From Azolla caroliniana (lineage: Eukaryota; Plantae; Polypodiophyta): a stretch of DNA of 64,000 bases. The notes beneath the pieces were generated by a model. The model was not told the DNA's origin. It did no database searches and worked only from the letters and a program-made list of their open reading frames with translations. Location of the stretch: contig JBHGNT010000049.1 of assembly GCA_043228905.1 (NCBI GenBank), positions 62,001 to 126,000 of the forward strand, in the 5' to 3' direction. The translations under genes were made by a program, and so were the position numbers. Positions 1-64,000 of the stretch are shown here, piece by piece (the stretch's first letter is position 1; each line of letters begins with the position of its first letter).

Positions 1-3000
1 TGGTAGAGTATCAAGTTCCATGGAATGAACCAACCATTTGCCAATGTTGTTCACCTTTTGTGAATGTTAAGCAACCATGAAAGGCTTAAGGTAATTCCAA
101 TATTATGTTTATGCATTGACAATGGCTTTTGTGAGTATATGTACCCCTCCTCCCCCAAAGTTACTAGTTGGGAAAAAGCTAGGTCATTAGGGAAGATGCC
201 TATAGTTTGAACTTTGGATTGTTGGGAAGAGAGTCAATGAATGCTTTGACTGGTTATTTTGTCATTTGTCTCATAAGACACAAAAACTCTTCTCTTTATA
301 CTTGTTTCCTTTCCAATTAATCATTTAGAAGGTGATGTCACGCTTGCCAAATGCAAAGAATGGCAAACACATGATCTTAGTGCATTGGTATTCTATAACT
401 TCATTCCATCATGATGTACAAAGACTCTTCCCTTTGTTTGACTTTCATTTCTAAGTGCTAATTTAGAAGAGAATGCCATGTTATCAATGCATGAACAAAT
501 TGGACATTAAGGTATTTGTATTTTATATCCCAACTTGTTTGGATGATTACCTTGATATTCTATTCAATTGTGATGACTCTTGATCCAAGTACCATTTTTC
601 TTTGAGTTGAGACTATTATGCTACTTACAGATGTAGGTGCGTCCCATAGTACACATAGTACTATACATTTTGTGTTGAGATATTCGCACATGCAATGACA
701 TCATAACATGAGAGACATGCCCAGTGCCCACATCAATATAGCAAAAGAGTTATATTGATGCAGGCAATGGGAAGTAAATCGACATGTATCATGTACCAAG
801 AATATGATCTTTGAAATATAAGTGTTGGAATGTAGCAAAAGTAGTATCTTATTGTTGGTACATGTTTCATGGACGAGGATATATGATCTTAAAAATACAA
901 GTGTTGGATGTATGCCACTTTAATCGTGGTCAATAATTTTCGATCATAAGTCAAAGGAGGAGAATATTTTGTATCAATTCCAATGAAGGATAAAAGATAA
1001 AAGCATGTAGTGTGTTGGTGATGGTACTAAACTTTCTAGAAATATTTTCAAGCATACAAAAAGCTCAAAAATGATGAATTGCAACACATTCCCAACAATG
1101 TGAGGTAAAAATTATTCTCAATAGGAAAAATAAAATGATCAATTAGTTAAGAATGAATATTATGAATTCCCTTGTTGATAGCATAACCAAGTAGGTCAAA
1201 AGATAAAATATGGTTTTGGACCATAGTACGTAAAATTCGTGTTCATCTAGCATAACATTCGTTTTCCTACGTTGGAAAATGAATGCGAATGTTATTCAAA
1301 CATTCTTGTGTTATTTTTTTTGTTTTTTCTCCATTTTTTTAATGTTTTTTTTTCATTTTTAGGCTTATTTACTTCATAATAAATAGTTAATCCAAAAGTA
1401 TGGTATTTATCATTCTCTGAGGGTGTTTTTCTTACGCGAATGTGAATGCATGTATGGTACATATGGTTCATACTATGTTTTGGACAACCAAATTCCACAT
1501 TCAAGTGATTGGCGAACAAAACTAATTAATCATTAGATAACAATTGTGGTGTTGTGAAAGAATTGCTTCACAATATGAAAACAAATTCAAATAGTGCTAT
1601 AGTATCATGTGCGAGGCTCAAACCTATAACCTCACATATCAACCACCAAGTGTGAACCATGAGGATAAATATTTCTATAAGCATATTCTCATCATTATAA
1701 TTACGTGTTACACAATATTGCATACATGCTTACTTAGATGAGCAACATGGCTATCATGCATCCCACGTTAACATATGATCAACAAAACACACTTTCGCAC
1801 ATGTGTACTCATTTTTGTCTTTCCAAAATGAAGCTATTTTCCCGTTAGTTAGGAAGGATTATTACAAAGAGATTGTACAAGGAGGCTTATACATAGATCG
1901 GGGAATCTCCCTCCGATTAGGTTCAAGAAAATGACACTAGTTACAATGCCTTTCGGACTGACTACTTAATGTAAGTACCTATAGCTAAAAACAATGCCCT
2001 TCAGTGATGGCTAGTATGGGTGGTAAGTGAGCTAGAAACAACCAACGTGGCGCACATGTGCACTCTTATTTGAAGATTATTTAAGGAGATGGGGTTGAAG
2101 CATCAAGACCTTAGAATATATATCATATTGGGAAAGTTTCTCATCTCTTAATATTGAAGTTATGGATTCAAGTCAAAGTTTAGCAAAGATGAGGTGTTAT
2201 GATTGACCCTCCTAATTGAATATTGTAACTTTGGCAAATAAAATATTTTATTCTTAATTTAATAGAACATATTTTTGTCATATATTGTTTCAGTTTTGCT
2301 TCTATAATCTTACATTATCTTCATCTCTTGTTTGTGCTCGTCTCTTTTCCTTTCTTTTATGAACTCTCCTCGTTCATAACCCTGGCAGTTCGACACTTCC
2401 ATCATGAACTCTAAATAACAGTGACAAAGCAAAACTGCATATCAACAAGAAACCATGTTAAGTCATGGAGGGTGTATCTTAATTAGTTAGGCTAGCTCCC
2501 ATAAATCCAAGCTAGCGTAGGATTTGGCAAGGTTAACAACTTCCTAGGTCAAATGTGGTTGTTGGTTTATGTCGATCATCAACCAATCCCCAATGCTTAG
2601 CAAGTTTACTATTATAGAGCATGTTGAACATGACAGGGCGTAAAAAATGGGGTACAAATTAGATATAACATTTACCTAAAGAGGGAGACGTAAAATATGA
2701 ACTAATGTAATGTCTTTAAGTATCTGTAATGAAAGTTTATGTTTTCTCAAGTGTTCTTCTTGAGAACCATTTCAAGGCCATTTTGCGAGGACACACCACC
2801 ATCCACCCCTTGTGGGAAAGTCTGGTAAGAGAGGGCATTGATCACTCCCAAGCTAATAATGCTCAAATAAACCACTAAAGCAAACTTGAATTTTGCCCTA
2901 TGACCTAAACACATTCATAAGACAAGACATTAACATTTAATCACTAAGAAACTTTATCACAAATCCATGGATTTGATAGAAGAAATAAGAAATTACCATT

Positions 3001-3219
3001 ACAATCCATCTTTTATATGTTTGTTTAATTATATACAAACTTTAAGTTTATTACAGTAATTAGGCTTGAAGCTTTAGATGAAAAAAGCAAGGAACATTTA
3101 GTTGTAGGGAGTTAGAATGAGGATGAACCCTACAAAAGGTTTATTGTTTCACTTTTATACTTCCTTCATTTAACTAAATTATAGTTATGACCCATTTTAC
3201 ACTTGTTCATATACATTAT

Positions 3220-3702
3220 TGTCACAGACACACCAACCGTGGACTACGACGGAGCATGGAGCACGAGGCTACGATCGACGGGCTACAAACTTGGAGCTAG
3301 AAGTGACGAGGCTAGGAACTCTAGAAATTGTGATCAACATGAGTGCATGAAGACAAATATGAAGATCAAGGAGACAAGATGGAATGAAACGAGGAAGACT
3401 AGATTGATGTGTCAGTGACTGGCGTTGAATCCCTTGAAAGGGACCAAGGAGGTTACAAGTATTTATATTGTGAGTTGAAGTACATGCATTAGAATATTCT
3501 TGAGAATATTTTGGAGAATATTCTAGAACCCTCTAGAACCTTCTAGAACTTTCTAAAAACTCCTAGAATGTGAATAGATAATCTATGAAGATATACATAA
3601 CACGATTATGTACTTGGATATGTTGGTTACAATATAACGCTTGACTATAATACAAGAGGTCAAGAGTTCAAATCTTGACATAACTGTGTCATGTCTGTTA
3701 CA
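3220..3702 (-). repeat. 3' LTR of the non-autonomous element
   Basis: TG...CA termini; aligns with 5157-5615 apart from substitutions and a short indel. Confidence 0.9.
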
Positions 3703-3716
3703 TTATCCTCCCTTTT
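3703..3716 (-). other. Polypurine tract
   Basis: Plus strand TTATCCTCCCTTTT = minus AAAAGGGAGGATAA directly before the LTR TG; same GGATAA ending as the chromovirus PPT at 31352-31365. Confidence 0.85.
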
Positions 3717-3767
3717 ACGGTTGCCTTTTCGAAAGCACGATGTAGGGGTGAATGGGAAGTGGTGGGT

Positions 3768-4605
3768 GTGAGAAACCATGTGTTGTCCTCATTGGAAACA
3801 CGAACATCAACTGACATGAGTGACCATGTGGAGTCCTCTTTGGGAACTAGAACACGAATACCAATAGGCGTGAGTGACCATGTGAGGTCCTCACCGAGAA
3901 CTGGAACATGAAGAACAACAGGCATGAGTGACCATATCGGTCCTCATCGGGATCTGGAACACGAACAATAGCAGGAGTGAGCGACCATGTGCGGTCCTCA
4001 TAGGGAACACGAACACCAACGGGCATGAGAGACCATGTCGGTCCTCGCTGAGAGTTGGAACACGAACACCAACGAGCATGAGCTACCATGTGTGGTCCTC
4101 ACCGGGAACTGGAACACGAACACCAACGAGCATGAGCTACCATGTGTGGTCCTCACCAGGAACTTGAACATGAACAACAACGGCCATGAGCGATCATGTC
4201 GGTCCTCGCCAGGATCTGGAACACGAACAATAACTGGAGTGAGTGACCATGTGCAGTCCTCACTGGAGACTGGAACACGAATGGGAGTGAGCGACCATGT
4301 GTGGCCCTCATCGAGAACCGGAACGTGAGTGACCATATGCGGTCCTCATCGAAAACATGCGGTCGTGAGAGACCATGCGGCCCTCATCGAGAACTGGAAC
4401 ATGAGCGATCATGTGCGGTCCTCATCTAAAACACGAACAGGCGTGAGCGACCATGCGGCCCTCACCAGGAACTGGAACACAAACGGGAGTGAACGACCAT
4501 GGGGTCCTCATCGGGAACTAAAGCATGAATGGGAATGAGCGACCACGGGGTCCTCATCAGAACTAGAACACAAACCAGAGTGAGCGACCATGCGGCCCTC
4601 ACCGG
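3768..4605. repeat. Tandem array of 18 units (38-54 bp), each with a bulged hairpin core RTGAG-N-GACC-loop-GGTC-CTCAY
   Basis: Units counted by eye; 54-bp period at about 4057/4111/4165, shorter linkers toward 4600. Confidence 0.9.
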
Positions 4606-5143
4606 GAACTAGAACACAAACGGGCGAAGGAGTGCAAGTGAAGCAGTCAACTTGACTTCTTCTATTATGAGAGGGTAAATAGTCGAGTTTGACCCAAGAC
4701 ACGACACAAACGATAGAGCTAGCGAGAAAATCAGGCGATCCCCAACATGAAAGTGAGTGGTTGTGACCCCCACCGGATTTGGGAAGGTGAGCGATCGAAA
4801 TCGGTCCTCGCCAACAGAAGTCCGCGAGACTTGAACTATAACGAAAATGCAGTGCAAGCGAGTAATGATCCGATCCCCACCAGGAAAGTGAGTGGTTGTG
4901 AACCCCATCGGAACTCGGAAGGTGAGCAATCGAAAGCAATCCTCACCAAAACAGTGATGCAAAACGATACCTAAAAATGATGACAAGTAGTGTTGATGAC
5001 GACGATGGTTGGGCGAAGAGGTGTTGAAAATGATGACGTCGAAGACAAGGATGTTGATGACGGTAACTTCGTTAGCAAGGACGGTGATGATGGTAACTCT
5101 AGAAGCAAAGGCGATGACGAAGATGGGTGGTGCTTCCAGTTAG

Positions 5144-5154
5144 AAGGGATTCAA
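5144..5154 (-). other. Self-complementary primer-binding site (non-tRNA)
   Basis: Minus TTGAATCCCTT begins 2 nt after the 5' LTR and is complementary to minus AAGGGATTCAA at 5347-5337 in the LTR. Confidence 0.8.
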
Positions 5155-5156
5155 AC

Positions 5157-5615
5157 TATCACAGACACACCAACCGCGGACTACGACGGAGCATGGATGA
5201 CGAGGCTACGATCGATGGGCTACGAACTTGGAGCTAGAAGTGACGAGGCTAGGAACTCTAGAAGGTGTGATCAACATGAGTGCATGAAAGATGGAATGAA
5301 ACGAGGAAAACTAGATTGATGTGTCAGTGACTGGCGTTGAATCCCTTGAAAGGGACCAAGGAGGTTACAAGTATTTATATTGTGAGTTGAAGTACATACA
5401 TTAGAATATTCTTGAGAATATTTTGGAGAATATTCTAGAACCCTCTAGAACCTTCTAGAACTTTCTATAAACTCCTAGAACGTGAATAGATAATCTATGA
5501 AGATATATATAATGTAATTTATGTACTTCAATATGTTGGTTACGATATAACACTTGACTATAATACAAGAGGTCAAGAGTTCAAATCTTGACATAATCGT
5601 GTCATGTCTGTGACA
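5157..5615 (-). repeat. 5' LTR of the non-autonomous element
   Basis: Repeat of 3220-3702; minus-strand TATAAATA at 5379-5372; inner terminus mutated (TA instead of TG on plus). Confidence 0.9.
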
Positions 5616-5643
5616 ATTACCTTTATATATAATTTACAATGTT

Positions 5644-5645
<2 letters not shown>

Positions 5646-5688
<43 letters not shown>
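5646..5688. repeat. (TC)n microsatellite
   Basis: Direct reading. Confidence 0.95.
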
Positions 5689-5691
<3 letters not shown>

Positions 5692-5759
5692 CCTACTTCG
5701 ACAAAGAGTACTTATTGTATCCCTGATTTAGAGCATTGAATTCAAGATGTCCAAATGAT

Positions 5760-7060
5760 ACTTAACAACTTATGGCAAAGTTATTTGCATACATAATGGA
5801 AGCTAAGTTAAAGTGCATGGACGAAAAAGAATGATAAGAGGTTGATAGCAAGTGGGTTTTTGGAAACACAACACTATCAATCACCTTGTCACTCTTTGAG
5901 TGTTGATGCAAGACTTCAAGAAAGCTTTTGAGATAGTGCCTTGTGAGCATCTTTAAGACAGATGGAAGAATTCAAGCTACCAAGTGAATGTATGCTTGCA
6001 ATTTTTCAAATCTATGGGAATGTGATATACCATGTGTATATAGGAGATGGAATTTCATATTGTTCATTAACATCATTGCTATTAAGTAAGGATGCTCACT
6101 CTCACCCACTTTCTTTGGTTTGAGCATAAATTGATGAATTTGATAAAATGGTGAAGTAAGAATGCATTAAAGAAGTTACCATAAAAAATGTAGTTATCCT
6201 GCTTATTAATATGTAGATGATATGACGTTTTTTGCAAATGCTTTAGAATATGTCCAAAAACTTTTGAGTATATTGTAAAACTTTTGTATGTTTCGCAAGT
6301 TGAATGTCAATAGATCCCAAAACAAAGGTTATGCCCAATGGTGACGAAATTTAATGCTAGATTTTCAAGAAATACATACTTGATACATTGGTAACACTAA
6401 TGCTTCTCTATGAGGATCAAGTACGGGGTTGTAACATCCCAAAGTCTATTAAGAAAGAGTTTGAAAATGTCCAAAACTTTATTTAAAAAGAGTTTCTTCA
6501 AGACAAACCACAAACGCCATACATGCACCTATTTCTTGAAACCATATCCCTTCCCATTGAGATCATGCTTATGGAAAATCTAGTGCACACTAGAGGTTTA
6601 AAAAAAATTCTCACATCAACTACCTAATATTGAATGAGAAGCAAGTAAAAAGTAAAAAAAAAAACCAAGTACAAAGATTTAACAAAAATATAATAAAGCA
6701 AGTAAAAATATTCAAAAGACATGCAAAAGCAAAAATGTCGACTTTGTATGCATGTTATGGAAGATCTGAAGAAATGGTTTGAAAAATGGAATGTATAACA
6801 TTTACTTCATGATACATCAATAGACTTGTCCATAGATGAGGCATTTTTTCGATGCCTATGTATCACAACTTGGAAAAGATATGAGGTTGTTTCACAAATT
6901 ATATTATGTATGTTGCATCAAACTACAAAACCACATTCTTCTTAGAACATGGAAACCACATCATCAATGTAAACTCTTATTCATATCTTTTATCAATCAA
7001 ATTTTCAAACATCAAGAGTCACAACTCAATTCAGACAAACTATGTAAAATTGACCTTTAA
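5760..7060 (+). pseudogene. Degenerate LINE (RTE-like) reverse transcriptase
   Basis: Broken RT motifs: INHLVTL*VLM (about 5880), IK*GCSLSPTFFGL (QGCPLSP motif, about 6080), a YADD-like box (about 6210) and KEFENVQ..QTPYMHLFLETISLPIEIM (about 6450-6570). Confidence 0.65.
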
Positions 7061-7076
7061 TAATGATAATAATCAA

Positions 7077-7148
7077 GTCGTTGCAGTATAATGGTAAATA
7101 TTCCCACTTGTCACATGCGTGACTTGGATTTGATCCCCGACAACAATG
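7077..7148 (+). pseudogene. tRNA-Asp(GTC) pseudogene
   Basis: 72 nt colinear with the plant cytosolic tRNA-Asp sequence as I recall it (GTCGTTGTAGTATAGTGG...GGCAACGGCG); GTC anticodon kept; CAA upstream and TTTTT downstream; about 16 substitutions break the stems and the B box. Confidence 0.85.
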
Positions 7149-7256
7149 TCTTTTTCCTATGGGTCAATATTGGTCTCTCTATGGACGCTAAATCTTTCTC
7201 TCTCTCCCCTAGCAAGCTACATATAATGAGATATTTCCATGAACAATCTCTAACTC

Positions 7257-7870
7257 TCACATAAGAAAATGACAATATCCTTTATTCAATGCCTAAATTA
7301 ACCTTCATGCTTCATAATTGTTGATTCCTATTTAACAATCGGCAATGGTTCAGTTTGACAGTGTCAAACCCGAACCGTTTAAAATTTTTGAAACTTGAAC
7401 AAAATCAAATCACGAAATTGCAAAAAAAAATTCAAATATTTAAACCATTAAACCGTTAAAACTGCGATTTTGTGGCTCAGTTTCAGTTTTCAACTTAGGT
7501 CAAATTTTAAAATATTTCATTATTTAAAATTTTAAAGATTTTCCTAAAATGTGAGATAAGGCTTGAAAATGAAAAGATTGTTTAATTTTTTTTTAATATT
7601 AAAAAATAAAAAACCGTTAAATCGTTTAAAGTGCAGTTTCTAACTGTTAAAACCGAACTGTTTAAACCATGGTTTCGCCGTTTGGTTCAAACCGAACCGT
7701 TGCCGACTTTTATTCCTATTGTCACACCCTCAACATTATAGGTTTAATCCTAAACAATCACATAAGACTACAACAATATCCTTTATTCAATGCCTAAATT
7801 AACCTTCATGCTTCATAATTGTTGATTCCTATTGTTACACCCTTAACAATATAGGTGTAATCCTAAATGA
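7257..7870. repeat. About 113-bp tandem duplication; the first copy is interrupted by a MITE
   Basis: ACAATATCCTTTATTCAATGCCTAAATTAACCTTCATGCTTCATAATTGTTGATTCCTATT at 7272 and 7773. Confidence 0.85.
7333..7712. mobile_element. hAT-type MITE
   Basis: Imperfect TIRs TAACAATCGGCAATGGTTCAGTTTGA / TCAAACCGAACCGTTGCCGACTTTTA; 8-bp TSD TTCCTATT (7325-7332, 7713-7720); subterminal AAACCG motifs; empty site in the adjacent duplicate. Confidence 0.85.
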
Positions 7871-10800
7871 TTGCAATGGGGGTTCCATGTGATTGTAATG
7901 TCAAAGTTAGCATACAAATGGGTGTCCATGAAGTATTGATTACGCATTTTACCTTGCAAATGTCCATCATGTATTGCTGCAATCAACAAGTTCATGCAAT
8001 AAGGTAGTGTACATCAACAATCAAGACTCTAAGGGTCTTATAATGGTACGGTGTACCCCATCATCTCGTTTCTCATATAGCGAACTAAACTCTACATTTC
8101 ATCTTTCTATTAATCTTTTGCCAACCTCATATCAATCTCTCGTTTTAATCCTTCTTAATATACAACATTTCTCATATGGTATCTCTCCTACTCTTGCCAT
8201 ATATTAAAATTTATTATATTATTGGTTAAAATTTCTCTATTGTTGATATGTTGGGAACTGTTTGGCTTCTATCATGGAGAAGCTACATTAAATATCTTCT
8301 TCGCAAGCCCATATTGATCAAGAGTGTTGAGCTGTCTACAACTACCCCATATTGATTGGATAAGGAACACGAGTAGGGTCATCCTACTCCATGCTAAGCA
8401 TGAAGAAATACAATATGCATATGCTTGTGCACTTCTTAATAAAAAAGTTTGGGGTTGTTGGTAAGTATAAAAATAAGGTTGCTAAGGATAGGTCGACGAA
8501 GAGAAATCCTCTTAAGTTCAAAGGCATACTTGGCCAACAAAAGAATCAATATTTACCAATCTGAATATATTTGGTACTTGAGTTTAAGAGTTAGATAGTT
8601 GTAGAGACAACTAGAGTCAAATGATGAATTAGTTGTGAGCTTCAATATATGTGGGTTCAAGTAATGTTGATCATTATGGTTAAAAGAACATAACTAGTTT
8701 TAAGTGTACGATGTAGTTCACCTAGTAGTTGCACTTCATTACCCAAATGTTTGATAAGTGTTTAACATTGCATACAAATTATTTATTCACGAATTCTTGG
8801 TTGAATGTGCAAGTGCTCTCTAGATCGTGATTCGTAATATATGACAAAGAATTGGGGGTATTTATTGGGTTTCATTATGTTGCTTTAGTGGATGAATATA
8901 ATCACAAAGGGGAAAAGCAAGAGAAGTTTACTCACTTTGTAGGGTTGAATAGATCTAATGATTGTTTGCGTAGTCTATAAAATATTTGAAACAATCCGAC
9001 ACTTTCAATTCCATGTACGATAAACCTTCTATACTCCTTGTTGATTCCCATGTATGTAATTTCAAAGTATATCATACCAAAAAAAGCATGCAAGGGTGAA
9101 ATCAAAGTAAAATTATTTGTTTAAGAATCTATGGATAGGTACTTTAAGAACGCTAAATATGATGAGATATAAGAGAATAATCTATCAAGCCATGCAATAT
9201 GATATGAATGGCATACATGTATACTCAATTTGTGGTCGACAAAGCATTCATTATGGCTAGCCCATTTCTACTTTCACTTCCACCCTTTCGAAACAACGTT
9301 GGGAATAAGTAGTCATTTCAACTATACAAGACAAAACAGAATTAAAATTGCAAGACAAGAGACAAGCGTGCATTTCATTATAAGATACTGTTGCAATCGA
9401 GGTGGACAATTGAGAATTTGTGAAATCAAAAGAAATGGTGAATTTTATTGTTGTTTCGATTATACGAGAATAAACCAGGGTCAAAGGAACAAAGAATGAG
9501 TGGATGGAATTCTTCTTTAAAGTGTATTCTATTGAATGGGTAGTTTGGTCAATAAAAAATGGAAGAGAACGAAAAAAAGTATCGATTTGTTCTTTTTGTA
9601 TTGTTGGGTCTAAGTAATTTCATATACAATGTTATGTGTGTTCCCCCTCATATTTTGGTTGTCTATCTCCTGTAGATGTTAATGATCACTCTCTCTCTCT
9701 CTCACTTAAGAAATGTACAAAGTAGTGTTGTTAAAAATCTCTCTTTCATGTAAGAATCTTAAGGTCAAACTAGTTTGATGGAATTGTGCTAAAGATTGTA
9801 ATGTCAATTATCAATATGGAATAGTTTATTACGCCAACTTATCATCCTATTGTTAGACGATGGACATTAATGTGATAAATGAATAAGTCGTGTCCCTACT
9901 ACAATACTAAATAGCAAGGATCTTATGACAAAGAAAAACTCTAAGGTTTTGTAAGATTGAGTGACATAAAGGGAACTCCACTCATGACAAGATGCTCACA
10001 ATGCTTAGTTGCAAAAATTGTCAAAACAAAATTCTTTTTTACCTACATGCTTTTTTTGCTACTCCATGGAGACCATCAAAACAAGAACCCATTTATCATA
10101 CTCCAATTATATGACAATCGCCATTACTTAAGGTAGTCAAACATAACCTATAAAATGGGGAGGGTAAAGTGCTAAGAAAAACCCACAAAAAGGGAAGGGT
10201 AATAAAAATTTCCCAATTACTAATGCCCAAAGTTATGACACAACCACACGAATGGCTTTAACAATTAGTCATGTAAGGAATCTATGTTTTCCATTCTCCT
10301 CGATCATTGTATGACACGAAATGTGTCCTATTTAAAATGTGTCAATGTTTTAAACCCATCCCATTGTGCTCCAAATAAACACTTTTGCACTGAATGGAGG
10401 ATGAGAACAAGAAGTAATCATGCATAAGAACCTAACGCCACCATCATATACAACAAGTAATGTGCCTTTTACTCAAAATGTTCCCCACTTTGCTAATCTC
10501 TCTTTACCTTCCATTATCTTATGATGGATGCCATTGGTGGGTTTTTTTCCCTTTTTGCCCTTTTAAACAATTAATATTTCCATGGACCATTTGTTACCTA
10601 TTTTGGAACAAAGGCCCCAAGAATTGGTAATGTAAATAATATTTGTCAAATATGACCATATCAAGGAGGTATATGAAACTTGCTTCATATAGACTTGCAG
10701 GTTGTGGATCTACCTATATGATTCTAAAATAACAATTTGCATGGTTATCGAGCCATTTTGTGTCACACAATTGAATTTAGACTTGAAAATTTCCTTTCCA

Positions 10801-13599
10801 TTGTAAATTAGGAGTCATATGGACACAAGTACCTCCGCCAATAGATATATTACTATATTGTCATCATTTTGACTGTTGCCACTTGACCAACTCAAACTAT
10901 AATTCAAAGTATTAAATTACCAAGCACGGTTGACAAACATGCCACCATGAAGTAGCAATCCTTGTTTTCTGATGTTATATACCAACCTTGAATTCTTTAA
11001 CATGCCAATTCTTTGAGCAACCATATGATCTTCCAATTTTAGTAGGACTACTCTCCTTCAATGCAACGGGGGTACACACATGATTCCATGCAACCCAACT
11101 CATGGCTAAACTTGACTTTTTCTTCCAAAATCTTATTCTCTTTGCTTGACAAGTTAAATGTTTTAGTGATTTCTTCACTCATGGCAGTAATGTAAGAAAA
11201 TAAAAAAGGAGAGGAATCAATATTACATCATACATGTATCGCATTGAGTTGAATAGCAACCAGTTAGGCTTGAGACAAATTAGGTTATCTCTCATGCATG
11301 TTATCTCATTAAAAAGGCCCATTTAAATACCTTTGAGGAAGAAATAGTGTGATATCAATATCCTTGTGGCTGTAATATTTGTGATAATTGTTTCTGTAAG
11401 TATGAACCGTGTCTTTTTTAGAAAACTTTTTCTACATTTGATGTCTAATCTCATCACAATATCTCTTGGGAAACCTACTTAAGTACTTTCAAGAACTTTG
11501 CAAGGCTCTTTTTTTTCATCCATATCCATTCAAAAACAGTGTAACATGAGTCACATCTAACCATCACAAGTATATGCTACCACGAATTCAAGTTTAATTG
11601 CATCACAATGCCCTTTGGGTTAGGTACACCAGTAGTCTAAACCCTTCACTTTTTAGTTATGACAATTTGTTGTTGTGGTACATTGAGTCATCATAATTTG
11701 ATACAATTAACTCAACCCACCTTTCCTTTTAGATTTGATGCATTGTGTTGATACCTAAAATGTTGCACGATTCAGGTTTGATATTGCAATTGGCTTCTTG
11801 GGACAATTCAAAACGTGTTCAAAGGAATTTTGTTAAGTTTTTGTTGGATATTAACACCTTATTGGACACCAACCCATGGCACATATTCAATTCTTGTACT
11901 ACCTTGCATCATGTTTTATCACCGTATAATCATTTGCCTCATAAAATTATTCAACTATTGATTTCATAACCCCCCTTTACCTCACCACAACTAAAACATA
12001 GTAACACAAAAGTTCAAATAAGTTGCCTTCTCTTTGACATGCAGACACAACTCCACATGTTATGCTAGACTTTGATGAACAACAATATAATTTCTCTCAT
12101 TCACGCTCACACTTTATCTCTCCAATAGGAAATTTCCATTCTATTGTTTTGTCTTCTTACAATAGCCTCCTAACTCTAGCTAAGCCCACGTGATCTTGAT
12201 TTTTTATCACATATATCACGGCCATATAATGATTATTGTCATATGTTTGTCCATTTTGTCTTTTGATAATAATGTTCCTTTACCGCTAAATCATGTTTTC
12301 ATTACGTGTTGTGTGTATCACAAACACACATGACTATATGTATAATTTATATACATGTGTACATACATTAGGGGATCCAAACAAAACATTTGCATGTAGT
12401 GTACGAAATATGGGAGTGTGCATCGACAACATACATGCATTCATTCCATGTATGAAAAGGACCATGTTCCCATTTATACAAGCATGCAACCCCACTACAA
12501 CATAATTACACATAATTGTGTGCATAATTATGAAATGCACATAGGAAAAAACTTAAGCATGCAACATACACATGCTTCCACTAAGTTGAGTGCGCTTACA
12601 TATACTTCTGCACATGCACTTATCAAATACCTTTGTTTGAAGAAATCAAAATGTATATAAACCCTAGATTTACTTTTGAGATGGTCATTAACAATGGAGT
12701 TATATTCCCTCCATTATTCATAAGAAAATTGTCTTAATAACAATCATAGATCCCTTTATAGGAAACACAGATACCTTAGTTCACTTCACACCAACATCGG
12801 TTTGTTACCTATGATTTGAGGAAAATGAACCTAAAACCATGCATTACTTCACATGTTCACTTAGTACACTAAGCCCACACATGATTATGGCTTTAAACAT
12901 TGAGTTACAAAGTCCTTGAGATTATGTTTCATAACTTTGGAAGAATATATACAATATTCAGAGGACATCGAGGTCCCATCTCCATAGGATAAGATGATTT
13001 TATAGATAATTCACAAAGATGGCACTAGAATGTTTTTTGTGGTATTCTTCGAAAGATATAAATGCTAACCTTGTGAATCTAGTTTATGAAACCATAGAAT
13101 TCATGAGAATCAATCTAATAGATGCATACATATCATTCTTTACTTCCTTAATTGAATATTGGTGTGATTCCAACAATATGGTCCATTATGAAATCACCCC
13201 TAGTAACTCATTTGATGATAGAAGTTTGCATATTCATTCACACACACCACATTCACTCAAATATGTTCATCTTATTAAGCTCCAACATTATTTATCCTTT
13301 TCTTTTTTGTAATTAAGTTATCTTAATAGTAAGGTATTAGCTATCAATTTAAGTTCTTGACTTTGAGGCTTGATTACCATACCTCTTATTAGACTATATA
13401 TTTTTCTTAGTTTACTAGATGCCATTGTGGAATGTAGGGGTTGAATGACTTTCTTGTCTTCACTTCACAACATGACTAATAAAGCTACGATTGTTTTGTC
13501 CCGTGCTTCTCGTGGAACTTGACGCTTGGAACCAAGAACCTTATTCTGCATTTGAGAACATACGCAATAGAGGAGAAATTTGAAGTTCACTTCTTAATA

Positions 13600-14435
13600 A
13601 GTACCTCTTTGACACTTTGATGAAACCCATCCTCTATGGGGTTGAACACCCTCCAATTTGAAAGAGTTTAAAAATGTCCAAAAAGACTTTCTGTTGATGG
13701 AAGTCAAGAGACAAATATTGTATATGCCTCTACTTCTCGAGGCTGAATCACTTTCCATGGAGATCATAGGCATGGAAAGGGTTATTGAGTACATGACTAA
13801 GAATAAAAAGGATCCTTTAAATGGACTTCATAAAATCTCATGGGAAGCAAGTAAAAAGATTAAAAATACTGAATAGATGCAAAATATGAAGAAATGGTTT
13901 GGAGGATGGGATACATGACACTTGCTTCATATACATCAATATATTCCATTGTGAAGGAGGTTTTTCAACTAATACAACCATATCACAACTTGTTAAAGAT
14001 GTGGAGGCTATTGTTTTACATATTATATTATACATGTTACACCAAACTATGAAATCATTGTTTTCTTCGACATTCTAGTGTCCATCCCTTTATACAACAT
14101 CCACATGATTGCCTGAATACATCTTACTTGACATTCTCTTTGATGTGGGACGACACAATGGTCTACAAGAGACAGACACATGTTGACTATGCATATTTTC
14201 CACTTAACAAGTTCGTGAGCATGAGCATGACACTTCGATGCAATGTTTTGCTTTTGACCACATTTGAGTTGCATTGTCAATCCAATGTAATCCCTACAAA
14301 GATTCATTTTGTAGTCTCAATTGTAATATTCATTAGCAAAATATTTGCATATTGATAATCACTCTCAATTCCACACATACTACGAAAAAAGTTTCATTTT
14401 TGGTCTCATGGGCCAAATTTGGTCTTAGAAGGTGT

Positions 14436-14479
<44 letters not shown>
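13600..14479 (+). mobile_element. 5'-truncated degenerate LINE (same RTE-like family), ending in a (CT)n tail
   Basis: KEFKNVQKDF..LLLEAESLSMEIIGMERV..ISWEASKKI is homologous to about 6450-6700; IA*IHLT*HSL*CGTTQW resembles the C-terminal HxLxCETGRW motif; (CT)n at 14439-14479. Confidence 0.6.
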
Positions 14480-14481
<2 letters not shown>

Positions 14482-15225
14482 TCAAGTCAAAAGACAAATG
14501 TCATACATGCTCTCAACTCTCGTGACTTGATCACTTCACATTGAGATCATGGGCATGGAAAGGATTGCTAGATATGCACCTAAGATTAGAAAAAATCTAA
14601 CATCAACTTCCTAAAATTTCAGAATATGAAGCAAGTAAAGCGTCAAAACAAACGCAAGCTTAATATTAAGTTATGGATGGATGCAAGACATGTAGAAAAG
14701 GTATGGAAGATGGAAACATCAATATATTCCTTGGTGAATGAGGATTTTAATGTATCACAACTTGGGAAATATATGGAGGCTCACATTTCATGTATTATAT
14801 TACAAATGTTGCACCAAACTATAACTCTCACCCATACATGTTATATATTTAACTATCATCCACACCATTGCTTCCATATGAGTTGAACTCACATTATTTT
14901 TGATGTGATGGTAGTGCATTGGGGCATAAGCTTTCATATTTTGTCTTGAACAAGTTAGTAGGTATATTGAATGAGCATTACATTCAAATATAACGCTCCA
15001 CCTTCAATTACATTCAACTTTTCATTTTATCCATTAAATATGGTAGTCTCCTTCCACAAATTTTTTCACAATAATAATGTGCACTTTCAATTGCAATCTT
15101 CATTAGTAAAATTCTTGGACATTGAGTGCCACTAGTCAAAACTCATATATTAACTTCATAATGTTCAACTTTTAGTTCCACTAGTCATATTTGACCTCCA
15201 AATATCATCATAAAATCTCTCCCTG
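14480..15225 (+). mobile_element. Second 5'-truncated copy of the same LINE
   Basis: GAGATCATGGGCATGGAAAGG and TATCACAACTTG blocks shared with the 6.5-kb and 13.8-kb copies; 3' motif TTGACCTCC...ATAAAATCTCTC. Confidence 0.55.
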
Positions 15226-15559
15226 ACTCAATTTAATGCAATGTATATATTAATGACATGGCATTGTTCCTACAACAACTATGGGGATATATAATAAGAA
15301 AATGTCTCTAATTTATTGTAATACTAGTTGGCATAAGGGCATCATTGGTAAGCATCGAAGCTTGAGTTGAGACTCTTGAAGCAAAATAGTAGTATTGAGA
15401 TAAGGTGTCACATGCAAATTTGAGATGAGCCAATATGTCCAAATTGATTTCTATTTTTCAATGGGCAAGTTACATGGCATACATTGTGCTAAATGCCATC
15501 ATTTGGGCTCTCTCTCATCATTAATGTCTAAATTCTATTCTTGATTACATTATTGTAGT

Positions 15560-16900
15560 GTAGTGGTATGTATTCCTGCCTATGACTTGGGTTCGATTTT
15601 CTTCGACAACATATTTTTCCTTGTTTTTTTGCAACCAATGTATCATGACACGGGAAAAATGTGGAGGCTCACGATTAAGACATTATGGTACATATGTTGC
15701 ACCTAACTATAAAATCCATATACCTCAACAAATGGGAAACTGCACACATCAATATATGTTAGAGCTTGTCCCATTGTTTATCATTTGAACCATTGGTTCC
15801 ATGCAACTTGGCTTACATGCATTGCGATGTGAGATGGGGCATTGGGGCACATGTGATGAGAGTAATTGACTATGCATTAGGGCATTGGGATGTAGTGTTT
15901 GGAAAGCTTGAGGAGCACATCAAAGGGCTGCCCGTTTAGCTCAAAGCTTCTAAAGCATTGGAAGGAAGTATTGCACCACATAAAATGGAGAGGCAGGAAT
16001 TCATAATCAGGGAACTCTTTATGCCTCAAAAGCTTACATTGGGGTGCTATATTCCCACGGTCACTAGCTGAACAAGAGCTTGGGATAGCTTATTTTTTAG
16101 TAAAGAAGGGGCTAAAATCAATTGTAGATGTGGTAAATGACCAAGGTCACCTATTAGGCTTCAATGACATGACATGTTGTAGTAGTCTGTGACCACATCA
16201 TTGTGTTATTTGGAATCAAGTCACAGAGTTGGTACTTTCCTTAGTACCTATGCCACCTCTAGATGGAGATCGCAAGATTCAAGACTGGATGTTACATGTC
16301 GTTATAGTCTTGGGCCACATCATCGTGTTATCTGGAATCAAGTCACAAAGTTCGTACTTTCCTTAGTACCTATGCCACCTCTAGATGGAGATCGTAGGAT
16401 TCAGGACTGGACATTACAAAAAGGCAACATTGTTATTCCAATGAATAAGGTTACAACACATTCAATGTATATGTTGTTGCAACGAACCCCGTGGTTTCAC
16501 AAACATGCACTTGCATTATGGCACCTACACAAGTCACAATCCTCGTGGAAAAACGGGCTTGCAAGATTATGGAGCATGATCTTCCACTTAAGCATCGGGT
16601 ATTCCTATGGAGATGCCTATTGGGTGTGCTCCTGACAGGGTTGATTCTTCAAAAACGATAGATAGCCTTGCCATATACTGCAAGATGTGGTGGACAATTG
16701 GAAACAATCCCACACTTATTATGGACTTGCTCATTCACTACAACATTTGTACAAAGACTAAGTGCATCTCTTTCTCACAGATTTTCTGGCCAAAGCTTTG
16801 GGAAACACTTTTGGCTATTTGGACAAATTCCGTGCACCCTATCCAACAATGTCTCTTTTCTCCAATGAACAAGATTTTGGGCACTCTGGACCATTTGGAC
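15560..16900 (+). pseudogene. Highly degenerate Ty3/gypsy pol (RT-RH-IN) relic
   Basis: Fragments resembling YLDDILIFS, GAVLAQ, ERELLA, DLP and FWQSF in gypsy order. Confidence 0.45.
16171..16411. repeat. About 121-bp tandem duplication
   Basis: GGAATCAAGTCACA..GTACTTTCCTTAGTACCTATGCCACCTCTAGATGGAGATCG occurs twice. Confidence 0.9.
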
Positions 16901-17129
16901 GGCCCGCAATAATAAGGTCTTTGATTGCAACCAACTACACGAAGTTAGCTTCTTTAAGAAATCCCTCAGGCAATCTCTATTTGATTGTTTGCAACTTACA
17001 GACATCACACTACAAATTTACACTCTCTACTTTGAGTGCTTCTAAGCTCTCTAGTGTCTAATCAACACTTGTATATTTCTCTTTATTCTTTGTGGGTTTT
17101 CACCTCACTTTGAGGTTTCCCACTAGTAA

Positions 17130-17423
17130 TAAAAGTGTTACTAAAAAAAGTCGACTATGCAACTTGTTTAAAAAAAGTTCGGGTGTATTAGTATCACACT
17201 TCGATACAATGTTCTGCCTTTGATCACATTTGATTATGCTTTCCACACATCTTCGACCAAACCCAATCCTTGCACAAATTTCTCTTAATAGTGTCACTCT
17301 CTATTGAAACGTTCATTGGTAAAGTTCTTGAACATCTAGAGTCGCTACTCACTTTTAAATATATGATGTGAAATGTAATATTTTTGGTCTCATAGGTTAT
17401 ACTTGACCTCCGAAGACGATAAT

Positions 17424-17460
<37 letters not shown>
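17130..17460 (+). mobile_element. 3' end of the same LINE family with (CT)n tail
   Basis: Homologous to 14170-14440; ends TTGACCTCCGAAGACGATAATAAAAT(CT)n. Confidence 0.55.
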
Positions 17461-17465
<5 letters not shown>

Positions 17466-20400
17466 GTATTCATTAAACACCATTGTGCAAATGACAATGC
17501 ACATTTTATTACTCGCAAGTCAAATCTCCTATCAGACTAAGCCTCTCATAAATATTGTATATGTTAACCATTAAGGTTTATCATATAGAAAGCAAACAAT
17601 GGGGAGATGTATCTTAAAGGAGATATATTATATCTTTTATATGAAGTCATAATCTCATGACAGTAGATGACATGCATGAAAGGGACGAAATCATGTCTAG
17701 TGAAGCTTGTTGATATTTAAAGTTATATGTCAAAAATACTTTTAACCATGGCAGGAAGGATATGCTCATGTCATGGGACCTAGGTAAATTATTTAAAATT
17801 GTCTCCCAAATTTGGAAGTGTTATATCGATACATTCTATAAAACAATACATGTACAACCACGACACATGCACATGCAGAAGCATATGCATGTGATATGTT
17901 ATACATTCACTCATTCAAGTCTCTTTCGCATACAAACACATGAACACAATGGTCCCTATAACCGTAAGTTTCTATCTACCAAAATATTGGATTTATTAAA
18001 CTTTGTCAGAAAAATGTTATCATCTTTCATAAATCTTCCATCGCCTTACATATTGCAACCATCATATACTTTGATGTGTGAAACCAATCTTACACTTTGA
18101 TGCATTACCAAGCACATTGCATTATTTTCTTTTATGTTAAGGATATGAACTTGGAAATATATAATAACTATCTTATGCAATGCCAAAGGTGACTTTAATT
18201 ATCAAGAAAAGTTCTATGACATATTGGCTAAAATGTAGCATTATGTTAAAAGGATGAGCCATGGATATGTTTGCCAAATACCAACCACTCAACATTATGT
18301 TTGTTAAGTTTAATAAAGACACGATGAACTTGGTAAGTAGAAGGGCGACTTCCATATGATTATGAGAAGAGCTTAGTTAACAATAAATTCCTTCACAATA
18401 ACTCGACTTTTTAAAACTTTGAGATGGAAAAACACTTTTTAATGGATATTTTTGAGCTTAATGATATTTGAAGATTCAAGTGATGAAACCTTTTTTTTAT
18501 CAAACCCACAGAAAGAAAGATGGTTTGTAGTGGTTGTCATGGTGTTAATCAAGTCCTTAGGAAGAAGAAAGGTTCAATCCCATTTAAAATTGGGCACTTC
18601 TAAACAATGGAATATCTTGAAGTACAAAAAAGAAATCTTGCTACAAATCCACATTGTTGGATTCATGGTCAACTCATATGCCTTTAAGCAACAATTTTAT
18701 TCTTAAGAAATGTCATTTAGCCAAAATCAAAATATTACTAATAGTGTTTTGTATTCAAGTCGGGTAACATACAACCATATAGAACAAAATTTAATCTACA
18801 GAACTTATGCGCAAAGATAAGTTGATATATTAGCTAGAAGTTGATATCAACACATCTTTGAGCATATGTAGTTATATTATTTGAAATTTTAATATAGAAA
18901 TTGTATTGGGCCACATCATAATCTCTATCTCAAATGCAAGTACATTACATGTGGTGATGAAATGTTCCGTTACAAGAAAGACACAAGAATAATATATCGA
19001 AAATACGCTATACAATGAACTAGTACAATATGATTACAAAATGGAACGAAATGACCAAAGGAAATGGAAAGGCCCACAATACATAGATACAATTAGAAAG
19101 TGTTTCCAACTATTAGGGAAACCAATTCATCAACTAAATCTCAAAATAAGGAAAAACAACAAAGTTTTTTGACTCATTAATGTAATGGTTCAATAAACTT
19201 GGCTTATTATTAATGGCTCACTAAGATTAGGCAAGTAAAAAACAACCTAGTTTCAACAACTATTTGCGATGTTTTTGTTCATTAGTAACTCTAGAGTGTG
19301 ACCTCCATCATTTAGAAGTTGCACCAAAAGAAAACAAGGGATTTGAACTTTCATAAAAGAGAAGACAAAGTTTATACAAAAGAAAGTTTTGTTCATCGTT
19401 CTTCTACAAAATAAGAGACTCCAACGCATGAATACAATCGAATCATATGATCCAATGGAGAATCTTGAAGCTAAGTTATTGATCATTTACAAATAAGTTG
19501 TGTCATGTGAATGGATAAGTAATGCAAGGTTGGGTCCATCCAACAAGTTGGATACCCACATAAGGACTAAAATGAAGCTTGAGACATTGGAACCTATAAC
19601 ATGCACCTCAGTTGGAACACAAGACTTCACCATTCATCAGCTATAATACATAGCAACAATCACCGAGGAAAGATGAAAACCTCCAATGAATGCACACATC
19701 CAATAGAAAAGTTCATTAAATGGAAAAACAACAAACAAATTCCCTATCAATGAAAACTTGTAATAAACGCCTCCAGAGAGTTAGTTTAAAGCATGATAGA
19801 GAGTAAAATCATCTTGACATGAATGCAATGTAGATTCCAAACAAGGGATGATGCAATATGTAGCCATGAGCATTTCATGTGGTTTTCAATAAACTCTTGT
19901 AAGGACTGCATACTCTTTTAGCAAGCAAAAATATAGTCTTTAAGCAATTTCCTATAATGATTTCACGTTCTTTAACCAAACACTCTTTAAGCAAACACCT
20001 AAAAACAATCTATGTATGATCTATGGGTGTTTAGGGTACATGAGCTTCCAATAGGAATCTTTCAAAAAAAAATTAAATGTTTTTATTGCTGACTATCCAT
20101 GGGGCATTTTGTACATGTTATTCATTCTTTTGTGAGTTTCCCCTTCAACTTGAATTTCAGCTAGTGATTCCTATATAAAAGGTAAAAAGACGAAGGCTCT
20201 TTTAGAGAGTTCATTTTATCACTTGAGCGATCACTCTATGATTGTCGAAGGTTACATGACCCTTGACTAGGTAACGTCAAAATATTCTTGTAAGTGCTTT
20301 TAGCGCCGACTATCAATGGGGTACCCATGGGGTATATTGTACACATGAAGATTCTTTCGTCAGTTTTCATCAAATATCTAATGTTTTTAAGTGGTAATAT

Positions 20401-21870
20401 AAAGTTATAATTGAAATGGTGAGAAGAAAGCGCCCAATAGGACAAGTAGATTTCTGCCCCCCTCCCCACACTTAAGATTCTTCTATATATGGTTTTAACC
20501 CTCATCTTGAGGTTTCCAACTAGGAACCTAATTTACAATTAGAATAGGAAAAAGAAAAACCCTCGACAAAGGGTGGACAATAATGTGATAGGGACTAGGT
20601 AGTATGTAATAGGAAGGCATAAGAGTGGGCCATTCCTTGGATGATGCAGAAGAAATGAGTAGATGTTTGCTGAGGAGGGGGGGGGGGGGGGGGGGTGCAA
20701 AAGCTACTCTGTAATAATGTGAGAAATGGGACCCACAACAACCATGGGTAGCTACAAAAAGGAGGGGGAGCCATTAAGGTTTGCATGTAACCACAAGAGC
20801 TTCTCTCCTTCATGCCTACTCAAGAATCCATGTCAGGTTTCCTATGTGTTTTGTGTTGTCTTTCTCATTGATCTCCGGTTTCTTATGGTGCTCTCTTTAT
20901 TGTCTACCGAACTTAATCGATAGATCTCTCTATATGAGTTTTCTTTCTTTGTTCTATCAAATCTACCTAAGGTTCCTTAATGCGTTTTCTTCCTTGTCTT
21001 TGAAAACTGTCTCAGGTTTCTTTTTTGTATCCCCTTTCTTGCCTATCAAATCTCTCTATGCACAATAATAAAGGCTTCTTTGTGCATTTTGTTATCAACT
21101 CTATTCATGCCCTACAAAGTGTTTTTCTTCTTCTTCGCCCTTTGTTTTTGTGTGTGTGTTTGGTCTTCTCAAACAACTGAATGCTCCTCATGCATGTATA
21201 CACACAAGGTGAAGATCCATCTTCATACCTTATTTAAATTGAAAACATCAGTGTAAGTTTCCTTCTTACAAAGAAACCCCTCTTTCTTATCACACTGAAT
21301 ATATTCAATTTCTACTAATACCTTTGGGACTTTTATCTTCTTTTCCTTGTTTAATCTTTGCTGATATACTGTTGTTTATATTCTTCTCTAAATTTCAAGT
21401 CCATACGATTTTTGTTGATATCTTTGTTTTTTTACGCCTTGTTAGTGTCCAATACATAGCTTTCGAGTTAATCTCCTCTCAGTATAAATTAAATCAATCC
21501 ATATCATTTTTGCTGAGACGACTGGGTTTCTCTTTTCTGTGTTCAATCCATACTATCTATCCTGATGCCATTGGAATTTGATCTCATTTCGGCAAGAATT
21601 TCAATTCATGCAATTCTTTCTGAGAGTCTGTCTTTCCTTTTAAGTTCCCATATATTTTCTCAGCATATCTGCAAAAGATTATGCTAAGACTAGTTTTTCT
21701 TCTGTATATCTGTTCAAAATCGACTTTCCATTTTTTTTCATCATCTCTGTGAAAGACCAAGGTGCCAGTTTCTCTCAGAATATCTGTAGAAGATCAAGAC
21801 TCCAATCTTTTCTGATTCTTTCTGCAGCACAATTGTGAAAGATGAAGATTTCATCTATCATTTCTCACAT

Positions 21871-22494
21871 ATGTGCGTAAAAGATCAAGGAATTTCATCT
21901 GAATACGTCATGTATCGACACAGAAATCATCGAATTGCTCACATATCCCCAGATCTTTCCCCCAAAATGAACCATAGCTCTACAGCCTATTCGTCCTCCA
22001 ACTCCTCTAGCTTTCGTTCATCGTTTTCTTCCTCCTCTTCTTCCCCATCCGTCTGCACAAACAAATCTTCAAAGTTTACAGTTCATCTGAAGAAAAATAC
22101 ACAGATAAACCTCTGTACCTCAGAGAAACCTTCAGTTCCACAAAAGAAGAAAATTATACAAAATACGATTCATTCCTCAGAGAAACCTTCACGTCCTCAG
22201 AAGAAAATGAGACAGAGAAAGCTCCCATCTTCACCATTATTCCTGTATCTTCAATCTTCAACACACCTCCAACGCTTTATCAAGAAGCTCAGAGATCTGG
22301 CTGCCATGGCAAGAAGAAGAAGCTCACTTTGTTCTCAGAAGCTGGTTCAGACTGAACGCCATGGTCATACTCCTTCGAGCTTTGGTCTGGGATTGTCTGC
22401 ATACTGTACTACGAACACATGCACGCCTGAGGCTATAGCGGAGTGTATTGAGTTCATCAAGAAGTCCGCTTCTTCTTCGTCTTCTTCCTCTTAG
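21871..22494 (+). CDS. Uncharacterised Ser/Lys-rich plant protein with C-terminal EAIAECIEFIKKS motif (a family often annotated josephin-like, without a Josephin catalytic domain)
   Basis: Open frame 21835-22494; first ATG 21871, alternatives 21910 and 21967. The C-terminal EAIxxCIEFI..SS motif and the upstream FIKKLR helix match my recollection of this family. Confidence 0.65.
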   Translation: MCVKDQGISSEYVMYRHRNHRIAHISPDLSPKMNHSSTAYSSSNSSSFRSSFSSSSSSPSVCTNKSSKFTVHLKKNTQINLCTSEKPSVPQKKKIIQNTIHSSEKPSRPQKKMRQRKLPSSPLFLYLQSSTHLQRFIKKLRDLAAMARRRSSLCSQKLVQTERHGHTPSSFGLGLSAYCTTNTCTPEAIAECIEFIKKSASSSSSSS

Positions 22495-23285
22495 AGTTTA
22501 TCGAGTTCATCAAGAAGTCTTCTTCTTGTTCTTCTCCTTCTTCCCTTTGCTGAAACAAAACGAAGAACAAAACCTTTGCTGTAGCCAGAGAAGATCGAGT
22601 TCATCGAGAAGAAGCCTGCTTTTCTTCTACCCGAAACGAAGAGAGAGTCTCCATAGCTAGACTGCATAGAATTCATGGAAAAGAAGTCTGACTTTTCTTT
22701 CTCTGAAACAAGGAAACCGCCACATCCCGTTCATCAAGAAGAAGTTCCGAGAAAGCAAGACTGGCCGTAGTCGAACCATATCAAGTTCGAGATCAAGAGG
22801 AAGTCTGCTTCTTCTCCTTTCTGAAACGAAAAAGGCCTTGCAATAGCCAATAATATCGAGTTTATCATCCGGAAGAAGACTACTTTTTTCTTCTTCTCTG
22901 AAACGAAGAGATCTTCTGCATAGCCTATTCTAAAGAGTTCATGAGCTGCAAGAAGCAATCGTCACCTTCTGAAACGAAGAAAGCTTCGCTATGGCCAACA
23001 ATGTTGAGTTGATCGTCAACAAGAAGTCAGTTTCTTTTCTAAAACGAAAACGAAGAAAGAAAGTTATGCAATGGCCAAAGGCTTCCAAGCTTGCTACGAC
23101 AAAAAGAAGGGACTGTTCTTCTTCCTGGAAGTCAGAAAGCTTCTGCCATAGACGAATGCAATGTCGACTTCATCATCAATAAGAAGTCGTATTCTTCTGA
23201 TCTAATACCAAACTAAGGAAAGACTCTTCCACGTACCAGAAACTATATCTCAAGCTCATCAACGGAAAGAAGCAATCAGCACCTT
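22495..23285 (+). repeat. About 11 diverged 70-80-bp tandem copies of the gene's terminal motif
   Basis: Recurring GCxATAGCC...ATCGAGTTCATC..AAGAAGTC..TTCTTCT.CTGAAACGAAG. Confidence 0.8.
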
Positions 23286-23289
23286 CATC

Positions 23290-23364
23290 TTGTCCTCAAG
23301 ATTAATCATCATCATCACCTTCTTCTTCATCTTTGTCTTCTTTATCATTGTCTTCATCGCTTTC

Positions 23365-23396
<32 letters not shown>

Positions 23397-23735
23397 GTTC
23401 TTGATAACATCTGCTTCATCATCATCTTCTTCACCATCTGCTTCTTCTTTAACATTTTCGCCATCGTTTTCTCATTATCACCTACTTCATCTTCATCATT
23501 ATCGGCACCATCTGCTTCCTTCTTTATCTTCATCATTATCGTCACCATCTGCTTCCTTCTTCTTTACCATCATCGCCACCATCTGCTTCCTTCTTCTTCA
23601 CCATCGCCGTTACCATCTACTTCTTCTTCATCATCGTGACCATCTACTTCGTCTTTATCATCATCGGTACCATCTATTTCTTCTTCTTCTTCTTCTTCAT
23701 CATCATCCTCGCGTTCGCTTTCTGCTCCTGTTCTG
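23290..23735. repeat. Low-complexity (TCA/TCT)n region
   Basis: Direct reading. Confidence 0.9.
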
Positions 23736-23848
23736 AAAGAGAAACGAAGTAAGCAGCAGATCTTCCTCTCTGCCATAGCCAAAATGTCTGCGTGTGACAA
23801 ATCGTAAAACAATTTGAAGTGCTCTTCGTCTTCCGTTTGTCCGCCGGT

Positions 23849-23991
23849 TTCACACCTGTCCGGACATCTCCGCCTCGTCGCCTTCACACTTGTCCGGACA
23901 TCTCCACCTCGTCGCTTTCACACCTGTCCGGACATCTGCGCCTCGTCGCGTTCACACCTGTCCGGACATCTCCATGTTCACACTTGTCCGG
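23849..23991. repeat. 34-bp GC-rich minisatellite (about 4.5 units) with palindrome TGTCCGGACA
   Basis: TTCACACCTGTCCGGACATCTCCGCCTCGTCGCC repeated. Confidence 0.9.
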
Positions 23992-25065
23992 GAAGCGTCG
24001 TGCCCATGCGTCTCCGACCCCCCCCCCCCCCCCCCCCCCCAAGCTTCACTCCGCATGCACGCTTGCAATGACCTTAAAGGTTTTTCATCTCCTCACTCTT
24101 TCGGCGTTGAAACCTTGTCATCTTCACACGTGTCTTGCCTTCGAGCTTCATTCTAAATCATCATTGTCTGCACTCTGAGCTTTCCATTACTATGTAGGTC
24201 AAATGCCTTGGATCAACACGCCCTTTGTAGTATGTGTTATTATCTTGGTTGTGGAGATGTGATTCAGTTGAGTGAAAAGCAATCTTAACTAAGTCAAAGT
24301 AGTGAGAAGGGAATGTTATACAAATTGGCCTGCCTTCTCCCCTTCTTCCCCATTGTAATGTTGTTGATTCATCATGTATTCTCAATGGTAATATACATGT
24401 TTGTCTAGTGCATCCACCATATCACACACACACATATTCTTTCTTTTTTTCCATAAAAAATATCCTCCATTGGTATTAAAATTAAAGTGGCCAAAGCCAA
24501 TATACAAATAGTCTATAATATTTTCCATCTCAACGAGTATAGATAATCTGAGAAAGGACCAAAGGTAAGTGTTATCATCAATCTAAATGTTCATCATCAA
24601 AAGAGATATTGTTCTAGATTTAATCTCAATGTTCATCACTGCTGCCAAGAACAAATACTACTTAAGATGTGTAGGAGAACAATCATCTCTCATTCAACTT
24701 CAATCTTGCCCTTATTATCCAACGAAATTAATCATGTAAGATGTTAAATGCATGAATTCTACCATGTCAACTAATCTAATCTTAAATCACCATCAAGAAG
24801 GAAGAATGCTAGAGCAAGATCACGACGGCGTTTTCCATTAGAACATGTGCATTTTAATGCAACAACCTGTTTTTTCTACTTCGGAAAATCTCGGGTTAGA
24901 AATACATACAAAACTTTATCCTTCTCATCTTTTCTCAACTTAAAGAGACTCATTAAAACATTCTTGTGTTGTAAAGCAAGGTATAGCAGTGCACACACAC
25001 ACATATTCTAAACGTCCTTTGTTGCACCTTAGAACTACCATCCATCTACTTCTCCAAATCTCCAT

Positions 25066-26210
25066 ATGGCACTAGAGGGTGAGGGTGTGATCATCATAGT
25101 TCATCTGCTTCTTCCGTGTTGTGCTTGAAAAGGTTTGGCTTACATGCATTCATGCGGTTGAAAATCGCTACCAAAATATGGCTACATAACTTGTAAAGAA
25201 AGGGAGAAATTGACAATAAGAGATCAAAGCTGAGAAGATGAATAAATAAATGTGTCCTCCTTTCAAGCGAGAAGCTTTACCACAATAATTTCACATGGTG
25301 GAAATACAAGATGCATCAATACCTTGTCAAACACGGATATTGGCAATACATCGAAGACAATATTGAAAACATGCCTAGTATAATTGACATTGACTAGATG
25401 GGATGGCAACAAGGAATGAGCCATGTAATGTATTGTAGCGCAATTTACATACAAGATAACATGCTTGGTTAATCAATGGATTCAAAGATTCCAAAGTATG
25501 GGAAACCTTAAGAAGATCTTTGTTTAAAAGGGCATGCTAATCAATGACTACACCCTAAAGTTCTTGTGTGATGTCCTTGTATCAATTGATGTGTACATTG
25601 GTAAGGAAGAGATGGTAGAAATATGTCTTGGTAGCCCTTCATAATGACTCGACATATTGAGGACCCTTGCCCTCATGAGAGAAAAGTTGGTAGAAGAAAA
25701 CCATGTCAACTTAAAGAGCTCAACCTTTGAAGGCTAAATGTTTAACAAACACATTAGCGGCCACAATTCCTGAAGAGAAAGAAGAATGAGTGATCGGCGA
25801 CACAATGAAGGAGGATGAGATACTTCCAACCACAATATGGGAGTGGACACTCAAGACGAAATCTAAAAAAATGGAGAGTTTCGATGGTGAAGCAAACCAA
25901 AATGTTGGAATTGTGGTGGCCAACCCAACCACATTTAGGATTGTTAGAAGAGGAAAAGTGATGCCACCAACTATTGAAAACTTACTAATTATGTTTATAA
26001 TGAAGCAAAAGGCTAAGCTCATGTTAGCAAGCACAAGAAAGATAAATGATATGTGGTTTGTGGACTCGCACATATCCGATTACTACATGATGAGTCACGA
26101 TGAATGGTTCTAGGATATACCAACAACCAAGTGATTTGACTATGTGGAGATGGTTGATTATACCACACATGTTATCTAAAACATTAGTGATGGCTTGTTC
26201 TGCAACAATG
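25066..26210 (+). pseudogene. Degenerate Ty1/copia gag-protease relic
   Basis: WFVDSHISDYYMMSHDEWF matches copia-A WYVDSGASNHMTSHKEWF; possible decayed Met PBS TGGCACTAGAG near 25067. Confidence 0.6.
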
Positions 26211-26462
26211 ACAAAATTCAGAAGCGGAGTGAAACTTGAACCGAAATGAAAATGAAGTGCAAACGAGCAAATGATTCAATCCTCACCAGGAAAGTGAGCG
26301 GTTGTAACCCCCACCAAAATTGCGAAGGTGAGCGATTGAAATCAATCCTGGCCAAAATCGTGATGCAAAATGTTACCTATAGATGAATGAATAGGGTGGA
26401 ACAATGATGATAATGAAAGACCATGCAAAGTAGTGTTGATGACGATGAAGGTTGGGTGAAGT

Positions 26463-26789
26463 TGTCAAGATTCAAACTCTTGACACAACCATGTTATAAT
26501 CTAGTATTATGAGTTAACCAAGATATCTAGCACATAGTTATGTATATAATTGGTCCTTATTATTTTGCTAGCATCATGTGCTTGGCACATGCATGCATAC
26601 CTACATGCTCTATTGTAGATTCACATGCGTGCAACAAGTATGCATGCCATGTAGTATAAATAGAGGAGTTCACCTTGAAGGAATTCAAGGTGAACAACAC
26701 AAGTTATGGAGTCTTTCCTTTAATACTATCTTCTTTCTTGTCCATTTGGTTATCTTCTTGCTTGTCTCTTGAGCTTATGATCCGTGACA
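26463..26789 (+). repeat. 5' LTR of the chromovirus
   Basis: TGTCA...TGACA; TATAAATA at 26655-26662. Confidence 0.95.
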
Positions 26790-26791
26790 GT

Positions 26792-26802
26792 TTGTTCACC
26801 TT
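26792..26802 (+). other. Self-complementary primer-binding site
   Basis: TTGTTCACCTT is complementary to AAGGTGAACAA at 26687-26697; no TGG tRNA PBS present. Confidence 0.8.
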
Positions 26803-26839
26803 CCCATCCTCATAGCTCTCCCTCTCATAAGCCATAGCT

Positions 26840-27856
26840 ATGTTCGACTCAACTAGTGAGTTAGGCCAAATAATGGTAGCCTTACGACAACTACAACTTG
26901 AAAATGAAGCTCTTCGAAATTCTTTACAAGAACTTCAAGTCGGTACCTCCCTATCCTCACAACCCCCGAACCCTAGTCTCCCACAACAACCTAGCCTCGA
27001 GCCCGATCTTCTACCAACATCTAGCCTAGCTTCGTCACAGTTTCTTGAGCCTAAGGTTAGCCTCCCAGAAAAATTTGATGGAACGAGGTCGCGTTTCTGA
27101 GGGTTCATCAACCAAGTTCGACTTATCATTCGGCTACAACCTCAACGTTATGGAGATGGTCTTCGACAAGTCGGCCTTGTGGGCACCCTTCTCTTCGGTC
27201 CAGCCCAAGCTTGGTTTGAACCATTGGTAGAAACCTCGTCACCTCTATTGGAGGACTTTCCTGCCTTCCTCGCTGAGTTAGAGGCCACATTTGGAGAGAC
27301 GGATTGACGACGTACAACTCTTAACAAGATTTATGCACTCGAACAAGGTTCGCGTGCAGCTTCGGTTTATGCTTCAGAATTTCGACAACTAGCATGCGAC
27401 GTCAATTGGGATGATCAAGCTTTAGCTGATCACTTTCGGCGCGGCCTTCAAAGCAATGTCAAGAATCTTCTCTTAAACTTTCCGGAGCCCACCTCGTTAT
27501 CCCAAGCGATTTCACAAGCAGGCCATTGTGACAATCGTCTTTTCGAATTTCGCCAAGAAGAGCGCCGGACTTGGGTTCCACCTCATTCATTTCCACGCCA
27601 TGCCCCGATCATACAACCCCAAGCATCCTCACACTCGCCTACTTTGGCAGATGCTCATGTCCCCATGGAAATTGATGAAGCCCGATTTCGGCCATTGATT
27701 GATGTTGAACGACAATTTCGGTGGGCTAATGGCTTGTGCATGTATTGTGGCGCCTCCGGTCATGTCGTTCGCCATTGTCCTAGGAGTACTCACCCACAAT
27801 TCCATCGAGCTAACAGACCCCAACATCCGGAAAACGACATTGTTCGGTTGCAGTAG
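26840..27856 (+). pseudogene. gag: Chromovirus gag (two in-frame TGA stops)
   Basis: LPEKFDGTRSRF, PMEID, zinc knuckle CMYCGASGHVVRHC; single frame with stops near 27098 and 27305. Confidence 0.9.
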
Positions 27857-27880
27857 GAGCCATGCAACTGGACATCTCCT
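27829..27880 (+). promoter_or_regulatory. Putative -1 ribosomal frameshift signal (G GAA AAC plus stem-loop/pseudoknot)
   Basis: Heptamer in gag frame; stem 27841-27852 / 27863-27874; pol lies in the -1 frame. Confidence 0.7.
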
Positions 27881-30800
27881 GTCGCCCACATTCTCTTGGT
27901 TCCATTGCCAGACCATCAGGCAATTTCACATTAGAGGTATGGCTTTCGTTTAACTCTAGTTCCATTTAGTCTGTTGCTTTACTTGATTCTGGGGCATCTT
28001 CTTGCTTCATCGACATCGCATTTGCCCAAGCACATGGCGTACCTGTCGTTGGCCTCTCAAAACCCATTCCAGTTGAAGCCATCGACGGGTGCGTCCTCTC
28101 GTCAGGTGCAATTACTCAAGCTACAATCCCATTAGGGCTTCGGGTGGGCTCACACCAAGAGGAGCTCGCCTTTTACCTCATCGCATCTCCTCGACATCCG
28201 ATCATCTTAGGACTAACGTGGTTGGAGGCGCACAATCCAATAGTGGATTGGTGCAACCGCTCGATCACATTTAGCAAACCAAGATGCTCGTGCAAAAGTA
28301 TGAAGGTAAATTCAGTTTCCTATCCTTCGGAGACGGTCGACTCCGAATTGACTACCCCATCATCGGTCCAGGATGGGTTTGTTTGTGGCGCCATTTCTAA
28401 CACACTCTATGTTATTCCCGAAAAATACCAACACTTCTCCGACGTATTTGAAAAATGTAATGCTGATCGTTTGCTTGAACACCGGCTCTATGACTGTCCG
28501 ATTGATCTTCAAGAAGGTGCGTGTCCACCCTTTGGTCCTCTATATGCGTTGTCTGCACCAAAGTTGAAGGCCCTTCGTGTGTATCTCGATGAGAACCTTG
28601 AGAAAGGATTTATTCAACCTTCTAAGTCACCAGCCGGGGCCCCCAGTTTATTTGTGAAGAAGAAGGACGGCTCTCTACGCTTATGCATCGACTACCGAGG
28701 TCTCAACAAACTCACAGTGCGCAACCGCTATCCGCTACCTCTGATCCCCGAACTCCTTGATCGGCTCCGAGTTGCGCGTGTCTTCTCCAAAGTTGATCTG
28801 CGTGGAGCGTACAATCTAGTATGCATCAAGCCGGGGGATGAATGGAAAACCGCATTTCGAACACGGTATGGGCATTTCGAATACAAGGTAATGCCTTTTG
28901 GTCTTACTAACGCTCCCGCAGTTTTTCAACATATGATGAACGATATATTCCGGGAATATCTTGATCTTTTTGTTGTCATTTACCTCGATGATATTCTCAT
29001 TTTCTCGCCAAACATGGAGGAGCACACTCGCCAAGTCCGATTAGTTCTTGCCAAACTTCGCGAGCATGGCCTTTATGCCAAAGGCAAGAAATGCGAGTTC
29101 GACCGTACCTCGATCAAATTTCTGGGCTACATCATCTCGCCCACTGGCATCACCATGGATATGAAGAAGGTCTCTGTCATTCAAGCGTGGGCAACTCCAA
29201 GGCGACTTAAAGATGTGCAATCCTTCCTCGGCTTCGCGAATTTTTACCGTCGCTTCATCAAGGGGTTTTCCACCCTAACACAACCTCTTATCTCTCTCAC
29301 CCATAAAGGCACTCCATTTTTATGGACCTCGGAGGCGCAAAATGCATTCGACTCACTCAAACACGCATTCATCATTGCCCCGGTGCTGCTACATGCCGAC
29401 CCCACAAAACCCTTCCAAGTCGAAACCAATGCCTTTGACTTTGCCACTAGCGCCATCTTATCCCAGGCAGACGACAACAACCTAATGCACCCAGTGGCTT
29501 ACTATTCCCGAAAATTTACGGCATCCGAAATCAATTATCCCATTTACGACAAGGAGCTTGTTGCTATCATTGCTGCCTTTGAAGAATGGCGACCCTACTT
29601 GGCCGGCGCACAACATCGTGTCCAGGTAGTGATTGATCATAAAAATTTAGTTTATTTTTCCACCACTCGTACTTTGAATCGAAGGCAGGCCCGTTGGTCG
29701 ACATTTCTCGCCGACTACGATTTTGAGATCGTATTTCGACCTGGTGGCCAACATGGGAAGGCTGATGCCCTTTCTCGCCGAGCTAACCTTGCACTCCGCC
29801 CTGGGGATGCTGCTTATGCTCAACAATCTAGATGTTTGTTGAAATCCGACCAATTGCATCTTTTTGCCACTTGTATATTGCAGGATGATTCTTTACTCCA
29901 ACAAATCACTGATGCATCGAAGACCGATGCGTTCGCCAACGAGATTCAAGATAGTCTGCAAAACCCCTCCAAGGCGACCAAAAGGAAGGATCTTGACACC
30001 TTCACCATACAAGAGGGTTTGTTGTTCCGAGATAATCTCTTATACGTCCCAGAGGGCCCATGTCGCACCTGGGTGTTGCGGGTGTGCCATGATGACCCAC
30101 TTGCAGGTCATTTTGGGGTCGCGAAAACCCTCAAGCTAATCTCTCGGGGGTATTGGTGGCCACAACCATGGAAGTTGGTCAAAGAATACATAAAGAGTTG
30201 TGAGGTTTGTGCTCGCTCCAAAGCCATTCATCATCGGCCATATGGCTTACTACAACCGCTTCCATGTCCTCGTCGTCCTTGGGCCTCTATCTCTATGGAC
30301 CTGATAACTGATCTACCCTTGGTCAATAGCTATGACTCGGTGTTGGTCGTTGTCGATCGGTTTACGAAGATGGCTCACTTCACTCCATGCTCCAAAACCA
30401 TTTCCAGAGAAGGAATGATGCATCTACTACTCAACAATGTGGTACGCTTGCATGGACTCCCTGATGATGTCATCTCGGATCGCGGACCCCAGTTTGTCTC
30501 TCACTTCTGGCAGCGCCTGCTACAAACTTTAGGCATCTCTGTCAAGTTGTCCTCCACTTATCACCCCCAAACTGACGTGCAAACGGAGTGTGTCAACCAA
30601 ATCCTTGAGCAATATCTTCGGTGCTCGGTTAGTTACCAACAAGATGATTGGGTGAACTTACTTTCGCTCGCGGAATTCGCCTACAATAATTCTCTCCATG
30701 CATCGACTGGCGTCACTCCCTTCTTTGCCAACTATGGTTTACATCCTTGATTCAACATTTCCCTTCCTACCACTTCCGTGAACCCTTCGGCGGAGGATCA

Positions 30801-31402
30801 CGCTCGCATTTTGGAAGAACTACATCATGATTTATCCTTAGAGCTTAGTCTTGCTAGTGAACGATACAAGAAGCAGGCTGATCGCCATCGATCTTCCACT
30901 CCACACTTTGTCGTTGGAGACATTGTTACGTCGACACATCTTTACTACTCGTCCATGTGCAAAACTTGATTACAAGAAGTTGGGACCATTCCGTATCATC
31001 GAGTGCATCAATCCCGTCGCCTTCCAGCTCGCCCTTCCATCCCACTTCCGGATTCATGATGTTTTTCATGTCTCCCTCCTCGAACCCCATTATGCTTCAC
31101 AACTCCCAGGACGTCAGGCCCCACCACCACCACCTGTGCAATTGACGACAGGGGAGGAATACGAGGTCAACCAAATCCTTGACTCGCGTTGGCACCGTCG
31201 ACACTTGCAATACCTCGTCCTATGGAGGGGTTACCCCATGTCTGAGGCCATGTGGGAACCATCGGCAAATTTACAAAATGCCCCAGAGGTCATCCAAGAT
31301 TTTCATCACCGATATCCCCACAAACCAACGGCCGATTTGGGAAGGCGGCGTAGGAGGGGGGATAATGTCAAGATTCGAACTCTTGACACGACCATGTTAT
31401 AA
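27835..31402 (+). pseudogene. pol: Chromovirus pol: protease, RT, RNase H, integrase, chromodomain
   Basis: LLDSGASSCFI, YLDDILIFS, integrase HDDPLAGHFG..CEVC and SDRGPQF, GPF motif, chromodomain EYEVNQILD..YLVLWRGY..WEP; stops at about 27967 and 30748, frameshift near 30925. Confidence 0.95.
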
Positions 31403-31719
31403 TCTAGTATTATGAGTTAACCAAGATATCTAGTACATAGTTATGTATGTAATTGGTCCTTATTATTTTGCTAACATCATGTGCATAGTTGCTCCCTTGT
31501 AGTATTTACACTTGGCACATGCATTCATACCTACATGCTCTATTGTAGATTCACATGCGTGCAACAAGTATGCATGCCATGTAGTATAAATAGAGGAGTT
31601 CACCTTGAAGGAATTCAAGGTGAACAACACCAGTTATGGAATCTTTCCTTTAATACTATCTTCTTTCTTGTCCATTTGGTTATCTTCTTGCTTGTCTCTT
31701 GAGCTTATGATCCATGACA
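31366..31719 (+). repeat. 3' LTR of the chromovirus
   Basis: Repeat of 26463-26789, following the PPT. Confidence 0.95.
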
Positions 31720-32499
31720 GAAGTAGCATTTGATGAAGACAACAAGAGATGCTGAAAATGATGATGTCGAAGACAAGGCAATGAAGACGATGATGATGAG
31801 GAAGCGTCTCTAAAACAAGGATCTTGATTATGGTAACTCTGGAAGGAAGGATTGTGACGATGGTAACTCTAGAAGCAAGGGCGATGAAGATGACGAGTGA
31901 TGCTTCCAGTTGGAGGGGATTCAAACTGTCACAGATACACCAACCGTGGACTTGAACGGAGCAAGGATGATGGGGCTAAGAGCGTGGAACTTAAGAAGCT
32001 GGGAATGACACAAGAGCATGAAAATAGAGAATTTGAAGAAGGAGACAAGATGGAATGAAATGAGAATACTAGATTGATGTATCAATGACTGGTGTTGAAT
32101 CCCCTGAAAGGGACCATGGAGGTTACAAGTATTTATACAAGTTTCGAGATTGAATATCTTTAGAATATACCCATCTAGAATATACCGTACAATATTTCAA
32201 GAATATACTAATGACTAGAATATTCTGATTCTGAAATGTATTATATGCTAGACTATACAATACTAAAGTATTATATACAAATACATACTCATATCAAAAT
32301 GGTCAAGCATGACATTTTGTTAATGTGAGCTTGCAGGTTCAATCCTCACCTACTATGTATTTGATGTCACTGTGTCGTGACAATATTTGACCTCCGAAGA
32401 GGATAATAGAATCGCGACAATATTTGACGTTCGAAGAAGATAATAGAATCTATCTCTTGTCTCATAGACACACATTCTAAACATATTGTTGGCTATGGG

Positions 32500-33900
32500 A
32501 GAACAATTACTATTTAATTATCAAAATCTTCACACGTATCATGACTATCATTGAAAAGTGTAGATTTTTTTTTGTTGAGGTAGCCTCCCAAGTAGAAGAA
32601 AAGAGACGAATGATACCTTGGCATAATGCAATCCTTAAGCTATGTTTTTCTTCTCTCGCACTAAAACAATGATCAGGTTTATTTGTTGAGATATCATGCT
32701 CAACCACACAATCCTTGGGGTAGATTCGTGTGAGTCTATTGTTTTCATAAATTGATTGGATATACCTTGTATTGTATTGATCTAGGAAACTCCGGCATCC
32801 CAACTAAGAAGCTTGATAGAAACAATATGTGTTCACCATCTTGCAAACGTAATCACATGCTTGGCTATGTGCAAAATATTTTTACCAAAGGAGGTGCGGA
32901 CAAATCTAAGCAAGAAAGTTTGCCACTAGCACACAAGCTTCACTCCAAAGAGTGTTGAAGAACATTCACTAATGGGGTATGTCTATCAATGGCTTCACCC
33001 TTTAGATAAAAGCTTTATATGACTCTCTTGTCTCAATTGACTCGTGGGTTGACAAGGAAGGGATAATTATATGTCTTAATGGGTTATCACAACTACTTAT
33101 CATTGTCCATATTCTCCAAGCTACACTGGATGTTGCTCGTTGAAGAGAACTACGATGAAAAAAAAAGTAATATTTCTCAAAGCCAAATGCTTTATTCCCA
33201 CATTTACAATTGTCATGAATGATGGAGAGGAAAAAGATCATTTGATACTATCGGTAGACAAACATGAACGCATGTGGTATGCATATGTATAAGACATAGA
33301 TTTCCAAAATCAACATGGTAATGGAAGATGAAAATTTGGAAGAAGAGGAGTTTCCAAGATAGAGAAACACACAAAAACAATTTGGAATGTTGGTATTGTT
33401 GTAGATACTACCACATCAACATAAACCAACCCATCCATGTGGAGAAGAGTAATGACTCTTTGGAAAGCCATCACACTTAATGCAAAAGAATTGGCTGAAG
33501 CTAATATTTGATCAAGCAAAGCACCAGTCACAATGTACATTATCAACCTAGCAATAGGCATGCTTGATCACTCAACCGATGTGACATCGATTGATGCAAT
33601 AGTGATTTTCTCACGAATGATTTTATTGCCATGGAAAATTTAATCCATTCAATGATTTGTTTGGTCAACATAACATGAATTCGCTTGATTGACAGGAAGT
33701 GTATTTGTTTGATAATGAACTTGTTTGGAATGATATGGAGATCTACTGATATGACAAGATTGCAACGTGCTCAACTGAATTATCAAAAGCCCACTCAAAT
33801 ACATGCTCAACTTGTCATTCAACAAGTTCTTCAATCAACATGGTGGTGATGAAGTGTTGCATTGTTTGACATGATTTTCTTAATCCCTCTAATTGCATCA
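32500..33900 (-). pseudogene. Degenerate LINE RT relic (RTE-like)
   Basis: Minus-strand fragments RLFSSTWEATSTKK (cf. WEASKK) and RENHYCINR (cf. GFR..HSTID). Confidence 0.4.
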
Positions 33901-35480
33901 AAGGCAATGCAAAAGCACGATGAAGATAATTATAGTTTTATCGGAGGGGCTACACAATATCACTTCAAGAATCTACAATCTATACTAAGACAATGAGTTC
34001 AATGTATCAATCATGCAAACACTCTTAGGAAAGAAAACTTAAAAGAAGTAAGCAAGATAATAGCTTTCTCAACCCAAGAAAAGAATATGGTCACCTGGTT
34101 CTAGTATAATATTACATGTATAACACTTCACCTTCATCATGAAGGTAGTGAGTCAGAAATCTTTGGGAAGTGGTTTATGATCCTCAGTGATTGGAGGTTG
34201 TGCATGAGGAAAGAGAGGCTCCCTACAAAATGGAGTCTGAGCTCTTCGCAACTCCACCAAAATTGCATCGGTAACTAGAAAACAAATATCTAGTTGTGAC
34301 AAGATCAACCATTTATAGAGTCAATTGGCCTCCATCCACCTAAATTATTGATCTTAATGGGGAATGCATGTGCTCTAGTAGGAGTACAGAAAGGAAATAA
34401 AAGTTCATGAGTTTATCTTGTATTGAATGAAGTGAATACTTTTGATATACCACTCAGTCTCCCATTACAATAGATTGCTCCAAACTTGTCTTTGGCAATA
34501 TTGTGTATTTTCTACCATACACACACTCTCTCTCATAGACAATCTAATTTCCCTCTGTTACATATGCTCTTTGATAGAATTACTATTTGTGGTCACCATT
34601 ACTCATAGGTTCATTGCCATGTAACGGGTCAATGGCATGTTTTACGCCCCATGATGAGAACAAACCTACAAAGTATGTCCTCGAAAAAAGACATCAACAT
34701 ATGTGCCTAACAACATTCATAAAGATAACAACAGAGAACCCATAACATGAGTAATAGTAGTTTGAAGACACTCATACATCATAAACAAGTCAGAACACAA
34801 TAATGTTTTCTCTTTATGGAGTATGATGCAAAAGATACGAGCTTAATATCAAATAAGAGGTGTGGGATGGCACCCCCCCTTTATTGCCCACAAGATTGAT
34901 ATGGGTTCCATGAGCTATAAACGTGAGTATATGGCCAAGTTAATACAACCATGCATAAATCAAGAAGCATATTGGCAAGATCCATGTGCATGGCTTATGA
35001 TGATGTCCTCGTACATACATCAGGATTATGCTTGACTTGAGTATTGCAACAATCCTTTCAATTGCAGTGCTATGAATAATGACCACATAAGTATGGGTAT
35101 TGGCGGATTCTTCTTATCACAATTTCTTCTCCGAACTATGGTTCATGTGGACAATGAATTCCCCATCATCCACCAAGATATACACACTATACCCAATGGA
35201 TCGTGCCAGGAATATGAGATCGTGATGTGACAAGCCGGTGGGATAGCATGACAAATATGCGCTTCTGACGGAAGAAGTTGTGTCCTCTTCTCTTAACACA
35301 AAGAGAGGCCTATAGTATACATTAAACCCCTAAGCTAAGCCCCTTAGTCACAATGGGAAATCCCATGGTCCAAAACCCATCAAACTAAATTCTGATGCAC
35401 TGAATGTATGAACAAGTTGCAGGGGAACATCGAAAGATCTACATATCAGAGCTTCTAAACTGGCCATGGGAGACAAGAAA

Positions 35481-35492
35481 AAGAAGAAGAAG

Positions 35493-35522
<30 letters not shown>
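35481..35522. repeat. (AAG)14 microsatellite
   Basis: Direct reading. Confidence 0.95.
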
Positions 35523-35524
<2 letters not shown>

Positions 35525-35874
35525 GTAGTACTAGAAAGATAGAGGCAACTTGCAATGGTGTCTTGTTCTTCAAGAAGTGATCATGGCATCAGACTTTGCC
35601 AGAGGTAATCTCTTCTTATGAATACACCCAAACTCACCCAAATAAGATATTCATTACCACTACTTGATAAGGGTCACTTTATCTTGCAACAACTTCTGAT
35701 TCTCCTAGGGTGTGACCTCATGGAATTCATTAATCAACGCACAGGAATCATCAAATTTGGTAAGTTAAAGGCATGCGTTTTTTCCCGTGATGAGAAGACT
35801 GCTCAAGGGTTCTTGGAATTCATTAATCAATAGCAGTATCAAATGCGATAAACTAAAGTACGCATTTATCCTTT

Positions 35875-37506
35875 ATGAGGGAGGAAATGCAAGAGATTTG
35901 CCTACATCCCAATGGGCATACCATTGTTAAGTTGTTGAAGAGTTGTGCTAAATTGAAAGATCTAGAAAAAGGATTGAAGCTACATGCACATATTGTGAAA
36001 AGAAATTTATTGAAAGGTAACGTCTTCATTGGCACTGCTTTGGTCGATATGTATGGAAAATGTGGTGAAATAGCAAAAGCACAAGACGCATTTGATCAAC
36101 TTCAGATTCATGATGTGATATCATGGAATGCATTAATTGCAGGATATGTTCGACAAGACATGGCCGAGGAAGCCTTGAACTGTTTCGAGCAAATGCAAAT
36201 ACATGCGGTTTTACCTGATGCAGCCACTTTCTCTTGCACTTTGAAAGCTTGTGGTGTCCTTAAAGACATAGAAAAAGGAGGTCAAATATGTGCTTTAATT
36301 GAAAGGAAAAGACTCTGGGAGACCAGTTTACCTGCAGGGAATGCCATGATCGATATGTATGTGAAATGTGGGTTTCTTGAGAAAGCACAAGAGGTGTTTC
36401 ATAAGCTTCCAGTTTGTAATGTCATCTCATGGACTGCATTGATATCAGGATATGTACAACACGAGTATATGGAGGAAGCTCTTCATTGCTTTTGTCAAAT
36501 GAGGGTTCGAGGAGTGTCTCCAGATGTGGTCACATATTCTTGTGTTTTGCAAGCTTGTGGTGTTGTAAGAGACTTAGATATGGGCGAAGAAATGTTTTCT
36601 GAAATCAAGCGAAAAGGTATGCTCGAAGAAGATCAAGTTGTTGGTGTTGCAGTGATTGACATGTACACTAAATGTGGCTCTTTAGCAAAGGCACATGAAG
36701 TTTTTGAGATGTTACCCATCCAAAACTTGGTATGTTGGACTACATTAATAGTAGGATATGTGCAACATAGGTATGCCGAGGAAGGGCTAGTTTGTTTCGA
36801 ACAAATGAAGATCCAAGGAGTTTCTCCTGATGCAGTTACTTTTGCGTATGGCTTAAAAGCATGTGGAAGTATTGGGGCACTAGATAAAGGTATGGAATTA
36901 CATGATGATATTGTACATAAAGGAATGATAGAAAACCATATTGTTGGTAATGCACTGATCGACATGTATGCCAAATGTGGTATGGTAACAAGAGCACGAG
37001 AAGTATTTGATAACCGTTCTGTTCGGGATATAATCGCATGGAACTCATTGCTTACAGGGTATTCTCAGCTTGGAGACCTTGAAAATGTTGTCGAAATGCT
37101 TGATACGATGAATGAAAAAGGCATAAAGCCAGGTTTGATTGCATTCACTTGTGTTCTTAATGCATGTAGCCATGCTGGCCTTTTGAATCAAGGCTATATG
37201 TTTTTTAACTACTTTCTTGAATATTATTCTATGGTTCCAACCTTTGAGCATTTTACATGTATGATTGATCTCTTCGGAAGAGCGGGTCAATTAGATATGG
37301 CACTAGAAATAGTGGCGAAAGCTCCTTGTTGTCCAAATATGTTCATGTGGGCAGCTATATTGGGTGCTTGTCGGAAGTGGAACAAAGTAGACCTTGCAAG
37401 AAATGCCTTTGAACATGCAATGCCCATGGGTGAAAAAGAAGTTGGAGCTTATATTTGTATGCTCAATATCTACGGGCAAGATGATAGAATGCCAAAGCAA
37501 GAATGA
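35875..37506 (+). CDS. PLS-class pentatricopeptide repeat protein with E1 and truncated E2, no DYW (putative organellar RNA-editing specificity factor)
   Basis: 543-aa ORF with 14 motifs L-S-(P-L-S)x3-P2-L2-S2 (xALVDMYxKCG, SWNALIAGY, TFSCTLKAC, LNACSHAGL, HFTCMIDLFGRAG), then WAAILGACRKW and AYICMLNIY. Confidence 0.92.
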   Translation: MREEMQEICLHPNGHTIVKLLKSCAKLKDLEKGLKLHAHIVKRNLLKGNVFIGTALVDMYGKCGEIAKAQDAFDQLQIHDVISWNALIAGYVRQDMAEEALNCFEQMQIHAVLPDAATFSCTLKACGVLKDIEKGGQICALIERKRLWETSLPAGNAMIDMYVKCGFLEKAQEVFHKLPVCNVISWTALISGYVQHEYMEEALHCFCQMRVRGVSPDVVTYSCVLQACGVVRDLDMGEEMFSEIKRKGMLEEDQVVGVAVIDMYTKCGSLAKAHEVFEMLPIQNLVCWTTLIVGYVQHRYAEEGLVCFEQMKIQGVSPDAVTFAYGLKACGSIGALDKGMELHDDIVHKGMIENHIVGNALIDMYAKCGMVTRAREVFDNRSVRDIIAWNSLLTGYSQLGDLENVVEMLDTMNEKGIKPGLIAFTCVLNACSHAGLLNQGYMFFNYFLEYYSMVPTFEHFTCMIDLFGRAGQLDMALEIVAKAPCCPNMFMWAAILGACRKWNKVDLARNAFEHAMPMGEKEVGAYICMLNIYGQDDRMPKQE

Positions 37507-38074
37507 ACTAACTTGGGTTGTTTGAAATTGTTTCATTTGTGTGCCAAAAGGTAATATACATACATTCATTCATATGCATAAACAAATATAATAATACTTT
37601 GAAGGCTCCTATTTCTAAAATTTCTCCTAACTTGGAGATATCTGAACCTTGAGTTTCAAAGCTTAAAAGTAATTTCGAATATTGCCAAGTTTATGACTAT
37701 CGGACCACGGTTTACATGGACTAAATTAGGTCATAAATCTTTATGAAACCACCTTCAATTAGCTAATATGGTTTCCTTTATCAAGTTTAATTAAGTTAAA
37801 CTGAAACATAAAAGGGATGGCGTAAACAAACTTTGATACATTTCAATAAGTAGAGTGTATAAGTAGTATTACCTATGTTCAAGTCAATTAAGCAAGTTCA
37901 TTACTATGATTCAAGGGAAGCATCACCTTAAGGCATGTTTCCTAGATGATAGTAAATTTGGTATGAGCTATCTTAACTCTCTTAGGACGTGATTCTCAAT
38001 TTGGGACATGTTACATCACCGGTGATTCTAGTTGACTTATCACATCGACAATTGAATCAAATAAATATGCATAG

Positions 38075-38260
38075 AATCATGCTTGTAAAGTATACAATCA
38101 CTAATCAATGCATAAAAGTATCGTATAAAATCACTAATCAATGCATAAAATCATGCTTGTATAGTATACAATCACTAATCAATGCATAGAAGTATCATAT
38201 AAAATCACTAATCAATGCATAAAATCATGCTTGTATAGTATACAATCACTAATCAATGTA
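38075..38260. repeat. 74-bp tandem repeat (2.5 units)
   Basis: AATCATGCTTG at 38075, 38149 and 38223; internal AATCACTAATCAATG five times. Confidence 0.9.
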
Positions 38261-38599
38261 TCCAATGAGCCTTGAGGTATCAATATTAGAACTTCCATAG
38301 GAATAAATCCATGTTTGTATTACTATCCACTCTTGAAATGTAGTCTTGCTTTCTAATATATATGAACCGAATTGTTACAATGATCTTAATGTTTTTTGTT
38401 ATGTATATGAGAAAATTTATTGTTCTTTTCTTGTTTTAATCCAAACAATAGTTGCTTCATCAATGTTTATTGGTAAAAAGCTAATGCTTAAAACCAATTG
38501 TAGTCATGAGATGACTTTGACCCTTGTAGGTTTTAACAAGACTTTTACTACATAAAACACATTTTGCAATATTAATAATACTTTCTCTCTTCTTTTTTC

Positions 38600-41250
38600 A
38601 CGACAACCATGGAAGACGAGGTGGATTACATATTTTCTCATTTTTCTATCTATAACAATTGATAGGCTGGGATGGAAATACAAATGAATTATTTAAGGTA
38701 TTTATTGAGCAACTAAAACGTCCTACTATAATATTGTTTGAAGAACAGTAGAGTTTTGGGAAGATACACAATTCATGGAAAGTTTGACTTATTAAACTTC
38801 TACCAAATTTGCCAATGTAGTTGCGAGGACAATACCTTTGAATGGTGGACTGACCAAGACAATAACTTTGCCACAATCAATATGGCAAAGAGGCCCTCTT
38901 ATTTTCCCTTTTTCAATTTATCTTTAATATCTTTAAAGTTCTTAAACCTATAATGTTGAAAGTGGATATGGATAAGAAGTAATGAAAGGTCTAGGGAAAT
39001 GAAAAGCCCTAGAATGGGATGGAAGTAGAATCTATACTTGAATGCGATAGGCCAAAATATATATGATAAACAAATCATCGTTAGAATGTAGTGTGCCATC
39101 TCATGGAATGAAAGTTTAATTAAAATCTTTCTTAAAAGAAAGCTACGTGACACATTTGACGACAAGAGATCCATCACATTAATACTAGTAATTTATAAGC
39201 TAGTAGATTGTGGCCAAAATGTTAGTCGATAGAATCAAATAATGTTTTGTCAAAGGAGTTCATGTGAACAGATACGAGTTTATAACTCATTGCCATATCA
39301 TGGATAATATTTCAGATGCTTTCTTTGGAATGGAATATGTAAAATATACATAAATAGAAGATATTATGCAAGTTAATATAGAAAAAGCCCTTCACACTTT
39401 ACAATGGAACTTTATAGGCTCAATAATGATAAGATTGGGATTTGGATAAAAATTGTCAAAGATCATCTATTGGCTACACCAAAAAACCTCATTAGCATGT
39501 AATATTGATGGATGTATAATAGATTCATGGACATTAATCAAATCAATAAGACAAGGTTGTCCATTAAGTGCCCTCTAATATGACATTGCCACAAATCCAC
39601 TTCAATACATACACAATTTCGCGGAAGTTAGTTTTTAGCAAGTTATAGATGTCCAATGATGAATGATTCTCAAATCACGCCTATGCTATGAATACTTTTT
39701 TTACATCTTATAATGATTCACACAATATGCACATGATTATGGATGGTTTACAATTATACAGCATGCACCAAGGCTAAAAGTTAGCTTGAGAATATCCACT
39801 TCAATACATAAACAATTTGGTCCAAGTTGGTTTTTAGCAAGTTATAGATGTCCAATGATGAATGATTCTCAATTCAAGCCTATGCTACGAATACTTTTTT
39901 ACGTCTTATTCACACAATATGCACATGATTATGGACGGTTTGCAATTATACAACATGCACCAAGGTTAAAAGTTAGCTTGAGAATATCCAAGTTACTAAC
40001 CTCAACATATATGTGTGACATAACTTGTTGATATGGCTAGGAGATGCATCATATATGCAATCCTATCTACCTTTGATAAATTGGTCCAAAAAGCCACTTC
40101 AAAACATCATGTGAGATAGATATTATAGAACATTTTGGAGTGCAAAACATGTGGGTAAAGGTTAACAATTGACGTCATGTGATAAAATTTAGGCAATGAA
40201 GTTGTCGGGAGGTATAAAATGCACCAATTTGAATTTTCACACCTTAGCAAGGAAAGCAATAATGATCATGGAATTGGAAAAGGAAACCCAATGGTGGACA
40301 AAAATGTTGGTAGATATGGGCAAATGCTTGAAATCAAACTTCTTTAGATCTTGGACCACCATCCTTTTGTATGTAGTATTTGATAACAATGATGCCACTA
40401 CGTATTGTACGATCTCCGTTCACCACAAAATGGGAAGATTGCCACACAATATATGCAATGGAATAGAATGGTATCAAGATATGTTAATTCAATGCAATTG
40501 GAGAGTGTTCACTAGAGTAAATTAGTAAATTAAAGAACCCACTCTGTCATATTTTATTTCTAAAAAGGGTATTTACCATATCAAGGATCTAATGACGAAT
40601 GTTGATAATTTGATATGGCTAAATGTGCGAGCAAATACGTATAAACTACATCATTCTCAAAGAGAAATTTGGCATACAATAGAGGATTTAGCATGATTGT
40701 TTTCATGATTACTGCCTAATTATTGGCTCTATAATTCTACCAATGAATCAAATTATTACCAACAAGATATATTAGTTGCTTGTTCTCGCTCCAAGGATAA
40801 AACAAACATGGTGATCCGATATTTTTGTATGATAAAACAAACAATGGAGTATAGTTAAGTCATGCTCTCGAGGCAAACAATATTTTTACATGTTGATATG
40901 CCATTGAAAGAACGATTATTCCAATGGTCCTCCTTATGTGGGGCTTTGTTAATTGTGTACTTCTTTAACAAAGACACATTGCCATAGCAAGATGCAAAAC
41001 TGGTTTGAAGCAATTAATCACTTGCTCTTGAATTCTCTCAACATTAAGCAATTCTTGGATAGGGTAAGTGAACACGTCTTTAGCCATTTACCAATATTTT
41101 ATTTTGGAAAGAATGGGTATTTGGTCTCTTTTAAGTCGCTTCGCAATAAGTCCAATCAATTTGGTAAGATTTTGGGGATTATGAACTACATGGATATCAT
41201 GTGGCCATGTGTTATTCAATCAACTCACTCTAATTTAATTCTTCTTCTTT
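38600..41250 (+). pseudogene. Degenerate L1-type LINE ORF2
   Basis: QVNIEKALHTLQWNFI..RLGFG and SIRQGCPLS; contains a 199-bp tandem duplication at 39595-39990. Confidence 0.65.
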
Positions 41251-41399
41251 GAGCATTCTCTCAAGCAATGAGGTTTCCCACAAGCTATATTAGGCATTAC
41301 TAAAAAGAAACAATCCATTGATCAATCAAGAAGTAATTATTGTTGGTTCCATACCCTACTTTTTTTCCCAAAAAGATTTCCTTCATTAGTATTAAGAAA

Positions 41400-43731
41400 A
41401 ACGCCGGAAGGCTACAAAATGTACAATTAGAGAGTGTTATATACAAAAATGATAATCAGGGCAAGGGCTAGGGATGATGATATTTCCAGATTGGTCCTTG
41501 AGAGGAGACCGTGAATAGAGACAACTTCCTCCATAATTGCAGTAATTTTTTCCTTTTCTTAAGAACAACCTCCGAAGAGCCTGACATATTGTCATATTGC
41601 CCATGCACTACCGCCAATAAGCTCTCCCATAATTCTGGCAATATATCTAAGAGAAGGGGAATTATGGAATCATATCGTCTTTTACAACGATACTTCCATA
41701 AGGTTCATAATGTAACCGTAGATATTGTTTTCCATACATGGGGTGCACACATTTGCTTTTGAGGTTGCTGAAAAGGGGAGACAGATATTAGATGCATGTT
41801 GATGACTGTCTTAGCCTCTAGAGCATCATCTGCCTCATACAATAAGAGACTGGAATGGAGAACCCCCCATACCGCTGATCCCCAGGAGAAGAGGCAACCT
41901 GCATTAATTGTCTGGAATAATGAAAGAACTTTATTCCATACCAGTTGGGCTAGTGAACAGGACCAGAGAGCATGCTTGGTAGTTTCCTTAAAGTCACCGC
42001 AATAACTACATTGTCTAAGAACGGTTGCCACATTTCCTTTCAATGACTGACCTACTGGTAGTGCTGCATGTAGTAAGAGCCATCTGAAGAGAATGTATTT
42101 TGTTGGTTCCCTAAAAGACCAAATCCATTTCCAATAAGTCTTCAAATGATTGCTTGAAACACCCCACTTATTCCAGTGTTTTTGAGCCGACGGCAAACTC
42201 TAGGAGAGAGTGGACTTCAGGAAATCACAAAGTGTGTCCCCAAGGAGGAAAGGAGGAGGGAACTTGGGAGGAAGTTTCCACCCTCCTTTCGGCCTCTGGG
42301 GTTAAACAAGCCGCAGGAGTTGGAATATTCTTAGACATGAGTAAGGTTCTACCAAATTTCATAGTATATTGAAAGAACGGAACTTTCTGCATTGGATCCA
42401 TCATGGAACTAGTCCAAAACCATTCCCCTGGGTCCCACATCAGCCTATTAATTGGTTGTCGTGCATATAACCAAAGCATATCCCACAAATGAGCTATTGA
42501 AGGATATGCTTTGGTTATATGCACGACAACCAAAAAAATCTTGATTACATCCCATGCTCTGACGATTCCCATGAGAAATCTATTGGATGTTAGATTCCAT
42601 CTCGGTGTCTGTACATCTGTCAAGAACATCCATTTCAAAGAAGGCAACCGGTTTCCTCCTATCTTGGGAGATAATTGCATCAGTTGATTAAGCAACATAC
42701 CCTTCCATGCCTCTGTCCCTGGAAACGGTCCTCTGACTACAAACTTTGTCAAGAGAGCTTGAGATTGTATCAAGGGATCTATTAAAGCTAACCCTCCCTG
42801 GCTTTTTGGCCTAATCAAAACATCCCATGCCACCTTGGCCACTGCACGAGACCCATTTTTTACACCCCAGAGGAAGTTATGTATGAGGCTTTGAACTTTC
42901 ATGATTGCCGACCTAGAGAACAACCAAGCAGATGTGATAAACCACATTGAGGCCAACAACACCGAATTTGCAATGACAACCCGACTTGCAAAGGATAACT
43001 GCTGCGAGTTCCAATATACCAACTTACGCTTGAGTGATAACATCAATGGTGACAACATAAATTCAGATTGTAAATCTATACCAACAAGACAACCTAAGTA
43101 ACGAATGGGCTCCCCATGATTAAGCCAGTGGAATGCAGGGCCTGGATACCACTCTGGACGCAGTTCATCATTGGCCCAAAGGCCTACAGATTTATTCCAA
43201 TTGAGAGAGGCTCCAACAACATCTGAAAATATCTGCAAAGCATTTTGTACCTGATCAAGATTAATACCATTCTACGAATATAAAGAGCAGTGTCATCCGC
43301 AAACTCAACATCAAGAACTTTCTAGTCTGCAATAGGCAAGGATATTGCTTGGATGACCGCCGTCGAGGATCTAAGAAAAGATTATAGAGCTTCCCCAAAT
43401 AAAATGAAAAGAAATTGTGCTAACGGACAACCTTGTCGAACAGATCTGGAGATTGGAAATAATATACCATTGCCTCCTGAAAATAGAACTGAACTAGAAG
43501 CATGTCTATATAATGCAGACACACCTTTTATCCATGCACTTGGAAACCCTAATCTTAATAGAACTTCCTCCAAAAAGTCCCAATCTACTTTATCATATGC
43601 TTTCTCAAAATCTAATAATAGTATAGCAAGGGACTATTTGTGATGTTGAGCCAATGTGATCATCTACCAGAAAAGGAAGATATTGTCAAAGATGCTTCTG
43701 TCTTGAAGGAATTCTGATTGTGTATCATGTA
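41400..43731 (-). pseudogene. L1 ORF2, RT and C-terminal half
   Basis: ORFs 43382-43573, 42225-43238 and 41705-42196 separated by stops and frameshifts. Confidence 0.9.
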
Positions 43732-44128
43732 TGTACACGTAAGTGTTTGCGGAAGCGTAAAACAGAGAACAACAAAGAGAGAGAGGGAGGGAGAGACAGA
43801 GAGAGCAGAACGTAATTTCAAAATTATATTAAGACTCTATACACACACTGTGCTAAGTAGCACTATTTATACAAGTCCTCTTGGGACTGACAGAAGTACC
43901 ATGTACTTCAATGCTCACACGAGCATCTGACACTTACTACGAGACTATAGCTACCTAGTAGTCTATCCTATACTAGGCTTCCGATTGGACTTCCGGTTAC
44001 GGATTGCACCCGGCCTCCACTGCTTGCCGGTTCGGTTGCTCATCGTCATTCCGATCCGTTTCGCCCGATCCGTCTCGCTTACCGGCTCCGGCTTATTCAG
44101 CCGATCCGGCTCCGGTTGAGCTTGCCGC

Positions 44129-47100
44129 TCAACACTCCCCCTCAAGCTCAACCTGAGGTGGGGTCGTAGTGTCGACCTCTGTGGCAGTCGATTCTTCCAA
44201 CCGACTTCTCCTGGCGTCACTCCGCCTTGCTCGCGCTCCTCGTCCGGTCCGGTCCCGTTTGCCGCGACCCCTTTGGTTCTGCGCGCCTCGACCCTCTCGG
44301 TCGGCATGTCTGCTCAATAGGCCCATCTCAGCACTCACGTTGCTGTGACTCCGGCGCTTGCCGATCCGTCGGTTCTCCCACGATGGCAACGACTTCCGCT
44401 GTGTCCGTGTCCCCTTGGCCTTCAGTCGATCAGACTCATCCGGATCCATCTGTTGATCCGAGTCAGCTGTCTCCGACTCGTTCCAGCTCTTGTCCGAATC
44501 GGTACACTCCGATTCGACTTCCGGCTTCAGGCCTCTCACCACATCGGACCACTTCCATGTCTTGTCCTTCTCCATGCTTCCCTCGGCTTCTTCAGCCGGT
44601 GAACCGAAATCGAATTCTTCATTCGACTCCGTATCATGGTCAGTACCGTCGTGATGACCTCCGCATAGCATGCACTTCTCTTCCTGAGTGCACAACTCTT
44701 CTTCACAGCCGCTTGCTCCGACCTGTTCGGATGTGTCGACTTCCTTCGTCGACTCGGCTTCCTTCATCTTCTTGTCTCCTCTTCTTCTGGCTCTCCCCTT
44801 ACCGACGGGTTCAACCGGTTTAGAGACTTTGCCCTTGCTTCTCCCCCTCAAGTGCGGCACGTCGAGATGCTGAACACCAAGCATGTCGGTAAAGTGTTGC
44901 AACTTGTCCGATCCGAGTGGCTTGGTGAAGATGTCGGCAACTTGTCGATTCGTATGAACATACCGTAGGTCAACTTCACCGCTCAACACCCGCTCACGCA
45001 CGAAGTGGTAGTGCACCTCGATGTGCTTTGTGCGAGCATGGAACACAGGGTTCCTGGCGAGCTGCAGGCTGCTCATGTTATCGCAGTAAATCGGGACCGG
45101 GGTCGGTACCTCGATCCGCAAGTCTCGCAGCAGTCGCCGAAGCCAAATGGCTTCACAAATGGCAACGGTAGCGGCCCGGTACTCAGCCTCAGTGCTTGAC
45201 AAAGCCACTGTGGGCTGCTTCTTGCTGCTCCACGCAACGGCCGCGCTACCTATGGAGAACATGTATCCGGAAGTGGAGCGGTGATCAGATGCATCGCCGG
45301 CCCAGTCAGCATCTGTGTAACCGACAAGCTCTTCAGGTATACCTCGCCGGAACGGCCGCGCTACCTATGGAGAACATGTATCCGGAAGTGGAGCGGTGAT
45401 CAGATGCATCGCCGGCCCAGTCAACATCTGTGTAACCGACAAGCTCTTCAGGTATACCTCGCCGGTATAGCAGTCCCCGGTCCTTAGTGCCGCTGACATA
45501 CCGTAATATACGGTGCACGCACTGAAGGTGCTCCACAGTCGGCTTCTGCATGAACTGACTTACCATGCCGACCGGATAGCTGATGTCGGGTCGAGTGATG
45601 GTTAAGTAGATCAGGCTTCCGACAACCTGTCGGAACCGTTTCTCATTGCAGGCCGGTCCGGAGTTGGGACGGAGCTTCTGGTTCTGGTCCAGGGGCATGG
45701 AGACAGGTCGGCAATCCGTCATGCCGAACTTATACAACATATTCAACACGTAATGTCGTCGTGAGAGCAATATGCCGTCGGGGGTCCGAATCACTTCGAT
45801 CCCAAGAAAATAATGAAGGTCCCCCAGGTCCTTCATTTCGAATGCGTCCGACAATTGGGACTTGACGCGGTTGATTTCGGGAAGACCCGGTCCGGTGATG
45901 ACTAAATCATCCACATACAAGAGTATACATACCGGACCGTCAGAGCCTTGCCGGATGAACAACGAAGAGTCCGACTTAGAGACAGCAAACCCCAGCTTAC
46001 GCAATCGGTGCGTGATCTTCGCGTTCCAAGTTCGGGGGGCTTGCTTCAAGCCGTAAAGCGACTTCTTCAGTCAGCATACCGCCGATTTGTTCATCTCCGA
46101 TTGAAATCCGGGGGGTTGAGTCATAAAGACTTCTTCTTCAAGCTCTCCTTGAAGGAAGGTGTTCTTCACATCCATCTGGTGAAGATGCCACCCCCTTGCC
46201 GCAGCAACCGCCAGTACCACACGAATCGTCGTCATCTTCGCCACAGGAGCGAAGGTCTCGTCGTAATCGATTCCGTGGGTCTGCGCGTATCCCTTCGCCA
46301 CTAACCGGGTTTTGTACCGGTTAACAGAACCGTCGACGTTGTACTTGACCTTGTACACCCACTTGCATCCGATCGGTTTACAGTGACGGGGAGGATCAAC
46401 TAGGTCCCAAGTTTCGTTGGCATCAAGTGCCCGCATTTCTTCGTCCATAGCGGCACGCCAATTTGCGTCTTTTTCCGCTTATGCGTAGCTCTCCGGCTCA
46501 CGCACGTCTATTACCTTAGACATGTACGCATAATGATGCGCCATGTATTCATTGTACCCGTACCGCATGACGAGATCCTTCTGGCGGGTTGATCGGCGCA
46601 ACGCACCGTCACCTGATTTGAGGCCCTTCTTGGCCAATTCGGTCTTCGTTGCTGAAGATCCGCCTTTCTCCTTTCCGGAGTCGGATACGCACTGATCCGA
46701 CTCATCGTTGCCGGTTTCGAATTCCGGCATCTTCCTCTTCCCCTTCTCTTTGCGCGTGAACCGTTTCCTTTGTTCCCTGCGCGGGGAGAGCACGACAGAG
46801 TCTCCACCACTTGCCGTCTCTTCATCTGACTGGTCCAACCGACTCAGTCGCTCGTTCGGGCCACTCAACCGCAACGATTCCGGACTCTCATCTTGAGTCC
46901 CGGCTTCATCATCCTCTTCCAAGACTGATTCAGGCTCACTGGCCTGATCTTCCGGCATTGGGTCGGGATCGGAAGTCGGAGTCGGTACGGAGTATCAGGA
47001 TGCCGATTCATCGAACTCGACATCCCGGCTAACTCGGACTTCCTTCGTCCGGGGGTTATAGCACTTATACCCCTTTTGCTCTGGAGCATAGCCGACTAGG

Positions 47101-47308
47101 ATGCATTTTTCCGATTTTGCATCCAACTTTCTCTGCTTCTGATCCGGCACATGCACATATGCTATGTTGCCGAATATCCGAAGGTGTCTTAAGTTCGGCT
47201 TGCGCCCGAAATACAGCTCATGAGCTGACACCTTGTCACCAATGCGGTTTTGTATGTAGACGGCTGTCTGGACCGCCTCTGCCCAGTAGAACCGGGGCAT
47301 ACTCTTCT
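44129..47308 (-). pseudogene. pol: copia-A pol 3' part (IN end, RT, RNase H, long C-terminal extension)
   Basis: YVDDLVI, SSTEAEY, HIEVHYHFVRE; frameshifts include a 115-bp tandem duplication (45236-45350 / 45351-45465). Confidence 0.92.
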
Positions 47309-47905
47309 TGTCGAATACATGTGTATAATGGACGTATTCACACGTGTGACGCGGCTGCTTGTTTGCCATACTGGCAATGCTCGCAGAATTGATGGTCCGA
47401 GAAGGAGAGTTTGGGGATGTATCCGGCTCTAGATAGGTGCGTGATGCCGGCCTTGCTGAGGTGTCCTAATCTTCGGTGCCATAGTGATGACACAGGAATA
47501 TCCACCAAAAACAGGTTACCCTCTCTGAGCGTAACATGTAACGGATACAATGAGTGTATCTTGGGTCCTCTAGCAAGCAGGAGGTTCCCCCTGTGGAGTG
47601 TCCACCCTCCCGAAGAAAAACCGGCACGAATGCCGTCTTCATCTAGTTGTCCGACTGAGATCAATGGCCTTGAGAGCTCGGGTACATGTCGGACATTGTG
47701 GAGTACAAGTGTTGAGCCGCCTGCAAGGTTGAGCTCTACTGTGCCGATTCCGATGATGTCACAGTGTTGCGAGTTACCGACTCGAACTGAGTCGGAGTGA
47801 CGGATCGTATATTGCCGAAATTGGGATCGATGAGGAGTCACGTGAAATGACGCGCCCGAATCTAAGAGCCATGTGCTCGACTCTTCAGTCGTGAGTAGAA
47901 CTTCT

Positions 47906-48075
47906 TGTCGAATACATGTGTATAATGGACGTATTCACACTATCCCGTTTTGTCCATTTATGTAATTAGCATAAAGGGCAGTTGCCCTAAGTCGGTCCCT
48001 ATATATAGTGACCTTGTAACCTCTTTGTGGGGTTGGCTTGTTGTATTCTTGTTTATGAAATAAAGACTCTTTTGT

Positions 48076-48109
<34 letters not shown>

Positions 48110-51100
48110 AACGACCTACAAACAGTCATACGCAGTTACAGAGAAGAAACGAATGCTTCTTGATCTTCCGCAAAGACGACCTTCATCTCCAACATCTGGT
48201 ATCAGAGCGAGGTTCGGCCGTCATCACCGACTGCACAACATTCAGTTCTTCACTTCATCACGGCCTGCACAGTATTCGCGTCATTCGAAGAAAGAGAGAA
48301 GAAGAAGAAAAACCAGGTTTGCATCTCATCGCGTTAGATCATTCTTGCTTGGAGTAAGCCAACAGGTTGTACTCTGTCCTCCGAGATCGTAACCGCTTGA
48401 GGTGAAATTCCCCTTGTGAAACATTGACACGATCGTGCTCCACTCGGTTAAACGGCATCCGAAGAGGTCATCAATCGCCGCTCGTTGTAACCACTCGGTG
48501 CAGATCGGTCTTAAGACAACAACCCCAAATTCGTGCTTCTTCTGGCTGATCGACATTCGAAAAGATCAGTTGGATCCATCCCTCTCGTCGTTGCAGCCAC
48601 CCGAAGCAGAATCGGTCCAAATAATCGGTTTTAATAATCGGTATTCGGCATATAATCCGAAGCGAACCGGACTCACTCCGACTCGGTAACATTCGGGAAG
48701 ACCAGTCGGTTCTGTCCCTCCAGCTACCGGAGTCAATTTGAGCAAGTTCAACAAGAAGCCGAACCGACTCGGGTTCAAATCCGACTAGAACGATATCGGG
48801 TGAGCCAACCGGCTGCACTCCAACAAGGTTCGTAGTCAACTTCGAACCGAGCTCAGTCAACCGAAACCGAATTTGATGGCATCAACATCCGGCTCGTCAG
48901 AAATGAGTCTACGCAAGTTCGATGGATCGAACTTCAACTTCTGGAAGGAACAAATGCAGGACTATCTCATAGTCAAGGGGCAAATCGATCCCATCGAAAA
49001 TGAAGAACCTCCAGAAGGATACAAACCAATTGAGTGGCAGAAGCTGGACAGAATCGTCCGCGCCACGATTCGGATGCACCTATCGGAATCGGTATACTTT
49101 ACGGTGCAATCGTGTACGACAGCATTCGAACTGTGGAAAACACTGTCGGACACTTACGAAAAGAAGGTCGCCGCAACGAAGATGTTTCTGATCCGGCGCC
49201 TCTACAACTTGCGGATGAAAGAATCCGATTCGGTTCAAGCACACCTCAATGAGTACGAAAGCATAAGCTCCCAAATCTCGTCACAGGGAACGGCAATCGA
49301 GGATGAACTCAGAGCAATGATACTCATGAGCAGCCTTCCCTCATCATGGGAAACTTTCGTCACAACCGTGTGCAACGCGTCAACCACGGCTGTTAAATAC
49401 TCCGAAGTCACGAGCGCAATCCTGACCGAAGCAGCTCGGAGAAAGTCTTTCGCCAAAGACTCAACAGACGACGCTTACGTAGTACAAGGTTCGACAGACC
49501 GATCGAACATACGAGGAAGAGATTCCTCACGACCGCCGAACAATCAGCGAAGACGGAGCCAGTCACGGGACAACCGAATCTGCAACTATTGCAAGAAACC
49601 CGGACACATCAAAGCCGACTGCCGCGCACTCAAGAACAAGAACAACAAGAAGAGCGGCCGGCATGAGGAGATCAATTACGTCAGCTTCTCAGCTGATGTG
49701 CTACCGGACGACCCGAACATACTATCAATCGAAAATCCAGTCGGCTCAGAAGTTCTGCTCACGACTGAAGAATCGAGCACATGGCTCTTGGATTCGGGCG
49801 CGTCATTTCATGTGACTCCTCATCGGTCCCAATTTCGGCAATATACGATCCGTCACTCCGACTCAGTTCGGGTCGGCAACTCACAACACTGTGACATCAT
49901 CGGAATCGGCACAGTAGAGCTCAACCTTGCAGGTGGCTCTACACTTGTACTCCACAATGTCCGACATGTACCCGAGCTCTCAAGGCCATTGATCTCAGTC
50001 GGACAACTAGATGAAGACGGCATTCGTGCCGGTTTTTCTTCGGGAGGGTGGACACTCCACAGGGGGAACCTCCTGCTTGCTAGAGGACCCAAGATACACT
50101 CACTGTATCCGTTACATGTTACGCTCAGAGAGGGTAACCTGTTTTTGGTGGACATTCCTGTGTCATCACTATGGCACCGAAGATTAGGACACCTCAGCAA
50201 GGCCGGCATCACGCACCTATCTAGAGCCGGATACATCCCCAAACTCTCCTTCTCGGACCATCAATTCTGCGAGCATTGTCAGTATGGCAAACAAGCAGCC
50301 ACATCACACCCGACATCAGCACCAAGAGAAACAAGACCTCTCGATTTAGTCCATTCGGACGTCTGTGGCCCAATGCCGCATCAGTCTCTAGGCGGTGCAT
50401 CTTACTTCGTCACTTTTATTGACGATTCGACTCGAAAGGTGTGGGCTTATCCAATTCGCACCAAAGACCGTGTCTTCTCGATCTTCTCCGATTGGCTCGC
50501 TATGGTAGAAAATCAAACTGACCGAAAGCTGAAATGCCTTCGGACCGACAATGGGGGAGAGTTTAAATCAGAAGAGTTCGTCAAATTCTGCCGACAACGC
50601 GGCATCCGACGCGAACTTACGGCACCACACAGTCCGGAGCAAAACGGGATCGCAGAGCGAATGAATCGGACAATCCAAGAACGGATAGTTTCCATGCTCC
50701 AACACTCCGGACTGTCGGATGGCTTCTGGGCAGAGGCTCTACTCACGGCAGTACACATAATCAACATGTCGCCAAGTAGACCTCTAGGACTTCAAATTCC
50801 TCAGGAACTATGGATCGGCAGTAAGCCGAATTACGACAAGCTGAGGATCTTCGGATGCGAGGCGTACGCCCTCATTCCGAAAGATGATCGCCGAAAACTT
50901 GCACCTCGGTCCAGGAAATGCATTTTCCTTGGATATGGATCAGACGGCGAAATGGGATACCGACTCTGGGACCCCGAACGCAGACAAATCGTTCGAAGTT
51001 CGGACGTTGTGTTCAACGAGTCGGCTATGAACCCATCAGTCGAAAAATCGATCGAAGTCCGAAGGGTAACATTTTCCGATGTGCCGACCCTTCAAGAAGG

Positions 51101-53252
51101 CCCTGCTCTCAACACACGGTCAGCTTCACGGGTAGCTGAACCTTACACCACCGACTCGGACAACTCCGACTCGGCACAGCAGAACAATCCGCTTTCGGAC
51201 CATCCGACCTCGATACCCGATGCGACCGGTACAATCATACCTCGACGATCCGAGAGACTGTCGCAACCTCCGGAGAGGTACTCTCCTGGAATTTTCTTCA
51301 CCGACGCCGGCGAACCAACGTCTTACGCAGAAGCATCGACATCTGTCGATTCCGCCACCTGGCATCTGGCGATGGAGTCGGAAATGCACTCCATCCGGGC
51401 AAACAAGACTTGGGATCTGGTCGAATTACCCAGGAACCGACGTGCTCTTCCTTGCAAGTGGGTTTATCGACTAAAAGAGACGCCTGACTCGGCCACCCCA
51501 AAGTACAAGGCCAGATTAGTTGCGAAGGGCTTCCGACAAGAATATGGCGTCGACTTCGACGAGATTTTTTCACCAGTGGTGAAAATGACAACCCTTCGTT
51601 TTCTGCTCGGCGTAGTGGCAGCCGACAACTTGGAGCTGATTCAGCTAGATGTCAAAACAGCATTCCTCCATGGTGATCTCGAGGAAGAAATTTACATGGA
51701 GCAGCCAAAAGGCTTCGTGGCACCTGGCCAAGAACATCTAGTCTGCCGACTCAGGAAGAGTCTATACGGCCTCAAACAGGCACCGCGACAATGGTACAAG
51801 AAGTTCGACGACTTCATCCAATCGATCGGCTTCTTAAAAAGCGATGAGGACCATTGTCTCTTCACCAACACAGCTCAAGATGGTTCACCCATCTTCCTCA
51901 TCATCTACGTGGACGACATGCTACTTTCTGGACGCCACGCGGGCGAACTTGCCGATCTCGTTCGGCAACTGCGGTTGAAGTTTGCAATGAAGGACCTCGG
52001 TCCGGCACGACACATACTCGGCATGAAGATTAGTCGGCATCGCGATAAACGACATCTTTTTTTGTCTCAGACCGACTACATCGGACGTGTCTTAGAACGC
52101 TTCAACATGCAATCAGCCAAATCTGCTTCAACCCCGCTCCCCATGAATCTTCGGCTCTCTCAGCGAGACTGTCCGACATCCGGCCCGGAGGGGGAAGATA
52201 TGAAGTCGGTACCGTATGCACCGGCAGTCGGCTCCCTTATGTACCTGATGGTCGCGACACGGCCTGATATTTCTCATGCCGTAGGAGTCGTTAGCAGATT
52301 TATGCACAACCCTGGCCGATCGCATTGGAACGCAGTCAAGCATGTGTTCAGATATCTGGCTGGCACAAAAGACCACGGCATTCTTTTCGGTCCGAACCGA
52401 ACCTCAGGCGTAGTCGGTTACACCGACTCGGACTTCGCCGGCTGTATAGACAGTCGGAAATCAACAACCGGATACTGCTTCAAGTTCGGCAATGGAGCAA
52501 TCTCGTGGAAGTCGAAACTTCAAGAGTGCACAGCGACCTCAACGACCGAAGCAGAATATGTAGCTGCGTCCGACGCAGCAAAAGAAGCTTTGTGGCTCGG
52601 TCGGCTGGCGCACACGTTTCGACAAGTCAACCATGACTCGGCTCCAGTTGTCTACAGCGACAGTCAAGGTGCTGTTGCCCTGTCGAAAAATCCGGTTCAC
52701 CACAACGCCTCCAAGCATATCGACGTTCGATATCACTTCGTTCGGGACTGCGTCATTTCAGGGAAAATCGGTCTAGAGAAAATATCCACAACCGACAATG
52801 TCGCAGATGGAATGACCAAGTGTCTTTCGGCAGACCGCTTTCGGTCTCTTCGGCATCAGATGGGCGTAACGACAAACCAGTCCGGTTAGAGCCGGACACA
52901 GCGCAGGATGGTTCTCGACAACCGACATCAGTTCCTTAATGATCGGCTTCAACTGTTCCGACCCGACCAGTTCGGTCTTCTGCCTTCGGACCCTGCCGAC
53001 TCGAACAAAGCTGATATGTCCGAGAACCTAAGTCTATACCTGTAATCTTAGATAACCCATGTATACGCCCATTACGGGGGAGTGTCGAATACATGTGTAT
53101 AATGGACGTATTCACACTATCCCGTTTTGTCCATTTATGTAATTAGCATAAAGGGCAGTTGCCCTAAGTCGGTCCCTATATATAGTGACCTTGTAACCTC
53201 TTTGTGGGGTTGGCTTGTTGTATTCTTGTTTATGAAATAAAGACTCTTTTGT

Positions 53253-53286
<34 letters not shown>

Positions 53287-53371
53287 AACGACCTACAAAC
53301 AGTCATACGCAGTTACAGAGAAGAAACGAATGCTTCTTGATCTTCCGCAAAGACGACCTTCATCTCCAACA
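47906..53371 (+). mobile_element. Intact Ty1/copia element B1 (Tnt1/Tork-like), very recent
   Basis: 289-bp LTRs 47906-48194 and 53083-53371 with no visible difference; TSD CTTCT; Met PBS TGGTATCAGAGC 48197-48208; PPT before 53083. Confidence 0.97.
48876..52889 (+). CDS. copia gag-pol polyprotein (gag, CCHC knuckle, protease, integrase, RT, RNase H)
   Basis: Uninterrupted ORF with CNYCKKPGHIKADC, WLLDSGASFH, HSDVCGP/DNGGEF/ERMNRT, YVDDML and TTEAEY. Confidence 0.97.
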   Translation: MASTSGSSEMSLRKFDGSNFNFWKEQMQDYLIVKGQIDPIENEEPPEGYKPIEWQKLDRIVRATIRMHLSESVYFTVQSCTTAFELWKTLSDTYEKKVAATKMFLIRRLYNLRMKESDSVQAHLNEYESISSQISSQGTAIEDELRAMILMSSLPSSWETFVTTVCNASTTAVKYSEVTSAILTEAARRKSFAKDSTDDAYVVQGSTDRSNIRGRDSSRPPNNQRRRSQSRDNRICNYCKKPGHIKADCRALKNKNNKKSGRHEEINYVSFSADVLPDDPNILSIENPVGSEVLLTTEESSTWLLDSGASFHVTPHRSQFRQYTIRHSDSVRVGNSQHCDIIGIGTVELNLAGGSTLVLHNVRHVPELSRPLISVGQLDEDGIRAGFSSGGWTLHRGNLLLARGPKIHSLYPLHVTLREGNLFLVDIPVSSLWHRRLGHLSKAGITHLSRAGYIPKLSFSDHQFCEHCQYGKQAATSHPTSAPRETRPLDLVHSDVCGPMPHQSLGGASYFVTFIDDSTRKVWAYPIRTKDRVFSIFSDWLAMVENQTDRKLKCLRTDNGGEFKSEEFVKFCRQRGIRRELTAPHSPEQNGIAERMNRTIQERIVSMLQHSGLSDGFWAEALLTAVHIINMSPSRPLGLQIPQELWIGSKPNYDKLRIFGCEAYALIPKDDRRKLAPRSRKCIFLGYGSDGEMGYRLWDPERRQIVRSSDVVFNESAMNPSVEKSIEVRRVTFSDVPTLQEGPALNTRSASRVAEPYTTDSDNSDSAQQNNPLSDHPTSIPDATGTIIPRRSERLSQPPERYSPGIFFTDAGEPTSYAEASTSVDSATWHLAMESEMHSIRANKTWDLVELPRNRRALPCKWVYRLKETPDSATPKYKARLVAKGFRQEYGVDFDEIFSPVVKMTTLRFLLGVVAADNLELIQLDVKTAFLHGDLEEEIYMEQPKGFVAPGQEHLVCRLRKSLYGLKQAPRQWYKKFDDFIQSIGFLKSDEDHCLFTNTAQDGSPIFLIIYVDDMLLSGRHAGELADLVRQLRLKFAMKDLGPARHILGMKISRHRDKRHLFLSQTDYIGRVLERFNMQSAKSASTPLPMNLRLSQRDCPTSGPEGEDMKSVPYAPAVGSLMYLMVATRPDISHAVGVVSRFMHNPGRSHWNAVKHVFRYLAGTKDHGILFGPNRTSGVVGYTDSDFAGCIDSRKSTTGYCFKFGNGAISWKSKLQECTATSTTEAEYVAASDAAKEALWLGRLAHTFRQVNHDSAPVVYSDSQGAVALSKNPVHHNASKHIDVRYHFVRDCVISGKIGLEKISTTDNVADGMTKCLSADRFRSLRHQMGVTTNQSG

Positions 53372-53528
53372 CTTCTGATCCGACTGGATTTTCGATTGAT
53401 AGTATATTCGGGTCGTCTGGTAGCACATCAGCTGAGAAGCTGACGTAGTTGACCTCCTCATGCCGGCCACTCTTCTTGTTGTTCTTGTTCTTGAGTGCGC
53501 GGCAGTCGGCTTTGATGTGTCCGGGTTT

Positions 53529-56400
53529 CGGCATTCGTGCCGGTTTTTCTTCGGGAGGGTGGACACTCCACAGGGGGAACCTCCTGCTTGCTAGAGGACC
53601 CAAGATACACTCATTGTATCCGTTACATGTTACGCTCAGAGAGGGTAACCTGTTTTTGGTGGATATTCCTGTGTCATCACTATGGCACCGAAGATTAGGA
53701 CACCTCAGCAAGGCCGGCATCACGCACCTATCTAGAGCCGGATACATCCCCAAACTCTCCTTCTCGGACCATCAATTCTGCGAGCATTGCCAGTATGGCA
53801 AACAAGCAGCCGCGTCACACCCGACATCAGCACCAAGAGAAACAAGACCTCTTGATTTAGTCCATTCGGACGTCTGTGGCCCAATGCCGCATCAGTCTCT
53901 AGGCGGTGCCTCTTACTTCGTCACTTTTATTGACGATTCGACTCGCAAGGTGTGGGCTTATCCAATTCGCACCAAAGATCGGGTCTTCTCGATCTTCACC
54001 GATTGGCTCGCTATGGTAGAAAATCAAACCGACCGAAAGCTGAAATGCCTTCGGACAGACAATGGGGGAGAGTTCAAATCCGAAGAATTCGTCAAATTCT
54101 GCCGACAACGCGGCATCCGACGTGAATTTACGGCACCACACAGCCCGGAGCAAAACGGGATTGCCGAACGAATGAATCGGACAATCCAAGAAAGGATAGT
54201 TTCCATGCTCCAACACTCCGGACTGTCGGATGGCTTCTGGGCAGAGGCTCTACTCACGGCAGTGCACATAATCAATATGTCGCCAAGTAGACCTCTAGGA
54301 CTTCAAATTCCTCAGGAACTATGGATCGGCAGTAAGCCGAATTACGACAAGCTGAGGATCTTCGGATGCGAGGCGTACGCCCTCATTCCGAAAGATGATC
54401 GCCGAAAACTTGCACCTCGGTCCAGGAAATGCATTTTCCTTGGATATGGGTCCGACGGCGAAATGGGATACCGACTCTGGGACCCCGAACGCAGGCAAAT
54501 CGTTCGAAGTTCGGACGTTGTGTTCAACGAGTCGGCTATGAATCCACCAGTCGAAAAACCGATCGAAGTCCGAAGGGTAACATTTTCCGATGTGCCGACC
54601 CTTCAAGAAGGCCCCGCTCTCAACACACGGTCAGCTTCACGGGTAGCTGACCCTTACACTACCGACTCGGACGACTCCGACTCGGCACAGCAGAACAATT
54701 CGTTCTCGGACCATCCGACCTCGATACCCGATGCGACCAGTCCACTCATACCTCGACGATCCGAGAGACTGTCGCAACCTCCGGAGAGGTATTCTCCTGG
54801 AATTTTCTTCACCGACGCCGGCGAACCGACGTCTTACGAAGAAGCATCGACATCTGTCGATTCCGCCACCTAGCATCTGGCGATGGAGTCGGAAATGCAC
54901 TCCATTCGGGCAAACAAGACTTGGGATCTGGTCGAATTACCTAGGAACCGACGTGCTCTTCCTTGCAAGTGGGTTTATCGACTAAAAGAGACGTCTGATT
55001 CGACCACCCCAAAGTACAAGGCCAGATTAGTTGCGAAGGGCTTCCGACAAGAATATGGCGTCGACTTCGACGAGATTTTTTCACCAGTGGTGAAAATGAC
55101 AACCCTTCGTTTTCTGCTCGGCGTCGTGGCAGCCGACAACCTGGAGCTGATTCAGCTAGATGTCAAAACCGCCTTCCTCCATGGTGATCTCGAGGAAGAA
55201 ATTTATATGGAGCAGCCGAAAGGCTTCGTGGCAACTGGCCAAGAACATCTAGTCTGCCGACTCAGGAAGAGTCTATACGGCCTCAAACAGGCACCGCGAC
55301 AATGGTACAAGAAGTTCGACGACTTCATCCAATCGATCGGCTTCTCCAAAAGCGATGAAGACCATTGTCTCTTCACCAACACAGCTCAAGATGGATCACC
55401 CATCTTCCTCATCATTTACGTGGACGACATGCTACTTTCTGGACGCCACGCGGGCGAACTTGCCGATCTCGTTCGGCAACTGCGGTTGAAGTTTGCCATG
55501 AAGGACCTCGGTCCGGCACGACACATCCTTGGCATGAAAATTAGTCGGCATCGCGATAAACGACATCTTTTTTTGTCTCAGACCGACTATATCGGACGTG
55601 TCTTGGAACGCTTCAACATGCAATCCGCCAAATCTGCTTCAACCCCGCTCCCAATGAATCTTCGGCTCTCTCAGCGAGACTGCCCGACACCCGGCCCGGA
55701 GGGGGAAGATATGAAGTCGGTACCGTATGCACCGGCAGTCGGCTCCCTTATGTACCTGATGGTCGCGACACGGCCTGATATTTCTCACGCCGTAGGAGTC
55801 GTTAGCAGATTTATGCACAATCCTGGCCGATCGCATTGGAACGCAGTCAAGCATGTGTTCAGATATCTGGCTGGCACAAAAGACCATGGCATTCTTTTCG
55901 GTCCGAACCGAACCTCAGGCGTAGTTGGTTACACCGACTCGGACTTCGCCGGCTGTATAGACAGTCGGAAATCAACAACCGGATACTGCTTCAAATTCGG
56001 CAATGGAGCAATTTCGTGGAAGTCAAAACTTCAGGAGTGCACAGCGACCTCAACGACCGAAGCAGAATATGTAGCTGCGTCCGACGCAGCAAAAGAAGCT
56101 TTGTGGCTTGGTCGGCTGGCGCACACGTTTCGACAAGTCGACCATGACTCAGCTCCAGTTGTCTACAGCGACAGTCAAGGTGCTGTTGCCTTGTCGAAAA
56201 ATCCGGTTCACCACAACGCCTCCAAACATATCGACGTTCGATATCACTTCGTTCGGGACTGCGTCATTTCAGGGAAAATCGGTCTAGAGAAAATATCCAC
56301 AACCGACAATGTCGCAGATGGAATGACCAAATGTCTCTCGGCAGACCGTTTTCGGTCTCTTCGGCATCAGATGGGCGTAACGACAAACCAGTCCGGTTAG
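53529..56400 (+). pseudogene. pol: copia-B2 pol (IN-RT-RH) lacking gag, premature TAG at 54871-54873
   Basis: Near-identical to B1 from position 50018 onward. Confidence 0.92.
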
Positions 56401-56760
56401 AGCCGGACACAGAGCAGGATGGTTCCCGACAACCGACATCAGTTCCTTAATGATCGGCTTCAACTGTTCCGACCCGACCAGTTCGGTCTTCTGCCTTCGG
56501 ACCCTGCCGACTCGAACAAAGCTGATATGTCCGAGAACCTAAGTCTATACCTGTAATCTTAGATAACCCATGTATACGCCCATTACGGGGGAGTGTCGAA
56601 TACATGTGTATAATGGACGTATTCACACTATCCCGTTTTGGCCATTTATGTAATTAGCATAAAGGGTAGTTGCCCTAAGTCAGTCACTATATATAGTGAC
56701 CTTGTAACCTCTTTGTGAGGTTGGATGTTGTATTGTTGCTTTGTGAAATAAAGAGTCTTT

Positions 56761-56798
<38 letters not shown>

Positions 56799-56884
56799 CA
56801 ACGGCCTACATTCTGTCATACTCAGAGAATAAACAGGAAACGAGTGCTTCTTGATCTTCCGCACTGACGACACTGCTTCCAACA

Positions 56885-58847
56885 CTTCTCCTCCAGCATT
56901 GTCCTTGCCGCTTCGACGAGTGTCCGGTTCTTTCTTTCGGCCACACCGTTTTGCTCCGGTGTGTACCTGCAGCTGAACTCTCGCTGAATTCCCTTCTGCT
57001 ATAGATAACTAGTGAATTGGCCGGAAAAATATTCCTTTCCGCCATCCGACCGAAGGCATTTGATCTTCCTCTCCGATTCCCGTTCCACCATCTTCTGGAG
57101 GCTCCGGAAACAGTCGAAGACTTCGCTCTTCCGCTCAATGAGGTAGATCCAAGTATGTCGAGTATAGTCGTCGATGAAGGAGACGAAGTATCGGCTCCCG
57201 CCAAGGCTTACACTTTGTGCCGGTCCCCACAGATCCGAATGGATGAGATCGAGCTTGTTATGGCTCCAGTTCCGTTCGGTGGGGAATGGAAGCCGGTGTT
57301 GCTTCCCAAGTTGGCAGGCTTCACAAATTTCAGCTCTCCGGCCGCTGAACTTCGGCAAACCGAAAACGACTTGTTTCGTTTGCAGGTCTTGAAGCCTCCG
57401 GTAGTTGACATGGCCTATCCGCTTGTGCCATAGGTCGATGTCCGACTCGACCTTCTATCGTTTCGCGAACAGAGCGGTGCCAATGTTAGTGGTGTTGAGG
57501 ATAAACATCCTCCCATCTCTACGGCCTTGCGCAATGACTTCGCCCTCATCCTCAATGAAGCACCCGAGGTGCGTAAACCGCACCTGCATCCCCTGGTCGA
57601 CAATCTGACCGACGGACACCAGGTTCTTCGTGATCGTGGGAACGTGTAATACGTTCATCAGCTTCCCTTTCTGTCCGACGTGGCTTAGAGGGACTTCTCC
57701 GACGTGCACGATTGGGTGAGGAGTGTCGTCTCCGGTTTCGACTACTCCTGGTTGATCCGGTTTCTCCAGAAAGGAGAACCACTCTTTGTGGCTCGTCATG
57801 TGGTTCGACGCGCCGGAATCAACATACCACACTTCCTCCGTTTTGGAAGTGGTCTTCTTCATTGAGTTTGCCTTGTGATTCATCACCAAGGCTGGCCCCT
57901 TACCGGCCTTTCCGGTTCCGGATCCTCCTGATCCGTTTGCGTAGTGCGAGTTTTGCCAGCCATCCTTACCGGTCTTGCCGGATCCGGATTTGTCCGAATC
58001 GGCACGCTTTCTCCAGCACTCGCTTTCCCTGTGGCCTTTTTTGCCACAGTACCAGCATTCCGTAGCGGATTTGTCTTGCCGGCCTCCGGCACCGCCTTGA
58101 CTCCCCCTGCTTGTGGAAGTCCCGGAACTGCTGTCGGCACACTCATAGTGCCTCCGTTCCTGCTCTTGCCGGCCGCCTCCATTGCGTGCCGACCCACCTC
58201 TTCCACCACGCCCACAGTGCCGATCCGTTCCCGTGTACAACATTCGGTTGTCCGGGGATGCACTAGTAGATGCACCGGCGTGGTTCTCCTCTACAAGGAG
58301 CATCGACTGTAAGTCAAAGAATGAGGGGGTATTCTCCCTTGTACACACCGCAGTCCGGAATGCTCCGAACTTGGACGCCAGGCCTCCGAGACATACCTGC
58401 ACCATCTCGTCTTCCTCTACGGTAACATTGATAGAGGCAAGCGAGTCGCAGATTTCCTTTATCCGGCCCGTGTAGTCTGCCACAGACATGTTCTTCTGTT
58501 GAACATTGCTCAACTCCTGTCTGAGTTGCAGCTTCCGGGCAATGGTGCTTGCGGCGAAAACCTTTTTCAGGTTCCCCCAAGCATCCTTTGGTGTCTTGGC
58601 GTCACGGATGTGGCTGAGCAGCTGATCGCCGACACTGGACGCAAAGCAGTACATCACCCTGCTTGCCGCTTGTTCCCATACCGGGAAGTCCTTGTGTGTC
58701 GAGTCGGGCGCTGCATCATTCGCTCCTTCGACATAACTCCAGTACCCGTGTCCAAGCAGGTACTGGTGCATCTTGTAAGACCGGGATGCGTAGTTGCTCC
58801 TGTCGAGCTTCTCCATCGGGAGCGACGTAGCCATGCCTCTATCCATG
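56885..58847 (-). pseudogene. gag: copia-A gag-protease-integrase 5' part
   Basis: EKLDRSNY, CWYCGKKGHRESEC, WYVDSGASNHM, HSDLWGP; broken near 57455 and 57000. Confidence 0.92.
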
Positions 58848-59343
58848 TCTTCTACTGTGTCTGTTTTCGACTTGTTAGGGTTTTCTTCACAAGAGTAAAT
58901 GTCTGCAGCAGAGGTTCTCAACCCTTGTGCTCTGATACCATGTAAACGTAAGTGTTTGCGGAAGCGTAAAACAGAGAACAACAAAGAGAGACAGAGAGGG
59001 AGAGACAGAGAGAGCAGAACGTAATTTCAAAATTATATTAAGACTCTGTACACACACTGTGCTAAGTAGCACTGTTTATACAAGTCCTCTTGGGACTGAC
59101 AGAAGTACCATGTACTTCAATGCTCACACAAGCATCTGACACTTACTACGAGACTATAGCTACCTAGTAGTCTATCCTATACTAGGCTTCCGATTGGACT
59201 TCCGGTTACGGATTGCACCCGGCCTCCACTGCTTGCCGGTTCGGTTGCTCACCGTTATACCAATCCGTTTCGCCCGATCCGTCTCGATTACCGGCTCCGG
59301 CTTATTCAGCCGATCCGGCTTCGGTTGAGCTTGCCGCTCAACA

Positions 59344-61063
59344 ATGTATAATCGAGGGAAGCAACGGTCACATTCTATTGGCTATAGTCTCTGTGACTAT
59401 TTTATAGATGTCGTTAAGCAAAGTTATTGGATGCCATTTTGAGATTTCATTACATTGAGCATATGATTTTGGAATCATATATATGATTCCTTTCGTCCAT
59501 TCATCGGGCATATTCCCTGTTGAGAAAATTAAATTAACTGCCCTAGTAAGAATAGGCCCCAACAAGTCCCAGTAATGCAAATAGAATACCACTCCTTTGG
59601 CATCCTTTCCAGGACACACATATTTACCCATGGATTTAGCCGATGTCCAGACTTCAGTGTCTGTAAATGGTTGAAGCAACTGGGAAGCCATTACATGAGT
59701 GACCTTTTGTTGTGTTGTTTCTAGTACAAGTTGTCTCTTATTAAGATCTTCCTCTGAGAAGGATTTAGCAGATAACAACTAATGGTAATATGTCATAGCT
59801 ATGTCCTACATCTCAGAATCATCCGTTGTATAAGAACCATCAAGTCGTTTTAGGGTTTTAATAGATAGTGTTTTATACTTCTGTTTAAATTGACTGGAGA
59901 ACTCTCTGTTAACCCTATCCTACTTCTGTGACCAAGAAGTTGTATTACATTGGTAGAAATACAAGCCTCTCGCATGTTTCTTTTCTTTTAAATTTCTTTT
60001 TATTTGTTGTAAATCGAGAGCAACATAGGTGAGGTTGTGTATTTTTCCAATAACTTTTGTGTTGCAGCCAATGCTCGATGCAAATTAGCAATCTGTGCAT
60101 TGCATCGATCAACTGAAGAGGCAACTATATTTATAAAGAAGCTCTTAACATCACGGATGGCATAAGTGATATCTCTGAGCAAAAAGGCATCAGAGAAGCT
60201 ATATTTAGACCAGATTTGGGCTATAGAAACTCTATGAGTTTCATCAACAAGCAATGAGGTTGGGATATGGAATTGCTTAAGGTAGGATCTTCTGGCGAAT
60301 ATAATGTTTAACTTCAATGGATAACGATAAGAAGTTACCGTCCCGGCAATAATCCCCATAGATCTAGAAGCTTCCCAAAAAAAGCTACTAGCATAGAACC
60401 TATCCAATCGTGCCAAATTAGCTGCAACCACACTACCATTTGACCAGGAGAAATGAAGAGAGCCTTGCATTCAAGAAATGGAGTGAATATTCCATAGGTC
60501 CAATAAACCAAAAGAGAAATAAAAGGAATCCCAAGCTCTAGCTTCTCGGCCTGTAATTGTACTAATTGAGCCTCCCCTTCTATCAGATGCTTCTTCAATC
60601 ATGTTAAAGTCACCACCCACAAGCCAAGAATCTGCTAATCCTACGTATTCAGAAAGAGAAAACCAAAAGGAAGCTCTTTCTGAGGCTGAGTTAGAAACAT
60701 ATAGATTTATAATACCAATCTTTTGAGGTCATATTTGAAGAATAAGAAACTATGCCCTTTTATTCAAAATAGTACTTGCCGAGACTATGATGGATGCCCA
60801 TTGTTCTTTAATAGCCCTACATAAACCAGCTTGTCTACTATTTGGACCTATTGCTGGACCCAGAAATGTATCCATCTCCCTGGCATGATGGAACCATAAC
60901 TTCGTAGCCTATGAGCGGACAAGTGATGCTCTTGCAAAAAAAGAATATCAATAGTACCAACATTAGGTGTATCTAGATTTGCTCATATAAGTCCTTTAAA
61001 TCTAGGAAAGGCCTGACCCCCAAGGCCTTGCACGTTCCAGGAAAGGATATTTAACTTGTCCAT
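59344..61063 (-). pseudogene. L1 ORF2 endonuclease and RT N-terminal half
   Basis: SWNVQGL, VGGDFNM, ARLDRFY, WHPITLLNDIYKI. Confidence 0.88.
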
Positions 61064-61174
61064 ACTACATATGATTTGAAGATGTCACTTTCTAAGTAGA
61101 ACATCCTGACAACTCTTCTTATCGCCCTCTTGAGCGTGGATTTGTCGCTTTCTTAGCAAGTCCTTCCCTGCATA

Positions 61175-63505
61175 TGTTAGAGTGATGATCTAATGTAAGC
61201 ATATGATAAGAATATAAGATATATGAAATAAGAAAGGAGAGAGAGAAAGAAGGATGCCGATCCACCCGACCACCCTCGAGCGAAGGGATCGAGACAGACT
61301 CGAGCCTCGATCGGTGTCCCATACCACCGTCGTGGCATCAAGTCGTACTTGGTGCTGGCGCGTTCGCTACAAGAGTTGACCCACCACAACGTCAGAGTCT
61401 CGACGTAGTCAAAAGATGATGAAATGAGGGTAGCTAGGCCTCATATTTATAGCGAGACCCAAGGCCCCCAGGCAAGTTCACACTTGGCCTAATGGGTTGT
61501 CTCAATCCCGAGGATTAGAAGTAATCCTCCCCTTCTTTACACTCTCGTTTAACCCTCACACTTAACCACATGTATAGAATACTACGGTAAATTCTCACCA
61601 CGAGATATTATATGGTCATGCCCGTAACATACTCCCCCTCTTTAAAACATTGCACTCTTGCAATGGAAAGTTAGGGAAGTTAGTTCTAAGAGTATTTTCG
61701 CGTTCCCATGTGGCATCTTTGATAGATTTATCCATCCATTTAATTTTAAATTCTTGAATTATTTTTGTACTCAGATTTTTTGTTTTAATATCGAGAATTC
61801 TTTTTGGTACATGTGGTTTAGAAGATAATTATTCAGAAGTAACCAGAGTTTCAGTTGTAATTGTATTGTCACCAGAACCTAGAAGTTATTTTAGACGACT
61901 TACATGAAAAACTGAATGATTTTCAACGCCGTTGGGAAGAGCGAGACGATAGGCTGATGAACCAATGCGTTTGAGGACTTGAAAATGTCCACAAAACTGT
62001 GGGACTAACTTAGCGCACTTACACGTAGACAATGTCTTAGAATTGTGGCCACCAAGACCCTTTCCCCAAAAAGGAAACATTCGACTATAGAAATCACGTA
62101 ATAACTAATATACACATATGTATACTTATCACAAATGATCTCATTGTGGCATCGTATCCATGTAATAAGGGATGGATGTTGGATATGTGTGTCATAGGAG
62201 CGTCCTCACATGAAGTGGGTCAAGCTCTACGTTCTCAACATCATTGTGGCTATGATCGTTTCATTACGTAATGAAATCGAAGTGACCAACGGGGATGTCA
62301 ACAAAAAAATTGTTATAAAAAGGATGGTGAGTATGTCATTCTCACAAAAATGTGAGGACGGCCACCAAGATCCTTTCCCCGAAAAGGAAACATTCGACTA
62401 TAGAAATCACGTAATAACTAATATACACATATGTTACATACTTATCACATATATACGATCAAATACGTATACATGTGACCACATATGCATATATTAAAAA
62501 ATCGTAACATCAAATAGCCAATAGTGATGTAATCGAGATACGTAATCAAGGCATATAGCCTCTACGCACACGAAACATCCAAAAATAAGGGTTAATCGTA
62601 ATACACAATTGAGGTATTGGCCTCTTATGCATATGACACCAAACACATATCATTTACTTAGAAATCGAGGTATTAACCTTATACACATACATAACATATG
62701 TATGTGAACGTAATATGCAATTGAGGTATTAACCTCGTACGCATACGATACGAATCACATATTAAATATATGTAAAATGAGGTATTGATCTCATACACAT
62801 ATGAATACATTTTATATAACGAATCCATTACCACTACAACATCATTGAATCAATAAAGAAAAAACATATTGACTATACATTATTAGATTGGGAGAAGAAA
62901 GAATAGAAAAAAACAAGAAAGAGTTACCGAAGTTCCTTTGTTGATTGCTATCTGGATCAAGGTCGACCGCACGTCGATCGATCACCATCAATCAAGAATA
63001 CAACAAAAACCAATAAAAGAAACATTAGAAACATAAGCTCTGATACCAACTGCTACAGTGATGAACTAATGTAAGCATATGATAAGGATATAAGATATAT
63101 GAAATAAGAAAGGAGAGAGAGAAAGAAGGGTACCGATCCACCCGACCACCCTCGCGCGAAGGGATCGAGACGAACTCGATCCTCGATCAGCGTCCCATAC
63201 CACCGTCGTGGGGTCGAGTCGTACCTAGTGTTGGCGCACTCGCTACATGAGTTGACCCACCACAACAACAGAGTCTCGACGTAGTCAAAAGATGATGAAA
63301 CGAGGGTAGCTAGGCCTCATATTTATAGCGAGAACCAAGGCCCCCAGGCAAGTTCACATTTGGCCTAATGGGTTGTCTCAATCCTTAGGATTAAAAGTAA
63401 TCCTCCCCTTCTTTACACTCTCGTTTAACCCTCACACTTATCCACGTGTATAGAATATTACGGTAAATTCTCACCACTGGATATTATATGGTCATGCCCT
63501 TAACA
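61175..63505 (-). mobile_element. Internally deleted tRNA-Met-primed chromovirus (2.3 kb)
   Basis: 455-bp LTRs 61175-61629 and 63051-63505; PBS 63037-63048; PPT 61630-61643; only the integrase tail (AYRLALP..VFHVSRLK) and chromodomain (KIKWMDKSIKDATWE) remain; TSD degenerate GCATA/ACAGA. Confidence 0.9.
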
Positions 63506-64000
63506 ACAGACTTATGAACCCTATGCTCTTTGACAACCTTATCCAACACTTGGCCTACTGCCATATCCTTCGAGGATCCAAAATTGAAACCATTGGCCTC
63601 TTTCTTTGTCAATAACAATTCTACTTCCATTGTTTCCTTTTTCTCATGAAGAGTTTTTCCTTTGTTGTTATCAGTTGTAGGTATAGGTGCAACTTCCTCC
63701 AATCGTTGGATAGTGACAACCACCATCTTCTGCTGCCCTTGTAGCTCTAGCTTTCCTTGCTGAGCTATTTCAATCTCCATGTCATCTTCCTTTTGTTTCA
63801 ATTTATCGAGTGAGATTGTTTTAATAGGAAAACTTCCATACCCCACTTCTTGCTCTTCCCTTCTTCATTAAACTTTGTCTAAGGAGGGTGGAGGACCCCC
63901 TTACCAATACTAATAATTTTTGGCCTTCTAATAGCCTCACCTTTCACTTTTTTGTTAAAAAAAATAGCCATCACCCATAAAGGATTTTCTTCATAAAGTT

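Follow-up and report, generated by a model that had tools for sequence, protein, structure and literature searches.

Predicted self-priming of a Tf1/Sushi-group chromovirus and of a non-coding LTR family in a fern-like host

What primes reverse transcription in an LTR retrotransposon whose 5′ LTR is not followed by a tRNA-type primer-binding site (PBS)? The window, i.e., the whole 64,000-nucleotide stretch of DNA analyzed, raises this question at three 5′ LTRs, one of a chromovirus and two of a non-coding family (element A and copy B). To our knowledge, self-priming has been shown in fission-yeast Tf1 only and is predicted elsewhere. We consider it likely, with a probability of about 0.75, that the chromovirus and the non-coding family self-prime like Tf1, and that the non-coding family is packaged and copied by the proteins of the chromovirus family.

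Predicted primer and primer-binding site in three LTRs

The features involved in priming are located as follows.
26463..26789, + strand: chromovirus 5′ LTR (K2P 0.028 against its 3′ LTR)
26655..26662, + strand: chromovirus TATA box
26687..26697, + strand: chromovirus predicted self-primer
26703..26788, + strand: chromovirus second helix in the predicted fold (26703-26710 with 26781-26788)
26792..26802, + strand: chromovirus PBS, preceded by a GT spacer (26790-26791)
5157..5615, − strand: element A 5′ LTR, U3 type alpha (K2P 0.055 against its 3′ LTR)
5530..5598, + strand: weak antisense tRNA-like stretch containing a B-box motif, where U3 of this LTR starts
3617-3685, + strand: its weak tRNA-like counterpart in the A 3′ LTR
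5372..5379, − strand: A TATA box
5337..5347, − strand: A predicted self-primer (predicted RNA nt 1-11)
5321..5331, − strand: A second-helix 5′ arm
5158..5168, − strand: A second-helix 3′ arm (U5 end)
5144..5154, − strand: A PBS, preceded by a GT spacer (5156-5155)
31927..32382, − strand: copy B 5′ LTR, U3 type beta, with R and U5 common to A
32130..32137, − strand: B TATA box
32095..32105, − strand: B predicted self-primer, with G at position 2
31914..31924, − strand: B PBS, preceded by a GT spacer

All six 11-mers are present at these positions, and in the chromovirus, element A and copy B alike the primer and the PBS are perfect reverse complements. The 5′ LTR ends in TGACA (chromovirus and copy B) or TGATA (element A), then come GT and the 11-nt site, which begins with TGG in none of the three LTRs, as the original prediction had it. 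All three LTRs likewise show the 32-nt spacing that it gave from the first T of TATAAATA to the primer, each time with C at −1 and A at +1. The longest complement of the post-LTR 15-mer inside its own LTR was 11 nt in each case, a length reached by 1, 0 and 1 of 5000 dinucleotide shuffles (shuffle mean 5.0–5.8), which bears out the predicted pairing with an LTR segment. As an internal control, the remaining LTR pairs of the window (3/3) carry a TGGTATCAGAGC-type tRNA site and reach a self-complementarity of just 4–5 nt.

The RNA 5′ end is predicted here from the TATA box and the initiator. Four primer sequences share the TATA box at −32 and the C/A initiator, among them that of the distant relative L040, whose letters are unrelated. 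Predicted folds supported the primer/PBS duplex and one R/U5 helix, with pair probabilities of 0.52–1.0 (mostly at least 0.9), and they contained no duplex formed with sequence 3′ of the PBS. The PBS appears complementary to the predicted RNA 5′ end and not to a tRNA 3′ end. Because the 11-nt PBS of each family complements its own predicted RNA 5′ end, both likely self-prime, and this pairing with the element's own repeat supports what had been claimed of them.

It is quite improbable that the R/U5/PBS pairing is instead structural (packaging, dimerisation or protection) and that a tRNA fragment or other small RNA primes the minus strand. Half-tRNA priming occurs in plants, but it is reported for Ty1/copia lineages only, and the weak tRNA-like stretch in U3, which might also favor such a primer, is antisense and lies outside the 5′ end of the predicted transcript. 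A small-RNA primer further sits poorly with the lack of TGG and with a paired 11-mer that, in four letter sets, starts exactly at the predicted +1 and stops exactly at the PBS 5′ end.

The chromovirus and its relatives

The chromovirus lies inside copy B, between 5-bp target site duplications (TSD; GAAGT at 26458-26462 and 31720-31724).
26463..31719, + strand: chromovirus (Ty3/gypsy, Tf1/Sushi group)
26831..27856, + strand: gag frame, with stops at 27098 and 27305
27862..31399, + strand: pol (PR-RT-RH-IN-SH3-chromodomain), with stops at 27967 and 30748 and a frame change near 30925
31352..31365, + strand: polypurine tract (PPT)
31366..31719, + strand: 3′ LTR

Pfam domains were found in the order RVP_2, RVT_1, RT_RNaseH, Integrase_H2C2, rve, SH3_Tf2-1 and Chromo, and this PR-RT-RH-IN order with a C-terminal chromodomain makes the element a chromovirus. 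The translated chromodomain has Y, W and Y residues, which may be those of an aromatic cage. The element had been described as autonomous; with four in-frame stops and one frame change the window's copy is not autonomous, and only its family is likely so, as judged from P0001, an uninterrupted Pol that is 94% identical to the chromovirus Pol.

In an RT-RNase H tree of 34 rows chosen from search hits (Tf1 itself and named Tcn1 references absent), the chromovirus falls together with fungal and vertebrate elements (UFBoot 100) and away from angiosperm/seed-plant and algal ones, and this RT placement assigns it to the Tf1/Sushi group, whose basal nodes are unsupported in the tree. Further Pol clusters at 66–82% identity were present in related data, and an ESM Atlas search for relatives returned generic RT clusters alone. 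Of 31 related loci (28 MAG contigs, 3 viral), 22 had upstream DNA long enough to scan: an 11-nt pair was detected in L040 only, 9-nt pairs at the LTR end in L043 and L068, and primer pairing was at chance level or absent in the other scanned relatives. Viral contigs gave no match to P0001 or to the PBS-junction pattern, and three distant loci with alignment A1.

The chromovirus half of the self-priming is already known, in that plant Tf1/Sushi-type (Tcn1) elements are predicted to self-prime clade-wide; a table in PMC6317226 gives this prediction for 83% of 1,500 plant Tcn1 elements and for 89% of TAR-lineage copia elements. Tcn1 in plants is known from mosses and Selaginella, and none turned up when 26 ferns and horsetails were surveyed by PCR (Novikova 2010 PMC2864245; Neumann 2019 PMC6317226). 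The present element extends the Tf1/Sushi group to a fern-like host. Otherwise it resembles plant Tcn1 in its non-seed plant host, an RT nested among fungal and vertebrate Tf1/Sushi elements, the 5-bp TSD, the aromatic chromodomain residues, predicted self-priming, and gag and pol in separate frames. Surveys of plant Tcn1 covered protein-coding elements and not non-coding partners. The TAR-lineage elements Houba and Osr-1 are also plant elements predicted to self-prime, but they are Ty1/copia, whereas the present Pol belongs to Ty3/gypsy and carries a chromodomain.

With Tf1/Tf2 of Schizosaccharomyces pombe (and Tj1, Tosmo1-3 and Tcry1) the chromovirus shares an 11-nt primer that forms the 5′ end of the predicted RNA and pairs with the PBS, an additional R/U5 duplex, and a chromodomain-bearing Ty3/gypsy Pol. 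Unlike Tf1/Tf2, it has a plant host and is accompanied by a distinct non-coding family that has a primer of its own, and where Tf1 forms a three-duplex ‘pretzel’, two helices are clearly supported here, both predicted from sequence.

A non-coding family with a predicted primer of its own

The remaining parts of the non-coding copies are as follows.
3220..5615, − strand: element A, a complete non-coding LTR element of 2.4 kb (2,396 bp), with flanks GTAAT/ATAAT
3768..4624, − strand: tandem array in the A internal region, about 17 hairpin units with a 38–60 nt period
3703..3716, − strand: A PPT, ending in GATAA as in the chromovirus
3220..3702, − strand: A 3′ LTR
31720..31913, − strand: copy B leader and internal region ahead of the chromovirus insertion, with 118 nt matching A at 82%
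26231..26462, − strand: copy B internal region beyond the insertion; likeness to A stops near 26231

The flanks of element A are a 5-bp duplication with one mismatch. Two LTRs of the TG...CA type (the 5′ LTR of A ending in TGATA), a PBS, a PPT and a TSD without gag/pol make the A/B family a non-autonomous LTR retrotransposon: 10 Gag/Pol queries gave no tblastn match to A, the pieces of B or the PBS-bearing loci, and the longest stop-free frame (176 aa) had no Pfam match. Another non-coding locus, L024, likewise has two LTRs. A and B are U3 variants of one family. The ‘second copy’ of the original prediction stands as regards its 5′ LTR and its pairing, but it is truncated and served the chromovirus as insertion target; this 5′ LTR is its sole LTR, no 3′ LTR being found in the window, and its continuity across the chromovirus rests on the TSD and on similarity to A. 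The family was found in runs of four organisms, in all of which (4/4) LTR ends join many different flanks, and it is dispersed and high-copy. Tandem internal-LTR arrays occur in L025 and L005. The tandem hairpin array of A is absent from the chromovirus, and a hammerhead/retrozyme reading of it was rejected (no Rfam match, no GAAA core seen by eye).

In its two LTRs, PBS, PPT, TSD and non-coding interior, as in its modular U3 variants and tandem arrays, the family resembles the non-autonomous LTR elements of plants (TRIMs, LARDs and intermediates), although element A exceeds the TRIM length limit of about 1 kb. In sugar beet non-autonomous elements all six PBS motif types surveyed (6/6) were tRNA-derived, and the term ‘self-priming’ is absent from the text (PMC13570524), whereas the PBS of the A/B family pairs with the element's own R. 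PBS finders that use a tRNA library miss this whole high-copy family.

The primer/PBS changes had been read as compensatory covariation in three LTR types. However, A and B are one family and differ in one primer/PBS base pair, and the co-change is likely templated by reverse transcription and not independently compensatory; since reverse transcription likely copies the primer into the PBS, it supports the mechanism and not independent compensatory evolution. Within the family, a change on both sides was seen at one pair in one copy. That primer and PBS change together in every case is true of the window's three LTRs and is limited to them, because nine further primer-plus-PBS junctions on related contigs are not all matched: seven keep 11/11 (five fully Watson-Crick, two with G-U), one has a mismatch and one carries the chromovirus site (7/11). 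Five further G-type LTRs are all without a PBS in the sequence. Among 40 of 64 rows listed for contigs aligned to the elements, none lies inside the primer or PBS.

The second helix has at least 9 of 11 pairs in 31 of the 32 LTRs having both arms, a count biased by the R-region search pattern, which fixed the 5′ arm; in the alignment, 97.6% of cells are paired vs 26–48% when slid.

A probable helper link between the two families

Between the chromovirus and the non-coding family, LTR alignment is possible in three places only, namely the U3 start (75% over 80 nt), TATA/R and the U5 end; the U5 end, the GT spacer and the GATAA PPT are the same in both. Their primers differ at 4/11 positions, and none of 45 non-coding R regions carries the chromovirus primer. 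On L025, a related metagenome contig, the chromovirus's exact PBS stands between a non-coding LTR and leader. The same junction was found in one loose end of run X13, from another organism, so that the swapped PBS is known from one contig and one loose end. The L025 junction is likely a footprint of co-packaging or priming in trans, and a gene-less copy with the chromovirus primer site suggests that both families likely share one particle. Together with the shared U3 start and U5 end, this site supports the helper/parasite relation that had been claimed. Priming in trans would be rare, because the helper primer binds the parasite PBS weakly (−3.9 vs −14.4 kcal/mol). A sister family may be the real helper, since the window's copy is broken and other Tf1/Sushi-group families are present.

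An unlikely alternative is that both families self-prime while another Tf1/Sushi-group family mobilises the non-coding one, the L025 PBS being either a DNA-level accident, in which the end of a chromovirus cDNA converted a short tract, or an assembly chimera. The limited LTR alignment, the differing primers and the several related Pol clusters fit another helper, but tblastn after PBS-bearing LTRs found no coding element with the non-coding primer on these short contigs. Single-stranded PBS ends of Tf1 cDNA do recombine with chromosomal homologies (PMC11042837), as an accident would require. As for a chimera, the L025 contig ends in a repeat of 411 nt of itself; yet the tract derived from the chromovirus spans no more than 24 nt, with flanking identity of only 14 and 6 nt, too short to allow an assembly-graph switch, the R-U5 of L025 matches any other locus exactly over 26 nt at most, and X13 shows the same junction.

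The least probable reading is that the non-coding family merely inherited the signature from a self-priming ancestor and spreads mainly by tandem DNA duplication, with the helper-type PBS as an ancestral relic. The tandem internal-LTR arrays, the U3 start common with the chromovirus and an L021 R region whose primer is one step closer to the chromovirus primer are in its favor. Against it, element A is built with an LTR at either end, a PPT and a 5-bp duplication that is nearly perfect, LTR ends meet many flanks in every run, the primer, the PBS and helix 2 stay conserved where the U3 and U5 interiors diverge, and a PBS with a non-matching primer could not self-prime.

For self-priming with a shared particle, the steps can be modeled on Tf1, as described in PMC7175516. 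Transcription would start at the first base of the primer, the first 11 nt of the RNA would pair with the PBS, and the second R/U5 helix would form; the element-encoded RNase H would then cut after nt 11, RT would extend the cut primer, and the GT spacer would be a 2-nt cDNA overhang trimmed by integrase. The plus strand would copy the primer into the PBS, so primer changes would pass automatically into the PBS (copy B); where both RNAs occupy one particle, the helper primer or PBS could be written into a parasite copy (L025). In Tf1 the primer is reportedly not removed. Tf1 cDNA keeps a primer-templated single-stranded PBS, according to PMC11042837.

A bolder version is tentative and, in our judgment, rather doubtful. 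The helper's cut 11-nt self-primer would diffuse inside the particle, now and then prime co-packaged non-coding RNA and be written into the parasite PBS; the converted copies would form a lineage unable to self-prime, using the helper primer in trans, while the 3′ primer copy would be silenced by a U3 hairpin covarying with the primer, and at the edge of the LTR a B-box module in antisense would serve as a chromatin barrier. A literature search, with most subscription papers outside its reach, turned up no report of a self-priming non-autonomous family in plants, of a self-primer acting in trans, or of a hairpin in U3 that covers the primer. A helper/parasite pair with unlike primer letters is a natural test of whether cutting reads RNA shape or sequence, and of whether the primer, once cut, can work in trans. 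Provided that the L025 junction is real, swaps of the PBS would assign non-coding elements to helpers, which is usually impossible.

The hairpin is located as follows.
26668..26695, + strand: chromovirus U3 ‘anti-primer’ hairpin (26668-26679 pairs with 26684-26695)

It has 12 bp and covers 9/11 primer bases, and none of 5000 shuffles was equally stable. It covaries in one distant relative, is absent in L043, and is not significant in A and B (646 and 1671 of 5000 shuffles). The hairpin may mask the primer copy in the 3′ R, so that the true 5′ end alone would prime; the Tf1 literature, in the parts available, makes no mention of one.

A functional tRNA in U3 was rejected: ARAGORN found none, the A stretches scored 23.5 and 25.4 bits with Rfam tRNA (gathering score 29), and the B (beta) and chromovirus LTRs had no Rfam tRNA match. 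Helenus and Cassandra (TRIMp3; Kojima 2024 PMC10886601) similarly have a tRNA-like/Pol III box in the LTR of a non-autonomous element, but Helenus is tRNA-primed and 0.3–1.3 kb long, whereas the 2.4-kb element A has a weak antisense match below the Rfam cut-off, at the U3 start and beside an intact TATA promoter, and falls outside TRIMp3. Also unlike Helenus, the U3-start motif here is common with the autonomous family, and an antisense B-box stands at the LTR start in 22 of 24 LTRs.

Primer pairing in a chromovirus and a non-coding LTR family

Two of the families of LTR elements in the window are a Ty3/gypsy chromovirus (the putative helper) and a non-coding family comprising element A and its relative, copy B.

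Coordinates of the elements in the window
5615-3220, minus strand: element A, a complete non-coding LTR element with LTRs, polypurine tract (PPT) and duplication
3768-4624: internal tandem array of element A, in which the units keep a bulged hairpin
26463-31719: chromovirus (LTR K2P 0.028)

The original prediction was that three LTRs each supply an 11-nt primer, at the RNA 5' end, for the adjacent primer-binding site (PBS). The observation stands: all six 11-mers lie at the positions assigned to them, and all pairs are perfectly complementary. The 5' LTRs end in TGACA (TGATA in element A), followed by GT and then the 11-nt PBS, and the primer starts 32 nt past the first T of TATA, with C and A at -1 and +1, respectively. 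Dinucleotide shuffling of the respective LTRs, 5000 times each, yielded an 11-nt complement 1, 0 and 1 times. The remaining LTR pairs of the window (3/3) have TGGTATCAGAGC-type sites, with self-complementarity of just 4-5 nt. We put the probability that both families self-prime at about 0.9.

Element A (LTR-LTR K2P 0.055) has a PPT and a 5-bp flanking duplication with one mismatch. Its internal region holds hairpin units in tandem (18 motif matches), and no coding capacity was found there. The bulged-hairpin tandem array was also seen in the metagenome loci L002, L005, L009, L024, L025, L031 and L038 (4-21 motif matches per locus), and was absent from the chromovirus; it is a candidate packaging or dimerisation signal. 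What remains of copy B is a 5' LTR plus internal sequence flanking the chromovirus insertion on either side, and a search for its 3' LTR found none. R and U5 are common to A and B, and their U3 types differ. By length and priming, this family of non-autonomous LTR elements is neither TRIM nor Helenus.

Inserted into copy B, where it is flanked by a perfect duplication of GAAGT, the chromovirus encodes gag, PR, RT, RH, IN, SH3 and a chromodomain. The window copy is broken by 4 in-frame stops and one frame change, and an uninterrupted Pol at 94% identity to it exists (P0001). An RT-RH tree of 34 rows places the window sequence in a cluster of fungal and vertebrate elements (UFBoot 100), outside which the angiosperm and algal elements fall. 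The highest RT-RH identity to a named protein is 66%, in Cunninghamella (Mucoromycota), above any named plant protein among the matches, and transfer between fungus and plant is a possible history for the lineage. This placement puts the coding element in the Tf1/Sushi group, and membership of Tcn1 is likely. The available part of Neumann et al. (2019, PMC6317226) reports that 83% of 1,500 plant Tcn1 elements are predicted to self-prime; self-priming of the chromovirus is thus expected and not new. According to the available part of Novikova et al. (2010, PMC2864245), Tcn1 occurs in mosses and Selaginella, and PCR on 26 ferns and horsetails was negative. By analogy, the elements described here would work in the same way as Tf1, by a mechanism known in kind.

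Conservation and co-change of primer and PBS

Compensatory covariation of primer and PBS had also been proposed. Covariation is real across families (four primer sequences), and within the non-coding family it comes to one pair. The four primer sequences, one of them from L040 (a relative on a MAG contig, 64% RT-RH identity), all go with a TATA box at -32, a GT spacer and complete pairing. In the available part of PMC11042837, about half of Tf1 cDNAs are described as terminating in a PBS that was copied during reverse transcription and is single-stranded. It is therefore likely that a primer change is written into the PBS within a single round. Such co-change supports self-priming, though it does not amount to a pair of independent compensatory mutations.

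Searching with a primer-free R-region pattern yielded 40 matches across 39 metagenome loci. In a relaxed scan (n = 45; 42 in loci and 3 in the window), the primer of A was found in 33 R regions, the G variant of B in 6 and single variants in 6, and the chromovirus primer in none of the 45. Primer and PBS occur together at nine locus junctions, which are not independent (L002, L005 and L024 are nearly identical; L007, L022 and L038 are related): five pair 11/11 by Watson-Crick, two pair 11/11 with G-U, one has one mismatch and one (L025) has a swapped PBS.

A second duplex, between R and the U5 end, has at least 9/11 pairs in 31 of the 32 LTRs with both arms, a count in which the 5' arm was fixed by the search pattern. 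Across 10 aligned junctions 97.6% of cells were paired, versus 26-48% when slid, and both-sided changes affect only 2 pairs, both in copy B. The chromovirus RNA has the same predicted fold in different letters. The available part of bioRxiv 10.1101/2022.12.06.519325 gives three duplexes for the Tf1 'pretzel', and two of these are matched here.

Contigs aligned to element A numbered 9323, 5817, 3151 and 2192 in four runs (organisms A-D), a measure of depth and not of copy number. Unrelated flanks adjoin family LTR ends in all four, as expected for a dispersed mobile family.

The chromovirus as probable helper

L025 carries the exact chromovirus PBS enclosed by a non-coding LTR end and leader.

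L025 2411-3928: swapped-PBS non-coding element, within a tandem internal-LTR array

This PBS has four adjacent changes relative to the family site, and the LTRs on both sides carry the family primer (7/11 match to the PBS). The same junction appears as a loose end on one contig of run X13 (organism C), at window 5152. The chromovirus-like tract spans at most 24 nt (flanking identity 14 and 6 nt), and the longest stretch of L025 R-U5 identical to any other locus is 26 nt, which together argue against an assembly switch. The terminus of L025 is a 411-nt self-repeat, which counts against taking the junction as a helper footprint.

The swap might have arisen when the cut 11-mer of the helper primed a non-coding RNA in trans, or through an RT template switch; either would need both RNAs in one particle. 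Pairing of the helper primer with the family PBS is weak (-3.9 vs -14.4 kcal/mol), a further point against such a footprint. Another possible source of the swap is that a helper cDNA end converted the site at the DNA level. The two families also have in common the U3 start (75% over 80 nt), the U5 end and the PPT ending. Taken with the PBS swap, these shared sequences suggest that the non-coding family is quite probably mobilised by this chromovirus family.

LTR starts, U3 hairpin and neighbouring elements

LTR features in the window
5530-5598 and 3617-3685, plus strand: antisense B-box stretches of element A
32337-32345 and 31372-31380: further B-box positions
26668-26695: chromovirus U3 hairpin covering the primer (predicted pairing)

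Of 24 LTR starts in the window and loci, covering three U3 types, 22 have the motif GTTCRANNC in antisense orientation within their first 60 nt, and elsewhere in U3 it has no occurrence (window background 0.014 per 60 nt). The motif is present in the chromovirus 3' LTR and has one change in the 5' LTR. Rfam tRNA scores of 21-25 bits, under the cut-off of 29, were obtained for the U3 type of element A only, with no match for the B or chromovirus LTRs. The stretch is possibly a Pol III/TFIIIC module, acting as barrier or antisense promoter. A B-box in the LTR recalls Helenus, as described in the available part of PMC10886601; here it is antisense and adjoins a TATA promoter. An A-box-like sequence lies ~40 nt from the motif at the U3 start, both in the three U3 types and in the chromovirus. 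The chromovirus LTR start has an 8-bp inverted repeat around the motif (26463-26485, 31366-31388), and in the LTR of element A this same start is preceded by 22 extra nt.

In the chromovirus, the primer region pairs with the 12 nt that directly precede +1 (none of 5000 shuffles was as stable); in the fold predicted for the 3' LTR RNA, the pairing probability is about 1 for 9/11 primer bases. L040 (108-137) has the same hairpin in other letters (0/5000); the hairpin covaries with the primer between the two. Shuffles were as stable 107 times in 5000 for L068 and 176 times for L002, where the hairpin is weak; in A and B it lacks significance (646 and 1671 of 5000), and L043 has none. The RNA has U3 at its 3' end alone, so our hypothesis for the hairpin's role is that it would mask the second copy of the primer.

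The literature covered, a set without key Levin and Butler papers, contained no description of non-autonomous plant families that self-prime, of a self-primer acting in trans or of the U3 hairpin, nor do any of these features appear in the available parts of PMC13570524, PMC6934838, PMC3601003, PMC5341516, PMC7175516 and PMC4600332.

Twenty-eight contigs from prokaryotic genome assemblies carry eukaryotic-type Ty3/gypsy elements (L040-L067), likely as contamination. Elsewhere in the window, a second non-coding-looking LTR element (61175-63505, minus strand; LTRs 455 bp, 92% identical) has an ordinary TGG tRNA-type PBS. Copia elements are nested at 43731-59343. The outer one is minus-strand, its LTRs at 43731-44134 and 58940-59343; it holds a young inner one (47906-53371) with 100% identical LTRs and a partial duplicate in which segments are inverted (47344-47905 compared with 49748-50309). 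A neighbouring PPR gene fragment (35857-37506, plus strand; repeat periodicity ~306 nt) shows a fern-like host, its best named matches being Adiantum and Ceratopteris proteins at ~40% identity.
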